A stretch of 42,175 nucleotides of DNA from positions 1-42,175 of the IMG/VR virus record IMGVR_UViG_3300009537_000050, one strand, 5' to 3'. Below are positions 1 through 42,175 of this stretch, piece after piece. Position numbers and translations under genes: made by a program. Positions within the stretch are counted from its first letter, which is position 1. The number at the start of each line of letters is the position of its first letter. Source of the DNA: a virus. Under the pieces are notes generated by a model. It worked only from the letters and a program-made list of their open reading frames with translations, had not been told where the DNA came from and ran no database searches.

Positions 1-99
1 CGCCATGCACAGACGCGGACGATATCGGCACGGTTACCGGCCCAAACGTTAGCGGCAATGAACGCATCAGCAATCGAAGCCGCTTGCGCTCCGGTGATA
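1..99. repeat. 99-bp terminal direct repeat, identical to 42077..42175 (genome closure / terminal redundancy)
   Basis: Bases 1-99 read identically to 42077-42175. The repeat lies inside an ORF that is complete only when the ends are joined. Confidence 0.95.
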
Positions 100-218
100 G
101 ACACCCTGTTACCGCCAGTCTCGTAGACGTAATCGCCTGGCGCAGCTCCGGCGATAGCAGCTAGCGTCGAACCAAACGAGATACCAAGCGCGACAGAGAA
201 CCATTTAATAGCCTTCAT
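1..218 (-). CDS. 5' part of a 107-aa wrap-around ORF; small late protein with a signal-peptide-like N-terminus
   Basis: ATG at 218 with GGAG 8 nt upstream. The N-terminus MKAIKWFSVALGISFGSTLAAIAGA-AP looks like a Sec signal. The frame continues from base 1 into 42076 and stops at 41971-41973. Confidence 0.6.
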   Translation of the reverse strand, partial: MKAIKWFSVALGISFGSTLAAIAGAAPGDYVYETGGNRVSITGAQAASIADAFIAANVWAGNRADIVRVCAW

Positions 219-230
219 ATCAAAAACTCC

Positions 231-1379
231 TTACTGTGGTGTCACAACAGCGGTTTCGTTCAAGAACAGAGTGTAATGAATTTCGTGCGTAGTAGTGGTT
301 AGACTTGTGTCCGATGTAATCTTCAGATTCAAAACGTTGCTTCCGGCGTCGGCGCAGGTAAAGTCAACACTAAGTGTGCCGGCCGTAACCACTTGGGCGT
401 TGAAGCTTGCAGGTGTAGTTCCGATATCGCAGGTAATGGTCCCCGCCTTATTCGCCGCGACAAACGGAACCGTATTAGCTTCAACCTGCAGGTCCCCGCC
501 CGCGTCTGAAGCGTATATTGCATACTGAATGATGCCGGATACGTGGCTACCAGAAGCTACAGCCATTGTCGCAAAAGTCGTAGCAACGTTGTCTGGTAGA
601 CTTCCCTTGACTTGGTCGGCCAACCTAACGTAAGTCCCGTTGATGTGCATCCCACCTTCGAGCGGTGTGATTACCCCGTCTGTCTGGTCGTGGGTGAAAT
701 CTATACAATCTGTGGGGGATGAATCTGGGTCGTTCGAACAAAGTCGAATTGTCAGAGTCGGTGCAGGTGTACCGGTTCCGAATGTAGTATCTTCTTCAGT
801 TCCAAGAGGTGCGAACAAGATATAGTTCTGGCCTCGATTGTCGTTTGGGTCGACTGTGAATAACCAACCGACGTCGTCACGCGCTGAAATCTTACCTATA
901 GGCTGTGTCCAAGAACCTGAACGCGTCCATATCATGGAACGACCAGCGGCTTGACGGAGGACGTAGTTATCAACAGCTACCCAGAAGTTGGTTGCTGTAA
1001 GACCAGCGTCACCACTCGCGCTAATACAAACTTCATCTGTGGCACTAACATTTGTGTAGCAAGCACCAGAACTACCCACCTGGAGCTGTTGAGACGATGA
1101 CGTTATGCGGTTGTCTAGCATATCGATGTCGTCCCACATCTCTATATCTGCGCCGCTCGTAGACCCAAGAACATCAGTCCAGATTGAGCCTGCTGCAGAA
1201 GCAGTGAACGTCGACGTTGTAGTGGTAGGTCCAACGATTGTGCCACCACCAGAAGAGAAGAACTCTTGTGTCGGGTACACCTGCGCTAGTGCGGAGTACC
1301 CGGTAACACAAAGGAAGAAGGCAATGCCCAACAGCATCAGCCATTCGGCACGCGTAAACGGTTTACGTTGTTCTTTCAT
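231..1379 (-). CDS. Exported or membrane-anchored late protein, unknown function (382 aa)
   Basis: The ATG overlaps the upstream stop (TAATG). The N-terminus has a basic stretch, then WLMLLGIAFFLCVTGYSALA-QV (signal peptide or anchor). The rest is Thr/Ser/Gly-rich. No family recognised. Confidence 0.6.
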   Translation of the reverse strand: MKEQRKPFTRAEWLMLLGIAFFLCVTGYSALAQVYPTQEFFSSGGGTIVGPTTTTSTFTASAAGSIWTDVLGSTSGADIEMWDDIDMLDNRITSSSQQLQVGSSGACYTNVSATDEVCISASGDAGLTATNFWVAVDNYVLRQAAGRSMIWTRSGSWTQPIGKISARDDVGWLFTVDPNDNRGQNYILFAPLGTEEDTTFGTGTPAPTLTIRLCSNDPDSSPTDCIDFTHDQTDGVITPLEGGMHINGTYVRLADQVKGSLPDNVATTFATMAVASGSHVSGIIQYAIYASDAGGDLQVEANTVPFVAANKAGTITCDIGTTPASFNAQVVTAGTLSVDFTCADAGSNVLNLKITSDTSLTTTTHEIHYTLFLNETAVVTPQ

Positions 1380-1861
1380 TAGTTGGCCTCTAGTTCGCCC
1401 TTGATAGTTACAACGTCACCAGCAGCAGGGCTACCACCGTGAGCCATGACGCAAGAAAGATTCTTTACTCCACCCACCCCCATTTCAATCGTGTAGCTCT
1501 TATCCGTCGTAAGCGATGGAGTGACGAAGACACCAGCAAAGTTCAGGGTGCAAGTTCCGGTCGATACGGTACAGGTAGTGGGGGCGTAGGCGTTATCTGC
1601 CGCTGTTGGTCCACCAGTACAAGTAAGCGTTAAGGTACCGTTGTTAGCGTGCGTGAACGCTACATGGAAGAACGCTTTGTTGTACCCTTTCAGAAGATTG
1701 CTACTAACGGTGAAGGTTCGAGAACCTGCAACCGCGTTCAACGACACAGCGTTGAGAAGCGTACCAAGCTGATACGTAGAGTGTAGACCGGCCTCCTTCT
1801 GTGCGTGTGCGGGTGCAGCCAACGCCAATGAAAGAACGATAATTGAGAGTAGCTTCTTCAT
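1379..1861 (-). CDS. Secreted small Cys-containing late protein (160 aa)
   Basis: Textbook Sec signal MKKLLSIIVLSLALAAPAHA-QK. GGAG lies upstream of the ATG. The mature part is beta-rich with several Cys. Confidence 0.65.
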   Translation of the reverse strand: MKKLLSIIVLSLALAAPAHAQKEAGLHSTYQLGTLLNAVSLNAVAGSRTFTVSSNLLKGYNKAFFHVAFTHANNGTLTLTCTGGPTAADNAYAPTTCTVSTGTCTLNFAGVFVTPSLTTDKSYTIEMGVGGVKNLSCVMAHGGSPAAGDVVTIKGELEAN

Positions 1862-1873
1862 ATCAATAGACTC

Positions 1874-2800
1874 CTATGGTGGGGTAATTCCTACCTCTTG
1901 AACACCGAACCACGTATTGTCTAAACCCGGGTCTGTGTTCTTATTAACAGACGAATAACCAACAGCGTTCAGCGTGTCACCTTTAGCCAAAAGAATTGGA
2001 GCGCTAGTTGTTATTGACAGGTCCCCTGTGGTGCCTGGAGCACCTCCAGTCGTACCGAGACGGACAGCGTGTTTACCATGCGTCGGATTCCATACACCGG
2101 CAACGTGATTCTTAAAGAAGCCGATACCCACCACCTGGTCATCGTCAGCGTTTTCAATACCCATGCCGGCGGTCGCTAGTACCCATTGAGCATAGGGCGC
2201 TGTGTACGTATCAGTGCCAAGCGGTAGGAGGAAGTTAGTATTCCCATTGCCGAAGTCTAGGATGCGTTGCTCAAAGGTCAACATCGCCCATGTACCGCCA
2301 GTGAGAGCTTGCAACGTATCTGAATAAACCACTGAACCAGTAGGTCCAGGGGTTAACAACGCAGCGTCGACCCACATATTGAACGCCGCTCCAGCTCCGC
2401 TATTTCCATACACGTAAATCTTTGCGAACCTAGCCCCATCGTTAAATGTCAAATATTCGTGATGCGTCTCCCAGGTTGTGGCGGCAGCCGGACGACCTGA
2501 AAATACAGTACGCGTAGCAGTCAAAGACAATGCGCTGTTGTATTCCAAAACCTGCATAGCACAGGTTTCATGTCCAGCAATGGTACTTGTTCGGAGGGAG
2601 AACTTCGCCACCATCGTTCTCCCACCGTGGATAGGTATATATTTGCTGGTTATAAGTTCGATGTCGTGACTCTTCGTAACGTTGTCCACGGCAAGTAGGA
2701 ACGAACCATCACCGCTTCTCTCCTGCGTCGTATCGAATGAAACGTCTGTATCCCATGCTGTAGGACTGACGACATCCCAACCTGAACGCTCTGAAGACAT
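1874..2800 (-). CDS. Tail fibre / receptor-binding candidate (308 aa from the internal ATG)
   Basis: The ORF track extends to 2941. However, the ATG at 2800 has AGGAGG 7-8 nt upstream and removes the 110-nt overlap with the upstream gene. The SGDGSFLL... region resembles jelly-roll carbohydrate-binding modules. The gene sits downstream of the hub genes. Confidence 0.55.
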   Translation of the reverse strand: MSSERSGWDVVSPTAWDTDVSFDTTQERSGDGSFLLAVDNVTKSHDIELITSKYIPIHGGRTMVAKFSLRTSTIAGHETCAMQVLEYNSALSLTATRTVFSGRPAAATTWETHHEYLTFNDGARFAKIYVYGNSGAGAAFNMWVDAALLTPGPTGSVVYSDTLQALTGGTWAMLTFEQRILDFGNGNTNFLLPLGTDTYTAPYAQWVLATAGMGIENADDDQVVGIGFFKNHVAGVWNPTHGKHAVRLGTTGGAPGTTGDLSITTSAPILLAKGDTLNAVGYSSVNKNTDPGLDNTWFGVQEVGITPP

Positions 2801-2831
2801 AGTTAGTTCCTCCTGTTCCCAACCGCCGCAA

Positions 2832-4955
2832 CTACTTAGGAATGGCGAGATGGCCGTTAGGACTAAGTTCGAAACCACCAGAAAAGTGCGTACCCATCTG
2901 TTCATATTGCACCGTTTCAGCGACAAGCCTATGGCCATCAAGAGCCTTAGTCGGTTTGAGTTCAGTCACACTCGTAACTCCAGACCCGTCTGACACAACC
3001 TTAGCAAGGATAATCTCATTGCTCAAAGATGTCGTCGGAACCCCAGCACCTAGCGCCGTTTCGATGACAGAAATCCCGCCCATCTCCAAATCAAAATAAA
3101 CGTAGGTGTCCACGCTTGCGTTGACCGTCACAGTCAGCTGTTCTGGCAAACTACGCTGACCGATGATATTACCCGCGTCACCTGTTGAAACAGTAACATC
3201 GAACCCAGTTGCAATCGCAACAGCCATACCACTGATGACGTGACTCTCACCTACATTGCCCTGAGGTATCGGCGCGTCAAAGAATTGAGCTACTGCTTGA
3301 CCGGTCTTTATCTTTCCAGTGTCGCGTGTATTTGCGGTAGTCGTAGCTTCAGCCAGCGTCCAAACGAGTCGCGGGGGAGATGACCACCACTCTGTTGATT
3401 TTCCGACAATCTCGAACTTGCGGGCGGACGTTAACCCATCTGCGCCAAAGTCTGCGTAACCGTTCGTTGTCAATGAGACAAGGTCGCCCGGCTCTTTGTT
3501 GAACTCTGCAAAACTGGTCGGGACTTTTATAAGAGGTGCGCCTCCGTCGGCGAAGCGGTTCAGACGCTCGTTCGCCATGTCGAACGCAATCGTTAGGTCG
3601 ACCGCTCTACCAAATGGGGCGTCGCCTGTATGCGCGGCTGGGGTGGTACCTAACGCACCACGCTTCTTGATACGTATCGTTGCGGCGTTAGGGGTCTTTA
3701 CACCAGTATCATACTGGTCAGCTTCAGGGTCATAGATAGAGCGTCTGTCCGGCGTGGTACTAACGTTGAGCTGGTCTATCTCGACAATCTCATCATCGAT
3801 GAGGAGATACATCGTACGAGATGACGTGAGCTTCGCCTCAGCCTCTTGCGCTCCGGTTGGGTATGTATTCGGAGTCCAACGCGTACCGCATAAACCTTTG
3901 AAGAAACCTCCGCGAATACTAACGGTGTCACCGTCAGCTGCCCCGCCTGACGTCTCTCCAGCTGGACTGACGTTGGTCCAATCGCTGAGGATGTACGTAT
4001 ACCCCTGAAGCCACGGGTTTTTGAACTTTCGTTCAATGATTCGTTCAGACGTTCCAGGCCACGCGTAGTTAGTTTGACTTGTCGTGTCGTTACGTTGAAG
4101 TGTGGCAGACGAACGACCTTCAGCTGAGTCACTCGTTGCAACTTCTATACGATTGACGAAATTACTGTTGAGGTCAACAACGGTAACTGGACCAATCTCG
4201 TCTGTTGTCCAATCAGCTGCTGTAGCTGCAGTTGCGTCGAATATCTTGAACCGAATCTTGCCGTTTTCATCAACGTACAACATACCGTTGACAAGTTCCG
4301 CGAGTTGGTTGATAACGTCCAACGCGTTTTCAGGTTCGTTCATTCCAAGGTCGTCATAGAAATGAGCAACGCCAAGACGGGCAATCGTGTAATGACTGAT
4401 AGCTGTATACGTCGATGGGGTGAAGTCTGACGCTTGATACATAGACGAATCAAGGCCTACCTTGTTCGCAAGTATGTCTTCAATGGCGTCAAGAGGATGT
4501 TGCCCAACCCAGTATCCTGTGATTTTTGTTTTTTCGAGGATGTAAAGAGGGTCCTTGATTGTTAGGATAAGACGACCTACCTCAGTCCGTACCCCCGCAA
4601 TGATACCAGTAGGCATAAGGGTCTCGAAGTCGCCCTCAGCCAGAGAGCTAGACCCTATAGAAATGACAACTTTTTTTCCCTGAAGACGATGATTAATAAC
4701 GATATTACGGACTAGCGTATCAAGCGCAAGCTCAACCACAACTGAGCCTACCTGCGCACGTCGCGTGAAAACATCAAGACCTCTAGTGATGGGAGTTATA
4801 CGGGCGACGCTTTCGGGGTACGTCATCTGTGAACACTTCGCATCAGTAAAGCTATATGACGTAGACCCATCAACATGAATCGTCACTAGATGACGAACCT
4901 CAACGGTTCCTCGCGTCATCGCGGAAACCCAGTTAGCATTGAGGCTTCGAGACAT
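2832..4955 (-). CDS. Large tail hub / baseplate (Tal-like) protein, 707 aa
   Basis: Called from size and position (second gene after the tape measure). TAATG coupling to the upstream gene. No catalytic motif recognised. Confidence 0.5.
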   Translation of the reverse strand: MSRSLNANWVSAMTRGTVEVRHLVTIHVDGSTSYSFTDAKCSQMTYPESVARITPITRGLDVFTRRAQVGSVVVELALDTLVRNIVINHRLQGKKVVISIGSSSLAEGDFETLMPTGIIAGVRTEVGRLILTIKDPLYILEKTKITGYWVGQHPLDAIEDILANKVGLDSSMYQASDFTPSTYTAISHYTIARLGVAHFYDDLGMNEPENALDVINQLAELVNGMLYVDENGKIRFKIFDATAATAADWTTDEIGPVTVVDLNSNFVNRIEVATSDSAEGRSSATLQRNDTTSQTNYAWPGTSERIIERKFKNPWLQGYTYILSDWTNVSPAGETSGGAADGDTVSIRGGFFKGLCGTRWTPNTYPTGAQEAEAKLTSSRTMYLLIDDEIVEIDQLNVSTTPDRRSIYDPEADQYDTGVKTPNAATIRIKKRGALGTTPAAHTGDAPFGRAVDLTIAFDMANERLNRFADGGAPLIKVPTSFAEFNKEPGDLVSLTTNGYADFGADGLTSARKFEIVGKSTEWWSSPPRLVWTLAEATTTANTRDTGKIKTGQAVAQFFDAPIPQGNVGESHVISGMAVAIATGFDVTVSTGDAGNIIGQRSLPEQLTVTVNASVDTYVYFDLEMGGISVIETALGAGVPTTSLSNEIILAKVVSDGSGVTSVTELKPTKALDGHRLVAETVQYEQMGTHFSGGFELSPNGHLAIPK

Positions 4956-5869
4956 TATGCACCCAGTGCTAAGAAGTTAGGACCAAGTTCTGTTGCCCTA
5001 AGCGAGAAGTTACGTTCAGTCCACCCAGACAAAGGACCTATTAATTCCGGATTGTCGAACTCCATCCAAAGCGCGTCTGATGGAGACGTGCCAGGATTCT
5101 CGATGTACAAAAATGGATTGGTTCCAAAATCTGTATCTGTGTCAAAGAGCGTTTCGATGTCTCCGATATACGCGTCCTGAGATGGGTTGAAGTTTGCCGT
5201 CAGGACACGTTGTCCTTTGTTTCTAACGTACCGGACGCTGACGCCTGAATCTGTTTTGAACGGTTCGACCTTCGACCGTAGGTTGTACGGGTCAAATGAT
5301 AGAACTGATTTGTTCTTCAACTGTCGACGCCTTGAAAAAATTACTTCGCCTATCTTTGGTACAGCTGTGCAAGGGTCGAGCTTGAGGCGTAGGTATCTAA
5401 CGTTGCTATAACGTAGCTGTCCACCACCGGCTGTATCGTCTAGGTCTAAGAAAACCAGGCGTTTATTATCGGTTGGGGTTTGAGCTTCACAAATTTTTAG
5501 GTTTACGCCAAAGGCGTTATCATCGGCAAGCTCTAAAGCTATCTGCGCGCAAGAAGAACCGAAGTTATGATTTAAGATAGCAACTGAGTCGATAACACCG
5601 ACGTCAGCGCCAAGGTCGAAAATCAAATACCACGTTGTAAGATTAGAGTCCGGGTAGCTTTGATGATGGTCGAACTCATCAAACAGATATGACGTCGGTC
5701 CATTACTATCTGTTTCATCAGAACCGCTAGCCCACGAACCACCAGACCGCCATTGTGGGGTTACAGAGGTTGATTCGCGCAACCAGTTACGACCCATGAA
5801 GATAGGTCTATCATCAGCGCGGAGCGCAATATCAGTTGCGCCAATAGAAACGCCTGAGCCGATTGCCAT
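4955..5869 (-). CDS. Distal tail protein candidate (Dit position), 304 aa
   Basis: Immediately follows the tape measure, with TAATG coupling. The family was not recognised by eye. Confidence 0.45.
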   Translation of the reverse strand: MAIGSGVSIGATDIALRADDRPIFMGRNWLRESTSVTPQWRSGGSWASGSDETDSNGPTSYLFDEFDHHQSYPDSNLTTWYLIFDLGADVGVIDSVAILNHNFGSSCAQIALELADDNAFGVNLKICEAQTPTDNKRLVFLDLDDTAGGGQLRYSNVRYLRLKLDPCTAVPKIGEVIFSRRRQLKNKSVLSFDPYNLRSKVEPFKTDSGVSVRYVRNKGQRVLTANFNPSQDAYIGDIETLFDTDTDFGTNPFLYIENPGTSPSDALWMEFDNPELIGPLSGWTERNFSLRATELGPNFLALGA

Positions 5870-7527
5870 TACCCTGCCCTCACTAAGTTACGACCAATGA
5901 GCCTGTCGTTGATAAGCTCCTCAAAATCATCTGCCATATCAAGCAAGAATTGCTTTCGCGCCGTAGCATCTGGTATGTTCGCGAACCCTATGCTTGGGGC
6001 GAAGGTAAAGCCGCCGACGGAGCCTGCTGCAGCAACAGGCGTAGGACTCTGTACAACGCCGCCTGACGCGAATCCAGGCGCAGCAGGACCTACCGCGCCC
6101 CCGCCTGTTTGACTCGGCCTAGTTCGAAGAACAGAGCGTGCGAAACGTTCTATGTCTCTGTTCTCTTCGACCGTCAGAACCCTCTCGTTTGGCTTCAGAA
6201 GACCTAGAACAGAGTCCTGTCCAGGAGTACCTCCGCGAACTACCCCGCCGCGTTCGAACTTATTGAGGAACGCTTTTGAAAGTGTGTAAATAGCTGTGGA
6301 CGCAACTGTTGCGAGCAATGGACCTACAACTGGAATCGCAGCTTGCGATGCTGCAGCTCCAGAACCCGCAACAGCAGCGTTCGCTAAAATCGATTTAGTG
6401 GCAAATTGAACAACGGCCTGAATACTTTGTTGGGCGAACTGCTTCACGGCGGTCTTCGCATCCGTAGTTCCATCTATGAGCGCAGAAAAAGCGGCCCCTG
6501 TGATATTGACCCCACTCGTTATCAGCTCAACAGTACGTTGTTGCGCAGCCTCTGAAAGCGCAATCTGTTCATTAGTTGCTTTCGTTCTAATCTCAAGCTC
6601 CTTCCTGGCTTGCTCCTCACGAAGGGCGAGAATCTGCTGTTGAACTTCGCGTTCTCTTTGCGCGCGAGCTCTAAGAACTTCTTCTCTTTGCCTTTCAGCT
6701 TCACGTTTCTTTCGTTCCGCCTCTCTTTCCATCTTTGCCACGTCTGCCGTCAGCTTGCTCTTTCGCTCCAATCGAAGCTTCTCATTCTCTTCAGCTGTTT
6801 GAAGTTGCTTCAAAAGGTCAAGCTTTTGTCGACGGACATCGTTGGCTTTGTTTGCTACATCGATAGCTCTATCGTTAGCCTCGATGGTTCTCTGCTCACG
6901 GTCCGACAAATCTTCTTGGATGACGATTGAATTTTCATCTTCCGCATTCTTGCGGACTATAGCGTCCGTTTCTCTTTCGAGCGCTTGGATGTTTATGTTG
7001 GAAGATTCAATCTGCTCTTCAAGAAGTTTGATTTGCTGCTGCCTCGCAGAAAGGCCGAAGAGTCGAAGCTCATCAGATAACGAACGCACCGCATCCTTTT
7101 GTTCGCTAAGTCGAAGTCTCGTACCGATAAGCACTCCCTCGATGCTACGTTGCGCGTCCTCTGCCGCTTTCGTATCAGCTTTGTACGCGTCCCACGCAGC
7201 GGACCCAGCAATAAGTAACCCGGTTGCTGAAGCGAGCGCTATGCCTAAAGGACCTCCTGTAGCAGCAAGTCCAGCAACCGCGGTTATCTTATTGGCTGCG
7301 TCTGCCAATCTACCAGACATTTGAGAGGTGGCGTTTTGGAATAAGAGCATCGATGTCGATGCCTTACCAAGAGCGTCTGGGAGTTTAGCAACGCTATCTC
7401 CAGCACTCTTAGAAGAGACAGATATCCCGCCAAAGGAAGCCTTAGCATTATCACCAAGTTTCTTGATGATTGCGCTTGCGCGGTCCTTCGCCGCGATGAT
7501 AAGACCTATCTCTCTGTTGTCAGCCAC
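5869..7527 (-). CDS. Tape measure protein, 552 aa
   Basis: Follows the G/GT chaperone pair. Has a long charged coiled-coil core (EREAERKKREAERQREE...) flanked by Gly/Ala-rich hydrophobic segments. GTG start with AGGGG upstream. Confidence 0.8.
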   Translation of the reverse strand: MADNREIGLIIAAKDRASAIIKKLGDNAKASFGGISVSSKSAGDSVAKLPDALGKASTSMLLFQNATSQMSGRLADAANKITAVAGLAATGGPLGIALASATGLLIAGSAAWDAYKADTKAAEDAQRSIEGVLIGTRLRLSEQKDAVRSLSDELRLFGLSARQQQIKLLEEQIESSNINIQALERETDAIVRKNAEDENSIVIQEDLSDREQRTIEANDRAIDVANKANDVRRQKLDLLKQLQTAEENEKLRLERKSKLTADVAKMEREAERKKREAERQREEVLRARAQREREVQQQILALREEQARKELEIRTKATNEQIALSEAAQQRTVELITSGVNITGAAFSALIDGTTDAKTAVKQFAQQSIQAVVQFATKSILANAAVAGSGAAASQAAIPVVGPLLATVASTAIYTLSKAFLNKFERGGVVRGGTPGQDSVLGLLKPNERVLTVEENRDIERFARSVLRTRPSQTGGGAVGPAAPGFASGGVVQSPTPVAAAGSVGGFTFAPSIGFANIPDATARKQFLLDMADDFEELINDRLIGRNLVRAG

Positions 7528-7536
7528 TTTTGACCC

Positions 7537-8291
7537 CTACGATAATTCCCTTAGAGCCACCTCACAAACTGAAACTGCCTGATAGATTCCCATTATCTGG
7601 TCTAGCGCATCACCAGGTTCTGGAAATACACCGAACAACCTCCAATCCTTCCAAATGCGTACGAGGTCCATGACATCTCTGTCACTGATAATGCTTCTAG
7701 GGCAACGGTCTAAACCTGGAGCCCATTCCCACCCAACCTCAGCTCCTCCCCCGTCGCAATTGCGTGAACGCCTTTTCTCGGCGTCCGGCAATCTTCCGTC
7801 TGGGATTGAATTGTCGTTGCCTGGGTCGTCTGGTCTTCGGCTCGGGTCGCACCTACTACATCTCCATTCACGCACCCTGGCTGGAGCGTTTGAGAGGATG
7901 ACGACCGCGAGCCCAAGACTTTTCCCAAACCAGCATCGAGATACGCACGATTCCTTACAGCCGCCGCGATATCGTTGATGACATCTGGCTCACCGTGTTC
8001 CCAGACCTCCTCGCCTGTCGTCAATTCAATACCATTCGGCGCGTAGTTCTTAACACCACGAACGTTTTGAATGAACAATTGTCGGGCAGCTTCCTGCAAA
8101 GCCTCAGAGACAGTTTGCGCATCGTTAGCTGGGCTTTCAAGACGTTCGAACTCTCGCGCCTTCCTCGCCGTCAACCATCGAACCTCTACCGTAAAGGCGT
8201 CCTCCGGGGTATGAGCAAATACAGAGCGTTCATTGCCTACGTCTGGAACGTAGACCTCCCACTCTGAAATCTTGTTAAATCTTCTTGCCAT
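7537..8291 (-). CDS. Tail assembly chaperone GT (-1 frameshift fusion, about 251 aa)
   Basis: ORF 7537..7875 is in the -1 frame relative to 7710..8291, and that frame stays open back to the slippery site at 7926-7920. Confidence 0.6.
7710..8291 (-). CDS. Tail assembly chaperone G (zero-frame product, 193 aa)
   Basis: Lies between the tail tube and tape measure genes. It overlaps a -1 frame ORF and contains a canonical slippery heptamer. Confidence 0.7.
   Translation of the reverse strand: MARRFNKISEWEVYVPDVGNERSVFAHTPEDAFTVEVRWLTARKAREFERLESPANDAQTVSEALQEAARQLFIQNVRGVKNYAPNGIELTTGEEVWEHGEPDVINDIAAAVRNRAYLDAGLGKVLGSRSSSSQTLQPGCVNGDVVGATRAEDQTTQATTIQSQTEDCRTPRKGVHAIATGEELRLGGNGLQV
7920..7926 (-). 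promoter_or_regulatory. Programmed -1 frameshift slippery heptamer G_GGA_AAA
   Basis: The minus strand reads GGGAAAA, with GGA and AAA as zero-frame codons 123-124 of G. This is the same X_XXY_YYZ class as lambda G/GT (G_GGA_AAG). Confidence 0.65.
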
Positions 8292-8309
8292 CTTACCAGC
8301 CGTCCTTTC

Positions 8310-9521
8310 CTACGTATGCTTCAACGTAATGGCATCATTGCCACTAGCACCCAACGCTTTGAATGGAAGTGAGATAGTAGCCTCTTCGACCTGAGGAACT
8401 TGAACAGCAGACCAACCTACCTCAACCTGAGGCATATCAATCTCCAACCGTGTACCGCTTTGAGCAGCTCCACCAACGGCGCAAGCAATCGCGACTGTGG
8501 CGAAGTCTTTACGGTTGAGAATATGAATCAGATGGTCGCGTCGAATCCTGAAATTCAAATTTCCGGTAATCTCACGCATGTTCGGTATTCCATCCCTAAG
8601 ATGCTGCGTGAACGCCTCATCATTGAAGGCCTTGATGTTGTTCTTCAGCGTGAATTCAAACCCTGTAAGAACTGCTGAGAACGCCGCGTGAGTAAACGTT
8701 CCGTTGATACCGCTGACAGGCGAAGCGCTCGCGACGGTATGAGTTGGAACCCACGGAGTTACAGCGGCTGCGTCATCATGGTCGTTCGTCGCGGACGTAA
8801 TCGTAAACGACGGCGCAGAACTGTCCACAGTAACTTCAACGTTAGTCGCCGGAGAGCTGCCATCATTTATCTGGATGATTGACCGCGCACCAGCTCCAGC
8901 GCCACCGACGGCGCTGGCATTTGTAGCGAATCCGTTTTTGTCAACAGTCTGAACAACCATCGTTGTCCAAGGTGTCGTCAATCCGCCAGGCATATTCAGC
9001 GTCGAGTATCCTGTTGCAGCGTACGTCATCGCAATGCCGGAAGCCTCAATTCTTGGCTCCTCTCCCCCAGCAAATACCATCTTGAGTTCCTCTACAAGAC
9101 CTCCGGCAAGAGACTCTTGAAAAGACTCAATGAAGTGCTGAGTCATACTAAGCGTTGTCAACTGCTGCGATGAATTAGTCGCATATGTGACGTCATTCGC
9201 GTTGACGGTTTCAGTACCGAGCGCAGCGAGGAGAAGGTCACCCAAGTCCGGCGCTACGTTCTTAGTACCACTAGGAACCCACATTCCTTTATAGTTCCAA
9301 CTATAGGAACTTTTCCCAGTGATACGTTCAAGGACATCGCGTGACGCCATATATGAGTCCGTTCTATCCTTGCGCTCGATACTCGGGTCAATGTTAAACT
9401 CCTCACAGTTAGCACTGTGACCTGTAGCCGCCTTGACGAATGTCCCTGGCGTCGTCTCTTTCACCAAGAAGAACTTTCTATCAGTTCCCTTGACGTGATT
9501 TTGATTTGGTTGAAGACCCAT
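8310..9521 (-). CDS. Major tail (tube) protein candidate, 403 aa
   Basis: Lies directly upstream of the chaperone pair. Called from size and position only. Confidence 0.55.
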   Translation of the reverse strand: MGLQPNQNHVKGTDRKFFLVKETTPGTFVKAATGHSANCEEFNIDPSIERKDRTDSYMASRDVLERITGKSSYSWNYKGMWVPSGTKNVAPDLGDLLLAALGTETVNANDVTYATNSSQQLTTLSMTQHFIESFQESLAGGLVEELKMVFAGGEEPRIEASGIAMTYAATGYSTLNMPGGLTTPWTTMVVQTVDKNGFATNASAVGGAGAGARSIIQINDGSSPATNVEVTVDSSAPSFTITSATNDHDDAAAVTPWVPTHTVASASPVSGINGTFTHAAFSAVLTGFEFTLKNNIKAFNDEAFTQHLRDGIPNMREITGNLNFRIRRDHLIHILNRKDFATVAIACAVGGAAQSGTRLEIDMPQVEVGWSAVQVPQVEEATISLPFKALGASGNDAITLKHT

Positions 9522-9525
9522 CTAC

Positions 9526-9801
9526 TTACTCCTTGGACTCAACGTAAACTTCAAAGTCAGCGAAACCCGCGAGGTCCATGACCTCCTGCCTATCGTCTAT
9601 GATTTCACCGGTTGACAGAAGTCGACCATTGACATATCGACCTTTATCGCGTCCAGTGTATTTGAGACGTAGCGCCTCCTCAAAGTCATCTCCAACCTTC
9701 AAACGCTCTAATGACTTTAGGTCGTCGACGATATCACCCCACTTCAGGGTCTGTCCTCCAAACTTCTTTGGTTTCTTTCCGATGTATCGGAGACGCATCA
9801 T
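9526..9801 (-). CDS. Hypothetical small structural-module protein (91 aa)
   Basis: ATG-initiated ORF, co-oriented and tightly packed within the late operon. Confidence 0.55.
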   Translation of the reverse strand: MMRLRYIGKKPKKFGGQTLKWGDIVDDLKSLERLKVGDDFEEALRLKYTGRDKGRYVNGRLLSTGEIIDDRQEVMDLAGFADFEVYVESKE

Positions 9802-9810
9802 GATTAGCTC

Positions 9811-10581
9811 CTATGTTGACGTCGTGTTTCTGTAGAAGGTAGTCCGCAAATTGATAACGAGTGCTGAACCGTCAGCTTCACAGTTACCTGTGAACCTATC
9901 TGGGTCAGCTTCATCAGTTAGGTCATCAACGATGACAGTCTGGATAGCGAGTCCACCAAACGTCTCATCTTGAAAAATTTTGGCAATGATATCGTCAAGG
10001 AGTTTGTTGATAGCAGCAGAGGCTGCGGTCCAAGACCTATCACTAACGTATCCCACAACAGTCCAGGGCACAGTTGCCTTTAGAACGTTGCCCATATGAT
10101 GCTCATATATCGTCTTATCAAAACCGAACCCTATATATGGGCGTTCTCCTAGCTTGACGTCATCGCGGGAACGGAGGACAGGTTCGACCTTCGTGACGTC
10201 TGTCTTGTATCCATTGGCAATCGTAATAGCCTCGAAACGACTCTTGAGGTCTAGGAGAATACGTGTTCTGGCAGGGGTGCCTGCGCCGATGACTGTGATT
10301 TCATATCGGATTGTTTGAGAGCTGCCGCCTAGGACGTTCGTCGCCGTCCATTCGTCGTAGTACGTACCCTCAGATTGAGAAGAGTCTGGAGTCCACGTAA
10401 TCTGATATGTACCTGTTGCAATTTTAGTAGGTACCAAACCAGACGCGACTAGAGTTCCGCCAGACGCGGCGTCATATATAGATACGTTTTCAACGCTCGC
10501 AGGGTCTGCAAGAACACCATTCTTGTAGTACTGAACTTGTGCTGTGATAGCACTTCCAGCGCTGCCAACGCGTGTCGTCAT
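9811..10581 (-). CDS. Neck / tail-terminator candidate with an N-terminal Ig-like segment (256 aa)
   Basis: Lies between the head-completion genes and the tail tube. ATGA coupling to the upstream gene. The family assignment is tentative. Confidence 0.4.
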   Translation of the reverse strand: MTTRVGSAGSAITAQVQYYKNGVLADPASVENVSIYDAASGGTLVASGLVPTKIATGTYQITWTPDSSQSEGTYYDEWTATNVLGGSSQTIRYEITVIGAGTPARTRILLDLKSRFEAITIANGYKTDVTKVEPVLRSRDDVKLGERPYIGFGFDKTIYEHHMGNVLKATVPWTVVGYVSDRSWTAASAAINKLLDDIIAKIFQDETFGGLAIQTVIVDDLTDEADPDRFTGNCEADGSALVINLRTTFYRNTTST

Positions 10582-11159
10582 GGTTTTGCCTTCTCAACAC
10601 CTTTTGAAATTTCAGTAACCATCACAGAAGCCAAAACGGGGGCGACGTTAACACGAGCTTTGGTAAGGTACTTCGTTCCTGAGAGCCTAACGCGTTTCGT
10701 TAAGATGTAGTGTCCTTCCCACCTACCAGCCGAGCTAGTTATAAGATAACCCTTAGGACTTCCTTTGGGCCAAACAAGCTGAAGGTCTTTTGGAAAATCG
10801 CGCGGTCCAACACCTCTAGCGCTAAGAGACTTGGCCAGTGGACTCCATGGAACGGCGAGCGCTTTTGCGGTCTTAGGGTAGATAGAACCACCGCGGTCCT
10901 GGATATCTGCGTACACTGAATCAGACAAAGCACCCGAACGAACGTTTCCATCCTTACGTGTGAGAAGCCTGGCGGTGTACGAACGAGCTAAACCCCCTCG
11001 ACCAGTTGGAAAGTCTTGGAAAATTTGAACACGGATAGCACCAGCAGCAAGCTCTGCCATAGTGAGCATCTTTGAGTCGATGGCTTTTCGAAGGTTTTTG
11101 CCAACCTCTGAAGCCCACTTCTCAGGTCTGCCCTGCTGCTTGACGCTAAGTTCAGTCAT
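10578..11159 (-). CDS. HK97 gp10-like head-tail joining protein candidate (193 aa)
   Basis: The FPTGRGGLARSY segment resembles the TG.L..S motif of the gp10 family. The position fits, and there is ATGA coupling. Confidence 0.45.
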   Translation of the reverse strand: MTELSVKQQGRPEKWASEVGKNLRKAIDSKMLTMAELAAGAIRVQIFQDFPTGRGGLARSYTARLLTRKDGNVRSGALSDSVYADIQDRGGSIYPKTAKALAVPWSPLAKSLSARGVGPRDFPKDLQLVWPKGSPKGYLITSSAGRWEGHYILTKRVRLSGTKYLTKARVNVAPVLASVMVTEISKGVEKAKP

Positions 11160-11590
11160 CAGTCACCCGTGTTTTGTGTTCCACCGCTCTCGTTATCGTG
11201 CAAACCACGATAGAAAGCTGGATACTCGTAATCATCATCATCGTCTCTGAGATTCTCACGCTCAGAGATACTTCCTCCGGTCAAGGTCGCAGTCGCAACA
11301 AGCGTAGCGTCACCAGTTAGCTCTTTTAGTAGGGCGCTGTATTGCTCGAACTTCTGCGACCTTGACGCGGAGAAACCTGTACCAGTTCTGTCTGTCTTTC
11401 TTGAAAGCTTCGCTAGGATATCTCGGACGCAGGCGATAGCAGCAACTTTGACATTGTCAGACGCTTGAGTCAGACGAAAGTTGATTATCTCATCAGACAA
11501 AAGCTCTTCGTCACTGTCAGTGTCACCAATCGTCACACGAACTTTGGCAAGATTCGTCGAGATGTCTTCTTCGTCAAACGTCCAAGTCAT
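11159..11590 (-). CDS. Head-tail adaptor/connector candidate (143 aa)
   Basis: Acidic N-terminus and typical size. Position downstream of the capsid gene. Confidence 0.45.
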   Translation of the reverse strand: MTWTFDEEDISTNLAKVRVTIGDTDSDEELLSDEIINFRLTQASDNVKVAAIACVRDILAKLSRKTDRTGTGFSASRSQKFEQYSALLKELTGDATLVATATLTGGSISERENLRDDDDDYEYPAFYRGLHDNESGGTQNTGD

Positions 11591-11599
11591 CCTAAACCC

Positions 11600-12049
11600 C
11601 TACGACGCTTTTGTTCTACGACGGGAGGAGCGTGCCTTCTTCTTAGGTCGGGACGTCGACTCAGCGGCTGGTGTACTGAGCGACGTCCCAGGAGTATCGT
11701 CAGATACTCCTTCCTCTTCAAACTTTGCCAGCCGAGCCTTTAGCTCCTTGATATCTTCTTTGAGTTTCTTCGCCTCGCTTTCGTTTCTTTCCTCACGGGC
11801 TTCAAGCGTTGAAAGCTCATTCAAAATCTGACCCTTCTTCTTGAGCTTGAGACGCTTTCTGTCGTTCTCAGTTTTGCGAATTTCATCGTTCATGAGTTCT
11901 TTCGCAGACGCCTCATCCATGATGAGAAGGTCTCCTACTCGGACCATGGCATCTCGTACGTACGGTTCCCAATCGTACGCCTCGGGTACAGGCATCCCTC
12001 GGTGCCGAGGTTTGCCGTCTATCGTTAACGTAGTTCCTGCAACGTACAT
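11600..12049 (-). CDS. Hypothetical coiled-coil protein with a basic C-tail (149 aa from the ATG)
   Basis: The ORF track starts at TTG 12076. The ATG at 12049 has AAGGAAGG about 7 nt upstream. The C-terminus KKKARSSRRRTK is strongly basic. Confidence 0.55.
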   Translation of the reverse strand: MYVAGTTLTIDGKPRHRGMPVPEAYDWEPYVRDAMVRVGDLLIMDEASAKELMNDEIRKTENDRKRLKLKKKGQILNELSTLEAREERNESEAKKLKEDIKELKARLAKFEEEGVSDDTPGTSLSTPAAESTSRPKKKARSSRRRTKAS

Positions 12050-12077
12050 GACCAGCCTTCCTTTCCCTACGGACAAA

Positions 12078-12107
12078 GAGCGACCTGAGATAATACCCAG
12101 GTCGCCC
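12078..12107 (-). terminator. Stem-loop just downstream of the major capsid gene (attenuator or transcript-stabilising hairpin)
   Basis: The minus strand reads GGGCGACCTG-N10-CAGGTCGCTC, a 10-bp stem with one G-U pair, followed by TTTGTCC. Confidence 0.4.
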
Positions 12108-12126
12108 TTTAGACGCTTACGTTGGT

Positions 12127-13146
12127 CTAGCTAGCAACGCAATCGTCGACAAACGCACCGGCGTCAGCTGAGATAACCTTTACATCCCAGAAGGTCTCAA
12201 TCTCACGACGGGTTGTGGTCTTGGTCTCGATGTCAAACTTGCGGGTAACAACACCGTCAGAACCAACACCCTGCGGACCGGTCCACGCGAACGTATACGC
12301 TGCGGAAAGCTTGCGCTTACCGGGCGAAGGATTCACGTATCCGAGCCACATGTCAAGAGAGTTGACAATCTTTCCAAGAGATGCGGTCTGCCCCTCGTTC
12401 GCGGTGTTACGGAACGCACGAGCAACCAAATACCTCTCAACCCCGAAGAACGCTGCCATCTTCGCATTGACGTCGATGTTCTTCATCGTTGTTTGCTCAG
12501 TGTACTTGATAGCATCCCGAACAATCGCGTGGGTGAGCAGACGCTTGTGAACACTACGGCCGACGACCATCGTGTTGGGCAAACGACCAATCAAATCCTC
12601 GATTGCCTCTTTGAGGGTTTCGACGTCAGCCTGAGGAGTTGAACCAGACTCGTTCCACTGTTTGATTTCATTAGCACCAGGAACACCTGAAACACCGTCG
12701 TAATCAGTTGTCCAGGTAGCTGGCTGCATACAAACAGCTTGCCACGAGAAGTCCAGGAAGATACGTCCCTGGTTTGCTAGCCATTCAGCCCCCTCAGCAT
12801 CAGAGTTCAACGCCGGGTCTTCGTCAGCCAGGTCAGACCAGTCCTCATCGTGGTGCGTAGCGTACCGCTCGCACTTATACGAATCATTGGAATAGGTCCA
12901 ACCGCTTCCCTCTGATTCCGTCGACGGCGCACGTCGAGCCATCGACAAGGTGTTGTATTGACCTGGAGGAAGAATGAAATACTTCCCCTCCGATTGTTCC
13001 ACCTTGACGAACGGCGCCGCTTCAGTGCCGACAAAAGCGCTGGGTTCTTGAAGCGTAGCAACTGTGAGATTTTGGAGCGGCTTGCTGATGAAGCGTGTGC
13101 TCCGACTCGGCTGCGACTTCGAAACTGGAATTGCAAAAGTTCTCAT
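12127..13146 (-). CDS. Major capsid protein (HK97-fold class expected), 339 aa
   Basis: Position after the protease-scaffold and decoration genes (lambda-like order). Typical size, and followed by a hairpin. Confidence 0.75.
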   Translation of the reverse strand: MRTFAIPVSKSQPSRSTRFISKPLQNLTVATLQEPSAFVGTEAAPFVKVEQSEGKYFILPPGQYNTLSMARRAPSTESEGSGWTYSNDSYKCERYATHHDEDWSDLADEDPALNSDAEGAEWLANQGRIFLDFSWQAVCMQPATWTTDYDGVSGVPGANEIKQWNESGSTPQADVETLKEAIEDLIGRLPNTMVVGRSVHKRLLTHAIVRDAIKYTEQTTMKNIDVNAKMAAFFGVERYLVARAFRNTANEGQTASLGKIVNSLDMWLGYVNPSPGKRKLSAAYTFAWTGPQGVGSDGVVTRKFDIETKTTTRREIETFWDVKVISADAGAFVDDCVAS

Positions 13147-13179
13147 TTCTCAATCCTTACCTTTTCTGATTTGTTTCAG

Positions 13180-14406
13180 TTACGCAACCGGAATTGCGAG
13201 AACATACACAGTGCCGAGACCGACGTCAGTGCCAGCGTCGTTATCTACGGTCGTAACTCGAAGAGTCCCGGCCGCAGCAATCGCCGCTTGCGCATCGTCG
13301 ATGGTACCAGCACGAACAATCGCGTTGTCTGCGCCGCTCCAATCCATCGCGTCAGTGATGGCGTTAGCCCCGTTCTTTACCTGAATGGTATCAGAGGCCT
13401 CACCAGCACCGCCAGTGTGTTGCGCCCACACATCGATGACGCGCACCTTCCGGTCCAGTACAACGTCAAAGTCACCTGCCGTGGCGGAGTCGACCAGAAC
13501 CGTGTAAAGCAACGGAAGCGTTCCAGACGTAGCTTCATCAGCGAAGTTCGGAAGTCCAGCAACGCCAGCGTTGGTTAGAGTTAGAAGACCTGCGAGGGTA
13601 ACAGCAGCTGCTACGCCGCCTGCGCTACCGACCCAAATCTTCGCCGACGCAAGAGGCGCGCCGTCGACGGTGTTGATGCCGCTGGTATCAACCCACATCA
13701 AACCGGTAGCTCCTGCTACGACGTCCTCAAGAGCCCAGCCAAGAACGTGTGCGTCACCCGTAGCGGTAACCAACTCACCATCAGCCTCGCATGCAAGGAG
13801 GTCGCCAGCGCTCACGCCGCCTGTACCGGCGATGAACGTTGCGCGTCCATACATGATGACTTCGGCGTTAGCGCCCGACGCTGGAGCGTTCTGCAAGATA
13901 CCAGCCGCGCGTTCACCTGCGGCCGCGCACTTGACAAACTTACCTGCGCTATTGACCTTCATTGCTGTGTACTGACCAGTTGAGCTATAGTCAGCGGCAG
14001 CAAGAAGAACTTCAGTTCCTTCCAACTGCGTCATCGCACCGATGGGGCAGACAAACGCTTGAATGAGGTCATTCGCCACGCCTGTTTGCAGAGCGATAGC
14101 AATGACAAACTCATCGTTCTCATCTGCCTTCACCAACTTGCCGTTGGCATCCGTACAGAGTGGGTCCATGACTGTGACAGCGCCGCCAAGCTTGACCTTG
14201 CTCAAGCCGAGGCACATCACAGAACCGTGTTCATTTGCCGTCGGAGTGTTCTGAAGAATACCAATAACCTTCTCACCTTGGACGGCGCCCAAAGCAATCT
14301 GTTCACTGGCGTTCAACTTCGCAGCATAGAACTGATTCGAACTCAGGTCAGCTGCGACGTCAGAGGATTTGTTGAGGACTGGAATTCCGCCCTTTGTCTG
14401 TGCCAT
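13180..14406 (-). CDS. Capsid decoration / cement-like protein with tandem duplicated DUF2190-like domains, 408 aa
   Basis: Residues about 17-120 and about 137-240 are clear internal repeats (AADxSSxQY...GILQNxP...G...). The gene lies between the protease and capsid genes. Confidence 0.6.
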   Translation of the reverse strand: MAQTKGGIPVLNKSSDVAADLSSNQFYAAKLNASEQIALGAVQGEKVIGILQNTPTANEHGSVMCLGLSKVKLGGAVTVMDPLCTDANGKLVKADENDEFVIAIALQTGVANDLIQAFVCPIGAMTQLEGTEVLLAAADYSSTGQYTAMKVNSAGKFVKCAAAGERAAGILQNAPASGANAEVIMYGRATFIAGTGGVSAGDLLACEADGELVTATGDAHVLGWALEDVVAGATGLMWVDTSGINTVDGAPLASAKIWVGSAGGVAAAVTLAGLLTLTNAGVAGLPNFADEATSGTLPLLYTVLVDSATAGDFDVVLDRKVRVIDVWAQHTGGAGEASDTIQVKNGANAITDAMDWSGADNAIVRAGTIDDAQAAIAAAGTLRVTTVDNDAGTDVGLGTVYVLAIPVA

Positions 14407-14449
14407 CTGAAAAATCTCCTATGTACTTGTCTAGTACGTCTGTTCCTTG

Positions 14450-15784
14450 TTATCGCTGCGAAGCGTCAATCTTCTCAGCGTCATAAAGCTCTGGATGGCG
14501 CTTACACACATTCTTAAACGCAATCTCATACGTCGCCTTCTGACCCTTCTTCTGTAGGTCGACGATTTCTTCGGCCACCAACTTGTCCCGTTTCGCAACG
14601 GCGCTTTTCTCAGGGTCTTGAATAGCAGACCCGAGAACTTCGAGCGCCGGCGACTCTTCGATAGCTTTCGACATCTTCACCAAAAGCTCATCGAACTTGT
14701 CGTCACCCTTCGAACGCTTGAGAAGCTCAACGATGTCGTCCTCAGCCATCGGAAGGAACTCCAACTCCTTCGCACGCTTCCGAAGCTTCACGTCCTCCGC
14801 CGCATCTTCCAGCGCCTTGTTCCTCTTCTCCAAACTGACGTTGCTTTCTTCAAGCCTCTCGACGCGCTTCAACAGCTCGCGCTTCTCCACGTCAGTCTCA
14901 ACCTCTTTGTCCTTGCCCTTCTTTTGCATTTGTTGTTCTTCCTCCTCTGGGGAAATAGCGTCTCCAACCTGTTCAACGGGCTTCTCTACTTCAGGTGCTG
15001 GCGCGGCCGCCGCCGGAGCTGCGCCTGCAAGAGCCTGCATGAGTTGCAGAATGGCTTCCATCTGCTTATCATCCAAACCCAGTTCGTCGAGTGCTGCCTT
15101 GATTTGCTCTGGTGTCATACCTGTCTTCTCCGTTTGGACTGATTCGTCCTTCTTTGCAATGAACGCCTTCAGCCAAGCACCGACGCCAGGCTTTTTGCCG
15201 TCCTTCATTCTTTGCTCCTCTTTCCTTTTGAATAGTAGAATTTGCGGCCTGTTATTCTTATCACCGCTAGCGCCTCTATCAACCAAAGATAGAAGTTCAG
15301 CTGTGTCTAAGTCCATGCTTGAAATGAGAAGGTGTTGTTTGCCAACCTCTCCAGACCAGCGACCACGAGCCTCTCCCTTCAAGCTTAGTTCAGCAAGTTC
15401 ACCGGACTCAACGCGGTCTAAGACCTTCGGGTCCGTAACGCGGACCGTAGCAATCCAACCTTCGCGTCCACTCGTCCCAAGTTCAAACGCTTCGCGCAAC
15501 TCCTTAGTAATGACAATCGACTCAACGAGGTCCGCTGAACCGCGCTCGCTTACCTCATGGTTGATACCGACAGCTTTGGTTCCTGACTGGCGTGCGAAAG
15601 CATCTTGGACTGCACGTTTAAGGACAGCGACAGGGATTTGCATAGGCGGGTCGTCTTGGTCTATGATTGGTTGACCGTCGTCGCCTGTGACGATAGCCGC
15701 CCACCCTGTGACAGTACGCGCCTTGTGGTCTACCTTCTCAAGTTTGAAGGAGACGCTGGCTGGTTGTCTAACGATACTTGTCAT
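14450..15784 (-). CDS. Prohead protease (S78/XkdF-like) fused to a coiled-coil scaffold, 444 aa
   Basis: The N-terminal 150 aa resemble XkdF-type proteases (TGWAAIV..D..G..I....INHE...VESIV...GEL.ELSLKG). The C-terminal half is charged coiled coil. Confidence 0.7.
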   Translation of the reverse strand: MTSIVRQPASVSFKLEKVDHKARTVTGWAAIVTGDDGQPIIDQDDPPMQIPVAVLKRAVQDAFARQSGTKAVGINHEVSERGSADLVESIVITKELREAFELGTSGREGWIATVRVTDPKVLDRVESGELAELSLKGEARGRWSGEVGKQHLLISSMDLDTAELLSLVDRGASGDKNNRPQILLFKRKEEQRMKDGKKPGVGAWLKAFIAKKDESVQTEKTGMTPEQIKAALDELGLDDKQMEAILQLMQALAGAAPAAAAPAPEVEKPVEQVGDAISPEEEEQQMQKKGKDKEVETDVEKRELLKRVERLEESNVSLEKRNKALEDAAEDVKLRKRAKELEFLPMAEDDIVELLKRSKGDDKFDELLVKMSKAIEESPALEVLGSAIQDPEKSAVAKRDKLVAEEIVDLQKKGQKATYEIAFKNVCKRHPELYDAEKIDASQR

Positions 15785-15996
15785 GAACCTGTAACCTCAA
15801 CCGGCTTAGGGCTCATGCCGGGAGGCCTCTTGAGAGACACAGGGTCGCGGTCACTGTACGCATCAGAAAGGTCTTTGTAAACATCACAAACGAACCTCTG
15901 AACGAACCGGCATCGAGGGCACTTTATCTCGACCGTACCTAGTAATCCTCGACCTAGGCGCTTCTGGCATTTACCGCATGTCAGCCATTCAGTCAT
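15781..15996 (-). CDS. Com-type zinc-ribbon protein, 71 aa
   Basis: CGKCQKRL-x11-EIKCPRC parallels Mu Com (C.NCNKLL...EIRCPRC). Coupled at both ends: TAATG with the portal and ATGA with the protease. Confidence 0.6.
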   Translation of the reverse strand: MTEWLTCGKCQKRLGRGLLGTVEIKCPRCRFVQRFVCDVYKDLSDAYSDRDPVSLKRPPGMSPKPVEVTGS

Positions 15997-17873
15997 TAGA
16001 ATCCACCCCCAAGGAACTTGATAAGGTCACGTCGACGAATACGAACCTGGTTTCCTATCTTCCTACCAGGAAGACGACCTCGCTTGAGGTTGTTCATAAC
16101 GCTGTTTCTTGTCATACCTAGAAGCTCTGCAGCTTGGGTAAGGTCTAACATCTCATCAGGAATCTCTTCCTCCTCCTCTTCCTTTTCAACGGTAGGCGAG
16201 AAGTTTAGTTGCTGTTGTTGCATTCCTCCAGTCATCGTAGGAAGAGAGTCGCCTCCTGTGTCTGAAGACACAAAGAACGTTCGACCTATCTCTCCCATGA
16301 GACGTTCTGCTTTGTTCGCGTCTAGTTGAAACGCGGTCTGGATAATCTCCAAACCGTTAGCGCGTGGAAGTTGACCTGATGCGACACCGTTCAGAACTTC
16401 AAGCAGCGAAGCAATCTGAGCACCGTTCAACGATACTTCTGGGGCGGTCTCTTGTCCAGGGACAGTAATCGTCGGCTCTTCTGCCGTCGACTCACTGGAC
16501 GTCTCATCACCTGTTTGAATCTCTGGAGGATTTCCAGCGTTGACGAACTCAGCGAAGTTGAGACTATCCTCTCTAGGTTCTAGTCCAATCTGCTTACGGC
16601 CCCAGTCGTCGATGTCCTTACCCGGTTCCATCGCACCAACGCCTATGAGTGCAGAGATGAAGCCAGCGGCCTCTGTTAGTGACGAACGCTCAACGTCGCC
16701 GCTCTCAATCTTCGGCCATGCTTCACGCGGTATCCCCTCGAGGCGCATCAACCTTGGAATCGCAGACCTGTTGATGGTCTCGTCCATATTCTTGTTCACT
16801 GCACCAACAGCGAACCCAAGCATCGAAGTCATGTCTGAACTAAGGGCGTGACTACCAACCTGCTGTGTACCAAACGCGAGGAACTGAGTCATGAAGACTT
16901 TCAGCATCTCGTTCTGATACCGCCTGATGATTGGGTCGCCGTCAAGCAAGCTTCGACCGCTGGCCGCTACCAACCTGAACCTGTACCCAGATGGTTTGCC
17001 GTCATCGTTCAGCTCAGTCGGTATAACGAGTCCGCCTTGTTCATCAAAACGGACCTTCTTAACCATAGCCTCATAAACCGCACGCGCGGCAAGCTCATCG
17101 TCGTTTGCATCAGCGCTCATCAATCTCTCAGGTAGTTCCATGACCGGAAGACCTGCGCCGTTGCGTTCATGAACGATGCCCTCAATCGTTCGGTGTTTCG
17201 TGCAGAAGTAATACGAGACATACGCGGGGCGGTAGAACGATAGGCCTTCAGGATTCTGCTTCGACCCTCTGAACCTGAAGTGGAGCGCTCTGTCAACTGG
17301 AATGAACATGTCGGGCATCGAGCGGTCGACAGTCTGCCACATACCGAGGAGACGATTGTCTTTCGAATACTCCCAACGATGTCTCGACTCTTGCGCACGA
17401 GGAGACCAGTCACGCCATCCCCAGCGTCCATCATTATATTGAGAGTTGAGTCTGGGCTCTCTGTTCTCACCCTTTCGAATCTTCATCGTAACTTCGAGGT
17501 ACGAGAACCCGTAATCGATAGCAGTAGCTGCTTCAGACAACGCCTCTTGCAGCGTCGACTCCATGTCGTGCAGGCACTCGCGAACGTGGTCCGCTGCTTG
17601 TTGCGCTAGAGGATGTCCGCTATCATTAGGCTTGACTGTGCGAGGCGTGTTGCGAATGAGCATCTCAATGACGAACTTACTTGCTGCAACGTTCGACTCG
17701 TTGTGTCCCATCTCCTTGTATACGCGCAACGCTTTGTCGCCGCGAAGATTGCGATGGAACTCTTCGTTGATGTAGCCGCCGGTTTCTTTGAGACCCGTAT
17801 CTCCGCAAACAGCGAGGATAGGCTTCTCTTCAATCTCTACACCGTCACGACTCTTCACAGCTGTATCACTCAT
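15996..17873 (-). CDS. Portal protein with a C-terminal excisionase-type HTH, 625 aa
   Basis: Size and position between MuF-like/terL and the protease. The last 50 aa, LDLTQAAELLGMTRNSVMNNLKRGRLPGRKIGNQVRIRRRDLIKFL, match the HTH_17/Xis-type pattern and follow a poly-Glu linker. Confidence 0.75.
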   Translation of the reverse strand: MSDTAVKSRDGVEIEEKPILAVCGDTGLKETGGYINEEFHRNLRGDKALRVYKEMGHNESNVAASKFVIEMLIRNTPRTVKPNDSGHPLAQQAADHVRECLHDMESTLQEALSEAATAIDYGFSYLEVTMKIRKGENREPRLNSQYNDGRWGWRDWSPRAQESRHRWEYSKDNRLLGMWQTVDRSMPDMFIPVDRALHFRFRGSKQNPEGLSFYRPAYVSYYFCTKHRTIEGIVHERNGAGLPVMELPERLMSADANDDELAARAVYEAMVKKVRFDEQGGLVIPTELNDDGKPSGYRFRLVAASGRSLLDGDPIIRRYQNEMLKVFMTQFLAFGTQQVGSHALSSDMTSMLGFAVGAVNKNMDETINRSAIPRLMRLEGIPREAWPKIESGDVERSSLTEAAGFISALIGVGAMEPGKDIDDWGRKQIGLEPREDSLNFAEFVNAGNPPEIQTGDETSSESTAEEPTITVPGQETAPEVSLNGAQIASLLEVLNGVASGQLPRANGLEIIQTAFQLDANKAERLMGEIGRTFFVSSDTGGDSLPTMTGGMQQQQLNFSPTVEKEEEEEEIPDEMLDLTQAAELLGMTRNSVMNNLKRGRLPGRKIGNQVRIRRRDLIKFLGGGF

Positions 17874-18778
17874 TTGAACCTACCTACTGCCCCGCTTCTA
17901 GGGCCTTTGAGTTTTGCTCTACTTGATGAGAGCTTCCTATTGCCTTTGTTCACTACAGGAATCATCGTACAGCGACACCGCACCGTGTCCTCAATAGCGC
18001 CCTCTGGGTCAAGAGGCCATCGAAGTCTGTTCCCTTTAGGTGTCTTGAACCACTTAGACGTATCATCGCCGTGCGCATCCTCAACTGAGATACGTTTACC
18101 GTTCATCTTCTCGTGGTGTCTGTCGCCGCTCTTGCCGTCTGTATGCGCGAGCCACTCTATCTCATCGATACCGGCAAGCTTAAACCCCTGAGCAATGCCC
18201 GCGTTCTCAGCCGTTGCTGCTTCCGTCCTAGCTATCTGCTCTGCTCTGTTCGCTATCGCTTCGACAGATAGGACGGTCGCTGACAACTCAACGCGGATAC
18301 GTCGTGACATCTCGTTGATAGACGGGAGAGGACGTTCAGTTAGGCTCTCACGCAACACGCGTCTAATGACTCCCTGAACCTTGCGCCGTGTCTCCCCTGA
18401 TATCGAAGCGACGTTGAACTCACGATGCTTGAGGAAGTCATCTACGAACTTGGGTTCAATAACCCACTCACTACCTGAACCACGCATAGCTGCACGTCCA
18501 GACTTGATAGCCTGTCTGAGTCCGAACGTATTGAGGATGTCGAGCAACTCCTTATCGAGGTCTGGTAGCGTCTGCGCTTTAGCAAGCCTACGTACAGCTG
18601 ACCTAGATGTTAGCCGTCGTAGCTCTTCCTTCGCATAGGCGTTCGTCGCTTTACGAAGCCATCTCTCAAGCCGCGGCTGTACTGAACGCGCAGCTGTATC
18701 GAGGCGCCTATCAGCGGACGATATCGCTCCGCGCTTCGCCTTCTCTAGGCGTACCAGCTCTGCAACTAGGCTGTCCAC
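17870..18778 (-). CDS. Head morphogenesis protein, Mu F / SPP1 gp7-like, 302 aa
   Basis: The C-terminal region EWLAHTDGKSGDRHHEKMNG....WPLDPEG...VRCRCTM is typical of the MuF family. GTG start. Confidence 0.75.
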   Translation of the reverse strand: MDSLVAELVRLEKAKRGAISSADRRLDTAARSVQPRLERWLRKATNAYAKEELRRLTSRSAVRRLAKAQTLPDLDKELLDILNTFGLRQAIKSGRAAMRGSGSEWVIEPKFVDDFLKHREFNVASISGETRRKVQGVIRRVLRESLTERPLPSINEMSRRIRVELSATVLSVEAIANRAEQIARTEAATAENAGIAQGFKLAGIDEIEWLAHTDGKSGDRHHEKMNGKRISVEDAHGDDTSKWFKTPKGNRLRWPLDPEGAIEDTVRCRCTMIPVVNKGNRKLSSSRAKLKGPRSGAVGRFK

Positions 18779-20163
18779 TTGGAACGATTCCCTTCATCTA
18801 GATTCGGCTTGACTGTCGTCGACCGCGAACGACCTGACAGCTCTGTTAGCGACCAGACCAGTGCGTCCATGTTGTCAGGACTGTCATCACCAGGAAGGTA
18901 GTTGCACATCTGGTCTTCAAGCTCAGGAAAGATACCGACGTGATGCACGAAGCCTCGCTCATAGAGCGTCGATATCGGTTCAGCTCTCGTTATCTTTCCA
19001 TGCGCTGCACGCACTGCTCTGTATGAGAAGTGTCTATTGATATTTCTGAGGACCGTCTCGACGAGAGCGCCGCCGTTGTTGACCTCAGCTACGAGACGGT
19101 CAGCGTGCATCTCTTCATACACACCTAACGCCTTCGAGCCCCAGAAGTTAGGAGACCCGTGACACGTGTCGTCCCGCATAACGTAGAAGTGCCCATTGCT
19201 TCCCTTACACGCTGTCACGATACCCGCGGCGGCGCACTCTCCGTCCTCTGACACAGATGGGTCCACGCCTGTAACGATACGAACAACAGGGCAGGGAACT
19301 TTAATGACTCGATGCTGGTCGATGAGAGATTGCTTCCACAACGCTCCTGGCAACTCTGTCAGGAGTTCGCCTTCTAGTTCCTGGCGACCAGCGAGCGTGC
19401 CCTCATACTTACTGATGATATGTTCGAAGAACGCACGCGCCAGGTTGTCTCGGTTGTCGTACGTCGTTCCATGGGTGACGACAACGTCCTTGCGTTTGAT
19501 TAGCTCACGTATCGCCTTCTTAGGTCGAGGGGTTGTCGAGACGAGCCCTCGAGGCCTGTGACCTAAACGAAGACCGAACATCAGTTGGTCCCAGGGATTG
19601 TCTTCGACCTTCGCAGAGAGATACTTCCACGCAGCTAGCTCGTCGGCCCAGAACGTGTCGTGCGACGGACCACGCAAGAGACTAGGCTTCTCAGCTGTGT
19701 ATGTTGTCGCACGTGCAACGACCCACTCTCCTGTGGGAGTCGTTCGTCCAGGCCACGTAAGTCGACGCTTGCTTGGTTCGTATGTAGGTCTCCACGCAGG
19801 GTCAGCTGTCTCTAAGATGCCAGCCTCTCCTTCAACCATGACGTCACGTACGTCAGCAGCCGTTCGTCCAACTAAGGCTATCTTCTTTTTGCCGTTGTCG
19901 ACGACCTCTTCATGGATGAACTGAGAACCGGTACGCGTCTTACCCCAACCACGTCCAGACTTAACGAGCCAGATAGACCAATCGCCTTGCGGCGTCCGCT
20001 GTGCTGGCCTCGCCCAGAACGGCCAGTAATATGGAAGCGCTCTTACCTCACGTTCAGACAGACTTTGAATCCACGCCTCACGTTCCGCGGCGCTTAGTGA
20101 TGCTATCAAATCTGCTGGCGATGAGTCCTCGGGCAACTTCCAGTTCCAAAGGCCCGCCGTCAT
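18766..20163 (-). CDS. terL: Terminase large subunit
   Basis: Walker A GRGWGKT, Walker B-like FWADE, and a C-terminal nuclease-type acidic motif (TGVDPS). Typical N-terminus WPFWARPAQ. Confidence 0.9.
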   Translation of the reverse strand: MTAGLWNWKLPEDSSPADLIASLSAAEREAWIQSLSEREVRALPYYWPFWARPAQRTPQGDWSIWLVKSGRGWGKTRTGSQFIHEEVVDNGKKKIALVGRTAADVRDVMVEGEAGILETADPAWRPTYEPSKRRLTWPGRTTPTGEWVVARATTYTAEKPSLLRGPSHDTFWADELAAWKYLSAKVEDNPWDQLMFGLRLGHRPRGLVSTTPRPKKAIRELIKRKDVVVTHGTTYDNRDNLARAFFEHIISKYEGTLAGRQELEGELLTELPGALWKQSLIDQHRVIKVPCPVVRIVTGVDPSVSEDGECAAAGIVTACKGSNGHFYVMRDDTCHGSPNFWGSKALGVYEEMHADRLVAEVNNGGALVETVLRNINRHFSYRAVRAAHGKITRAEPISTLYERGFVHHVGIFPELEDQMCNYLPGDDSPDNMDALVWSLTELSGRSRSTTVKPNLDEGNRSKWTA

Positions 20164-20473
20164 TTCCTGTCAGCTCCATGCGTTGACGTGGTTTGCCGTA
20201 ACCATATGCGAGGAGGAGGCGCAGCGCTTCGATACGGTCACGTGACGCCTTGCCTCGTGTCCTCGCAATCTCTATTAAGATATCGACCGCTTCGTTGTTG
20301 TCCTTCTTTGGGTCCTGAAGCAAATCCTGAATGAGCTTCTCAAGCTCCCGGTTCTTCTTTGGTCGACCTCCTGGATTGCCGCTAGTACCAGGTTGGAAGG
20401 GGATGAGGTTCTTCGACGTACGCTTCGCCGTCTTCTTAGTAGCCTTCTTCGCTGTCTTCTTACGTGTCGCCAT
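20078..20473 (-). CDS. terS: Terminase small subunit candidate (131 aa from the ATG)
   Basis: Basic N-terminus and the PFQPGTSGNPGGRPKK motif common in small terminases. The ATG at 20473 has GAGG 6 nt upstream (the ORF track starts at GTG 20485). The 3' end overlaps terL by 86 nt. Confidence 0.65.
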   Translation of the reverse strand: MATRKKTAKKATKKTAKRTSKNLIPFQPGTSGNPGGRPKKNRELEKLIQDLLQDPKKDNNEAVDILIEIARTRGKASRDRIEALRLLLAYGYGKPRQRMELTGNDGGPLELEVARGLIASRFDSITKRRGT

Positions 20474-20607
20474 GTCCAGCCTCACTACCCTCTGATGTAT
20501 ACCTGTTCTCAGAGGACGTCCTCGCTTTACAGGGAGGGTAATCGACGACAGCCTAAGGTCACAGACCGAGGAATGAAACCCTCAATGTGGGGAGAAGACT
20601 TCACACC

Positions 20608-20793
20608 GTTACGGCGTTACACCGTTACAGCTCGTTCGCGAAAACCGTACGTGTAGCTATTACCTTCCCTAGAACTCTTTTTAGAGATTCGGGGTGTAAC
20701 GCTGTAACAGGTCGCGAATTCGACGAGCCTGGCCTAGTTTAGAGCGTGTTACACCGTTACACCGACCGTAGAGGCTTGCCGTAACGCTGTAAC
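20608..20793. promoter_or_regulatory. Phased GTTAC/GTAAC iterons in the divergent control region (operator or origin candidate)
   Basis: GTTAC at 20608, 20616, 20624. GTAAC at 20696, 20704. GTTAC at 20748, 20756. GTAAC at 20781, 20789. Spacing within each cluster is always 8 bp. The 14-mers GTTACACCGTTACA and GTAACGCTGTAACA each occur twice. Confidence 0.6.
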
Positions 20794-20943
20794 ACGACGT
20801 ATTTCATCTGTTTACCTGCGAATCCTTTGGACCTTAGAACGTATCCGCAGCGTATCGGCGGTCGAGTTAACCCCTCTCCGAAGGCGTTGGCCGCTCCTCA
20901 GCAAAGCGAGGCCGCCGATACGTTGCTTGCTGAGGAGAGGAAC

Positions 20944-22950
20944 GTGCCGACATACAGACAGCTAGTTGCGAAGAAGTTAGAAGAGAGTAGTCTTACAGCA
21001 GCGGACGCGAAAGCTCTAGGCATAGAGAGTCTAAGCGCTCAGGCGACGGCGAAACTTTTCAAGAAGTTCAAAGTGCCAGCGCTTCGACTTAACTATTATA
21101 GTACGGACGGCAAGAAACGACGTGACGTGTACCGCGTTCGTTTGCTTGAAAAACCGGTCGGTGCTTTTGGTAGCATTGCTGAAACCGCACCAAAGTATCT
21201 GCAACCCACAGGCTCTGTAGTCTCTGCTTACTTTCCACGAATCATCCCGTGGAGTGAAATTGTAGAGAACACAGAGGAGAGCATCATCATCACAGAGGGT
21301 GAACTCAAAGCTGCGTGTGCTTGCAAATACGGATGGTCGACCATCGGGCTTGGTGGCTGTTGGTCATGGCGGTCGTCTAAGAACGGCTGGTCACTTCTAC
21401 CTGAACTAGAACGGATTACATGGGAGGGAAGAGATGTCGTCATATGCTTCGACGATGACGCAGCGCAAAAAGCAGATGTCGCACAAGCTATCGTCTCACT
21501 TTGCGGAGCACTTACGAAGAGAGGCGCACTTCCACGTATCGCTGTTCTACCCTCTGTTCGAACCACTGGAAAGACAGGCATCGACGACTTCATCGTAGCT
21601 AAAGGACCTGAAGCATTCGGAGAGGTTCTGGATGAAGCAGACGGAGATGAACTCACGCATAAGCTCTGGGACTTCAACTCACGGTTTGCGGTTATTCTTG
21701 ACCCCGGTCTCGTTTACGACCAAAAGCGTCACGCTCGCTACAATCCCAGAGAGTTTAGGACAACGCTCTTTGCCAACGTCTGGGCAGCGAAGAGGGAGTT
21801 CACAGCTGACGGAACACCGAAGCTGAAGCAGACGCAAGTTGCTCCGACATGGGTTCAGTGGCCGACGCGCAGACAGTTCAGCCGACTCACCTATGACCCA
21901 GGAAAAGGACCTATCGTCGACGGCGCTCTAAATGGATGGGGCGGGTGGTCGACGGAACCAATAAAGGGTTCAGTAGAACCATGGAAGAGGCTTATCGACC
22001 TACTCTTCGAAGACGTTCCACGCGAAGCACGTCACTGGTTTGAATGCTGGTGCGCCTACCCTATTCGTTATCCAGGCACGAAGCTTCTCAGCGCTGTTGG
22101 TATCTGGTCTCATGAGCAGGGGGTCGGTAAGTCACTGGTCGGGGTAACGCTCAGCAAGATATACGGAGACAACTACATTGCCATCAGTCAGCGTGAGCTT
22201 GAGAGTGATTTCAATAGTTGGGCAGTGAACAAACAATTCGTCATGGTCGATGATGTATCGTCTCACGATTCACGTGCGAAGGCGGACGTCCTCAAGAAGA
22301 TAATCACGCAGCGTGAACTCGTCGTGAATATGAAGTACGTCCCAACCTACGTATTACCTGATAGAGCCAACTATTACCTGACGTCGAACAGACCGAATGC
22401 TTTTTATGTTGAAGAACGTGATAGGCGATTCTTCATTCACGAGGTTACGGGCGGAAGAAAGTCGACACAGTTCTATGACTCGTATTTCAAATGGCTCGAC
22501 ACAGATGGTGCGCGAGCTCTCTTTCACTACTTCAAGCATGAGTTGAACCTCGAGGGTTTCTCACCGTTCGAACCGCCGCCGTCAACGAAAGCGAAGCGTG
22601 AGATGGTGGACAGCGTAAAGACAGAGTTGACATTGTGGTTGACAGAGCTGCGAGAAATGCCTGAAGAGAAACTCAAGCTTGGTTCGCAGACGTTGACGCG
22701 TGACCTGTACACGCCTCGTGAACTGACGGAAATATTCGGACAGACGTGCAAGGGTAGACCCGTCGCGCCAAACGTTATGGGTCTACACCTGAGAGAATAC
22801 TTTGAACCTGTAGGCGTACTACGTTCAGGCGAATCAACGGGTCGGTACTACGCAGTGCGCAATGGTGAGAGATGGAAGAAGGCTACTAAGGTACAACTCA
22901 CGAAGCATTTGAAAGACTCACTCGCCGTCGACGGCGGGGGTAAATACTAG
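20944..22950 (+). CDS. Bifunctional primase-helicase (Toprim/DUF3854-like N-domain plus D5/P4-type SF3 NTPase)
   Basis: IIITEGELKAACACKYGWSTIGLGG is a Toprim-like acidic motif. Walker A GVGKS and Walker B FVMVDDV. The ORF track starts at TTG 20827. The in-frame GTG at 20944 has GAGGAGAGG just upstream. Confidence 0.8.
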   Translation: MPTYRQLVAKKLEESSLTAADAKALGIESLSAQATAKLFKKFKVPALRLNYYSTDGKKRRDVYRVRLLEKPVGAFGSIAETAPKYLQPTGSVVSAYFPRIIPWSEIVENTEESIIITEGELKAACACKYGWSTIGLGGCWSWRSSKNGWSLLPELERITWEGRDVVICFDDDAAQKADVAQAIVSLCGALTKRGALPRIAVLPSVRTTGKTGIDDFIVAKGPEAFGEVLDEADGDELTHKLWDFNSRFAVILDPGLVYDQKRHARYNPREFRTTLFANVWAAKREFTADGTPKLKQTQVAPTWVQWPTRRQFSRLTYDPGKGPIVDGALNGWGGWSTEPIKGSVEPWKRLIDLLFEDVPREARHWFECWCAYPIRYPGTKLLSAVGIWSHEQGVGKSLVGVTLSKIYGDNYIAISQRELESDFNSWAVNKQFVMVDDVSSHDSRAKADVLKKIITQRELVVNMKYVPTYVLPDRANYYLTSNRPNAFYVEERDRRFFIHEVTGGRKSTQFYDSYFKWLDTDGARALFHYFKHELNLEGFSPFEPPPSTKAKREMVDSVKTELTLWLTELREMPEEKLKLGSQTLTRDLYTPRELTEIFGQTCKGRPVAPNVMGLHLREYFEPVGVLRSGESTGRYYAVRNGERWKKATKVQLTKHLKDSLAVDGGGKY

Positions 22951-22959
22951 GAGAGGGGC

Positions 22960-23232
22960 ATGGCGAAACTAACTGAAGGACAGAAGCAGATGGCAGCTAT
23001 CGCAGCTGTTCAACGTGCGTCGCTATTCAATCAAAAGGTGGCGATAGTTGTTGACGATGAGGAGGGCGTGACGAAGATGGTGAAGCGCGTCAAGGACGCA
23101 GCTGCGCATCTCAAGCTCAAGGTGAAGAGACGTGCTAGCGGGGTTTCAATCATCATCAAAGACAAGGGTCAAGTGAACGTCGTCAACGCACAGTGTTTAG
23201 GAATCACTGGAACAGACAAGTTCCAAAACTGA
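22960..23232 (+). CDS. Hypothetical early protein (90 aa)
   Basis: ATG with GGAGAGGGG upstream. Co-oriented and tightly packed. Confidence 0.6.
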   Translation: MAKLTEGQKQMAAIAAVQRASLFNQKVAIVVDDEEGVTKMVKRVKDAAAHLKLKVKRRASGVSIIIKDKGQVNVVNAQCLGITGTDKFQN

Positions 23233-23242
23233 GGAGCGAAAC

Positions 23243-23659
23243 ATGACACGGAAAGAAGTCAGGCAGAGCAGACGGAAGCGTGCGCAAGCCGCGAAGCGTA
23301 AGACGCAGAACAATGCGGCGAACGTTATCAATCAGCACCAGGAGGACATAGCGAAGACACTCCCAGGTCTTCCAGTACCGAATACGAATCCACCCCCACC
23401 GCGTGAGAGACTTGAAGCTACCGCCATGATTGAACAGAAGGCGTACGTCGCTTTCATCTGTGGACACTGTCAAGTCTCAATCAGCCGTCCCGCAGACCCA
23501 AACGTCATCGTGTCTCTTCAACGCGGGATACACATTAACTGCCCCCACTGTGACGGACCGCTTGCAGCGAAGTTCCCAGAGAAGCGTCTCATCATCACGC
23601 CCCATGAACACAACCGTGAAGTCATTCAAGCGCAACGTGCGGCAAGAGGTGAACCATGA
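23243..23659 (+). CDS. Hypothetical early protein with a CxxC...CxxC zinc ribbon (138 aa)
   Basis: GAGGAG RBS. Cys pairs CGHC...CPHC. Basic N-terminus. Confidence 0.6.
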   Translation: MTRKEVRQSRRKRAQAAKRKTQNNAANVINQHQEDIAKTLPGLPVPNTNPPPPRERLEATAMIEQKAYVAFICGHCQVSISRPADPNVIVSLQRGIHINCPHCDGPLAAKFPEKRLIITPHEHNREVIQAQRAARGEP

Positions 23660-23871
23660 ATCAGCAAGCTGAAATCCTAGACGCAAAGAAACCTGAATTT
23701 GTTTTCGCCACGTCAGGGGCTGAGAGTCGAGACGGTCGATGGTTCCACTACGACTGTTTCATTCAGGACGACAAGGGTTTTGGATACGCTCAGTCATTTC
23801 CAAAACGCGCGAAGAGCGAACACACGAAGTGTCTCGGCTGTCGTCTTACTATCAACGGGAAACTACCATGA
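23656..23871 (+). CDS. Hypothetical early protein (71 aa)
   Basis: ATGA coupling at both ends. Confidence 0.55.
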   Translation: MNQQAEILDAKKPEFVFATSGAESRDGRWFHYDCFIQDDKGFGYAQSFPKRAKSEHTKCLGCRLTINGKLP

Positions 23872-24902
23872 ACATCGGTGACCTATACGTCAGAGAGGTT
23901 CAGGTTGGGGAGAAACGCTTCTCTGCGCGAGTTCTCCACGGCGTTGAAACTCTTGTAGAAGAGATAACCGGCAGGCGTGGGTGTGCGAAGATACCTCAAG
24001 TGGACCTAGATGACCTTCATATTCATTGTCTAGAGTCTCACTTCCACGACCACTTCATCGCGGCAATCAAAGCCACTGGAACTAGAGTCATTAAAGACCC
24101 ACAACCAGTGTTCCCTTTTCCTACCAAACAAAGATATTCAGTCCACCTTCTTCGTGATAGCTGCACTATCCAAGTTGACGGCGGGGTCTGTACCTGTACG
24201 TTCAAACTCAAGGATGTTCTTGCAAAGAAACCGGACAAGACGGCCAACGCGTACAGGGAATTTTTCATCGCCGCTGTTCGTGCGTGTGGAAAGAAAGGTT
24301 CTGACATAGCGTGGACTAAAGAACCGCAGACGCCGCCCCAGATAAAAATCACAGCGCGTTCAATCGCTGATAAATACGCTGAACAGATGGCTGGTATCAT
24401 CAAGGATGGGAGGATTGAGTTTCCCACTGGAGTCGTATTACCAGAGTGGTACAAATTCGAACTGCTTCCCTCGTCTAGGGACGCGTCGCCAAAAGTTACG
24501 ATGTATCCTCCGGAGAGCGTCAATTGCCGATGTGTAGTGCAAGACGTAAAGAAGCAAGTCAAAGAGGCACGGGTCTTCTTCGGAGTACAGACAAACCCAC
24601 ACCGCTGTAAGTACCACATCCCACAATTCATCGGCAATGAAGTAAGAGTCAACCCCGCGAAACCGTACTATCGTGAAGGTAGACCTCAACGCTCTGCTAC
24701 GTACGCGGACATCCTTCTCAAAGAGCGTGCGCTAGCAGAGCAGTCACGATTGCTACGCAGCGTTGAGACGTATGACTGGCCGCTGTGCAGCGCACGTGCT
24801 GGGTCATTGGGAAGAGGAGAGCGTGTCGAACTACGGTTCATTGAACATGACAGATGGTCTGGTCGATGGGCGTTCGTCTGCGAACACTGCAAAGAGGTCT
24901 GA
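23868..24902 (+). CDS. Hypothetical Cys-rich early protein (344 aa from the coupled ATG)
   Basis: The ORF track starts at 23739. The ATG at 23868 overlaps the upstream stop (ATGA). No family recognised. Confidence 0.6.
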   Translation: MNIGDLYVREVQVGEKRFSARVLHGVETLVEEITGRRGCAKIPQVDLDDLHIHCLESHFHDHFIAAIKATGTRVIKDPQPVFPFPTKQRYSVHLLRDSCTIQVDGGVCTCTFKLKDVLAKKPDKTANAYREFFIAAVRACGKKGSDIAWTKEPQTPPQIKITARSIADKYAEQMAGIIKDGRIEFPTGVVLPEWYKFELLPSSRDASPKVTMYPPESVNCRCVVQDVKKQVKEARVFFGVQTNPHRCKYHIPQFIGNEVRVNPAKPYYREGRPQRSATYADILLKERALAEQSRLLRSVETYDWPLCSARAGSLGRGERVELRFIEHDRWSGRWAFVCEHCKEV

Positions 24903-24903
24903 G

Positions 24904-25212
24904 ATGAACCAAGAGTTACTTGACAAAATGGTTGACGACCATCTTCAAACGTTGACTGCCCTCGAGGCCAGGGTGAGAGACCTTGAACAGAGGCTTCGCG
25001 CGTCTGAAGCATTCGCAGACGGTGCTGTTAGAGATTGGCAACACTTCAAACGAAAGCTTGAGCTTGCTGAAGAACTCATCGAACGATTGAAGGAGTACGC
25101 GCAACGTGGTCTGAAGATGGGACTGAGCTTTGCGTTTGAACGTGGAGAGATGGATGGGATTCCTGATTACCTCTTCGCGCAGTTCATAGACCCAAGCACA
25201 CCGGAGGCGTGA
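24904..25212 (+). CDS. Hypothetical coiled-coil early protein (102 aa)
   Basis: The ATG at 24904 lies 2 nt after the upstream stop. The ORF track start at 24763 would overlap the upstream gene by 140 nt. Confidence 0.55.
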   Translation: MNQELLDKMVDDHLQTLTALEARVRDLEQRLRASEAFADGAVRDWQHFKRKLELAEELIERLKEYAQRGLKMGLSFAFERGEMDGIPDYLFAQFIDPSTPEA

Positions 25213-25213
25213 G

Positions 25214-25372
25214 ATGTTAGAACCCAATGAAGAGTCACGTCGCAGACTGATAGAACTTCTTTGGTTCTCAGGAGGAATCATTGGATACGGAATCGTAGTA
25301 AGTTTCACTATTGGTATCAGTGTTGGAATCGTTGGGCTGATGCTTAGAATCTTCGACTCCGTGTTTAGATAG
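25214..25372 (+). CDS. Small membrane protein candidate (52 aa; below the ORF-track cutoff)
   Basis: Hand translation gives MLEPNEESRRRLIELLWFSGGIIGYGIVVSFTIGISVGIVGLMLRIFDSVFR. It exactly fills the gap between flanking genes and has one or two hydrophobic helices. Confidence 0.45.
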   Translation: MLEPNEESRRRLIELLWFSGGIIGYGIVVSFTIGISVGIVGLMLRIFDSVFR

Positions 25373-25374
25373 TA

Positions 25375-25647
25375 ATGACCCCTCTTGAACGCCTCCGCGC
25401 TTGCGCGAACGCCGCTGAACTAAAGACTGCTTTCCGCAGCCTTGTAGCGTCAGCTCATCCAGACATAGGCGGAGATGTTGATGAGTTCATAGCGTTACGG
25501 CAAGAGTATGAGAAACTCCTCGTGCGTCTAAAGGAACGAGACGCGCGGTGTGAGGAGTGTGAAGGGACTGGTCGAGTCCGTCGTGCCAGAGGGTGGTTAG
25601 CGGTGGACGAGGCGTGTCCCGTCTGTGGAGGGAGCGGAAAGACTTGA
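25375..25647 (+). CDS. Mini-DnaJ: J-domain core (HPD) plus two CxxCxGxG zinc-finger motifs, 90 aa
   Basis: LKTAFRSLVASAHPDIGGD..EFIALRQEYEKLL matches helix II-HPD-helix III. CEECEGTG and CPVCGGSG match the DnaJ zinc-centre motif. Confidence 0.7.
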   Translation: MTPLERLRACANAAELKTAFRSLVASAHPDIGGDVDEFIALRQEYEKLLVRLKERDARCEECEGTGRVRRARGWLAVDEACPVCGGSGKT

Positions 25648-25670
25648 TAAACCAGGCTCTCCGCTCCCTC
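25628..25670 (+). terminator. 11-bp perfect stem (21-nt loop) spanning the end of the mini-DnaJ gene, followed by a T-rich tract
   Basis: GAGGGAGCGGA (25628-38) pairs with TCCGCTCCCTC (25660-70), followed by TCAATTTTGTTT. The long loop lowers confidence. Confidence 0.3.
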
Positions 25671-25679
25671 TCAATTTTG

Positions 25680-25709
25680 TTTACATTTGGTCCAACTCCT
25701 GCGCATACT
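25680..25709 (+). promoter_or_regulatory. Sigma70-like promoter candidate upstream of the Lys-rich gene
   Basis: TTTACA, an 18-nt spacer, then CATACT, about 45 nt upstream of ATG 25756. By-eye match only. Confidence 0.3.
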
Positions 25710-25755
25710 GTACGTTGGTATCAATTAAGGTACCAACTTTGCTGAGGAGTTCAAG

Positions 25756-26079
25756 ATGTCGAAGAAGACCACTACTAAGAAGACCGCCGCGAAGAAGACC
25801 ACTACTAAGAAGACCGCCGCGAAGAAGACGTCCAAGAAGACGACTAAGAAGACCGCCGCGAAGAAGACGACCAAGAAGGAAGAGAAGTCTTCACGCCGTA
25901 CGGTCTCCTCTGTCGCACGAGAGCTTATCCGTCAGGGTCAGACGAACGCGCAAATCTGGAAAGCGTTGGACGAAGAGTTCGCTATCGGCGAGACGAAGAA
26001 GCATTACCCGTCTTGGTATCGGTCGAAGATGGTTCGCGACGGTGAGCTAACCAAAGCCCAAGCCTATCCGCGTAGCTAA
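25756..26079 (+). CDS. Lys-rich histone-H1-like protein with a conserved C-terminal domain (107 aa)
   Basis: The N-terminal KKTTTKKTAA repeats are encoded by a perfect 30-bp tandem repeat. The C-terminal about 50 aa are paralogous to the C-terminus of 32600..33385. Confidence 0.7.
   Translation: MSKKTTTKKTAAKKTTTKKTAAKKTSKKTTKKTAAKKTTKKEEKSSRRTVSSVARELIRQGQTNAQIWKALDEEFAIGETKKHYPSWYRSKMVRDGELTKAQAYPRS
25762..25821 (+). repeat. Perfect 2 x 30-bp in-frame tandem repeat (plus degenerate copies to about 25875)
   Basis: AAGAAGACCACTACTAAGAAGACCGCCGCG occurs twice in tandem and encodes KKTTTKKTAA. Confidence 0.9.
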
Positions 26080-26089
26080 GGAGACAGCG

Positions 26090-26401
26090 ATGAATAAAGT
26101 TCTTTATCCGTCCGATATCAATGATGCTATCCTGGACAACCTCGAAGCCCAGGACCCGTACTACTTTCGTAGCGGTTCCAAAGCTGTGACGTCACCGACG
26201 GCAGTTTGTGAACGCTTAGAGAAACTCGGTTTCGAAACGATGACGGGTGGGTTCGGTCGACGCCGACCTATCCAGTCCATGCGTCATCGCGTGTGGGAAG
26301 TAGCGTGTTCTGGCGATATGTTCGCTTGTGAGATTTCAGGGAATACGCGTCGAATCAAACGACGTTCCATTGTGAGGTCAACGCTCAAGACTTCACGCTA
26401 A
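26090..26401 (+). CDS. Hypothetical protein (103 aa)
   Basis: AAGGAGA RBS. It is the last gene before a strong terminator. Confidence 0.6.
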   Translation: MNKVLYPSDINDAILDNLEAQDPYYFRSGSKAVTSPTAVCERLEKLGFETMTGGFGRRRPIQSMRHRVWEVACSGDMFACEISGNTRRIKRRSIVRSTLKTSR

Positions 26402-26422
26402 TATCGACTTCGGTCGAACTTC

Positions 26423-26453
26423 AAAGGCTCCCTTCGGGGAGCCTTTTTTTTTT
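26423..26453 (+). terminator. Rho-independent terminator
   Basis: GGCTCCC-TTCG-GGGAGCC stem-loop followed by T10. The upstream AAA makes it potentially bidirectional. Confidence 0.85.
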
Positions 26454-26531
26454 CGCTTCAACGATTTACGCAAGTATCTGTTTGGTCTTACAACCTCTCT
26501 GAGGAGCAACGATTACCGAGAGGAGAAACAG

Positions 26532-26834
26532 ATGAACGATGTGAAGATGAAACATAACCATGCTGAAGACGGTCAGCTGCGATGGGGCTGTGACGCTTGT
26601 CACGCGGCAGCTCGCGCAGCAGAACTTCAAGCCAAGACGTCAGACGTGGTGAACGTGAATCAAAAATTTGAACGGTTGAAGAGAGCGCTATCAGCGGTTG
26701 ATGAGTTCTTCGAAATTCACCACGTAGCAGAACACATCTGCCGGGCGCCAAAGACATGCGGTGAAATCGAGGACTGCGTTGTGTGTGATGAACTCAAGAA
26801 GCTTCGAAATGAAATCAGCGAACTCATCATCTAA
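26532..26834 (+). CDS. Hypothetical Cys-containing protein (100 aa)
   Basis: GAGAGGAGA RBS. It is the first gene after the terminator. Confidence 0.6.
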   Translation: MNDVKMKHNHAEDGQLRWGCDACHAAARAAELQAKTSDVVNVNQKFERLKRALSAVDEFFEIHHVAEHICRAPKTCGEIEDCVVCDELKKLRNEISELII

Positions 26835-26845
26835 CGGAGTTCAAC

Positions 26846-27058
26846 GTGTCAGACAAGTGCAGCATAAAGCATTGTCGTCAACCAGTGTCTGTTCAGTACC
26901 TCGACGGGTATCTGTGCGAACGACACTGGACTGAGCGGTGCGAACGAGTAGAGAGTCAGTGGAGGATGTCGACATATCTGGGACAACGGCGGCGCTTCGA
27001 AGTGAGCGTTGTATTTGCTGAGGAGACAAAGAAATGGTTGGAAGAAAACAAACGGTGA
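26846..27058 (+). CDS. Hypothetical small Cys/His-rich protein (70 aa)
   Basis: GTG start with GGAG 6 nt upstream. Confidence 0.5.
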   Translation: MSDKCSIKHCRQPVSVQYLDGYLCERHWTERCERVESQWRMSTYLGQRRRFEVSVVFAEETKKWLEENKR

Positions 27059-27432
27059 AGTTTCCCAAGACGCTTGGTGCGTGCGTAGACAAAGCGTACA
27101 CGCTGAGGGCTGAAAGACTTGAACTTCAAAACAAAGTCAAGGAACTCAAAGAACAGGAGGCGCAACTCACAGAACATCTAATCAAGAACATTAAGAAGAG
27201 CAACGCCACAGGAGTAGCGGGCAAGTTGGCGCGTGCGACGGTCAACACCAAAGATGTTCCCGCCGTAAAGGATTGGAAGAAGGTCTACCGGTATATTAGC
27301 CAAACGAAGAGCTGGGACTTACTCGGTAGAAGTATGAACAGTGCAGCATGGAGAGAAAGAATCGAATCTGGGAAGAAGGTTCCTGGAGTCGAACCATTCA
27401 CGACAGTCAGCGTGTCGCTGACAAAATGCTAA
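27034..27432 (+). CDS. Hypothetical coiled-coil protein of the replication/recombination module (132 aa)
   Basis: The ATG has GAGGAG 8 nt upstream. It overlaps the previous ORF by 25 nt. Confidence 0.55.
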   Translation: MVGRKQTVKFPKTLGACVDKAYTLRAERLELQNKVKELKEQEAQLTEHLIKNIKKSNATGVAGKLARATVNTKDVPAVKDWKKVYRYISQTKSWDLLGRSMNSAAWRERIESGKKVPGVEPFTTVSVSLTKC

Positions 27433-27444
27433 GAGGAGCGGAAC

Positions 27445-28266
27445 ATGGCAACGCGTAAGGGTAAAGAGAACAAGACCACAGCACTAGCTAAGTGGGATGA
27501 GAAGCTAGCGCAACAAGCAGCGGCGGCTGCTGAACAAGAAGCGTCTACTGGAGGTGGACAATTCTTCTCACTACGTGGAGGGAAGCTTTCGCTGGACGAG
27601 GCGCCAATCCCAAACAATGAAATCGCGTGTATCATCGTGGACTCTATCCTTGAGAATACGCATTACGAGGATGAGTTCAATGCGGATGATGTTCAGTCTC
27701 CTTCCTGTTTTGCCTTCGGACGAAGTGAAGGTGAGATGTCTCCTCACGAAGACGCTCCAGCCCCCGTTGACGAAAGCTGCGCTGAGTGCCCGAATAACAA
27801 ATTTGGAAGCGCAGATAGGGGGCGTGGAAAAGCATGTCGCAATCGTCGTAGGCTCGCTCTTATCCCATGCGGCACGCTCAAACGAGATGGTTCCTTTGAT
27901 GCGTTCGACGCAGAAGAACTGAAGTCGCAAACGGTTGCGTACCTAGGACTCCCGCCAACGAGCATCAATTCATTCGGCGCATATGTGAAGAAGCTGGCGT
28001 CGGTCATCAAACGACCGCCGCATGCAGTCTTCACCAAGATTTCACTGGTTGATGATTCGAAGACAATGTTCAAGTTGGTCTTCGAAGACTTGGGACCTGT
28101 GCCAAACGCTGCGCTTCCTGTGGTGATGGAGCTACACGATGCGCAGCGTGACGTCATAGGATTCCCATACCAACAACGTGAGGAGGAGGTTCAACCGAAG
28201 AAGCGTGGGAAGAAGACGTCACGCCGAGGAAGCAAGAAGACGACCTCACGACGCAGCAAGTATTGA
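27445..28266 (+). CDS. Zinc-knuckle protein with a basic C-tail; possible ssDNA-binding or recombination accessory protein (273 aa)
   Basis: Contains CAECPNNKFGSADRGRGKACRNRRRL and a KKRGKKTSRRGSKKTTSRRSK tail. Lies just upstream of the polymerase. The function is inferred from context only. Confidence 0.35.
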   Translation: MATRKGKENKTTALAKWDEKLAQQAAAAAEQEASTGGGQFFSLRGGKLSLDEAPIPNNEIACIIVDSILENTHYEDEFNADDVQSPSCFAFGRSEGEMSPHEDAPAPVDESCAECPNNKFGSADRGRGKACRNRRRLALIPCGTLKRDGSFDAFDAEELKSQTVAYLGLPPTSINSFGAYVKKLASVIKRPPHAVFTKISLVDDSKTMFKLVFEDLGPVPNAALPVVMELHDAQRDVIGFPYQQREEEVQPKKRGKKTSRRGSKKTTSRRSKY

Positions 28267-28276
28267 GAGGATTCCT

Positions 28277-30205
28277 ATGAGAGATGACCCCTGCAGGACA
28301 GCCGCCGTCGTTGACTTCGAATCTTTACCTATTCGCCAACGACCCCTTTACCCCCCAAAGGCGGTCGGCGTGGCTACGTGGATTCCAGGACAACGGGCAA
28401 AATACCTTGCGTGGGGTCATCTCTCAGGGAATAATTCTACGTGGTGTGCTGCGCGTCAACACCTCGGTGAACTCATCGACAGCGGCCGACCACTCATCTT
28501 TCAGAACGCGAAGTTTGACCTCTCAATCATAGAGGAAGAGTTTCAGCTCAAGCTTCCAGGGTGGGAACGTATATACGACACGTTACCTCTTATGTTCATC
28601 GATGAACCACGCGCGCCCACGTTCTCACTAAAGCCATCTGGTGAACGGATACTAGGTCGAGAACCTGACGAACGAGACGCTTTGGTTGATTGGCTCGTAC
28701 AACATCAGCCAGTCCCAGACATCAAACTTTCCGACAAGCAGAAGGGAAAGCACTACGCTGGTGCATACGTGGCATGGGCGCCACCGCATATCAGCGGACC
28801 GTATGCGTGTGAGGATACGCTCCTTGCAAGAGATATCTTCAGAAAGGTTTTCAGCCGCCTCGACGAACGTTCTTTAGAAGCCTATACCAGGGAGCGAAGA
28901 CTCCTTCCGCATATCATGGAGGCAGAGCGAAGAGGTATCCGTGTTGATGTCAAAAGACTCACACGCGATATCGAACAGGGTGAGAAGACGCTTATACGCG
29001 TTGATGGTTGGCTGAGGCTAAGACTCAAATGTAAAGACCTCAACATTGATTCAAGTCGTGAACTAGCTGCCGCATTGTTATCCTCAGGCGCAGCGTCGCG
29101 TGAACTTCTTGGCATTACATCCAGCGGTGAAATACAAACGAACAAAGAAGCGCTTGCACGTGGCGTCATAGATAAGCAAGTCCACGCAACACTGCGTTAC
29201 CGTTCACAACTCAGGACGTGTCTTCGTACCTTCATGATGCCGTGGCTTGAGACGGCGCTCGACTCCAATGGGTTTATCTACACAACCTGGCACACGACGA
29301 GGACTGAACGCAAGGGTGGTGGAGTCGGCGCAAGAACAGGTAGGCTCACAAGCACACCGAACTTTCAGAATATACCTGTGAGGTACGACCCACTCTTCAA
29401 GTCAGAGGAGAAGGGTTTACCACCCACACCGATACAGCTTCCACAACTACCACGCGTGCGTCAGTACATCATTCCAACAGAACGCGGTTGGGTACTCTGT
29501 GACCGTGACTATTCACAGCAGGAACTCAGAATCTTAGGGCACTTTGAGGACGGAGTATTAAGAGACGCGTACATCAAAGACCCTTGGTTAGACGTTCACG
29601 ACCACGCGCAGAAGCTCATCAATGGGATGCTTGGTACTAACTACAAGCGGAAGCCCGTAAAGAATACAGGCTTTGGAATCATCTACGGGATGGGTTTAGG
29701 AAAGCTAGCAGAGCAAACCAACTCCACTGTCGAACAAGCACAAAAACTCCGTCGTGCATACCTTTCAATTTTTCCAGGACTCAGGAGCCTTGACGATGAC
29801 CTCAAACGGAGAGCGCGGCAAGATGAACCACTTCGAACTTGGGGAGGACGTCTATACCACTGTGAGCCACCACGGTGGGTCGATGGTCGTATGCGAGATT
29901 ACGGATACAAGATGCTCAATCTTCTTATCCAGGGAAGTGCAGCTGATTGTACCAAAGAGGCATTTATCAGATACTGTGAGCGGAAACCAAAACATCATCA
30001 TGCGCTTCTTACCGTGCATGATGAGACGCTAGTATCTGTCCCGCGCGAAGAGCGTAGGGAATGCATGGAACTTTTGAAGTCATGTATGGAAGACGTCGAC
30101 TTCGATGTTCCGATGTTGAGTGAAGGAACATGGTCATCAAAATCGTGGCACGAACTTCGTGATTATGATGTGAAAGGAAAGTTGAAATGCCGGTCCGACG
30201 CCTAA
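28277..30205 (+). CDS. Family A DNA polymerase with 3'-5' exonuclease domain (642 aa from the ATG)
   Basis: Exo motifs VDFES, NAKFDL, YACEDT. Pol motifs DYSQQELRIL (A), RKPVKNTGFGIIYGMG (B) and VHDE (C). The ATG at 28277 has GAGAGG upstream, whereas the ORF track start at 28178 overlaps the upstream gene. Confidence 0.92.
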   Translation: MRDDPCRTAAVVDFESLPIRQRPLYPPKAVGVATWIPGQRAKYLAWGHLSGNNSTWCAARQHLGELIDSGRPLIFQNAKFDLSIIEEEFQLKLPGWERIYDTLPLMFIDEPRAPTFSLKPSGERILGREPDERDALVDWLVQHQPVPDIKLSDKQKGKHYAGAYVAWAPPHISGPYACEDTLLARDIFRKVFSRLDERSLEAYTRERRLLPHIMEAERRGIRVDVKRLTRDIEQGEKTLIRVDGWLRLRLKCKDLNIDSSRELAAALLSSGAASRELLGITSSGEIQTNKEALARGVIDKQVHATLRYRSQLRTCLRTFMMPWLETALDSNGFIYTTWHTTRTERKGGGVGARTGRLTSTPNFQNIPVRYDPLFKSEEKGLPPTPIQLPQLPRVRQYIIPTERGWVLCDRDYSQQELRILGHFEDGVLRDAYIKDPWLDVHDHAQKLINGMLGTNYKRKPVKNTGFGIIYGMGLGKLAEQTNSTVEQAQKLRRAYLSIFPGLRSLDDDLKRRARQDEPLRTWGGRLYHCEPPRWVDGRMRDYGYKMLNLLIQGSAADCTKEAFIRYCERKPKHHHALLTVHDETLVSVPREERRECMELLKSCMEDVDFDVPMLSEGTWSSKSWHELRDYDVKGKLKCRSDA

Positions 30206-30885
30206 ACAAAATCTCAGCGTGGAGCTACTCTCGATTGACGACGTATGAGAAGTGTGCCTTCCGTGCGTTCTGCCTGTACGTTCTCAAGAAAAAAGAACCT
30301 CAGGCACCTGCGATGAAGCGCGGTAGTGATATCCACGAGCTAGCTGAGAACTATGTCAAAGCGTCTCGTGTACCGAGAAAAATTCCAGAAGCGTTGTGGC
30401 GCTTTGAGGATGAGTTCAAAGAACTTCGAAAGGCCTACCACCGAAGAAAAGGCAAGAACCACTTTGTAGAACTTGAGGCGCAGATTGCGGTCGACGACAA
30501 GTGGGGCTGCGTTGATTGGTTCGACGACTTCGCGTGGCTGCGCGCGAAGATTGACGTGCTTGAGGTGAACGGGGTATTTGCTGAAGTCAAAGACCACAAA
30601 ACAGGAAGGCAGCGTCCTGAGAACGTCGACCAGTTAGAGTTGTACGCTATTGCCATATTCTGCAAATACCCGTTTGTGGAAACCGTCAACGCAAGCTTCT
30701 GGTATTTGGACGAGGGTGTGATTGACGCGAAGAACTTTGCGCGTCATGAACTAGACAGTCTCAAAAAGAAATGGCTGAAGCGAATCAAACCCATGATGAA
30801 CGACACGACGTTCAAGCCTAAGCCATGTTACCTATGCAAGTGGTGTAAGTTCTCGAAGGAGGAAGGCGGACCGTGCAAATTTTAG
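30187..30885 (+). CDS. PD-(D/E)XK Cas4/RecB-like exonuclease with a Cys cluster
   Basis: N-terminal Cys (YEKCAFRAF), IDVLEV...EVKDHKTG (D..E.K), QLELYA, and C-terminal CYLCKWCKF...GGPC. Confidence 0.8.
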   Translation: MPVRRLNKISAWSYSRLTTYEKCAFRAFCLYVLKKKEPQAPAMKRGSDIHELAENYVKASRVPRKIPEALWRFEDEFKELRKAYHRRKGKNHFVELEAQIAVDDKWGCVDWFDDFAWLRAKIDVLEVNGVFAEVKDHKTGRQRPENVDQLELYAIAIFCKYPFVETVNASFWYLDEGVIDAKNFARHELDSLKKKWLKRIKPMMNDTTFKPKPCYLCKWCKFSKEEGGPCKF

Positions 30886-31178
30886 AATCAACGATTGAGC
30901 GAAAGTTCGTTGACCGCGTGAGGGAGGAGTTCAATATTGAGACACTAAAACTTGAACTTAGACACAACGCCGGCTGGCCTGACAGGTTGCTCCTCATCCC
31001 CGGAGGTCGTCCGCTATTCATAGAGTTCAAGAGACCTGGAGAGGACCTTGGAACACTGCAACGATATCGTCATGACGTACTTAGAGAGCTTGGGTATGAG
31101 GTTCGAACATTCGACCGTGTATCCTCAGCTATGCTCTACGTCAGACAAATCATGGCAACCGCACGCGTACCAACGTAA
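30873..31178 (+). CDS. VRR-NUC domain nuclease (101 aa)
   Basis: ERKFVDRV...GWPDRLLLIPGGRPLFIEFKRPGE...Q matches the VRR-NUC core (D..E.K). GTG start with GGAGGAAGG upstream. Confidence 0.75.
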   Translation: MQILESTIERKFVDRVREEFNIETLKLELRHNAGWPDRLLLIPGGRPLFIEFKRPGEDLGTLQRYRHDVLRELGYEVRTFDRVSSAMLYVRQIMATARVPT

Positions 31179-32547
31179 AGCGGTCACGTGGCTCGTTAAG
31201 AGAGCTGAAGCGGCGCTCTTCCTCGACCCTGGTCTTGGCAAGACTGCTGCTACACTACGTGCGTTCCTCGCCCTAAAGAAAGCGGGCGTCGCAGGGAAGA
31301 TGTTGGTCATCGCGCCGAAGCGTCCGTGCTATTTGGTATGGAGTCATCGCGGTGAGATAGGCAAATGGAAAGACTTCAGACATCTTACCGTATCGTTACT
31401 CCATGGTCCGAATAAAGAAGGCGCGCTGGAAGAGGATGCTGATATCTATGTCATCAACCATGATGGGCTTCGGTGGCTTTGTGAACCTAAGCGTGTTCGG
31501 AAGCTCATCAAACGCGGCGTTAAGCTTGTTGTCATCGATGAGCTTTCGAAGTTCAAACATCCGCGGACGATGAGATTCAAAGCGTTCAAGAAGTGGCTTG
31601 GGTGTTTCCCACGCCGGTGGGGCTTAACAGGTTCTCCAGCGTCTAATGGACTGATTGATTTATTCGGGCAGGTGTACGTCCTGGATAAAGGTCGTCGACT
31701 CGGCCAATATATTACCCACTATAGGTATCAGTATTTCTATCCAACTGGTTTCGGTGGGTATCAGTATGCGCTGCAGGACGGGGCAGAGAAACGGATTTAC
31801 AAGAAGCTCAAAGACCTAGCCTTGTCAATGAAAGCTGAAGACCACCTAGACCTTCCCCAGCTAGTAGAACGAGACATCTACGTCACGTTGCCCAGTAAAG
31901 CTGGAACGCTGTACCGTCAGATTGAGGAGGACTTCTTCGCACTCTATGATAAGGATGTGGTAGTTGCAGCCAATGCAGCAGTTGCTAGCGGTAAATGTAG
32001 GCAGGTTGCATCTGGTGGAATATACGTTGAACGCAGTAACAAGAAACGCGTTACACGATTTATCCACAATGAAAAGACAGAGGCTCTTGTCGACCTCGTT
32101 GATGAACTTCAAGGCGCGCCGTTACTGGTCGGATATGAATTCCAACACGACCTTGAAAGAATCCGCGAGGCGTTGGGTAAGAATACACCGGCAATCAGTG
32201 GGAGTATGGGAGACCGTGAACTAATACGCGTTGTCGACAAATGGAATGACGGGAAGATTCCCGTACTATGCGCCCATCCAGCCGCGGCCGGACATGGATT
32301 GAATCTTCAAGGTTCATCATGTAGCCACGTCTGCTGGTACTCGCCCACGTGGGACTTCGAACTATACGACCAATTTATCCGACGCGTGTGGAGACAGGGG
32401 ACGAAAGCCTCTAGGACAATAGTCCATCGAATCATCGCGCACAACACTCTTGATGAAGTCGTCATCAAAGCGTTACGCTCTAAGCAACGACGGCAGGACG
32501 CGCTCATGTCGGCGCTTAAAAAATATCGTAGTTCAAGGGTTCTCTAA
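31048..32547 (+). CDS. SNF2-family helicase/translocase
   Basis: Motifs: PHAYQ, LDPGLGKT (I), VIDELSKF (II), GHGLNLQ (V), Q..RR.WRQG (VI). The start is uncertain: TTG 31048, ATG 31072 or ATG 31096. Every option overlaps the VRR-NUC gene. Confidence 0.85.
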   Translation: MEHCNDIVMTYLESLGMRFEHSTVYPQLCSTSDKSWQPHAYQRKAVTWLVKRAEAALFLDPGLGKTAATLRAFLALKKAGVAGKMLVIAPKRPCYLVWSHRGEIGKWKDFRHLTVSLLHGPNKEGALEEDADIYVINHDGLRWLCEPKRVRKLIKRGVKLVVIDELSKFKHPRTMRFKAFKKWLGCFPRRWGLTGSPASNGLIDLFGQVYVLDKGRRLGQYITHYRYQYFYPTGFGGYQYALQDGAEKRIYKKLKDLALSMKAEDHLDLPQLVERDIYVTLPSKAGTLYRQIEEDFFALYDKDVVVAANAAVASGKCRQVASGGIYVERSNKKRVTRFIHNEKTEALVDLVDELQGAPLLVGYEFQHDLERIREALGKNTPAISGSMGDRELIRVVDKWNDGKIPVLCAHPAAAGHGLNLQGSSCSHVCWYSPTWDFELYDQFIRRVWRQGTKASRTIVHRIIAHNTLDEVVIKALRSKQRRQDALMSALKKYRSSRVL

Positions 32548-32599
32548 GGTCAGTTCATTTGCTATCCGGAGGGTATCTCTAACAGCTGAGGAGTTAGCT

Positions 32600-33385
32600 A
32601 TGGCAAAGAAGACTATGCGCAAGAAGGTGTCGAAGAAGGTGTCGAAGAAGGTGTCGAAGAAGGTGTCGAAGAAACGTGTTGCTGTGAAGAAACAACCTGA
32701 ACCGGTTATTCGTAGCCAAAAGGTTGTGAAGAAAAGGAGTGGTCTACCGGCGACAGTTACGAAGACCTTCACCCACCACGTCGATGTACCGAAGCCAACA
32801 GAAGCTCAGGCAGAAGCCCGCAAAAAGGCGTTCGTTGCAATAGACCACGAACAACGCACGTGTATTGCTTTTCACAGAACGGCCGGACAAGTAACGTTCA
32901 CGTGCCATTCAGAGAATGGTTTCACACTTGAGACCTGGCCGTCGAAAGATTTTGATGAGGTTTACAAAAAGGTTGAGGATTACCCCGTCGGCAGAGCTGC
33001 TGTCCTCTACGTGGAATTCGCCACTGTGATGGGCGCTGACGACGAGGTGATGGATAAGTTGACCACGTTGGTCAACGTTTCAAAGAAGGAGTTGGAGATG
33101 ACGAAGAAGAAGCCAGTGAAGAAGAGTGCTGCAAAGGGTCAGTCTCGTACGGCCCGTGTGAAGGGCGCGAAGGAAGCAAAGAAGGCTTCTGCCCCACGCC
33201 AGGCGAAAGACTCTGCGTCCAGTATGTTTCGCGAACTCATCATGCAGGGCAAGCTCACGGACGACCAGATTTTTGAGCGCGTCCAGAAGAAGTACGGGCT
33301 GGACGAAAAGAAGCGTAGCTACGTCTCCTGGTACCGCAATCAACTCACAAAGATGGGGAAGAACCCACCGAAGGCGAAGAAGTAG
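32600..33385 (+). CDS. Lys-rich histone-like protein, paralogue of 25756..26079 at the C-terminus (261 aa from the ATG)
   Basis: The ATG at 32600 has GAGGAG upstream. The N-terminal (KKVS)x4 is encoded by a 12-bp tandem repeat. The C-terminal SSMFRELIMQGKLTDDQIF...SWYRNQL aligns with SSVARELIRQGQTNAQIW...SWYRSKM. Confidence 0.7.
   Translation: MAKKTMRKKVSKKVSKKVSKKVSKKRVAVKKQPEPVIRSQKVVKKRSGLPATVTKTFTHHVDVPKPTEAQAEARKKAFVAIDHEQRTCIAFHRTAGQVTFTCHSENGFTLETWPSKDFDEVYKKVEDYPVGRAAVLYVEFATVMGADDEVMDKLTTLVNVSKKELEMTKKKPVKKSAAKGQSRTARVKGAKEAKKASAPRQAKDSASSMFRELIMQGKLTDDQIFERVQKKYGLDEKKRSYVSWYRNQLTKMGKNPPKAKK
32621..32668 (+). repeat. Perfect 4 x 12-bp in-frame tandem repeat (AAGAAGGTGTCG)
   Basis: Read directly from the sequence. 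It encodes KKVSKKVSKKVSKKVS. Confidence 0.9.
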
Positions 33386-33411
33386 AAGTTCACAGGCTGG
33401 TATTAGAGAGT

Positions 33412-33446
33412 GACGGGCGGGGCTAACTACCTCGCCCGTCCTTTTG
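33412..33446 (+). terminator. Intrinsic terminator candidate separating the replication genes from the modification operon
   Basis: GACGGGCGGGG...CCTCGCCCGTC stem (one mismatch) followed by CTTTTG. A GAGGAG RBS for the next gene follows. Confidence 0.5.
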
Positions 33447-33460
33447 CTGAGGAGTAGAAA

Positions 33461-34345
33461 ATGAACAAAGCTGGAAAGTCCGTCGACACGACCCACCTAC
33501 CACTGGCAAAGCATACGTCCATCCGTGGTTACATCCACAGAGACTACCTCGCCCATTGTCTTCGCTATTCGCATGTAGCGAAGTTCATGAATCAACAACG
33601 TAGGTACCAACATTCACACCTACTCGACGTAGGTTGTGGAAGAGAGACTCCACTTGCTCGTCTCATGTATTCAATGAGGATGACGCATAAGACGGGAACC
33701 TATACGGGTGTGGATTATGGAAAAGTGGACTGGCCAGACTCGATGCCAGATAAGCCGAAGAACTTTAATATGAAGCTCATTGAGCGGACGGACTTCGTGG
33801 AGGCGAAACTGCCGCGAAAGAAGTTTAACGTTGGAGTCTGCTTCGAAGTCGTTGAACACGTCGAACCGTTCCACGCATATCAGATTCTCAAACGCCTACG
33901 CCAGTCACTGAGAAGTACAGGAACGGCGTTCATCTCCACGCCCGTATACGACCCTCGCGTCGGAGCTGCTGGGAACCACGTCAATGAGATGTCGTTCGAA
34001 GCGATGTATGCGATGCTCATCTTGGCGGGCTTTGCGGTCGTCGGTAAGTGGGGAACGTTCGCCTCACAGAGGGATTACAAAGATGAACTCAGTAGCTTTA
34101 CAGGTGTGCGTGGAGTCTTTGATGCGTTGAGCGCATACTACGATTCGAACACGCTTGCCTGTATCTTCGCCCCGCTGTTCCCTCAACAGTCACGTAATGT
34201 TCTGTGGCGCGTAAAGGCGATAGGCGATTGTGGAGATGTATTCCACGGTGAGGCTATTAGGAACCTTCGGCGGAAGGTTCATTCCAGTTCCACAAAGTGG
34301 ACCAAAGAATTCTCAAAAATCATTCGCGACGTTTCGTGTTCCTAA
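33461..34345 (+). CDS. Class I SAM-dependent methyltransferase, substrate unknown (294 aa)
   Basis: Motif I LLDVGCGRETP, post-I acidic YTGVDYG, and VCFEVVEHV. No DPPY or PC motif typical of DNA base MTases. Confidence 0.7.
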   Translation: MNKAGKSVDTTHLPLAKHTSIRGYIHRDYLAHCLRYSHVAKFMNQQRRYQHSHLLDVGCGRETPLARLMYSMRMTHKTGTYTGVDYGKVDWPDSMPDKPKNFNMKLIERTDFVEAKLPRKKFNVGVCFEVVEHVEPFHAYQILKRLRQSLRSTGTAFISTPVYDPRVGAAGNHVNEMSFEAMYAMLILAGFAVVGKWGTFASQRDYKDELSSFTGVRGVFDALSAYYDSNTLACIFAPLFPQQSRNVLWRVKAIGDCGDVFHGEAIRNLRRKVHSSSTKWTKEFSKIIRDVSCS

Positions 34346-34357
34346 AGGAGGACCAAC

Positions 34358-35422
34358 ATGTACGCTGTAGCTGGTGACGTATTCGCAGGACTTTTCGCCT
34401 ACGGAATCCGACGTGCTGGATTCAGAGTCGATACACATCTTGCCCATACGGATTATGGGATTGAGATGTACAAGGCTAACTTCAAATCCCACGACGTTCG
34501 GATTGGAAAGGAGAACTGGGACCTGTCAAAGCTTCGACGCAAGGAGCGTCCACATTTGTTCTTTACTAACCCACCATGTGCTCCGTGGTCGAACGCCGGT
34601 CACGGGTCGCGCTTCCGAAAAGGCGAGGCGAAGGACGATAGGCCTGAGTGGATTATCGACCTCATGAATGCTGCGTTTGAAATGCGTGCTGATACGTGGG
34701 TCTGGGAAAGCGTTACCGAGGCGTGGCGTCGTGGACAGGACTTCGTTCTTTCGCGCGCCGAGGAGTGTCTCAGTCACGGGTATAGCGTCACAGTTCTTCT
34801 CCAGAACAACCTCTACCTCGGCGCTCCGCAAAACCGTCGACGTATGTTGTTCATCGCCCACAGATATCCAATCGTATTCCCGCGGTTCAAGCTAAAGCAT
34901 CCAACGGTGCGCGAAGTTCTCAAGGGCGTAAGTCCAGGAAGCACTGTAGGGTGCGACATCTCTCCAAAAGAATGGTCTCTTTACTCAGCGGTAGGCAAAG
35001 AAGGCGGTCCGCTATCCGCTCATTACTCCAACAAGATGACGGACAAAGAACGTAAGCGGATTGATATTACACCTGGAATGAAACCGTCATTCTTGGCACG
35101 CCGTCTGGCTAACGATAAGACGTGCCCTGTGTTTATCAAGAATACGTTTACCTATCACCCAACGCTTCCACGGTATACGACGTGGAACGAAGGTCTTGCA
35201 CTTGCTGGCGCTCCGAAAACATGGAAGCGTACAGCGTCCAACCTCGTTGACAATACCCATCTCCTCGGCCGCGGAGTCCTTCCTGCCGTCGGCAAGTGGA
35301 TTGGGACGGCTGTCGCGACGGGTATCAAGACAGGTTCGCGGATACCAAAACGCGAACGATGCGTCATGCTCTGTGACTTCAGAAAGATGTCGAACATCAT
35401 CGAGGAAAGGATTGACCTATGA
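34358..35422 (+). CDS. DNA cytosine-C5-methyltransferase-like enzyme with a degenerate SAM loop (354 aa)
   Basis: Motif IV FTNPPCAPWSNAG, motif VI WESV (ENV-like), motif VIII QNRRRMLF, motif X GRGVLPAVGKWIG. Motif I reads DVFAGLFAYG in place of FxGxGG. AAGGAGG RBS. Confidence 0.7.
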   Translation: MYAVAGDVFAGLFAYGIRRAGFRVDTHLAHTDYGIEMYKANFKSHDVRIGKENWDLSKLRRKERPHLFFTNPPCAPWSNAGHGSRFRKGEAKDDRPEWIIDLMNAAFEMRADTWVWESVTEAWRRGQDFVLSRAEECLSHGYSVTVLLQNNLYLGAPQNRRRMLFIAHRYPIVFPRFKLKHPTVREVLKGVSPGSTVGCDISPKEWSLYSAVGKEGGPLSAHYSNKMTDKERKRIDITPGMKPSFLARRLANDKTCPVFIKNTFTYHPTLPRYTTWNEGLALAGAPKTWKRTASNLVDNTHLLGRGVLPAVGKWIGTAVATGIKTGSRIPKRERCVMLCDFRKMSNIIEERIDL

Positions 35423-35820
35423 GTTACCAAGACAAAGAGTGTCGAGACCTCCGTGCGTTCAACGCGCGTTTCGGCGTTGAGACGAGTAGGAAACCAACGT
35501 TACTTGTCGATGAGCGAAACAAGGAGAGAATGTATCTCATTGATGAGGAAGCGGATGAGTTGTTCAAGGCGTTTCAACAACGCGACGTTGTTGAAATCGC
35601 GGATGCCCTCATCGACCTCGCATACGTCATCAAAGGAACCGCTGTTATGATGGGTCTTCCGTGGGAAGAGTTGTGGACAGAGGTTCATCAAACAAATATG
35701 GCGAAGGTCCGAAAGACAACGGACCGCGCGAAGATTGATGTTCAGAAACCAGAAGGTTGGAAACCACCGGACGTCAGTGGAATTTTGAAGTCCGCGGGGT
35801 GGGAGGAAGACAATGGGTGA
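35419..35820 (+). CDS. MazG-like all-alpha nucleoside triphosphate pyrophosphohydrolase (133 aa)
   Basis: Metal-binding pattern IDEEADEL ... EIADALIDLAYV. ATGA coupling to the upstream gene. Confidence 0.7.
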   Translation: MSYQDKECRDLRAFNARFGVETSRKPTLLVDERNKERMYLIDEEADELFKAFQQRDVVEIADALIDLAYVIKGTAVMMGLPWEELWTEVHQTNMAKVRKTTDRAKIDVQKPEGWKPPDVSGILKSAGWEEDNG

Positions 35821-36784
35821 GTTCTGCAAAACGGTCACTATCTTTGAAGGTCCTGACGGAAGCGGTAAGACGACAGCAGCTGCGTACTACGCCGACGTTA
35901 TAGGCGCACGCTACGTTCATCTAGGTCCGTTTACCGGCGTCAACCGATGTCTTGCCCGTCTCTACATCGAGGCTATGCTTCCAGCGTTGTACGGGTATCA
36001 GGACGTGGTACTCGACCGTTCATGGTTGAGTGAGGGAATCTACGGAGCCGTGTATCGTGACGGCGCGGATAGGATTCGTGCGTGGCGTCGACGAATGTTG
36101 GAACGTGTAGCGATGAAGTGTGAAGCTCAGGTTGTCCTCTGCCTTCCCGGAATCAATAGATGCGTTTCAAACTTCAACGCGCGTAGAAACCTTGGTGGAG
36201 AATACCTGGATACTGAAGACCACCTTCGGGCTGTTTATCTTGGATACGAGGAGGCGCACGAATCAGGAGAATTTACTGACCTCCAAACGCACCTTTACGA
36301 TTACGAAACGAACTCAGAAACAGACCTCAAGGAGTTGCGCGGCACTCATCCTACGCACCCAGTGCGCGACGTTACGGGAGGAAACCTTGATGCTCCGTTC
36401 GTTATCGTTGGAGATAGCGTTGAAGCTACGCGAGAGCATGACTCACTGTTCAAAGCGCCGTTCGTATCTTTCGGCGGAAAGTGTAGCGCCGCTTGGATTA
36501 CCTCTCGCCTGCAAGCTGCGAAAATCAAGGAGCACGAACTTCTGTGGATTTCCACAGAGAACAACTGCCTCGAACACGTGGAAGAACTTTTGGATACAGC
36601 TCCGCGTGAACACGTCTTCGCACTTGGGCGGGACGCAGCGTTGCTGTTAGCTGATACTGAGTACCCTTTCATGATGGTTAACCACCCTCAACACGCCCGT
36701 AAATTCGGGATGAACAAGGGTTACAAACTCATCAAAGCAATTTTGAAAGTGCGTACGTTGAAAGCGCTAGGGGGTAATAGGTAA
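35813..36784 (+). CDS. Fusion of a thymidylate-kinase-like dNMP kinase with a UDG-fold domain (323 aa)
   Basis: N-terminal domain: IFEGPDGSGKTT P-loop and LDRSWLS (DR motif). C-terminal domain: APFVIVGDSVEATREHDSLFKAPFVSFGG and VNHPQHARKF are laid out like UDG family 4 motifs A (GEAPG...PFVG.AG) and B (HPS...), but with the catalytic motif altered. Confidence 0.6.
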   Translation: MGEFCKTVTIFEGPDGSGKTTAAAYYADVIGARYVHLGPFTGVNRCLARLYIEAMLPALYGYQDVVLDRSWLSEGIYGAVYRDGADRIRAWRRRMLERVAMKCEAQVVLCLPGINRCVSNFNARRNLGGEYLDTEDHLRAVYLGYEEAHESGEFTDLQTHLYDYETNSETDLKELRGTHPTHPVRDVTGGNLDAPFVIVGDSVEATREHDSLFKAPFVSFGGKCSAAWITSRLQAAKIKEHELLWISTENNCLEHVEELLDTAPREHVFALGRDAALLLADTEYPFMMVNHPQHARKFGMNKGYKLIKAILKVRTLKALGGNR

Positions 36785-37605
36785 TGAGAGCCCTGGTTGG
36801 AGACGAGGCCTGGAGAAACCAACTTGCACGTATCATAGAACATGGTCGCGAGACCTCTCCGCGCAGTCAGGATACGTTGGAGATTCTTCAAGATACGAAT
36901 ATCCACATCGATATGAATAGTCCGGTTGTAACGACACCGGATAGGAAACTCAACTATCGATTCATGTGCGCTGAAGCTCTGTGGATTTTGGGAGGAGATA
37001 ACAGACTGGAACCGTTGACACGTTTCATCAAACGGATGGCGAAGTTCTCTGACGACGGCGAGACGCTCGCGGGAGCGTACGGTCCGAAGATAATTCCACA
37101 ACTCAACTACGTCGTCAGTAAACTTTTAGAAGATAAGGACACGCGTCAAGCAGTCTTGACAATTTGGGAGAGAAACCCGCAACCGTCGAAAGACATTCCA
37201 TGTACTGTCTCGATGTCCTTCACGATACGTAATGGGCTCCTCAACCAACACGTCTATATGAGGTCCTCAGATACGTGGCTTGGAATTCCTTACGACATGT
37301 TTTCATTCGCCTGCGTAGGTTTACGCGTAGCGTGCGAATACAATGAACGTCGAATCTATGTCCAGGGTTATAGGCATGGAACGGTGCTTCCAGGAACGTT
37401 GACGATTTCTCCAACGTCTTCGCACCTCTATATGAAGGACTGGCAGAAAGCAAAAGACATTCTGTTCAAGCCCGTCCCGCAGGATATCGAACCCGTGCCA
37501 AACGAGATTATCAAGTATGGGCGGTTCGATTACATCCAACGGTCACTCCTAGCTGTACGCGAAGGGCAAAGACTTTCGCCAGACATGTGGAGGTGCGTAC
37601 CATGA
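36784..37605 (+). CDS. Thymidylate-synthase-family pyrimidine-C5 enzyme with Asp at the Asn177-equivalent position (dCMP hydroxymethylase/methylase candidate)
   Basis: CAEALWILGG (Glu58 region), IPCT (catalytic Cys), and YMRSSDTWLGIPYDMFSF aligned to ThyA YQRSCDVFLGLPFNIASY. Confidence 0.75.
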   Translation: MRALVGDEAWRNQLARIIEHGRETSPRSQDTLEILQDTNIHIDMNSPVVTTPDRKLNYRFMCAEALWILGGDNRLEPLTRFIKRMAKFSDDGETLAGAYGPKIIPQLNYVVSKLLEDKDTRQAVLTIWERNPQPSKDIPCTVSMSFTIRNGLLNQHVYMRSSDTWLGIPYDMFSFACVGLRVACEYNERRIYVQGYRHGTVLPGTLTISPTSSHLYMKDWQKAKDILFKPVPQDIEPVPNEIIKYGRFDYIQRSLLAVREGQRLSPDMWRCVP

Positions 37606-38156
37606 GAATGACGCGCGAAGAGTGGGCGCTCCGTATCGCTGAGGTTGTGGCGATGCGTGCTACGTGTGTGCGTCGACGGGTCGGTTGTGTTCTAACAGAC
37701 AAACATGGTCGAATCCTAGCGACGGGGTACAACGGGGTTGCCACAGGACTTCCACACTGCACTGAAGGACATCCCTGCAAAGGAGCTAACGCGAAGACGG
37801 GGGAGGACCTCGACAACTGTGAGGCTATCCATGCAGAACAGAACGCGCTGCTCCAATGTCAGGATACTCAGAGGATTCACACGTGTTACGTTACGGTATC
37901 TCCATGCATTACGTGTACCAAGCTATTGCTCAACACGTCATGTAGGCGTATCGTATTCATTGAGATGTACGGCGGAGAACCGTGTCCAAGGGAGCTTTGG
38001 AAAAGAAGCGACGACCGGAGACTTTGGTTCTCTGAGCGTTTGAGGACGGAGGTGCAACATGTTAAACAGGGCGGAGAAAGACCGCCCGCACCTTCCGACC
38101 ACGACGACAATCCTGAGATTCCAGATTACGGAAACCTCACGTACTGGCGTTGCTAA
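37602..38156 (+). CDS. dCMP deaminase (184 aa from the coupled ATG)
   Basis: HAEQNAL and PCITCTKLL zinc motifs in a ComEB/dCMP-deaminase layout. The ATG at 37602 overlaps the upstream stop (ATGA) and has GGAGGT 7 nt upstream. Confidence 0.85.
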   Translation: MRMTREEWALRIAEVVAMRATCVRRRVGCVLTDKHGRILATGYNGVATGLPHCTEGHPCKGANAKTGEDLDNCEAIHAEQNALLQCQDTQRIHTCYVTVSPCITCTKLLLNTSCRRIVFIEMYGGEPCPRELWKRSDDRRLWFSERLRTEVQHVKQGGERPPAPSDHDDNPEIPDYGNLTYWRC

Positions 38157-38431
38157 TGTCTCAACGCGGCGAAATCTCTCGCGCTGCGGAGCGAGAATTG
38201 AAACGGCTCTATAGAGGTCAGTCGCGTGTGGTTGAAGATATCAATTGGAATCTGATGGGTGCTTTGACACGACGCGAGTTTGTAACAGTGGATTACCGCT
38301 CGCGTCGTGTCACGCTCACCTACCTGGGCAAGACTGTAGCGCTAGGAATCATTTGTCGCGAAACCCACCAGACTGGATGTTGTCCTGCGAGGCTTAGACC
38401 TGTACGCAAGGAAACGCTCCCACGGGAATAG
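38156..38431 (+). CDS. Hypothetical small protein, possibly winged-helix-like (91 aa)
   Basis: TAATG coupling to the deaminase. The last about 30 codons overlap the 3' end of the convergent endolysin gene. Confidence 0.45.
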   Translation: MSQRGEISRAAERELKRLYRGQSRVVEDINWNLMGALTRREFVTVDYRSRRVTLTYLGKTVALGIICRETHQTGCCPARLRPVRKETLPRE

Positions 38432-39010
38432 CGGTCCAGGGTCCATCTTCCTACCGAACGGCATTCCTACCTCCTCGTGTCCTACGAGGTCGACCAGATA
38501 CCCTGCCTCAGAGAGCTTCGCTAGAAGCTCCTCCAGACCCGCTAGTTGCGCCTCTGGAAACGGCTCCCAGTAGCCTACGATACGACGCCCGTCATCGTAC
38601 TCTAGCGCCGCAGAAATAGGCCTAGGGCCGTCGTAGCGATATAACCGACCTGCTACCTCGTACCAGAACCCTCCGACGTCCCTAGTCAGCATTCCGAGGT
38701 TCGCTAGCTCGATACCGATAGAGAATCGGTTGACGTTCGAACAGGTCTCTCCGCGGTACGTCCATTCAGATGCTCCTGCGTGCCAAGCAGCTTTGTCGAG
38801 ACGTACGAGCTGCGCTTGTAGTCCATCACGGAACACGTAGAAGTGCGACGACCGTTTAGCCTTGGGCGTACAAAGCCAACCGGCGTTACGTCTCCCGTCA
38901 GAACCCGCGTCATAATGGATAACAGTTGTCTCAGGTTCGTACCCGTCACGACCGGAACAGTTCGGCGAATTACGGTGGACGAGTCCACCAATGAGTGGTT
39001 CTTTCACCAT
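38342..39010 (-). CDS. Endolysin, N-acetylmuramoyl-L-alanine amidase (Amidase_2/PGRP type)
   Basis: VIHYDAGS...HFYVFRDG...AWHAG...NRFSIGIELAN...HEEV...DPGPLFPW follows the T7-lysozyme-type pattern. The first ATG is at 39010; the ORF track uses TTG 39076. Confidence 0.85.
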   Translation of the reverse strand: MVKEPLIGGLVHRNSPNCSGRDGYEPETTVIHYDAGSDGRRNAGWLCTPKAKRSSHFYVFRDGLQAQLVRLDKAAWHAGASEWTYRGETCSNVNRFSIGIELANLGMLTRDVGGFWYEVAGRLYRYDGPRPISAALEYDDGRRIVGYWEPFPEAQLAGLEELLAKLSEAGYLVDLVGHEEVGMPFGRKMDPGPLFPWERFLAYRSKPRRTTSSLVGFATNDS

Positions 39011-39230
39011 CTGTATCTTACCCCCGCGACAGCCCCCGCGTTCCAATCTTTCCAGGTTGCATCGTACGATGTCCAAGCAGAACCCGTGATTGATAACGCA
39101 CGCGACACGCGCGCCTCGAGGTCCAACGACATTCTGGGTCCACGCTTATCGGCACCCGCAACAAAGTCTAAGGTCCCGGAACCCGGGACCAAAGACGTTT
39201 CTGCGTTGTCCAATTTTGCGTAGACCCCTT

Positions 39231-39539
39231 CTAAGGGTTTTCAGTAAAGCTCTCGATACGCACCGCTGGAGAGTTCTTCGCGGCTAGGGCAATAGCTTTA
39301 CCCTTGATATCGGCAACCTTAGTTACCGTACGGGAGGCGGTATAGCCGAGGAAGGACAAAATCGAAATGATACCTGCGACAACTTTGTCGTCGGCCTCTG
39401 TTTCAGTAATGCCGAGCAGTCCACTTGCAACGACCATAGCCAAGAGTTGTGCTAGAAGCGTCAACCAAAACTCAGTTGTTTTGTAACCGGGCTTCGGCTG
39501 TTCGGCTTTGAGCGTAACCATCTTTCCTTCTACTTCCAT
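39231..39539 (-). CDS. Holin candidate (102 aa, two predicted TM helices)
   Basis: The ATG at 39539 has AGGAGG 7 nt upstream. TEFWLTLLAQLLAMVVASGLLGI and VVAGIISILSFLGYTA are hydrophobic helices. Lies just upstream of the endolysin. Confidence 0.6.
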   Translation of the reverse strand: MEVEGKMVTLKAEQPKPGYKTTEFWLTLLAQLLAMVVASGLLGITETEADDKVVAGIISILSFLGYTASRTVTKVADIKGKAIALAAKNSPAVRIESFTENP

Positions 39540-39549
39540 GACCAACCTC

Positions 39550-39903
39550 CTAGGGCGTACCCTGTTTGACAGTACGCAACGTGCGCAACTGTACCTCATA
39601 AAGCTTTTTCATCTGTTCGCGGTCCTGTTCTCGCTGCTCCTTCTGTTCCTCTTGAACAGCCTTGATAGCTTCTTGGTTTGTCGTAATGGCTTGCATCATA
39701 TTCTTGTGCTGCTCTATCTCGACGGTCTTATGTGCTTCAAGCTTCGCACCCTCTTCGGCAACAGCCGTCTGAACGTCAGTCTTCGTTGCTAAGTCTTTCA
39801 ACGTCGGAAGACCTGTAAAGGCAGAGAACCCAAGCAACGTTGTTAACACAACAGAGATGAGCGCTAGAGCTTTCCAAAAACCTTCTTTCTTCGTGTTCGT
39901 CAT
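39550..39903 (-). CDS. N-terminally anchored coiled-coil protein (i-spanin-like), 117 aa
   Basis: The ATG at 39903 overlaps the upstream stop (ATGA). TM helix FWKALALISVVLTTLLGFSAF, then a charged coiled coil. Confidence 0.5.
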   Translation of the reverse strand: MTNTKKEGFWKALALISVVLTTLLGFSAFTGLPTLKDLATKTDVQTAVAEEGAKLEAHKTVEIEQHKNMMQAITTNQEAIKAVQEEQKEQREQDREQMKKLYEVQLRTLRTVKQGTP

Positions 39904-40592
39904 GCCGGTGCACTCTCCCATACCTGTACGTCTGAAGGCGCTGCGCGCGTTGCTATCTCATCACTCAGGTCTTTCAGGTCGTCTCCGTCAACTCCCCGGA
40001 TGTTGCTTTCTACAACACTCAATTTTCTATCGACGTCACCACCTTTGAACCGCGTAGCGTCGCTGAGGATTGCATCGCGGATAGCGTTAAGGAATGACGT
40101 AGCAGCAGCACCGGAAGTTAGGGCGTCAGTTGCGAACTTGGCTGAAGTGAGAACGTTGCTAGCAAGCTTCGCTGCGGTAATGAAATTATCAGCCACGACC
40201 GTCGACGTAATAGCATTCGCAGCGAACGAAGCAGCCGCGATAGCGCCGGCCGTAATCGAAGCAACGTTTACGTCTGGGGTAGCAGCTACGACAGTCACAA
40301 AAGTTCCAAACGCCTCTAGAGTGTTTGCGCTCTTGTACCTAGGTTGTATAGCGTCCCTGATTGAACCGTTGACAGCTGCTTGAGTCAGCTCTGCGTAGTA
40401 CCAACCATCGCCAAGTGTGTTTAACGTACCGATACCGGTAGACGTAAAGGCCCCGCCGTTTGTGGATATCTCCGGCTGGCCAGTGTCTTCGCCCGTCTCT
40501 GGTGTTTGACCGTCTGTAGCATCTACACAGAAGAAATAGACCCTACGAAGCGCAGCGGTTGATTCGTTAAGATTTATATCTCTCGTAGACAT
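39900..40592 (-). CDS. Fibre-like structural protein (230 aa)
   Basis: Ala/Thr-rich periodic segment (ITAGAIAAASFAANAITSTVVADNFITAAKLASNVLTSAKFATDALTS), as seen in fibre shafts. TAATG coupling. Confidence 0.45.
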   Translation of the reverse strand: MSTRDINLNESTAALRRVYFFCVDATDGQTPETGEDTGQPEISTNGGAFTSTGIGTLNTLGDGWYYAELTQAAVNGSIRDAIQPRYKSANTLEAFGTFVTVVAATPDVNVASITAGAIAAASFAANAITSTVVADNFITAAKLASNVLTSAKFATDALTSGAAATSFLNAIRDAILSDATRFKGGDVDRKLSVVESNIRGVDGDDLKDLSDEIATRAAPSDVQVWESAPA

Positions 40593-41971
40593 TAGAAGGC
40601 CCCTCTAACGATGTGGTTATAGTAGTAAGCCGCAACCCAATCGACTTCGACCGATGGGCGCAGACCTGCGTTTGGGTGGTCGATATTGTTGGTTACCCAG
40701 TTATTTGTGGGGGCCCATACACCGCGACCAACCCAACCATTAGTGTAAGCGGTCTGGGCACGTAAGGCATTAAGCATGGCAACCGGCAAGGAAAACGTCT
40801 GAAAGCCCGGGGCGGTCCATAGGGAAACGTCGATTACTAGGAACGCGGTTACGGCTCTATCAACTCCAGCGTGGTCCGCACCCACGTTGCTCCAGGTGGC
40901 GGATGCGTCGTGGTCTGTATGGGTCCAGTCGACGTTGTTTGTGGCTGCAACGCCTGCGCCCGTCCCCATGTTGTAGGACTTCAGTAGTTCGTGGCAGTTA
41001 ACCACGTCACCGGCGCTCGCCCAGCCGCTAGTGTCTCCGGCCCTAATAATCCAGCGACCGGCAGAAATTGACCCCTCGGGCAATACGCTAGGGTCCAACT
41101 TCCAAAGTGCTCGGCGTATATTCCCCGCTGTCGGGTTTACGTTCGAAGATGTCGCACCACCGTAGTTGAAGTGGTTGGCCGTTTGATAAATGGCTCCGTC
41201 CTCGTAGCCGCCACTGCTTTCGTCAATTATAGTCGTTGGGTCTAGAACCCCGTCCCCTACTGCGTTCGTTATGTCAGCTCGGTAGGTAAGGCGCTGCCAA
41301 CCCCCACCAACATCTGAAAGTACCGATTCACAAGGTAGGTTAGGTTCGAACTCTGAGCCGTTCGAATCCCAACCAACTAGGTTACGTGTGACGAACATCG
41401 AACGGTTATCGCGATTGCGTATCGTGTGGATTCCGTCGGACCTCTGTTCAATACGACAACCGGCTGAAGGTCTGGTCAAGAATGAACGTTCGAAGATGTT
41501 GCCTTCTTCAGCGCGGCGACCTGCGAAGTCCTGAATCTCTAGACTGTCTTTGTAGGTGTTACCACCATGGATGCTAGACCATTTCACACCATCCCAAAGT
41601 TCATCGTATTCGAGCGTAGTGCCGTTGACTTCAACATCTGTAGGGTTCGGGTTCTCTGCTACCATAACCCTTCGAACGCTGGGGTCGTTCGCAACTTGGA
41701 AAGCAACGGTAGCTCTTTTGCCAGCGTCTAGCGCGTCTCGTGCGAAGACTTGAATGGGTGACTTAGAAGACGAGTGGGTTAGCTGTCCTGAACCTTGGTA
41801 GCCTTGCCCGTTGTCTTCAACGAACCCCGGAATGGTCTCTTCATAGCCAGTTTCTGGGTCCGCGTTTGGTGGTAGGTAGTTGCTTCCGTTTCTAATAGAA
41901 CGTGTATAACCGCCCCCAGACATATTAGGTCTGTCGGTATAGTTCGCGCTGCGTCCAGGGGCGGCTGTCAT
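40592..41971 (-). CDS. Large late protein, unknown function; fibre or receptor-binding candidate (459 aa)
   Basis: Coupled within the late operon. Gly/Asn/Trp-rich, beta-type composition. No family recognised. Confidence 0.45.
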   Translation of the reverse strand: MTAAPGRSANYTDRPNMSGGGYTRSIRNGSNYLPPNADPETGYEETIPGFVEDNGQGYQGSGQLTHSSSKSPIQVFARDALDAGKRATVAFQVANDPSVRRVMVAENPNPTDVEVNGTTLEYDELWDGVKWSSIHGGNTYKDSLEIQDFAGRRAEEGNIFERSFLTRPSAGCRIEQRSDGIHTIRNRDNRSMFVTRNLVGWDSNGSEFEPNLPCESVLSDVGGGWQRLTYRADITNAVGDGVLDPTTIIDESSGGYEDGAIYQTANHFNYGGATSSNVNPTAGNIRRALWKLDPSVLPEGSISAGRWIIRAGDTSGWASAGDVVNCHELLKSYNMGTGAGVAATNNVDWTHTDHDASATWSNVGADHAGVDRAVTAFLVIDVSLWTAPGFQTFSLPVAMLNALRAQTAYTNGWVGRGVWAPTNNWVTNNIDHPNAGLRPSVEVDWVAAYYYNHIVRGAF

Positions 41972-42175
41972 TACTCTACCTGACCAACTATGTTCTTACC
42001 GACTAGAACCGCGTCGCCTGGCGTAGCCGTTGCGAGACCTAGGGCCATAGCGTGGAACTCCCCAGCACCGTCGCCACGCCATGCACAGACGCGGACGATA
42101 TCGGCACGGTTACCGGCCCAAACGTTAGCGGCAATGAACGCATCAGCAATCGAAGCCGCTTGCGCTCCGGTGATA
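41971..42175 (-). CDS. 3' part of the 107-aa wrap-around ORF (continues from 1..218)
   Basis: The frame is continuous across the junction 1/42076. The TAA at 41973-41971 overlaps the ATG of the next gene. Confidence 0.6.
   Translation of the reverse strand, partial: ITGAQAASIADAFIAANVWAGNRADIVRVCAWRGDGAGEFHAMALGLATATPGDAVLVGKNIVGQVE
42077..42175. repeat. Second copy of the 99-bp terminal direct repeat
   Basis: Exact match to bases 1-99. Confidence 0.95.

Follow-up and report, generated by a model that had tools for sequence, protein, structure and literature searches.

GATC avoidance and cytosine modification in described phages

Non-temperate dsDNA phages widely avoid Type II restriction sites, and GATC is rarer than expected in 46 of the 46 phages whose hosts encode a GATC-specific Type IIM enzyme (PMC6286503). 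The staphylococcal phages K and fRuSau02, which are virulent dsDNA phages, are wholly without GATC and do not rely on a phage methylase, a pattern that has been read as a way to evade GATC restriction by the host (PMC5618024). The tetranucleotide is also missing from phiX174 (PMC5014478), for which, as for T7, methyl-directed mismatch repair in Dam+ hosts has been proposed as the cause.

In other phages, such as T4 (5hmC) and Xp12 (5mC), cytosine is replaced at the nucleotide level. These encode a dCMP deaminase and a ThyA homologue with Asp at the position of thymidylate synthase Asn177, which is Asp179 in T4 gp42. The DNA of the Stenotrophomonas phage AXL3, which has the same type of pathway, resisted 35 of 37 restriction enzymes, that is, all those with G or C in their site (PMC7504290). 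Few enzymes can still cut DNA with replaced cytosine, and GATC enzymes belong to them. MboI fully cuts all-5mC Xp12 DNA, as only 12 of 218 restriction enzymes do, while Sau3AI is blocked, and DpnI digests 5hmC/Dam T4gt DNA to completion (PMC7653180 supplement).

The phage described here combines features of these systems. With K, fRuSau02, T7 and phiX174 it shares the loss of GATC, which as in the latter two came about via synonymous choices. With T4 and Xp12 it shares a dCMP deaminase and a ThyA homologue of the predicted cytosine type. K and fRuSau02 are unrelated, large, low-GC myoviruses of a Gram-positive host whose enzyme, Sau3AI, is known, whereas this phage has 51.6% GC and a putative cytosine-modification module that would block a Sau3AI-type but not an MboI-type enzyme. 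With only 5.4 kb, the phiX174 genome is expected to hold few sites. As in the survey of Rusinov et al. (2018; PMC6286503), a short palindromic site is depleted in an apparently non-temperate dsDNA phage, but Type II avoidance is typically partial and in this phage it is complete (0 of about 150-180 sites) and confined to one motif. T4 covers GATC by means of a Dam methylase that it encodes, and Xp12 puts up with the sites; this phage, which lacks Dam, gets rid of them.

A complete phage genome without GATC

The window, meaning the whole 42,175-bp stretch of DNA that was analysed, begins and ends with the same 99 bp. This repeat marks a complete genome, circularly assembled or terminally redundant, with ~42,076 unique bp. 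This tailed phage looks virulent and is apparently non-temperate. An exact search found no GATC on either strand. Base composition predicts 164 occurrences and a maximal-order Markov model 168 (z = −18.3), and 100 dinucleotide-preserving shuffles contained 183.6 ± 12.7 on average, with 215 in the highest. Synonymous-codon shuffles within the genes (150-300 shuffles) gave 151.7-151.9 ± 9.0-9.1 (z = −16.9), with a range of 128-179 in one shuffle set. For a Poisson mean of 152, the probability of observing none is ~1e-66. Even the ~2.3 kb of non-coding DNA would be expected to hold ~9 sites. The absence of GATC is far outside chance. A preliminary description of the sequence had reported GATC as wholly missing, from both coding arms as well as the intergenic DNA, where it expected about 160 sites; the exact count bears this out on both strands.

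The depletion is unmatched among all 4-6-mers, GATC alone being extreme (z about −17 to −18) against the Markov and codon-shuffle expectations. The other 15 of 15 4-bp palindromes are each present 44-309 times, in line with the same description, in which every other one that was checked recurred. The lowest counts after GATC are those of TTAA (44), GGCC (69) and AATT (71); these are only partially depleted, and their shortfall mostly reflects lower-order composition (Markov z about −3). Among the 5- and 6-mers, none that lacks GATC is strongly avoided, and the count of GANTC is ordinary (176).

Table 1. Features of the phage genome discussed in the text
Feature	Position	Strand	Evidence or remark
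Direct terminal repeat, left copy, 99 bp	1..99	+	Identical to 42077-42175
Major capsid protein	12127..13146	-	Pfam Phage_cap_E; marker of structural module
ORFan early gene, 344-387 aa	23739..24902	+	Largest gene that is possibly a phage-specific GATC-related factor
Family A DNA polymerase	28178..30205	+	Pfam DNA_pol_A 7.8e-53; marker of AXL3-type replication module
PD-(D/E)XK Cas4/RecB-like exonuclease	30187..30885	+	Pfam PDDEXK_1 6.7e-21; PHROG exonuclease
SAM-dependent methyltransferase, small-molecule/UbiG-like	33461..34345	+	Pfam Methyltransf_23/11; weak UbiG match
C5-cytosine DNA methyltransferase homologue	34358..35422	+	Pfam DNA_methylase 4.6e-16; PADLOC MTase_II 3e-19
MazG/PRA-PH-type nucleotide pyrophosphohydrolase	35419..35820	+	Pfam PRA-PH 1.4e-15; PHROG nucleotide pyrophosphohydrolase 3e-26
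P-loop dNMP (thymidylate-kinase-like) kinase	35813..36784	+	PHROG 761, thymidylate kinase, E = 5e-14
ThyA-family pyrimidine C5-hydroxymethylase or methylase, predicted dCMP-acting	36784..37605	+	MilA-like; Asp in 'GIPYDMFSF'
dCMP deaminase	37587..38156	+	Pfam dCMP_cyt_deam_1 3.7e-19; PHROG 174 6.7e-40
Direct terminal repeat, right copy, 99 bp	42077..42175	+	Identical to first 99 bases
GATC-free genome	1..42175	.	0 vs 152-184 expected, four null models; coding both arms and intergenic

Codon choice has been shaped around the missing word, as the preliminary description had proposed, and the effect is all-or-none. Asp is encoded by GAC in 130 of 130 cases before a codon starting with C, compared with 356 GAC and 296 GAT (45% GAT) in other contexts. 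Ile is never encoded by ATC after a codon ending in G (0 of 145), although ATC makes up 305 of 495 Ile codons (62%) elsewhere. After an xGA codon, all 24 of 24 Ser codons are AGY, while other contexts have 583 TCN and 244 AGY. The trinucleotides GAT (552) and ATC (612) are still frequent, so only their junction is avoided. In addition, at 115 aligned positions with the same amino acids, relatives have GATC and this phage has a synonymous alternative without deletion. The replacements at these former sites are scattered over GACC, GATT, AATC, CATC, TATC, GATA and others. Taken together, the context-dependent codons, the synonymous positions and the continued use of GAT and ATC codons establish that selection acts at the DNA level, and not on protein or overall codon bias.

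Relatives retain GATC

In about 100 related loci, with capsids up to 63% and polymerases up to 59% identical, the median GATC count is 1.9 times expectation. The same median ratio of observed to expected was found for capsid relatives (46-63% identity) together with 80 terminase relatives, and the closest relatives of the capsid protein (57-63% identical) are on GATC-rich contigs. The polymerase is 45.6% identical to those of AXL3 and PW916, and its nearest metagenomic relatives (56-59%) have 85 GATC where 54 are expected and 28 where 29 are expected. AXL3, PW916, MW202621, a Desulfofustis phage and MW202777 have 285-383 GATC per genome. One of the capsid relatives that keep GATC encodes a PF05869 Dam methylase, an alternative answer to the same problem. 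The purge is specific to this phage's own lineage, which is what a host-specific pressure would give.

Among cultured phages, the nearest relatives infect Xanthomonadales and Alphaproteobacteria. The polymerase module is nearest to phages of Xanthomonadales, the terminase is nearest to Desulfofustis, Brevundimonas, Caulobacter and Roseobacter phages, and nearly all phage homologues of the endolysin belong to phages of Alphaproteobacteria. When the endolysin was compared with 185,579 species genomes, its matches reached at most 36% identity and were scattered over many phyla.

A predicted cytosine-modification module

Synteny with the Axeltriavirus-type phages AXL3 and PW916, the latter a Pseudoxanthomonas phage, covers the block from primase to dCMP deaminase (29-51% amino-acid identity). 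Its genes encode, among others, a ThyA homologue of the cytosine type, a kinase, a MazG-type enzyme and a SAM-methyltransferase. AXL3 and PW916 differ in having other structural modules, 63% GC, ThyX and a ligase, in lacking the C5-methyltransferase, and in containing 327 and 331 GATC, twice the compositional expectation.

The best PDB match of the ThyA homologue is the CMP 5-hydroxymethylase MilA (E = 8.5e-20), ahead of thymidylate synthase (1.6e-12). It retains the catalytic Cys, and has Asp where thymidylate synthase has the Asn of 'GVPFNIASY'. The homologues of AXL3, PW916 and MW202621 all have this cytosine-specifying Asp, which is found in Xp12 as well. We rejected its assignment as a true thymidylate synthase on the basis of the better MilA match, the replaced Asn, and NCBIfam thymidylate synthase models that all scored far below cutoff. 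The protein is predicted to be of the cytosine type. The neighbouring dNMP kinase shares 39% identity with AXL3 gp29, which carries the annotation 'thymidylate kinase' and has the same place in the gene order; it would phosphorylate the modified dNMP. The MazG/PRA-PH-type enzyme (43% identity with AXL3 gp30) would clear the canonical dNTP from the pool, and the dCMP deaminase is 51% identical to AXL3 gp27. From this gene content we infer that the phage DNA carries a modified cytosine.

Two methyltransferase genes are also located in the module. The SAM-dependent methyltransferase is conserved in AXL3-type modules (29-31% identity with the AXL3, PW916 and MW202621 homologues); it lacks the (D/N/S)PP(Y/F/W/H) motif and was rejected as a Dam-type enzyme. 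The C5-methyltransferase homologue has visible PC and QxRxR motifs and a match to M.HaeIII (7.7e-5). It has no counterpart in relatives L001-L015, being inserted into the module only here. Such a gene is odd if every cytosine is already C5-substituted, and the modification may thus be partial or unlike that assumed.

By analogy with the MboI and DpnI digests of 5mC and 5hmC/Dam DNA, cytosine modification need not shield GATC. The preliminary description had added that, if host restriction is the cause, whatever base modification the phage makes would fail at this site, and the AXL3-like, cytosine-type module supports that suggestion by the same analogy. The argument is circumstantial, since Xp12 (211 GATC in 50 kb) and AXL3 do not avoid GATC although their type of pathway is the same, and the gap would matter only in some hosts.

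Search for Dam methylases and GATC nucleases

Searches of the phage proteins for the Dam, D12 and N6_N4 families had no match, and a scan of all ORFs for the (D/N/S)PP(Y/F/W/H) motif found none. Likewise, no ORF matched the MutH/Sau3AI, DpnII/MboI or DpnI families or the PADLOC restriction-endonuclease models. The only recognisable nuclease is the Cas4/RecB-like exonuclease, which adjoins PolA in GATC-keeping relatives too; given its type and this conservation, we rejected it as a GATC enzyme. The ORFan early gene has no match in Pfam, PHROG, PADLOC, NCBIfam or PDB, and a comparison with 5.8 billion proteins found only itself. Its AF2 single-sequence model has a pLDDT of 37 and is unusable.

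Selective agents

We consider it likely that GATC was eliminated under a host GATC-specific nuclease, the selective agent being inferred. This ranking draws on the DNA-level selection, the confinement of the purge to one lineage and the lack of a Dam-type methylase in the phage. The extent and specificity of the depletion, the gap that GATC forms in cytosine-based protection and the precedents among described phages also speak for it. Among the three explanations in the preliminary description, which made no choice between them, host restriction is thus the best supported, avoidance of Dam, MutH or SeqA is possible, and a phage nuclease found no positive support. That the absence is an artefact of assembly or trimming, or a passive result of deamination of methylated GAT5mC, has a negligible probability. 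The contig does come from a metagenome assembly (JGI), which raises an artefact as a general possibility, but its ORFs are intact with continuous reading frames and a coding density of ~92%, homologous proteins align across the former sites with synonymous substitutions rather than 4-bp deletions, and JGI contigs of related phages are GATC-rich. GATT and AATC, which deamination would yield, stand at 0.98 and 1.06 of expectation, with no enrichment, and the variety of replacement words also argues against this route. That the phage evades the Dam-directed machinery of its host and not a restriction enzyme is an unlikely but tenable reading. In a Dam+/MutH+ host, the under-methylated DNA of a fast-replicating phage could be broken by MutH, which when activated by MutS/MutL nicks both strands at unmethylated GATC, or sequestered by SeqA, so that GATC would be counter-selected. 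The loss of GATC from phiX174 has been linked to escape from this repair (PMC5014478), 51.6% GC fits enterobacterial-type hosts, and, speculatively, an unusual base might provoke mismatch recognition. The relatives named above give no tie to a Dam+/MutH+ clade, however, and those with the modification module tolerate GATC in excess. To our knowledge, the host groups of these relatives (Xanthomonadales, Alphaproteobacteria and the others) lack Dam and MutH. The scarcity of GATC in T7 is classic, and mismatch-repair counter-selection in large dsDNA coliphages is known to spare a few sites (about 6 in T7), whereas 0 of about 150 is a better fit to a cut that is lethal at each site.

Selection by a GATC-reading host defence outside the classical Type II systems is quite improbable. 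Examples would be Dnd-type phosphorothioation (GpsATC), which is reported in some marine Gammaproteobacteria, or a modification-dependent nuclease that reads modified cytosine only within GATC. The data indicate only that, whatever its flanks, the 4-mer is either lethal or strongly deleterious, which does not in itself identify the reader. Dnd systems, as far as we know, act on only a part of their sites and are not known to purge a genome of a motif entirely. The contexts of known Type IV enzymes are looser, and avoidance is essentially limited to orthodox Type II sites and GATC Type IIM sites (PMC6286503). Still less probable is a phage-encoded GATC nuclease that destroys host DNA, with the phage genome immune because self is defined by absence of the motif. 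The purge and a few genes are both unique in comparison with the relatives (the ORFan, small early ORFs and the C5-methyltransferase homologue), and no ORFan could be assigned to a fold, which leaves room for an unrecognised phage factor. Yet none of the restriction-endonuclease models matched, and the sole nuclease is shared with GATC-rich relatives. A cytosine-modifying phage also has a simpler mark of self, as in T4, which uses its modified cytosine in this way.

For the favoured host nuclease, the following mechanism is envisaged. The enzyme probably belongs to Type II and, like MboI or DpnII, cuts unmethylated GATC; it may be complemented, within one host population, by a DpnI-like enzyme that cuts G6mATC. 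Removal of the sites would be the only counter-measure effective against both methylation polarities, and would make a phage methylase unnecessary. The cytosine pathway formed by the ThyA homologue, dNMP kinase, MazG-type pyrophosphatase and dCMP deaminase probably shields most sites that contain G or C. Enzymes of the MboI and DpnI type read adenine and tolerate C5-substituted cytosine, and could still find GATC exposed; that the modification fails at this site is again deduced by analogy. Strong purifying selection would have closed the gap by stripping every GATC from the sequence, leaving the host nuclease without a target. The phage is most likely a new and extreme case of a known strategy, the deletion of restriction sites to escape the host.

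Absence of GATC from the genome

An exact search of the 42,175-bp genome (GC content 51.6%) returned no GATC on either strand, which bears out the preliminary description, where the site was reported as wholly absent after a scan by eye. The expectation is 164 sites from base frequencies, 168 from a maximal-order Markov model (z = −18.3) and 184 ± 13 from dinucleotide-preserving shuffles. When synonymous codons were permuted per gene, which preserves each protein and each gene's codon usage, 152 ± 9 sites were expected (range 128–179; z about −17), and with 152 as its mean a Poisson distribution gives zero sites a probability of about 1e-66. The absence thus stands against both the Markov and the codon-shuffled nulls, and base composition and codon bias are excluded as its cause.

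The remaining 15 four-base palindromes occur between 44 and 309 times apiece, in agreement with the earlier remark that such palindromes recur, and a k-mer survey of the whole genome identified no strongly avoided 5- or 6-mer without GATC. GANTC is present at normal frequency (176). Since the bare 4-mer is itself missing, all of its flanking contexts are missing as well, including RGATCY and all four GATC-containing palindromic 6-mers, and pressure specific to a 6-mer site (BamHI, BglII, PvuI or BclI) is excluded.

The next most depleted palindromes relative to the codon-aware null are TTAA (44 versus 127), AATT (71 versus 127) and GGCC (69 versus 115). These depletions are partial and are largely accounted for by lower-order composition, the Markov z being about −3 for TTAA and AATT. 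In most relatives examined, too, TTAA ranks as one of the most strongly depleted palindromes, so the depletion of A/T palindromes is probably generic. Both TTAA and AATT consist of A and T only, which places them beyond the reach of cytosine modification, and they are the same two sites at which DNA of the Stenotrophomonas phage AXL3 is cut. In comparison with codon shuffles, TATC and GATA are in excess, a by-product of GATC avoidance. GAAC is also strongly over-represented (338 occurrences versus 241 in codon shuffles, z = +9; twice the base-composition expectation), and GTTC reaches 1.8 times the base-composition expectation; unlike that of TATC and GATA, the GAAC surplus has no explanation as a by-product of GATC avoidance.

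Synonymous replacement of the site

The trinucleotides GAT (552) and ATC (612) are still common, and just their overlap is missing. Codon choice around the site is context-dependent and all-or-none. Asp preceding a codon that begins with C is encoded by GAC in 130 of 130 cases, whereas GAT is used for 45% of Asp elsewhere; ATC is used for none of the 145 Ile codons that follow a codon ending in G, compared with 62% elsewhere; and all 24 Ser codons that follow an xGA codon are AGY, compared with 70% TCN elsewhere. These counts confirm the suggestion that codon choice has been shaped around GATC. We also aligned the predicted proteins to the DNA of relatives, and wherever a GATC of a relative coincides with unchanged amino acids (115 positions), the phage carries a synonymous alternative (e.g. 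CCG-ATA for CCG-ATC, or AGA-ATC for CGG-ATC).

Reading frames are intact, with a coding density of about 92%, and GATT and AATC, which deamination would produce, show no enrichment. Intact frames and synonymous replacements exclude an assembly or trimming artefact, to which we assign a negligible probability, and the lack of GATT and AATC enrichment excludes decay of GAT5mC by deamination. Taken together, these observations indicate that the absence of GATC was selected.

Genome organization and kinship

The exact 99-bp direct terminal repeat indicates that this phage genome, of about 42.08 kb, is complete and was circularly assembled or is terminally redundant. The genome has no tRNA genes, and no integrase was identified among the ORFs scanned. 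Its make-up is mosaic. Throughout the plus-strand block, synteny is shared with AXL3, with PW916, a phage of Pseudoxanthomonas, and with MW202621, a phage from a metagenome, at 29–51% amino-acid identity. The head and tail genes resemble those of uncultured phages known from groundwater and sediment-type metagenomes, the capsid protein reaching 63% identity.

Features of the phage genome and their predicted products
Feature	Position	Strand	Remarks
Direct terminal repeat	1-99; 42077-42175		exact, 99 bp
Structural and lysis arm	231-20485; 38342-41971	-	large terminase, Mu-type portal, Mu F-like protein, XkdF-type protease, E-type major capsid protein, Amidase_2 endolysin
Tail proteins	231-1379; 40592-41971		no match in cultured phages
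Mu-type portal	15996-17873	-	C-terminal HTH_17 (excisionase/MerR-like) DNA-binding domain, residues 575-621
Replication and nucleotide arm	20827-38156	+	DUF3854/DUF5906 primase, family A polymerase, Cas4/RecB-like PD-(D/E)XK exonuclease, SNF2 helicase, products of the modification module
Largest ORFan	23739-24902	+	early region; 344-387 aa; no family or PDB match
Lysine-rich protein	32450-33385	+	tandem KKVS repeat (KKVSKKVSKKVSKKVSKK) close to N-terminus; true start codon probably downstream of 32450
Nucleotide-modification module	33461-38156	+	in order: SAM-methyltransferase, C5-cytosine methyltransferase homologue, MazG-type pyrophosphatase, kinase, ThyA homologue, dCMP deaminase
C5-cytosine DNA methyltransferase homologue	34358-35422	+	inserted in module; missing from AXL3, PW916 and MW202621
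ThyA homologue	36784-37605		best PDB match is the CMP hydroxymethylase MilA, above any thymidylate synthase

No close relative came to light in the IMG/VR, metagenome or genome collections scanned, and exact look-ups of the terminase and capsid proteins matched no sample record. A megablast comparison of 25 kb of the genome with 50,697 phage records found no near-identical genome, and scans of IMG/VR with the polymerase and capsid protein found no close relatives. The best identity in a polymerase homology search was 59%, and a metagenome scan with the terminase recovered relatives mostly at about 50% identity or below. The endolysin, compared with genomes of 185,579 species, has matches of at most 36% identity that are scattered over Bacteroidota, Chloroflexota, Latescibacterota and Pseudomonadota.

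The fusion of a portal protein with an HTH_17 domain, an odd architecture for a portal, also occurs in three relatives (L006, L007 and L013). Hypothetical proteins that occupy the equivalent place in the modules of AXL3, PW916 and MW202621 share 43% identity with the central part of the lysine-rich protein.

Retention of GATC in relatives

Approximately 100 related loci were compared for GATC content. AXL3, PW916, MW202621, a Desulfofustis phage and MW202777 contain 285–383 sites, at expectation or higher, and among capsid relatives at 46–63% identity and 80 metagenomic terminase relatives the median ratio of observed to expected GATC is 1.9. The closest polymerase relatives (56–59% identity) contain 85 sites versus 54 expected and 28 versus 29 expected, and neither the nearest capsid relatives (63%) nor the nearest polymerase relatives (59%) are depleted. 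Loss of GATC as a group-wide trait is therefore excluded, and we conclude that the purge arose on the branch that ends in this phage, which points to pressure from its particular host or hosts.

Low GATC counts are confined to three short contigs with distant terminase relatives: L058 (Ga0315903_10145993, 2180 bp; none versus 8 expected), L018 (1 versus 5.5) and L095 (3 versus 15). These may represent independent avoidance of GATC, although contigs of this length are too short to judge. A different arrangement is found in a capsid relative at 46% identity, represented by the loci L009 and L010, where a PF05869 Dam-type methylase is encoded just upstream of the portal gene (4553-5059 in L009, 2680-3186 in L010) and GATC occurs at 1.4–1.5 times expectation. 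Possession of a Dam methylase is an alternative answer to GATC-reading enzymes, versus the loss of sites in the phage studied here.

A putative cytosine-modification module

The ThyA homologue falls far under every NCBIfam thymidylate synthase cutoff. It retains the catalytic Cys ('PCT' aligns with 'PCH' of thymidylate synthase) and carries Asp at the position of Asn177, the residue that specifies uracil ('GIPYDMFSF' versus 'GVPFNIASY' in thymidylate synthase). This Asp is invariant in the homologues of AXL3, PW916 and MW202621, and is also found in the enzyme of Xp12, a phage with 5-methylcytosine (5mC) in its DNA. The dCMP hydroxymethylase of T4 has Asp179 at the equivalent position, and the Asn177Asp exchange turns thymidylate synthase towards dCMP. 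Genes for the kinase-like, MazG-like and deaminase proteins adjoin that for the ThyA homologue, and we infer that the three act as accessories in cytosine replacement, as a dNMP kinase, a pyrophosphatase that removes dCTP and a dCMP deaminase. The four proteins together would constitute the set expected for exchanging dCTP for a C5-modified dCTP.

Modified cytosine in the virion DNA is indirectly supported by analogy with AXL3, which has a homologous module and whose DNA withstood 35 of the 37 restriction enzymes tried; the two that cut it, TasI and Tru1I, have sites made up of A and T alone (PMC7504290). The conserved SAM-methyltransferase of the module has weak similarity to UbiG-type O-methyltransferases (32 bits), a hint that 5-hydroxymethylcytosine (5hmC) may be derivatised further. 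The C5-methyltransferase homologue keeps the PC, E(S)V and QxRxR motifs and has PCA, not PCQ, as motif IV. Its presence is puzzling if every cytosine is already C5-substituted, and the genome offers it no GATC as substrate.

GATC is the recognition site of MboI, DpnII, Sau3AI and, when methylated, DpnI (PMC7653180). In a 2020 NEB data set on modified phage DNA, fully 5mC-substituted Xp12 DNA is completely digested by only 12 of 218 enzymes, including MboI, and blocks Sau3AI, and DpnI completely digests 5hmC-containing, Dam-methylated T4gt DNA (PMC7653180 supplement). Enzymes that read the adenine of GATC are thus not stopped by C5-substituted cytosine. By analogy, these digests support the earlier proposal that a base modification made by the phage would leave GATC unprotected. 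T-even phages supplement hydroxymethylcytosine with Dam methylation of their own (PMC6449724). The genomes of Xp12 and AXL3 keep GATC; its loss is therefore not a general property of cytosine-modifying phages, and the gap would matter only where the host has a GATC enzyme.

Search for phage-encoded GATC enzymes

Early and replication genes of the plus arm were run against Pfam, PHROGs, PADLOC and NCBIfam, and most large ORFs of the structural, minus-strand arms were run against Pfam. No Dam, D12 or N6_N4 methylase was matched among the ORFs scanned (Pfam, PHROGs, PADLOC), and the amino-methyltransferase motif IV, (D/N/S)PP(Y/F/W/H), is absent from every ORF. The MutH/Sau3AI, DpnII/MboI and DpnI families had no match among plus-arm genes in any of the four databases or among the minus-arm ORFs run against Pfam, nor did the restriction-endonuclease models of PADLOC among plus-arm genes. 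The sole recognizable nuclease is the Cas4/RecB-type exonuclease adjoining the polymerase, and the same gene is present in GATC-rich relatives.

The C5-methyltransferase homologue and a number of ORFans are peculiar to this phage, and its lineage-specific ORFs include 23243-23659 and 25625-26050. Three uncharacterized ORFs had no match among PDB sequences. In a comparison with 5.8 billion proteins the largest ORFan had no homologue but itself, and an AF2 model built from the single sequence is unusable (pLDDT 37).

Explanations for the loss of GATC

GATC is a short palindromic Type II site that is under-represented against composition and codon nulls and kept by relatives, and no GATC-protecting methyltransferase was detected in this genome. 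These are features looked for in restriction avoidance, which would also require a cognate nuclease in the host. With a selection signature confined to one lineage, no protective methylase and a modification module in the same genome, we infer that the site was likely eliminated under a GATC-specific nuclease of the host. The selecting nuclease would most likely be of the MboI/DpnII type. Strains with a DpnI-type enzyme may act alongside it, in which case only the loss of sites would protect the phage whatever its methylation state. Of the three explanations raised in the preliminary description, host restriction is thus the one favoured. Avoidance of host Dam, MutH or SeqA, as proposed for phiX174 and T7, is unlikely. 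A genome-wide synonymous depletion fits it too and does not discriminate it from restriction avoidance, but it is weakened by the absence of GATC being total and by the nearest cultured relatives, which are phages of Xanthomonadales and Alphaproteobacteria. The hosts of the nearest cultured-phage relatives also include Desulfobacterota, and none of these three groups is known to be a Dam+/MutH+ clade.

The third explanation, a GATC-directed nuclease encoded by the phage for use against host DNA, found no support. Although the ORFans specific to this genome leave room for such an enzyme, we regard it as very improbable given that no restriction endonuclease, MutH or DpnII was matched among the ORFs scanned and that the one nuclease recognized is shared with GATC-rich relatives. 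It is scarcely more probable that the absence of GATC serves as a marker of self, with a lineage-specific ORFan such as the largest one acting as a novel nuclease, or activator of a nuclease, directed at GATC; if so, the GATC-rich host chromosome would be shredded and the GATC-free phage genome spared. A milder version of this speculation would be a rule by which cytosine-modifying phages have a systematic 'GATC gap' that is closed either by a Dam methylase or by a purge of the sequence. A non-classical defence that reads GATC, for example phosphorothioation by a Dnd system or a Type IV enzyme that is specific to context, appears quite unlikely.

Implications for phage biology

Phages have long been known to avoid restriction sites, and a systematic survey showed GATC to be scarcer than expected in every one of 46 phages with a host that encodes a GATC Type IIM enzyme (PMC6286503). 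GATC is also completely absent from the staphylococcal phages K and fRuSau02 (PMC5618024), and phiX174 is likewise devoid of it (PMC5014478). The genome described here is therefore an unusually clean case in an uncultured lineage and not a new kind of system. What is modestly new is that the purge occurs alongside a pathway, probably one of cytosine modification, for which GATC is a known blind spot.

Under the favoured explanation of host restriction, the host population is predicted to carry a GATC system of the MboI/DpnII type, the DpnI type or both, which could aid host assignment within the source metagenome. DNA of this phage should withstand exhaustive digestion with MboI, DpnII, Sau3AI and DpnI, and this could be used for its enrichment from environmental DNA. 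Base modification and site avoidance can be complementary, cytosine modification leaving adenine-read sites such as GATC exposed, and this exposure bears on the engineering of restriction-proof therapeutic phages. With about 150 synonymous sites fixed one way, the genome would provide a clean quantitative case of a single host nuclease specificity shaping an entire phage genome.

Follow-up and report, generated by a model that had tools for sequence, protein, structure and literature searches.

Does the six-gene operon described here rebuild the cytosine of its phage's DNA, and what would its two methyltransferase-fold proteins then add? The window, by which we mean the whole 42,175-nucleotide stretch analyzed, is a complete 42-kb siphovirus-like phage genome with a family-A DNA polymerase. 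We consider it moderately probable, judging from sequence, that the operon replaces DNA cytosine by a 5-hydroxymethylcytosine-derived base and then tailors that base via g1 and g2.

All six open reading frames are present on the plus strand (Table 1), and their coordinates, the preceding hairpin and the junction sequences confirmed the preliminary description of six coupled genes. The hairpin parts an upstream Lys-rich gene from the operon, and a GAGGAG ribosome-binding site lies ahead of g1. A 12-nt gap with AGGAGG inside separates g1 from g2; the g2/g3 junction is an ATGA overlap, g3/g4 an 8-nt overlap and g4/g5 a TAATG. The g5/g6 junction is an ATGA if g6 begins at ATG 37602, which has GGAGG 8 nt upstream and is more likely the start than the listed GTG 37587. 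The small reading frame behind g6, which gave no match in a family search and overlaps the end of a convergent gene (38342-39076), is a possible seventh coupled gene. The six fold assignments first made from the letters, including the kinase/UDG fusion, were all upheld by Pfam, PHROG and Foldseek matches.

Table 1. Features of the operon and its boundaries in the window.
Feature	Position	Strand	Description
Hairpin, terminator-like	33412-33440	+	11-bp stem, 9 G-C pairs, then CTTTTG (T-run)
g1	33461-34345	+	class I SAM methyltransferase
g2	34358-35422	+	C5 DNA methyltransferase homologue
g3	35419-35820	+	MazG/PRA-PH-type all-alpha NTP pyrophosphohydrolase
g4 whole	35813-36784	+	thymidylate-kinase/UDG-fold fusion
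g4 N-terminal domain	35813-36340	+	thymidylate-kinase-fold P-loop kinase
g4 C-terminal domain	36341-36784	+	small family-4-like UDG fold
g5	36784-37605	+	ThyA-family enzyme
g6	37602-38156	+	dCMP deaminase; start revised
Small ORF 7, candidate	38156-38431	+	91 aa; TAATG overlap with g6

In the proposed pathway, g3 would hydrolyze dCTP, and probably dUTP too, to the monophosphate, and g5 would hydroxymethylate dCMP at C5 with methylene-tetrahydrofolate as donor. The kinase domain of g4 would phosphorylate 5-hydroxymethyl-dCMP, host enzymes would complete the triphosphate, and the phage polymerase would put 5-hydroxymethyl-dCTP in place of dC. Part of the dCMP would be diverted by g6 to dUMP for thymidylate synthesis.

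Hundreds of phage contigs from metagenomes, and three cultured phages, carry the core cassette of MazG, kinase(-UDG), ThyA homologue and dCMP deaminase. The order g3-g4-g5-g6 is conserved in 57 related loci, drawn from genomes of both siphovirus-like and podovirus-like type, where the kinase, the MazG-type NTPase and the deaminase are invariably linked to the ThyA homologue; recurring on dozens of independent contigs, this order is not due to chance. Directly upstream of MazG lies a tailoring slot whose occupant varies: most often it is g1, sometimes g2. Loci with g1 but no g2, with g2 but no g1, and with the core but neither all occur; since each gene is separable and the core stands alone, neither is essential to replacement. 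The six genes had been read as a single pathway, a view that gives way to a four-gene core with g1 and g2 as optional add-ons. In loci without g1, the slot holds a 5-hmdU-DNA-kinase helical-domain protein (L040, 1e-43), a TET-associated-glycosyltransferase-like protein (6.9e-6) with a nucleotidyltransferase (L095), or a PLP enzyme (L069). In known systems, enzymes of the 5-hmdU-kinase, glycosyltransferase and PLP types act on a hydroxymethylpyrimidine in DNA.

The g2 protein matches PF00145 at 4.6e-16 and retains the catalytic Cys in NPPC and the QNRRR motif, with ESV replacing ENV; its motif I is degenerate (FAGLFAYG) and the Gly-rich loop is lost. Arg305 occupies the M.HhaI Asn304/SpCmoX Arg350 position, aligning with CmoX R350 and the HaeIII Asn, and across the g2 family this residue is Arg in 24 of 30 members and Asn in none. 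The family also has a conserved Glu and an Arg-x-Arg, and a ribose-binding Glu that is present in 29 of 30 homologues is Ala29 in the window copy. The family profile matches SpCmoX (8YF3) at 2.7e-24. CmoX, a carboxy-SAM enzyme defined by an SPPC motif, was described in 2025 from the CmoA/CmoX/CmoY system of Synechococcus phage S-B43 (PDB 8YF3; PMC12783734). Like g2, it is a C5-methyltransferase homologue with Arg (R350) for the motif X Asn, and its partner has a class I methyltransferase fold, as does g1, the partner of g2 (PMC12783734). The preliminary description had not recognized the operon's combination from known phages; g2 taken singly is partly recognizable, as it bears the CmoX Arg hallmark.

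That hallmark, together with the catalytic Pro-Cys, the conserved Glu and Arg-x-Arg and the strong 8YF3 match, makes it possible, though rather unlikely, that g2 is a true CmoX, a cytosine C5-carboxymethyltransferase that would draw on host carboxy-SAM, act on unreplaced cytosines and give DNA with two C5 modifications. However, g2 has NPPC instead of SPPC, a degenerate motif I and, in the window copy, no ribose-binding Glu. Its partner g1 was not CmoA-like in comparison with solved relatives, and neither CmoA nor the CmoY-type amide ligase of the S-B43 system is encoded in the window. In addition, g2 sits in a nucleotide-level hydroxymethyl-dC cassette, of which the CmoX paper makes no mention (PMC12783734), and the pathway to which it is strictly linked should leave C5 free at few positions, which argues against this assignment. 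If replacement is complete, a C5-transferase finds no free C5, a logical difficulty for any role of g2. Under the replacement-and-tailoring reading, g2 may provide a CmoX-like second layer by adding a carboxymethyl or methyl group to cytosines left unreplaced, or may act on 5-hydroxymethylcytosine itself.

The g1 protein matches Methyltransf_23 at 2e-9, and its E129-x-x-E132-H133 is a Hen1/UbiG-type ExxEH motif that aligns with EVIEH of Hen1 and EMLEH of UbiG. It shares this motif and the class I fold with metal-dependent O-methyltransferases of the Hen1, UbiG and TrmR types, but the likeness is limited to the core fold (E about 1e-5 to 1e-9). Only the g1 family, in which invariant polar residues are numerous, has N- and C-terminal extensions bearing invariant His, Arg, Asp and Asn. 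It is an uncharacterized phage methyltransferase family. It co-occurs only with hydroxymethylase-type ThyA (45 loci, against 0 of 2 methylase-type loci). From fold, motif and synteny we infer that g1 is a putative O-methyltransferase acting on the 5-hydroxymethyl group. As a metal-dependent Hen1/UbiG-like enzyme, it would transfer a methyl group to the oxygen of 5-hydroxymethyl, whether at the nucleotide or the DNA stage, most likely giving 5-methoxymethylcytosine, a base for which the literature searched holds no report. Alcohols are poor methyl acceptors, which counts against O-methylation by g1.

Alternatively, the core may make 5-hydroxymethyl-dC DNA while g1 and g2 act outside base chemistry, a reading to which we give a low probability as a whole. 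Here g1 would serve against host defenses, as a Hen1-like RNA 2'-O-methyltransferase or a small-molecule methylase, and g2 would be a DNA methylase that is either ordinary or in decay. Three observations are consistent with these roles: among solved structures, the relatives of g1 are UbiG, Hen1 and protein lysine methyltransferases; the core exists without g1 or g2; and the window g2 has lost its ribose-binding Glu. However, g1 lies directly 5' of the core in all contexts examined, is restricted to cassette phages in the cultured-phage collection, and lacks a Hen1-type RNA-binding domain. All 12 contexts seen for the close g2 clade lie within the cassette, and a natural g2-g1 fusion exists (L005, 810-2879).

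The identity of the core product depends chiefly on g5, which matches Thymidylat_synt at 5.4e-19 and has the CMP hydroxymethylase MilA as its closest relative of solved structure (8.5e-20). The dCMP-specificity Asp noted earlier is present, with GIPYD where E. coli has GLPFN. In a 2026 NAR paper, the catalytic Cys and positions 143, 169 and 177 part dCMP hydroxymethylases from thymidylate synthases and 5-hydroxy-dCMP synthases; the residues at 177 and 143 redirect the enzyme to dCMP and to a hydroxymethyl product, position 143 being tied to water access. By E. coli numbering for positions 143, 169 and 177, g5 has L143D and N177D with D169 kept, along with Cys146 (KDIPC). Among 91 cassette ThyA homologues, Asp177 is found in all and Asp143 in 89; the loci L045 and L048 combine Leu143 with Asp177. 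We predict that g5 is a folate-dependent dCMP hydroxymethylase. An XP12-like conversion of dC to 5-methyl-dC, in which g5 would methylate dCMP and further methyls would come from g1 and g2, is quite unlikely. Asp177 is common to both chemistries, and the Leu143 loci look like a 5-methyl-dC variant, but these loci carry neither g1 nor g2. Asp143, with its link to the hydroxymethyl product, occurs in the window enzyme and 88 others, and the glycosyltransferase-like and 5-hmdU-kinase-like slot genes need a hydroxyl handle.

Cultured relatives bear on the same point. Stenotrophomonas phage AXL3 (NC_071036) has g1, g3, g4, g5 and g6 in the same order without g2, as do Pseudoxanthomonas phage PW916 and two uncultured Manatee Spring phages, with proteins 29-51% identical to those of the window. 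Of 37 enzymes tested on AXL3 DNA, only TasI (AATT) and Tru1I (TTAA) cut, and all 35 with G/C in their site failed. This resistance shows modification at G/C sites but does not single out the base or group; full 5-methylcytosine substitution would likewise block most such enzymes, and no paper in the literature searched identifies the modified base of cassette phages. Plain pyrimidine salvage with anti-restriction methylases (dTTP boosted, uracil excluded with help from the UDG domain, g1 and g2 ordinary methyltransferases) fits the dTMP-synthesis counterpart of each core enzyme, the thymidylate-synthesis annotation given by the AXL3 authors and carried by PW916 and the Manatee Spring phages, the dUTPase relative of g3 and the UDG fold, but is very improbable against the Asp at 177 and 143 (not Asn and Leu) in all or nearly all homologues, the global resistance and separate ThyX of AXL3, the missing Asn and Gly loop of true methylases in g2, and the hydroxymethylpyrimidine-tailoring enzymes that fill the slot elsewhere.

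The remaining core proteins are consistent with nucleotide-level synthesis. The g3 protein matches PRA-PH/MazG at 1.4e-15 and appears to be a dCTP/dUTP pyrophosphatase; its dCTPase activity is an assignment by inference only, because its nearest solved relative is DR2231, a dUTP-specific dUTPase. The earlier comparison with T4 gp56 is to be read with that qualification. The g6 protein matches dCMP_cyt_deam_1 at 3.7e-19 and has the zinc motifs HAE and PCxxC; one related locus carries a ThyA-deaminase fusion. The N-terminus of g4 matches phrog_761 at 5e-14, is given a thymidylate-kinase fold by Foldseek as well, and has an FEGPDGSGKTT P-loop and a DR motif, suggesting a 5-hydroxymethyl-dCMP kinase. 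Its C-terminus adopts a family-4 UDG fold (Foldseek: 1L9G at 2.4e-5, also 1UI0 and UdgX), with VG[DE], PF and HPQ motifs but no Fe-S cysteines, and 7 of 28 homologues have a Pfam UDG match. The window copy departs at two near-invariant positions (Q214K, N247S), and 12 of 57 cassettes lack the domain. It probably binds a flipped or free pyrimidine, and its task could be a quality check that guards against uracil-type bases or a link between the kinase and DNA; no other part of the model has so little support.

In T4, the gp56 dCTPase/dUTPase, the gp42 dCMP hydroxymethylase, the gp1 dNMP kinase and the cd dCMP deaminase are followed by glucosyltransferases. The same four activities are predicted here, both systems have a ThyA-family enzyme with Asp177 and Asp143, and both would tailor a hydroxymethyl handle. 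At the sequence level, the T4-like logic proposed in the preliminary description is supported by the g5 residues, the linked kinase, NTPase and deaminase, and AXL3 resistance. Unlike in T4, a single compact operon in a siphovirus-like genome of 42 kb contains the genes, the kinase of g4 resembles thymidylate kinase, in contrast to gp1, and carries a fused UDG fold, g3 is a small PRA-PH/MazG protein nearest DR2231, and methyltransferase-fold proteins take the place of glucosyltransferases. The thymidine-hypermodification (5-HMUDK with aGPT-Pplase) and TET-phage (C5-MTase, TET and TAGT) systems also place variable DNA-level enzymes on a 5-hydroxymethylpyrimidine, and HMUDK_hel-like and TAGT-like genes of related loci fill the slot held here by g1 and g2. 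They differ in that the base here would be cytosine made at the nucleotide level, and no TET or DNA kinase is recognizable in the window.

The pathway had also been said to look undescribed. In MetaGPA (eLife 2021, PMC8670742), the joint occurrence of ThyA, PRA-PH and dCMP deaminase had already been noted as specific to modified-cytosine contigs, in phages whose 5-carbamoyloxymethylcytosine is tailored by a carbamoyltransferase. As here, the ThyA/PRA-PH/deaminase set stands beside an enzyme that tailors the hydroxymethyl group. In contrast, the tailoring enzyme in this cassette would be a SAM methyltransferase and/or a C5-methyltransferase homologue, and the kinase-UDG fusion is not described in MetaGPA (PMC8670742). 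On the favored reading, the phage would replace dC by 5-hydroxymethyl-dC before replication and then tailor it, possibly by O-methylation.

The six genes of the plus-strand operon encode a SAM methyltransferase (g1), a C5-methyltransferase homologue (g2), a MazG protein (g3), a kinase-UDG fusion (g4), a ThyA homologue (g5) and a dCMP deaminase (g6). We consider it probable that the core, g3 to g6, replaces dC at the nucleotide level, and two published observations make this its best reading. In the paper on AXL3, a cultured Stenotrophomonas phage that carries the cassette (the core with or without g1 and g2), 35 of 37 restriction enzymes failed on the phage DNA, and only TasI (AATT) and Tru1I (TTAA) cut it; its authors took G or C to be modified, without naming the nature of the change. 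The MetaGPA study (eLife 2021, PMC8670742) found co-occurrence of ThyA, PRA-PH and dCMP-deaminase domains to be specific to contigs that had been selected for modified cytosine. AXL3 also has a separate ThyX. Our literature search returned no identified modification for AXL3 or for PW916, a Pseudoxanthomonas phage with the cassette.

The predicted product of the core depends on g5. A 2026 paper on ThyA-family determinants reported that changing Asn177 to Asp makes dCMP the substrate, that a change of Leu143 to Asp or Glu accompanies a hydroxymethyl rather than a methyl product, and that Asp169 to Asn is the mark of flavin-dependent 5-hydroxy-dCMP synthases. We read positions 143, 146, 169 and 177 by direct motif extraction from 91 cassette ThyA homologues. 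The window protein reads KDIPC...RSSD...GIPYD, that is, Asp143, Cys146, Asp169 and Asp177, with a Pro directly before the catalytic Cys (KDIPCT), the counterpart of E. coli Cys146. The dCMP-specificity Asp ascribed to this protein in the preliminary description is indeed there, in GIPYD as against GLPFN in E. coli. Asp177, which specifies cytosine, is present in all 91 homologues; Asp143, the hydroxymethyl determinant three residues ahead of the Cys, is found in 89, and the whole four-position pattern likewise recurs in 89 of the 91. Among solved proteins, g5 has its best relative in the CMP hydroxymethylase MilA. We predict that g5 is a folate-dependent dCMP hydroxymethylase. A dCMP methyltransferase of the XP12 type is rejected on account of an Asp, not a hydrophobic residue, at position 143 alongside Asp177, and a 5-hydroxy-dCMP synthase of the RB69 gp48 type on account of RSSD, which retains Asp169 and has no Asn. 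Leu143 together with Asp177, the signature expected of an XP12-like dCMP methylase, occurs only in the loci L045 and L048 (IMG/VR UViG_3300033070_000995 and UViG_3300049569_000086), where the same kinase-UDG fusion and deaminase adjoin the ThyA homologue and neither g1 nor g2 is present.

The g6 protein has the dCMP deaminase CDA fold (PF00383 at 3.7e-19), with the HAE (AIHAEQN) and PCxxC (SPCITCTK) zinc motifs and matches to 2HVV (7e-17) and to T4 cd. The g3 protein has a PRA-PH domain (PF01503 at 1.4e-15) and matches DR2231 at 6e-12; because this nearest solved relative is dUTP-specific, we go no further than to infer a role as a predicted dCTPase. The N-terminus of g4 matches the PHROG thymidylate-kinase family phrog_761, and its kinase motifs, the P-loop FEGPDGSGKTT and the DR motif LDRSW, are invariant among homologues, while g4 itself has no Pfam match. 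In Foldseek, an AlphaFold model of g4 (46 homologues, pLDDT 94) retrieved TMP kinases and dNKs at about 1e-6, and on this model the N-terminus has a thymidylate kinase family fold. Its substrate we infer within the dC-replacement reading; the g4-type kinase always lies alongside a dCMP-specific ThyA homologue, whether of the hydroxymethylase or the methylase type. A role as a 5-HMUDK-like DNA kinase is unsupported, as g4 is thymidylate-kinase-like and HMUDK_hel is a separate gene in the related locus L040. Among phages known for thymidine hypermodification, g4 has no close relatives.

The C-terminal part of g4 was less readily classified. PDB searches with the single g4 sequence and with a profile of its C-terminal domain gave nothing useful, and because the full-length model returned kinases only, a separate C-terminal model was needed to detect the UDG fold. 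Residues 176-323 modelled alone (pLDDT 86) matched best the family-4 UDGs 1L9G, 1UI0 and 4ZBY as well as UdgX (E 2e-5 to 1e-3, TM 0.5-0.6), and 7 of 28 homologous C-terminal domains touch Pfam UDG. The domain retains VG[DE]xF, a Pro-Phe, an Asn and HPQ. The family-4 motif A GE[AG]PG, motif B HPS and the four Fe-S Cys were not found in it, and it has a single conserved Cys. As modelled, the domain is a trimmed fold relative of family-4 UDG and not a member of that family. In the window it carries Lys at the near-invariant Gln214 (Q214K) and Ser at Asn247 (N247S). It is missing from 12 of 57 cassettes, and a podovirus-like genome encodes a stand-alone 188-aa kinase. Our guess would be that the UDG-fold domain binds a pyrimidine, for quality control or for coupling to DNA.

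The first and last 99 bp (1-99 and 42077-42175) are an exact direct terminal repeat, which makes the contig a complete genome, circularly closed or terminally redundant, of about 42.1 kb. Its minus strand carries the structural and lysis genes and its plus strand the replication module.

Features of the replication module and of the operon's flanks
Feature	Coordinates	Strand	Context
Primase	20827-22950	+	replication module
Family-A DNA polymerase	28178-30205	+	replication module
PD-(D/E)XK exonuclease	30187-30885	+	replication module
SNF2 helicase	31048-32547	+	replication module
Lys-rich protein gene, KKVS repeats	32450-33385	+	directly upstream of operon
Strong hairpin, then T-run	33412-33440		between Lys-rich gene and the six ORFs
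Candidate seventh ORF, 91 aa	38156-38431	+	TAATG coupling to dCMP deaminase gene

When we re-read coordinates and junctions, the hairpin ahead of six coupled ORFs, as first described, was borne out. From g1 to g6 the junctions are, in order, a 12-nt gap, ATGA, an 8-nt overlap, TAATG and ATGA, the last of which requires g6 to start at ATG 37602 and not at GTG 37587. Pfam, PHROG and NCBIfam agree with five of the folds originally assigned (SAM methyltransferase, C5-methyltransferase homologue, PRA-PH/MazG, ThyA homologue and dCMP deaminase), and the sixth, the fusion of a TMP-kinase-like protein to a UDG fold, is upheld by the PHROG match, the two AlphaFold/domain models and Pfam UDG in homologues; the preliminary description of the operon was thus correct in every item. 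The public (JGI) annotation makes g1 (33461-34345) 226 aa long; since alignments with homologues cover all 294 aa of the ORF, the longer version is the real gene. The candidate seventh ORF has no family match and shares about 90 nt with the 3' end of a convergent gene (38342-39076). The Lys-rich protein, also without a family match, may be a histone-like DNA-binding protein. Many related loci (L007, L027, L036, L040 and L048) encode counterparts at this position, which have a common C-terminal motif, RELIMxGKLTDxQIF...WYRxxLxKxGxNPP.

Between the Lys-rich gene and the MazG gene lies what we regard as a tailoring slot, occupied in the window by g1 and g2. In loci without g1, the slot encodes other proteins: one with a 5-hmdU DNA kinase helical domain (1e-43) in L040, a weak PLP enzyme match with two unknown proteins in L037 and L069, a TET-associated-glycosyltransferase-like protein with a nucleotidyltransferase in L095, and a weak glycosyltransferase-like match in L034. 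In characterised systems, enzymes of these types act on 5-hydroxymethylpyrimidine in DNA. The known substrates of the slot occupants support a hydroxymethyl product of the core, with interchangeable decorations encoded in the slot.

The g1 family is highly conserved, with an N-terminal HRDY-AH-R, a GCG SAM loop, FEVxEH, STPxYD, NHVNE and a C-terminal FAPLxP-RN. Searched as a profile, the family hits UbiG (5e-9), bacterial Hen1 (2e-5) and a rickettsial protein lysine methyltransferase. E129, E132 and H133 do not vary in the family, and each has its counterpart in the aligned EVIEH of Hen1 (3JWG) and EMLEH of UbiG, so that g1 combines a class I fold with the ExxEH of Hen1/UbiG-type enzymes. In Hen1, the ExxEH residues bind the catalytic metal. 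A carboxy-SAM synthase (CmoA) can be dismissed, as g1 has no CmoA match in NCBIfam or in a PDB profile search and mostly occurs without g2. Among the loci examined, g1 was seen only beside hydroxymethylase-type cassettes, and we therefore tentatively propose that it O-methylates the hydroxymethyl group, on the nucleotide or on DNA, to give 5-methoxymethylcytosine; we hold this to be a possibility with somewhat less than even chances. A literature search found no report of methoxymethylcytosine.

The second occupant, g2, has a C5-methyltransferase fold (PF00145 at 4.6e-16), and its family retains NPPC (invariant in 30 of 30 aligned sequences), the motif VI Glu as ESV rather than ENV, QxRxR and HP-PR-LT. 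Motif I is FAGxF[TSA]xG, and the Gly-Asn of motif X has become [SG]-Arg. The FxGxGG, ENV and GN of a canonical SAM-dependent C5 DNA methyltransferase are thus replaced family-wide (FAGLFAYG, ESV and GR in the window). In CmoX, a DNA cytosine C5-carboxymethyltransferase, Arg350, at the position of M.HhaI Asn304, binds the carboxylate of carboxy-SAM, and Arg350 with SPPC defines the CmoX family (Nat Commun 2025, PMC12783734). The g2 profile matches the SpCmoX structure 8YF3 at 2.7e-24, and Arg305 of g2 aligns with R350 and with the HaeIII Asn; 24 of 30 relatives have Arg here and the six most distant Gln, and none has Asn. Several features argue against simply placing g2 in the CmoX family. The SPPC motif of CmoX is absent, NPPC standing in its place in 30 of 30. 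Nor is there a CmoA partner near g2, g1 being unlike CmoA and the replication module having no other methyltransferase-fold gene, or an amide ligase present with it. A ribose-binding Glu found in 29 of 30 relatives is replaced by Ala in the window protein.

The close g2 clade lies inside the cassette in 12 of 12 contexts, including loci in which a glycosyltransferase-like gene replaces g1; one distant Gln-type relative lies outside. A 689-aa natural fusion (L005, 810-2879) joins a g2-type protein (FAGGFTVG, NPPC, motif X Arg) to a g1-type methyltransferase; in its public annotation the start is set too late and motif I is left out. This association is a puzzle, because DNA in which the cytosines already bear a group at C5 should offer a C5-transferase no substrate. 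Possibly g2 modifies cytosines that escape replacement, works on the 5-hydroxymethylcytosine side chain, or targets other DNA. A more specific form of the second possibility, which we think rather unlikely, is that the close clade is a repurposed C5-methyltransferase scaffold that is no longer a C5 alkyl-transferase, flips 5-hydroxymethylcytosine and acts on its side chain. By one route, the retained Cys would activate the exocyclic carbon for substitution. By another, a carboxylated SAM analogue would serve g2 as the donor of a group attached to the hydroxyl, which g1 would then methylate, in parallel with the tRNA series ho5U, cmo5U, mcmo5U; with g1 alone, the product under this repurposed-scaffold reading would be 5-methoxymethylcytosine. 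If true, the virion would in either case carry cytosine derivatives not yet known in nature, and the C5-methyltransferase fold would have gained a reaction of a new type.

At the DNA level, a search against phages gave a single weak match, and the family is visible at the protein level only. Protein searches of metagenomes found more than 300 homologues of the kinase-UDG fusion, on phage-sized contigs, and more than 900 of g1. Named phages with the module are AXL3, PW916 and two Manatee Spring genomes, at least two of them cultured, and in all four the order is g1-g3-g4-g5-g6, without g2. Using the kinase alignment we retrieved 80 viral loci, added others reached through g1 and g2 homologues, and scored 94 by tblastn. 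A close group of 57 has g5 at 39-55% identity; all 57 contain the kinase and the ThyA homologue, nearly all the MazG and deaminase genes, 45 contain g1, 10 g2 and 45 the UDG domain. Every add-on combination was seen: the core alone, with g1, with g2 and with both. A Pam3-like genome (L090, 9255-10502) encodes a single 415-aa fusion of the ThyA homologue and dCMP deaminase, further evidence that the two act together. In another locus (L041, 3210-4220), the kinase fusion and the ThyA homologue are separated by an inserted N6/N4 DNA methyltransferase gene of the DPPY type. A second clade of about 35 IMG/VR loci (L051-L088) has a related kinase with a different C-terminal extension and a divergent ThyA homologue (about 26% identity), also with Asp143 and Asp177. 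These loci have neither g1 nor a deaminase close by, and only a few have MazG, at a distance of several kb; this clade may be another, separate cytosine-modification module.

The window contains no GATC on either strand against 184 +/- 13 expected from dinucleotide-preserving shuffles, and no other 4-bp palindrome is so depleted. Depletion is also seen in the cassette loci L077 (0 versus 54 expected) and L015 (6 versus 53 expected), and GATC is not avoided by AXL3 or other g2 loci. An effect of g2 is excluded, since GATC is over-represented in other g2 loci. The avoidance suggests a GATC-directed host nuclease that is not blocked by the base modification.

In summary, the working of this system resembles that of the T4 pathway and of the carbamoyl phages of MetaGPA; it borrows a CmoX-like scaffold in g2 and shares an evolutionary neighbourhood with hydroxymethylpyrimidine-tailoring modules. 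What sets it apart is that its kinase is fused to a UDG domain, that its tailoring enzymes have a methyltransferase fold, that a C5-transferase homologue accompanies replacement at C5, and that the final base is predicted to differ. Our analysis re-annotates genes labelled thymidylate synthase or thymidylate kinase in public phage records, and new enzymes able to place small defined groups on 5-hydroxymethylcytosine would be of use in epigenetic sequencing chemistry and in making restriction-proof therapeutic phages. The cassette is widespread in metagenomes and provides a concrete, testable prediction for the modification behind the resistance of AXL3 to essentially all G/C-recognising enzymes. 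It raises the question of why a CmoX-like C5-transferase is strictly tied to a pathway that already occupies C5, and it points to a new tailoring of the hydroxymethyl handle that would be SAM-dependent, rather than a transfer of sugar, carbamoyl or amine.

Follow-up and report, generated by a model that had tools for sequence, protein, structure and literature searches.

A thymidylate-kinase-type domain fused to a UDG-fold domain: a widespread phage protein that probably serves cytosine replacement

What a protein that joins a nucleotide kinase to a glycosylase-like fold would do for a phage is the question raised by one gene in the 42,175-nucleotide stretch of viral DNA analysed here (hereafter the window). 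The open reading frame at 35813–36784 on the plus strand is a real gene with a product of 323 aa. Its start is overlapped by the TGA stop (35818–35820) of an upstream MazG gene, and its own TAA stop overlaps the ATG of a downstream thymidylate-synthase (TS)-like gene. The joining of a dNMP-kinase domain to a UDG-fold domain in this frame was confirmed, and the motifs quoted in a preliminary description of the DNA were all located in the protein (VIVGDSVEATRE at residues 197–208, PFVSFGG at 216–222, VNHPQHARKF at 289–298). The AlphaFold2 model of the full-length fusion reached a pLDDT of 94.4 and a pTM of 0.93. The gene and its parts are as follows.

35802..35806, plus strand: GGAGG ribosome-binding site, seen in the sequence 6 nt 5' of the ATG
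35813..36784, plus strand: whole open reading frame, dNMP kinase and UDG-like domain, 323 aa (homologues; AlphaFold2 model)
35813..36328, plus strand: N-terminal dNMP-kinase domain, residues 1–172, of YorR/thymidylate-kinase type (profile and fold matches)
35846..35875, plus strand: P-loop EGPDGSGKTT, residues 12–21; E12, G13, D15, G18 and K19 invariant (n = 60)
36014..36019, plus strand: DR motif of NMP kinases, D68-R69; invariant in 60 members and in 75/75 IMG/VR members
36338..36766, plus strand: C-terminal UDG-fold domain, residues 176–318 (Foldseek, hhalign, Pfam), without Fe-S cluster and without two family-4 loops
36407..36424, plus strand: motif-A equivalent VGDSVE, residues 199–204; G200-E/D201 aligns with G40-E41 of T. 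thermophilus (Tth) UDG (hhalign)
36458..36472, plus strand: PFVSF loop, residues 216–220; F217 pairs in hhalign with Phe54 of Tth UDG, which stacks on uracil
36545..36559, plus strand: WISTE, residues 245–249 (WVNAD in the family); S247 at the site of Asn80 of Tth UDG, which recognises the base
36683..36706, plus strand: motif-B equivalent HPQHARKF, residues 291–298; H291-P292 aligns with H155-P156

The thymidylate-kinase P-loop and DR motif initially read into residues 1 to about 170 hold up against profiles and structures alike. PHROG 761 ('thymidylate kinase') matched residues 10–170 at 5e-14, the family profile matched YorR (2axp) at 1.2e-7, and Foldseek matches of the kinase domain comprised YorR, deoxyadenosine kinase and thymidylate kinases. 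With a Walker A motif followed by a motif of the DR(Y/H/S) kind on a TMPK-like fold, the domain belongs to the dNMP/thymidylate-kinase-type P-loop kinases; R82, R87 and R98 were likewise invariant among the members compared. With the whole protein as its single query, phmmer gave no match in the PDB. The dTMP-kinase models PF02223 (15.3 bits, cut-off 27) and TIGR00041 (17.9, cut-off 83.25) covered the P-loop alone, and judged by such scores the fusion kinase is not an equivalog of Tmk. When open reading frames of at least 80 aa were scanned for [AG]xxxxGK[ST], the fusion was the only canonical Walker-A protein of the window, so that no other phage kinase is available there for a hydroxymethylase product. 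A kinase-only orthologue of 157 aa, gp013 of Pelagibacter phage HTVC200P (E 1.3e-16), adjoins a TS homologue of the same type; since such orthologues exist, the C-terminal domain appears dispensable for kinase function as such.

The C-terminal part had been proposed to follow the motif order of UDG families 4/5, and a Foldseek comparison had been suggested as a check. Run against the PDB with a model of the C-terminal domain only, it returned members of the UDG superfamily at ranks 1–37 (TM-score ~0.6), led by 1ui0 (1.1e-5), 1l9g, UdgX and 4zbx, and the first match outside the superfamily had an E value of 0.04. Alignment of the C-domain profile to a family-4 alignment with hhalign gave the same answer (probability 96%, E 4.5e-9, 107 columns), with motif A, PF loop, Asn and motif B in register. 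Pfam UDG PF03167 was matched by 8/44 members (best E 1.8e-4). Gp315 of Bacillus phage G aligned to both the kinase and the UDG-like domain (E 1.6e-9), and its C-terminal half matched NCBIfam family-4 UDG models at ~1e-9. UDG matches in an hmmsearch of the C-domain profile against the PDB were in the right register and marginal (E ~0.8), hence not significant alone, and querying the word index for homologues of the isolated C-terminal domain gave no match; the homology becomes visible with profiles and structure prediction. The domain has the four-stranded parallel beta-sheet of the alpha/beta UDG superfamily fold, common to UDG families 1–6, and, by profile and by model, is derived from the family-4 UDG fold.

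The domain departs from that ancestry at several sites. The family consensus reads VGExF(A/G)...D...QWPFxSF...LLWVNAD...HPQxxKRF, from which the window protein deviates by D201 for E, S247 for N and R296-K297 for K-R. Of the change in the catalytic motif called 'rewritten' at the outset, part is peculiar to the window protein. The basic residue at His+6 of motif B aligned in hhalign with Tth R161, which we take to be the DNA-intercalating wedge of family-4 UDGs. In the main subgroup, the motif-B His (59/60 members) and the Arg at the R161 position (R297, 55/60) fit retained base-flipping or catalysis. F217 was found in 60/60 members and N247 in 57/60, the window protein having Ser, and W245 was invariant.

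Family-4 enzymes have GE(A/G)PG as motif A and HPAAVL or HPS-type sequences as motif B, and carry a 4Fe-4S cluster on four conserved Cys ligands (PMC4787834). In the C-domain, motif A is VGExF(A/G), of which only the Gly and the acid are kept, position 201 being E in 40, D in 12, Q in 4 and another residue in 4 of 60 members. Motif B is HPQxxKRF in the window protein and the main subgroup, and PPPLYHMQ takes its place in a subgroup of 29 loci (subgroup B), where Pro stands for the His and Gln for the wedge-position Arg while Phe and Asn are kept. Neither the N-terminal segment with CxxC nor the loop with the two later cluster cysteines (C85, C100) is present, leaving C225 as the single conserved Cys. 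Two family-4 segments, 'KCRPP...' and 'ITKVRGKWYEW', presumably DNA-contacting loops, were deleted in the hhalign alignment (~14 residues after the Asn strand and ~16 before motif B). The family has invariants of its own (D210, E240 and W245, and an 'SFxxGCS' insert), and F217, N247, E240 and W245 stay conserved at ~30% sequence identity, subgroup B included. The C-terminal domain has a median pI of 6.2, a value that is not decisive as a proxy for DNA binding.

The two domains seem to touch at the same loop that lines the pocket. In DCA, the top-ranking couplings within the entire protein were V99–A215, V99–V218 and M95–V218, and the two strongest connect the kinase with the UDG-like domain, at a Meff of ~209 at which couplings could be inflated by phylogeny. 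According to these couplings, the PFVSF loop also forms the inter-domain interface, and the motif-A/PF-loop region co-varies with the kinase surface. Because the pTM is 0.93 and the top couplings join both domains, a fixed interface is indicated, with the UDG-like domain packed rigidly on two kinase helices. A binding module rather than a glycosylase had been proposed early, and the features above agree with it: Fe-S cysteines and both loops are gone, the motif-A acid is variable and subgroup B is altered. Given that subgroup B has neither the motif-B His nor the wedge Arg, the UDG-like domain more probably serves to recognise a base or nucleotide than to repair uracil.

The fusion is not a peculiarity of the window. 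A word-index search found 311 homologues, and a profile of the C-domain recovered a large phage family of 1496 representative clusters, in which the UDG-like domain is always fused behind the kinase. Short matches (115–260 aa) were considered as free-standing UDG-like proteins and rejected, their sequences beginning within the kinase domain as truncated fragments; among the short C-domain matches, P0141 (146 aa) is not clearly such a fragment. The proteins of Stenotrophomonas phage AXL3 (gp29) and Pseudoxanthomonas phage PW916 show 39% identity to the window protein across 95% of its length, and together with phage G gp315 they have the two domains and the gene neighbourhood of the window. Databases list all three as 'thymidylate kinase' or leave them unannotated, and in the AXL3 paper the gene was taken as a plain dTMP kinase of a dTMP pathway (PMC7504290). 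Gp315 differs in a longer C-terminal domain that is more canonically family-4-like than that of the window, and this distant fusion adjoins a TS gene of hydroxymethylase type as well as an alpha-glucosyltransferase. No described kinase–UDG fusion was found in the literature searched; the fusion is previously undescribed yet widespread in phages.

What the kinase acts on is suggested by its neighbours, which in the window are as follows.

33461..34345, plus strand: class-I SAM methyltransferase (Pfam Methyltransf_23, 2e-9)
34358..35422, plus strand: C5 cytosine DNA methyltransferase-like gene (Pfam DNA_methylase, 4.6e-16)
35419..35820, plus strand: MazG/PRA-PH-type nucleotide pyrophosphohydrolase, candidate dCTPase (Pfam PRA-PH, 1.4e-15; PHROG 671)
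36784..37605, plus strand: TS homologue with dCMP-hydroxymethylase signature (MilA best PDB match; diagnostic residues)
37587..38156, plus strand: dCMP/dCTP deaminase-family gene (Pfam dCMP_cyt_deam_1, 3.7e-19)

The fusion lies directly upstream of the TS homologue in 79/80 loci. The MazG gene, translationally coupled to the kinase gene in the window, precedes it in 49/80, and the deaminase gene follows in 46/80. The SAM methyltransferase occurs in 41/80 fusion loci and also in AXL3, L003 and L006; the C5 methyltransferase-like gene is an occasional member of the module (7/80). By published residue rules, a TS with Asp at ThyA position N177, an acidic residue at L143 and D169 kept is a hydroxymethylase (PMC13326640). 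In alignment, the window TS homologue (motifs KDIPC, RSSD and PYD) has Asp at the L143 and N177 positions and keeps D169, and its best PDB match is the CMP hydroxymethylase MilA (8.5e-20). The same Asp/Asp/Asp combination, the T4 gp42-type signature, was present in 75/79 neighbouring TS genes. From these diagnostic residues the window TS homologue is predicted to be of the dCMP-hydroxymethylase type, as in a T4-type 5-hm-dCMP module.

Other chemistries were considered for the TS neighbour. A 5-hydroxy-dCMP synthase (signature D169N) was rejected, D169 being kept. An Xp12-type 5-methyl-dCMP pathway was likewise set aside, the methylase-type Leu at L143 occurring in 1/79 loci alone, where it counts against the hydroxymethylase call; Xp12 and PaMx74 were absent from the fusion homologues in a tblastn search of all phage records. 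Metavirome contigs with modified cytosine have been found enriched for neighbourhoods of deaminase, TS(N177D) and PRA-PH (bioRxiv 10.1101/2024.12.05.627091). AXL3, which carries the same gene cluster as the window, has DNA that resists 35/37 restriction enzymes and is cut by two with A/T-only sites (PMC7504290).

Taken together, the fusion probably helps the phage to replace cytosine in its DNA. From gene context and residue signatures we infer substrates and a direction of flux: MazG would convert dCTP to dCMP, the TS homologue would convert dCMP to 5-hydroxymethyl-dCMP, the N-terminal P-loop dNMP kinase of the fusion would raise 5-hm-dCMP to the diphosphate, and host NDP kinase would carry out the last step to the triphosphate, ready for incorporation. 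Because the neighbouring TS homologue bears a cytosine/hydroxymethylase signature, we expect the kinase to act on 5-hm-dCMP and not on dTMP; most likely it is the enzyme that phosphorylates 5-hm-dCMP in a pathway of cytosine replacement. The C-domain, with a candidate pyrimidine pocket made of the stacking Phe, the Asn and the acidic motif A, would be an attached recognition module; substrate selection, hand-over from the hydroxymethylase and tethering are its possible roles. On balance, though by a modest preference, we favour this reading as a whole, namely an enzyme of two domains, within a phage module for cytosine replacement, whose C-domain would recognise a pyrimidine base or nucleotide.

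Two other readings keep the kinase a nucleotide kinase. In one, which we regard as unlikely, the C-domain is an active DNA glycosylase, and the fusion links the supply of nucleotides with surveillance of DNA, either excising U or 5hmU that stems from the flux of deaminase and dCTPase or attacking DNA with unmodified bases. The main subgroup does keep the motif-A acid (E/D in 52/60), F217, N247, H291-P292 and an Arg at His+6, D210 and E240 are further invariant acids, and UDG-like domains on phage DNA polymerases excise dU (bioRxiv 10.1101/2025.03.26.645540). However, the domain has no Fe-S ligands and lacks two segments of family 4, the median pI is 6.2, the motif-A acid is replaced in 8/60 members, the window protein has Ser for the pocket Asn, and the motif-A/PF-loop region co-varies with the kinase surface; subgroup B, moreover, has Pro for the His and Gln for the Arg, and still keeps the domain. 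The other reading, an ordinary dTMP kinase with a C-domain that is merely a structural or oligomerisation appendage, would agree with the database name 'thymidylate kinase' (AXL3, phage G), with the TMPK-type fold and with the fixed interface, which is also compatible with a purely structural domain. It is nevertheless improbable in view of dTMP-kinase models from Pfam and NCBIfam that match the P-loop only and far under their cut-offs, of an obligate partner that is a cytosine-specific hydroxymethylase-type TS and not a dTMP synthase, and of a conservation of F217, N247, E240 and W245 that exceeds the needs of a scaffold.

Further readings let the fusion act on DNA itself. A UDG-fold domain retuned for flipped-out C or 5hmC in DNA, for which the family-specific invariant acids D210 and E240 and the mostly conserved D249 would be used, could belong either to a glycosylase that destroys unmodified-cytosine DNA or to a kinase with 5hmC in DNA as its substrate; even jointly, these two forms earn little credence. 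The kinase form would start an undiscovered hypermodification, perhaps completed by the conserved SAM methyltransferase. Related to it is the proposal of the preliminary description that the kinase acts on a modified base within DNA in the manner of the 5-HMUDKs (kinases for 5-hmdU DNA), the UDG-like domain flipping 5hmC or 5hmU and the fused kinase phosphorylating its hydroxymethyl group to initiate hypermodification. A base-flipping fold rigidly attached to a kinase, phage DNA that, from the gene signatures, probably contains 5hmC, and the SAM methyltransferase of the module would suit this proposal, as would AXL3 DNA withstanding even enzymes that tolerate some modification (PMC7504290). 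Against it, a relationship to 5-HMUDKs was rejected by hhalign and by ranking in BFVD: the kinase profile aligned to M6 gp54 over 27 P-loop columns only (probability 82%), SP10 5-HMUDK came at rank 45, behind many dTMP kinases, and a tblastn search of the fusion against all phage records left M6, ViI and SP10 unmatched. The fusion retains the DR motif and invariant Arg of NMP kinases, orthologues without the C-domain stand beside a TS homologue of the same type, and the window holds no other phage kinase to phosphorylate 5-hm-dCMP. An aGPT-Pplase/AADT-like partner was found neither among the 25 window proteins scanned nor in the Pfam-annotated loci L003–L006. With a likeness confined to the P-loop and orthologues that lack the second domain, the proposal finds no support and is highly improbable, and the preferred reading stays that of a nucleotide kinase with a recognition module.

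Restriction evasion and the search for enzymes of use in biotechnology are the reasons why phage pathways that replace cytosine are being mined, and the fusion, which current annotation does not recognise, often forms part of such modules (1496 representative clusters; TS neighbour in 79/80 loci). Domain-based neighbourhood surveys pass over it because Pfam does not cover its C-terminal half. For AXL3, the cytosine-replacement reading offers a testable account of restriction resistance by 5hmC-type DNA instead of a dTMP pathway. Should the C-domain make the enzyme specific for 5-hm-dCMP, or bind 5hmC, a reagent for synthesising or detecting modified nucleotides could come of it.

Among known systems, the C-domain has the same alpha/beta fold as the family-4 UDGs (1UI0, T. 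thermophilus UDGA; 1L9G, T. maritima; 4ZBX, S. tokodaii) and UdgX (6AIL), from which it differs in its motif A, the fusion to a kinase and the lack of the CxxC/Fe-S cysteines. The kinase half shares EGxDGxGK(T/S), the DR motif and the P-loop fold with YorR (SPbeta prophage, 2AXP/3KB2) and other TMPK-type kinases, whereas the fusion carries an extra UDG-like domain of 150 residues. T4 gp1, a dNMP kinase that phosphorylates the 5-hm-dCMP made by a TS homologue, is a functional analogue at the pathway position proposed for the fusion, but it is a single domain with no detectable sequence relationship. The YorR-like nucleotide kinases DLP3_078 (phage DLP3) and RB69p045 (phage RB69) adjoin a dCMP-modifying TS homologue (PMC13326640), as the fusion does. 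The 5-HMUDKs (M6 gp54, ViI gp67, SP10) are, like the fusion, P-loop kinases of phage DNA-modification gene clusters; their substrate is DNA, and aGPT-Pplase/AADT genes accompany them (PMC8989533). An architectural parallel is found in phage family-A polymerases with an N-terminal UDG-like domain (SPO1, the SP15-like phiLo and YerA41; PDB 9QHS), which likewise combine a UDG domain with an enzyme of DNA metabolism in phages with modified pyrimidines. In those polymerases the UDG-like domain excises dU, whereas here the partner is a kinase and catalysis by the C-domain is doubtful; the fusion represents a second recruitment of the UDG fold by phages, without an Fe-S cluster and, in one subgroup, without the catalytic His.

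The kinase-UDG gene at 35813-36784 (+) encodes a fusion protein of 323 amino acids, with an N-terminal dNMP kinase and a C-terminal UDG-like domain, in which all motif strings quoted in the preliminary description were found where it had placed them. Its ATG is preceded at 6 nt by GGAGG and overlapped by the TGA of the MazG-like gene upstream, and its TAA overlaps the ATG of the thymidylate-synthase-like gene (TS homologue) downstream, an arrangement typical of translationally coupled genes. The window (51.6% G+C) makes up the whole of the recorded contig that encodes this protein. Genes referred to below were located as follows:

30873-31178 (+), small ORF between the exonuclease and helicase genes
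32450-33385 (+), lysine-rich protein of 311 amino acids, without family match
33461-34345 (+), class-I SAM methyltransferase (Methyltransf_23/11/25)
34358-35422 (+), C5 cytosine DNA methyltransferase-like gene
upstream of and overlapping kinase-UDG, MazG/PRA-PH gene
35813-36784 (+), kinase-UDG
36784-37605 (+), TS homologue
37587-38156 (+), dCMP-deaminase-family gene, overlapping the TS gene end by 19 nt

Residues 10-170 of kinase-UDG were matched by PHROG 761 ('thymidylate kinase'; 5e-14), and a 60-member family profile matched SPbeta prophage YorR (2axp/3kb2) at 1.2e-7 over residues 7-169. The full-length AlphaFold2 model (pLDDT 94.4, pTM 0.93) resembled YorR, deoxyadenosine kinase and many thymidylate kinases in a structure search, and E12, G13, D15, G18, K19, D68, R69, R82, R87 and R98 are invariant in the family alignment. 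The N-terminal domain is a P-loop kinase of dNMP-kinase type, and the kinase assignment made from the sequence alone was borne out by the profile and fold matches. Classification as a Tmk equivalog was rejected, since Pfam and NCBIfam dTMP-kinase models matched the P-loop only, far below their cut-offs.

For the C-terminal domain, single-sequence searches returned no homologue. Four independent lines of evidence place residues 176-318 in the UDG superfamily, with family 4 as the closest family. The domain modelled alone (pLDDT 86.6) was submitted to Foldseek against the PDB, where ranks 1-37 were all UDG-superfamily structures, including 1ui0 (T. thermophilus, E 1.1e-5), 1l9g (T. maritima), UdgX, 4zbx (S. 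tokodaii) and BdiUNG; the first unrelated fold appeared at E 0.04, and the family-5 UDG 2d3y at rank 39 (E 0.058). Using hhalign, a 44-member C-terminal profile was aligned to four family-4/UdgX sequences with 96% probability (E 4.5e-9, 107 columns), and 8 of the 44 members matched Pfam UDG PF03167 (best E 1.8e-4). Bacillus phage G gp315 is alignable to both domains (E 1.6e-9, 260 columns), and its C-terminal half, which is nearer to canonical family 4 than the rest of the fusion family, matches the family-4 UDG models of NCBIfam at about 1e-9. The UDG fold proposed in the preliminary description was thereby supported.

In the hhalign register, family residues G200-(E/D)201 (motif A), P216-F217 (stacking Phe), N247, H291-P292 (motif B) and R297 correspond to G40-E41, P53-F54, N80, H155-P156 and R161 of T. 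thermophilus UDG. The window's protein is atypical in carrying D201 (usually E), S247 (usually N) and R296-K297 (usually K-R). Compared with family-4 UDGs, the domain lacks the N-terminal CxxC segment, the 'KCRPP...C' loop and the 'ITKVRGKWYEW' hairpin, has an extra 'SFxxGCS' insert, and shows D210, E240 and W245 as invariant residues of its own. With the CxxC segment and 'KCRPP...C' loop gone and just one conserved Cys, a four-Cys Fe-S site is impossible.

A word-index search gave 311 kinase-UDG homologues, nearly all of 295-345 amino acids, and an exhaustive search with the C-terminal-domain profile gave 1496 representative clusters (698 with E ≤ 1e-10), in which the domain lies at about 175-315 of proteins of about 300-330 amino acids. 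Shorter matches were rejected as free-standing UDG-like proteins, because their sequences begin within the kinase portion, which marks them as truncations; the UDG-like domain practically never occurs apart from the kinase. Among isolated phages, the fusion was found in Stenotrophomonas phage AXL3 (gp29) and in Pseudoxanthomonas phage PW916, both with 39% identity to the window's protein over 95% of its length, and, more distantly, in phage G (gp315).

The models and covariation suggest that the two domains behave as a single unit. The full-length pTM was counted as one sign of this, and pocket loop 205-225 was predicted with lower confidence in the lone-domain model than in the full-length one. 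In a mean-field DCA of 224 full-length members (Meff 209), V99-A215 and V99-V218, the two top-ranking couplings in the entire protein, were both inter-domain, within a coherent patch where loop 203-220 and helix 225-235 of the UDG-like domain are coupled with kinase helices 45-54 and 89-101. Top intra-domain pairs (e.g. V197-L244, F196-F269) agreed with predicted strand pairings, which served as a check on DCA for this alignment.

Among 80 IMG/VR loci, the TS homologue lies directly downstream of the fusion in 79, the remaining locus ending at a contig edge; MazG lies upstream in 49 and a deaminase downstream in 46, with a SAM methyltransferase nearby in 41 and a C5 methyltransferase in 7. In the window the order is class-I SAM methyltransferase, C5 methyltransferase-like gene, MazG/PRA-PH, kinase-UDG, TS homologue and dCMP-deaminase family, and the core of this module recurs in AXL3 and the metagenomic contigs L003-L006. 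The SAM methyltransferase (also L003:6681-7499, L006:2034-2807 and AXL3 gp31) could further modify a 5hmC nucleotide or DNA, and the C5 methyltransferase-like gene looks redundant beside a predicted nucleotide-level replacement of C by 5hmC. Deaminases from such clusters can select modified dCTP, according to a preprint on relatives. The lysine-rich protein, which may bind DNA as part of the replication module, shares its C-terminal ~150-190 amino acids with same-position proteins in L003 and L006 (35-38% identity). ORF 30873-31178 has a weak VRR-NUC match (Pfam E 3.8e-4, below cut-off).

The window's TS homologue is nearest to MilA, a CMP 5-hydroxymethylase (8.5e-20), with ThyA far behind (1e-12 or weaker). 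In ThyA numbering it has Asp at N177 and at L143 (KDIPC) and retains D169; N177D confers dCMP preference, L143D/E marks T4-like hydroxymethylases and is also carried by MilA, and D169N marks 5-hydroxy-dCMP synthases (PMC13326640). Asp/Asp/Asp, as in T4 gp42, was found in 75 of the 79 TS genes beside the fusion, and Leu/Asp/Asp in one. This T4 gp42/MilA-type dCMP-hydroxymethylase signature predicts 5hmC-type DNA. AXL3 DNA resisted 35 of 37 restriction enzymes and was cut by AATT and TTAA cutters only; its authors left the resistance unexplained and took the cluster including gp28 (L001:6941-7750, counterpart of the window's TS gene) as a dTMP pathway/synthase (PMC7504290). 5hmC-type DNA, if present, would account for resistance to every enzyme with G/C in its site. 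Beside the phage G fusion (gp315, L008:3450-4445, with gp313, gp317 and gp319) lie a TS gene with the same signature, a (dCMP) deaminase and an alpha-glucosyltransferase, which suggests glucosyl-5hmC DNA. Metavirome contigs with modified cytosine are enriched for deaminase, TS(N177D) and PRA-PH neighbourhoods (bioRxiv 10.1101/2024.12.05.627091); kinase-UDG, having no Pfam match in its C-terminal half, would be missing from such domain plots.

The most economical reading of the module is a T4-like 5-hm-dCMP route, in which MazG would provide dCMP, the TS homologue would convert it to 5-hm-dCMP, the kinase domain would form the diphosphate and host NDP kinase would finish the triphosphate. The kinase step is attributed to the fusion because it holds the sole canonical Walker-A motif ([AG]xxxxGK[ST]) in the 42-kb window (ORFs of at least 80 amino acids, whole contig), because a kinase-only orthologue of 157 amino acids in Pelagibacter phage HTVC200P adjoins the same TS type, and because YorR-like nucleotide kinases adjoin dCMP-modifying TS homologues in DLP3 and RB69 (PMC13326640). 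The preliminary description had instead speculated on a kinase acting on a modified base within DNA, like the DNA kinases for 5-hmdU (5-HMUDKs). This is very improbable, since M6 gp54, a 5-HMUDK (PMC8989533), could be aligned to the kinase profile over 27 P-loop residues only, the SP10 5-HMUDK came at rank 45 in BFVD, neither the window nor the annotated loci showed an aGPT-Pplase/AADT partner, the DR motif and Arg residues of NMP kinases do not vary, and kinase-only orthologues exist.

Within the 5-hm-dCMP route, the UDG-like domain, judged from its conservation pattern, most likely serves the kinase or the pathway as a module that recognises a base or nucleotide. For the main subgroup, which retains the His, Arg, Asn and Phe, a genuine activity on DNA is a serious rival; against it stand substitution of the motif-A acid in 8 of 60 members, a median pI of 6.2 and loss of 'KCRPP...C' and 'ITKVRGKWYEW', which we take to be DNA-contacting loops. 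In subgroup B (29 loci within L054-L087, e.g. L062:3986-4930), whose module comprises the kinase-UDG and TS genes only, motif A is changed to LCDKGP, the motif-B His to Pro (LPPPLYHMQ) and the wedge Arg to Gln, yet P216-F217, N247, E240, W245 and G272 are kept. Family-wide conservation thus concerns the pyrimidine pocket and kinase interface, not the glycosylase catalytic set.

Literature searches found no description of the kinase-UDG fusion or of its tie to dCMP hydroxymethylases. Both domains come from known superfamilies, and the fusion is already in public records as 'thymidylate kinase'. Phage DNA polymerases with fused UDG-like domains have been described, and there the domains excise dU (bioRxiv 10.1101/2025.03.26.645540), and UdgX is a family-4 relative that binds DNA without turnover (PMC4787834). 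The pathway type is already understood; new here are the kinase-UDG architecture and a UDG subfamily without Fe-S.

Follow-up and report, generated by a model that had tools for sequence, protein, structure and literature searches.

A thymidylate synthase-like gene in a phage replication operon encodes a predicted deoxycytidylate 5-hydroxymethylase

The window, a 42,175-nucleotide stretch of viral DNA from the IMG/VR record IMGVR_UViG_3300009537_000050, derives from a siphovirus-like phage and carries on its plus strand an operon in the order SAM methyltransferase, C5-methyltransferase-like protein, MazG-like pyrophosphatase, dNMP kinase/UDG-like fusion, ThyA-like enzyme and dCMP deaminase. 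Just upstream, a terminator-like hairpin (33412..33446, plus strand; 11 pairs, nine of them G-C, followed by CTTTTG) probably delimits the transcription unit at its 5′ end. The first gene (33461..34345, +) encodes a class I SAM-dependent methyltransferase assigned to Methyltransf_23 by Pfam. It is followed by a C5-cytosine DNA methyltransferase-like gene (34358..35422, +; Pfam PF00145, E=4.6e-16), whose product has a PC motif, ESV and QNRRR and a degenerate motif I (FAGLFAYG). The next gene (35419..35820, +) has an ATG that overlaps the upstream stop codon (ATGA) and specifies a MazG/PRA-PH-type all-alpha nucleoside triphosphate pyrophosphohydrolase (Pfam PF01503, E=1.4e-15; phrog_671).

The adjoining two-domain protein (35813..36784, +; phrog_761; PDB match YorR, 8e-8) is 39% identical to gp29 of Stenotrophomonas phage AXL3. 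Residues 1–175 resemble thymidylate-kinase-like dNMP kinases, with a P-loop (GPDGSGKT) and a DRSW motif, and the AlphaFold2 model (pLDDT 94.5) matched dNK/TMPK structures in Foldseek. Residues 176–323 are UDG-superfamily-like, with sub-threshold matches to the UDG family PF03167 (E between 2e-4 and 1.4e-3) in 3 of 10 family members; Foldseek with the full-length model returned kinases only, and the profile search against the PDB matched nothing in this half. At TAATG the stop codon of the fusion gene overlaps the start codon of the ThyA-like gene (36784..37605, +), which in turn overlaps a dCMP deaminase gene (37602..38156, +; Pfam PF00383, E=3.7e-19). The deaminase has HAE...PCxxC zinc motifs, and its PDB matches include 2hvv (7e-17) and T4 cd (1vq2). 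It likely starts at ATG 37602 rather than at GTG 37587, because the former has a GGAGG upstream and shares bases with the TGA of the ThyA-like gene. Start and stop codons thus overlap all along the MazG-like, kinase, ThyA-like and deaminase genes.

The ThyA-like open reading frame extends from ATG to stop over 273 codons for amino acids, and its product is a genuine thymidylate-synthase-fold protein. It scored 68.8 bits against Pfam PF00303 (Thymidylat_synt; E=5.4e-19, cutoff 24.3), and its AlphaFold2 model (pLDDT 96.8) gave 396 PDB matches in Foldseek at E<=1e-3, the best 50 of which were either MilA or thymidylate synthases. By sequence, family profile and fold the best match was MilA, the CMP 5-hydroxymethylase of Streptomyces rimofaciens (PDB 5b6d, 5jnh, 5jp9). 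A single-sequence search gave 8.5e-20 for MilA versus 1.6e-12 for the best ThyA, the family profile 1.7e-35 versus 1e-22, and Foldseek 3.6e-18 (TM 0.72) versus about 1e-13; identity to MilA was ~36% over 181 aligned MilA residues. Scores against the NCBIfam thymidylate synthase models all fell far below the cutoffs (54.5 bits at best, against 174.55; 52.3 against 325). This proximity to a cytosine-specific hydroxymethylase, and not to ThyA, supports the reading of the first-pass annotation that the substrate is a cytosine nucleotide.

A search at E<=1e-10 yielded 621 database homologues of the protein, and 352 IMG/VR loci were found for its clade. Within 54 loci with full flanks the deaminase was present in 53, the MazG-like gene in 51, the SAM methyltransferase in 45 and the kinase in 37; the C5-methyltransferase-like gene is an accessory, present in six. 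When the 2.8-kb module was compared with 50,697 phage records by distant blastn, a single weak match was obtained, to Pseudoxanthomonas phage PW916 (66% over 259 nt). As no close sequenced relative was found in this way, annotation is not directly transferable.

The cultivable phages PW916 and AXL3 (gp27–gp31) have syntenic methyltransferase, pyrophosphatase, kinase/UDG-like, ThyA-like and deaminase genes, on a backbone that likewise includes PolA, a PD-(D/E)XK nuclease and an SNF2 helicase. The AXL3 ThyA-like protein is 45% identical to the one studied here, and gp31 is homologous to our methyltransferase. AXL3 differs from our phage in possessing ThyX and a DNA ligase and in lacking the C5-methyltransferase-like gene. 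The AXL3 literature labels the ThyA-like gene an ordinary thymidylate synthase. Of the restriction enzymes reported for AXL3 DNA, none of the 35 tested whose recognition sites contain G or C cut it, KpnI and Eam1105I/AhdI among them, whereas TasI and Tru1I, with A/T-only sites, did. KpnI and AhdI cut Xp12 5mC DNA completely and do not cut T4gt 5hmC DNA. These restriction data belong to a relative, and a bulkier modification or a modified guanine would fit them too.

To define the active site we aligned the protein with E. coli ThyA, T4 gp42, Xp12 TS, SP8 dUMP hydroxymethylase and MilA using MAFFT. The segment YMRSSDTWLGIPYDMFSF pairs without gaps with YQRSCDVFLGLPFNIASY of E. coli ThyA, placing D171 at the position of Asn177, the residue that contacts uracil O4/N3 in ThyA, as the first-pass annotation had read it. 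Pairwise HMMER alignments to PDB chains gave the same register, and the Asp stays at this position in the multiple alignment, the family profile and the AlphaFold2/Foldseek comparison. The catalytic PC and Glu58-region motifs are retained as had been noted, with C140 as the nucleophile (ThyA Cys146) and E64 in place of Glu58. Further correspondences are Y99 (Tyr94), R121 (Arg126), R160/S161/D163 (Arg166/Ser167/Asp169, the first two binding phosphate) and H214/Y216 (His207/Tyr209), whereas the positions of the bulky Leu143 and of His147 are occupied by D137 and T141. The ThyA segment with W80 and W83 (IWDEW...DLGPVYGKQWR) is not conserved, as the first-pass annotation had seen for its DLGPVYG.QWR part: Trp80 falls in a gap, Trp83 is replaced by Phe, and the sequence reads ...RMAKFSDDGETLAGAYGPKI, resembling ...TLRGTAYGPRI of MilA. 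All the canonical ThyA hallmarks Asn177, Leu143, His147 and Trp80/Trp83 are therefore changed. We considered whether Trp80 tells enzymes with methyl products from those with hydroxymethyl products and rejected this, as T4 gp42 retains the Trp.

These features are strongly conserved. D171 did not vary among 77 family members or among the 131 unique homologues drawn from 145 IMG/VR loci; D137, Asp163 and the Thr at position 147 were likewise invariant in the 131 relatives, and C140, E64, Y99, R160/S161 and H214/Y216 in the 77 homologues. In ThyA numbering the signature D143/C146/T147/D169/D177 is identical in our protein, gp42 and MilA, and for gp42 the agreement extends to E58/Y94/R126/D143/C146/T147/R166/S167/D169/D177/H207/Y209. 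MilA also shares the AYGP(K/R)I segment and the lack of the Trp80 region. Position 143 is Asp in the three aligned hydroxymethylases (gp42, the SP8 enzyme and MilA) and Leu in ThyA; the 5mC phages Xp12 and PaMx28 combine Asn143 with Pro147.

Published work provides rules for reading these positions. The exchange Asn177Asp turns ThyA towards dCMP, and the equivalent residue is Asp179 in T4 gp42 and Asp186 in MilA; literature thus bears out what the first-pass annotation had cited for gp42 and N177D. Since gp42, MilA and Xp12 TS all have this Asp, D171 supports a cytosine substrate for the predicted enzyme. An acidic residue at position 143 is reported to admit water to the methylene intermediate and so to direct the reaction to hydroxymethylation instead of methylation, and the one expected of a gp42-class hydroxymethylase is present as D137. 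The rule is a correlation drawn from few characterized enzymes, and the difference between Asp and Asn at this position is subtle. Flavin-type 5-hydroxy-dCMP synthases carry D169N, and retention of Asp163 argues against that chemistry. Ser167 and Arg126 select 2′-deoxyribonucleotides, whereas MilA, which prefers ribonucleotides, has Ala176 and Lys133 there; S161 and R121 hence point to a deoxy substrate. The first-pass annotation had held that sequence could not tell a 5-methyl from a 5-hydroxymethyl or other product. That caution can now be relaxed in part, because under these rules Asp at position 143 and the retained Asp169 favour 5-hydroxymethyl over 5-methyl and 5-hydroxy.

We put at roughly 70% the probability that the gene product is a folate-dependent deoxycytidylate 5-hydroxymethylase acting in a T4-like pre-replicative cytosine-replacement pathway. 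Four activities that T4 encodes together (gp42, the gp56 dCTPase, the gp1 dNMP kinase and cd) are also predicted here, with the same pathway logic. Of this, the analysis shows the fold, active-site signature, operon structure and module conservation; substrate and product, like each flux step, are inferred. The MazG-like protein would act as a dCTPase by analogy with gp56, removing dCTP and supplying dCMP. Cys140 of the ThyA-like enzyme would then attack C6 of dCMP, which would receive a methylene group from CH2-THF, and the exocyclic methylene intermediate would be hydrated rather than reduced, releasing 5hm-dCMP and THF. The adjacent TMPK-like domain would serve as a 5hm-dCMP kinase, in the manner of T4 gp1, to give 5hm-dCDP, which host NDP kinase would convert to the triphosphate. 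The phage family-A DNA polymerase would use this nucleotide in place of dC, and part of the dCMP pool would pass through the deaminase to dUMP for dTMP synthesis. Under this scheme the phage DNA probably has its cytosine replaced.

The likeness to T4 has its limits. Identity to gp42 is 19%, and gp42 was not among the top PDB matches, which speaks against the hydroxymethylase reading, as does the lack of a detectable kinase in 17 of the 54 related loci. Arg127 is replaced by Gln in our protein, and the partner enzymes belong to other families, the pyrophosphatase being of the MazG/PRA-PH type and the kinase TMPK-like with a fused UDG-like domain. Nor is the 42-kb siphovirus-like phage a T-even, and no glucosyltransferase was found. 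No DHFR, ThyX, glycosyltransferase or carbamoyltransferase domain was detected among the window ORFs of at least 90 amino acids that were scanned, many of which had no Pfam match of any kind; an arabinosyltransferase was likewise not found in the ORFs scanned. The apparent lack of a DHFR in the window fits a reaction that does not oxidize folate. The C5-methyltransferase-like gene product would have no substrate if cytosine replacement were complete, a point against the proposed pathway.

Other assignments of the enzyme have to be weighed against this one. It is unlikely to be a dCMP methylase of the Xp12 type, which would convert dCMP to 5-methyl-dCMP and DHF while the deaminase turned part of the 5-methyl-dC nucleotide pool into dT nucleotides. 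Such an assignment draws on the Asp177 shared with Xp12 TS, on the finding that ThyA N177D makes 5-methyl-dCMP, and on the MazG-like and deaminase genes that also flank the synthase in Xp12 and PaMx28. A 2024 preprint (bioRxiv 10.1101/2024.12.05.627091) further reports that five of seven tested deaminase-linked N177D synthases made 5-methyl-dCMP, and describes these enzymes as Xp12/PaMx74-like. However, the 5mC clade has Asn143/Pro147 where our protein and its 131 relatives have Asp143/Thr147, and identity to Xp12 TS is 27%, compared with 36% to MilA. The Xp12/Pamexvirus module has an adjacent DHFR gene (two genes from the synthase, just beyond the deaminase, in Xp12 and PaMx28) that was not found in our window, and it is without the methyltransferase and the kinase. 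Moreover, KpnI and AhdI cleave 5mC DNA but leave that of the syntenic phage AXL3 uncut. Less probable still is that 5hm-dCMP is made and then deaminated to 5-hydroxymethyl-dU, so that the substituted base would be thymine, with or without cytosine. In favour of this, the deaminase gene shows translational coupling to the ThyA-like gene and accompanies it in nearly all related loci, and the same preprint lists 7 of 90 synthase-linked phage deaminases as active on 5hmdC in vivo. The other 83 did not deaminate it, and ours most resembles ordinary dCMP deaminases (2hvv and T4 cd). The cutting of AXL3 DNA by A/T-only enzymes alone would point to modified C or G, a weak argument, given that MluCI, which recognizes AATT, cuts 5hmdU DNA as well.

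There is very little chance that the enzyme is an ordinary thymidylate synthase converting dUMP to dTMP, with the deaminase feeding dCMP by way of dUMP into dTMP salvage. That is how homologues in AXL3 and at JGI are annotated, and the adjoining deaminase makes dUMP; yet the loss of every ThyA hallmark listed above, the scores far below each NCBIfam cutoff and the separate ThyX of AXL3 all argue otherwise. We hold it to be just as improbable that it is a flavin-dependent 5-hydroxy-dCMP synthase (RB69 gp48 or DLP3 gp80 type) or a MilA-like CMP hydroxymethylase. Published 5hodCMP synthases do combine N177D with an acidic residue at position 143, and MilA is the nearest solved structure. Against this, the diagnostic D169N is missing, neither an arabinosyl- nor a glycosyltransferase was found in the window, and the ribose-preference residues of MilA/BcmA (Ala at Ser167, Lys at Arg126) are absent. 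The gene also lies in a phage DNA replication operon, whereas MilA belongs to an antibiotic pathway.

If the hydroxymethylase assignment holds, the routine label "thymidylate synthase", given at JGI and in AXL3, a candidate therapeutic phage, most likely hides phages without ordinary cytosine. Cytosine replacement bears on restriction and CRISPR sensitivity, on phage sequencing and cloning and on host-range engineering, and the clade is relevant to mining enzymes for epigenetic sequencing. The first-pass annotation rated the novelty of the locus too highly: earlier metavirome work has already reported both the N177D marker and the module of synthase, PRA-PH and deaminase. Where metaviromes had been enriched experimentally for modified cytosine, synthase (N177D), PRA-PH and dCMP deaminase domains co-localize, according to the MetaGPA studies (Yang et al. 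2021 eLife; 2024 bioRxiv 10.1101/2024.12.05.627091). As described there, the module has the same Pfam domain set within a few kb, a family-A DNA polymerase and the same differences at positions 177 and 147, and the validated examples were a 5-carbamoyloxymethyl-C module (with a carbamoyltransferase) and 5mC-type modules. The passages searched do not mention the SAM methyltransferase or the kinase/UDG-like fusion.

The new lead is instead the O-methyltransferase-like gene that accompanies synthases of the D143/D177 type, possibly in the making of an undescribed 5hmC derivative. A single-sequence search of the methyltransferase against the PDB gave no match; with the family profile needed for detection, the nearest structures were the O-methyltransferases UbiG and Hen1. 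Beyond its linkage to the ThyA-like gene in related loci, 55 of 58 loci found with the methyltransferase as seed place it next to a synthase of the D143/D177 type; two gene orders and two genome backbones are represented. The enzyme may tailor the modified base. We tentatively consider, as a possibility with rather low odds, that 5hmC is only an intermediate and that the methyltransferase acts on the oxygen of the 5-hydroxymethyl group, or on some other atom of the modified nucleotide or DNA base, giving an undescribed hypermodification such as 5-methoxymethylcytosine; the UDG-like domain could take part, for instance by base flipping. A literature search returned nothing on 5-methoxymethylcytosine in phages or on the identity of the AXL3 modification. 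The companion gene offers a tangible starting point towards what may be a new DNA base, and such a hypermodification would have its counterpart in other metavirome phages, where a 5hmC carbamoyltransferase goes with the same module.

The ThyA-like ORF runs from an ATG at 36784 to a stop codon ending at 37605 on the plus strand and encodes 273 amino acids, as the first-pass annotation had proposed. Its product belongs to the thymidylate-synthase family (Pfam PF00303, E=5.4e-19), matches four PHROG "thymidylate synthase" families (top E 5.5e-38) and has 621 database homologues at E<=1e-10, the closest at 59% identity. Over its full length the window is identical to a complete JGI metagenome contig of 42,175 bp. 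We aligned it with E. coli ThyA, T4 gp42 (dCMP hydroxymethylase), the Xp12 synthase homologue, SP8 dUMP hydroxymethylase, MilA (the CMP 5-hydroxymethylase of Streptomyces rimofaciens) and family members. The segment YMRSSDTWLGIPYDMFSF aligned with ThyA YQRSCDVFLGLPFNIASY residue for residue and without gaps, which places Asp171 at the position of ThyA Asn177, the proposed Asn-to-Asp exchange; HMMER pairwise alignments to PDB chains gave the same register. The catalytic cysteine and Glu58 were retained as described (Cys140 and Glu64 correspond to ThyA Cys146 and Glu58). The alignment also paired Tyr99 with Tyr94, Arg160/Ser161/Asp163 with Arg166/Ser167/Asp169 and His214/Tyr216 with His207/Tyr209. 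The ThyA Trp80/Trp83 segment, said to be lost, was indeed not conserved; the corresponding LAGAYGPKI resembles LRGTAYGPRI of MilA. As ORF, register, active-site residues and loss of the Trp segment all agree, the earlier observation is confirmed in every element.

The closest solved protein was MilA, a cytosine-specific enzyme, and not ThyA. This held for single-sequence comparison (8.5e-20 versus 1.6e-12 for the best ThyA) and for a profile of 77 family sequences (1.7e-35 versus 1e-22). A structure model of the window protein (pLDDT 96.8, pTM 0.94) retrieved MilA with Foldseek at E=3.6e-18 and TM 0.72, compared with ∼1e-13 for ThyA structures. Six NCBIfam thymidylate-synthase models were matched, with scores far under every curated cutoff (for example 54.5 versus 174.55 bits). 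Judged by these comparisons, the protein is no orthologue of the synthases that form dTMP.

Exchange of ThyA Asn177 for Asp is known to shift the enzyme towards dCMP, and the equivalent residue is Asp179 in T4 gp42 and Asp186 in MilA. At the Leu143 position a bulky residue correlates with methyl and Asp/Glu with hydroxymethyl products, a rule based on few enzymes, and Asp169 to Asn is diagnostic of flavin-dependent 5-hydroxy-dCMP synthases (Lee et al. 2026, PMC13326640). Ala176 and Lys133 of MilA (ThyA Ser167 and Arg126) confer ribonucleotide preference, with Ser and Arg at these positions giving deoxy preference (Zhao et al. 2016, PMC5175136). The window protein carries Asp137, Asp163 and Asp171 at positions 143, 169 and 177, together with Ser161 and Arg121. 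When the rules were checked on fetched sequences, the hydroxymethyl-forming T4 gp42 and MilA had Asp143/Thr147 and SP8 dUMP hydroxymethylase Asp143/Asn147; Xp12 and PaMx28, of the 5-methylcytosine clade, had Asn143/Pro147, and the methyl-forming (dTMP) E. coli ThyA Leu143/His147. With Asp143/Thr147, the window protein is predicted to form a hydroxymethyl product. Its 13-residue signature is that of T4 gp42, save that Arg127 is Gln. Asp143, Cys146, Thr147, Asp169 and Asp177 were invariant in 77 family members and in 131/131 unique homologues from 145 IMG/VR loci. From the alignment we infer how Asp137 and Asp171 would be placed relative to the substrate. On defining residues we rejected reading the protein as a conventional thymidylate synthase, as a 5-hydroxy-dCMP synthase or as a CMP hydroxymethylase; a dCMP 5-hydroxymethylase is the best explanation.

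The window is a phage genome with terminase, portal, MuF, protease and capsid genes on the minus strand and a plus-strand replication block of primase, family-A polymerase, PD-(D/E)XK nuclease and SNF2 helicase. A strong terminator-like hairpin (33412-33446) directly precedes an operon whose start and stop codons overlap or stand close together. It opens with a class I SAM methyltransferase (Methyltransf_23; 33461-34345, +), followed by a C5-cytosine methyltransferase-like gene (34358-35422, +), a MazG/PRA-PH pyrophosphatase (35419-35820), a TMPK-like kinase fused to a second domain (35813-36784, +), the ThyA-like gene and a dCMP deaminase. ATG 37602 is a likelier deaminase start than the mechanical GTG 37587: a GGAGG stands ahead of it, and its ATG shares bases with the ThyA-like TGA (ATGA). 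The corresponding T4 set is gp56, gp1, gp42 and cd, and by analogy the pyrophosphatase, kinase, hydroxymethylase and deaminase would represent this set built from non-orthologous parts.

The module is syntenic with gp31-gp27 of Stenotrophomonas phage AXL3, the nearest cultured relative (the two ThyA-like proteins share 45% identity), and also with Pseudoxanthomonas phage PW916, a Manatee Spring siphovirus and many metagenomic contigs. Among 54 IMG/VR loci with full flanks, the deaminase was present in 53, the MazG-like gene in 51, the SAM methyltransferase in 45, the kinase in 37, its extra C-terminal domain in 26 and the C5-methyltransferase-like gene in only 6. AXL3 has a separate ThyX and therefore does not depend on its ThyA-like gene to make dTMP. 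Published restriction of AXL3 virion DNA found cutting by 2/37 enzymes, both with A/T-only sites, and none by KpnI or Eam1105I (an AhdI isoschizomer). KpnI and AhdI fully digest the 5-methylcytosine DNA of Xp12, whereas T4gt 5hmC DNA resists both (Flodman et al. 2020). Since such enzymes fail on AXL3 DNA yet digest that of Xp12, the AXL3 modification is not plain 5-methylcytosine; the pattern is compatible with 5hmC or a bulkier modification.

The main rival, an Xp12-type methylase, is opposed by the AXL3 pattern, by Asp143/Thr147 and by the lack of a DHFR, and we regard it as unlikely. In Xp12 and PaMx28 a DHFR gene lies two genes from the synthase, just past the deaminase, which fits their folate-oxidising methyl transfer. 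A scan of window ORFs of at least 90 amino acids detected no domain of the DHFR, ThyX, glycosyltransferase or carbamoyltransferase type. The deaminase could alternatively provide a route to 5hmdU, but the 2024 mSCD-B5 preprint reports such activity in only 7 of 90 deaminases tested, making this route more improbable still. Yang et al. (2021) and the same preprint already describe the N177D marker and the distinguishing residue at position 147. They also show that thymidylate synthase, PRA-PH, dCMP deaminase and PolA lie together in contigs that an experimental selection for modified cytosine had enriched. The predicted dCMP 5-hydroxymethylase, which falls in the AXL3-like clade, is therefore of a kind already described and not a new mechanism. 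Databases and literature annotate this clade as thymidylate synthase or deoxyuridylate hydroxymethyltransferase, both of which the aligned residues contradict.

The SAM methyltransferase is more than a passenger of shared ancestry. In the 58 best loci of a second search, seeded with the methyltransferase family, the backbone was mostly different (PD-(D/E)XK nuclease in 2/58, SNF2 helicase in 5/58). A synthase homologue lay downstream in 44/58 and a divergent one directly upstream in 11 more, linking the two genes in 55/58 in two gene orders, and all synthases of those 55 loci bore Asp143/Asp169/Asp177. Xp12 and PaMx28 differ in being without such a methyltransferase. The family profile was closest to O-methyltransferases (UbiG, 2e-10), with bacterial, plant and human Hen1 RNA 2'-O-methyltransferases at 7e-8 to 7e-7; E129, E132 and H133, aligned to the Hen1 EVIEH motif, were invariant, as were N172, H173 and E176. 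Metavirome studies describe a 5hmC carbamoyltransferase accompanying the same core module, and by analogy the methyltransferase might tailor 5hmC. We consider this doubtful, found no literature report of such a base, and note that RNA or some other molecule is just as conceivable a substrate.

The C5-methyltransferase-like protein keeps PC, ESV and QNRRR with a degenerate motif I (FAGLFAYG versus FxGxGG); its gene is puzzling in this operon if cytosine replacement is complete. Residues 176-323 of the dNMP kinase fusion form a ∼150-residue domain whose motifs (VGD/E, PF.SF..GCS.WL and, at the C-terminus, HPQ) resemble those of the UDG superfamily. Pfam UDG was matched by 3/10 family members (E 2e-4 to 1.4e-3), and the fusion is widespread (310 homologues, most best matches covering >90% of the query). 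A lysine-rich protein (32450-33385, +) with a tandem KKVS repeat near its N-terminus had no match in Pfam or PHROG. In AXL3 (gp32), in MW202621 and in most related loci, the C-terminal part of this protein recurs at 35-43% identity directly ahead of the methyltransferase.

In the T7-like pelagiphage HTVC200P (6478-7756), a ThyA homologue with D143/T147/D177 directly follows a small kinase homologue, with no methyltransferase, MazG or deaminase nearby; this arrangement suggests cytosine modification in Autographiviridae pelagiphages too. The Mu-type portal ORF (15996-17873, −) ends in an HTH_17 DNA-binding domain (residues 575-621, E=1.2e-10), either an unusual fusion or a sign that a gene boundary was missed. 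A small protein (25375-25647, +) matched the DnaJ-type CXXCXGXG zinc finger at E=7.6e-6, under the Pfam cutoff, and the AXL3 replication module is likewise annotated with a DnaJ-like protein.
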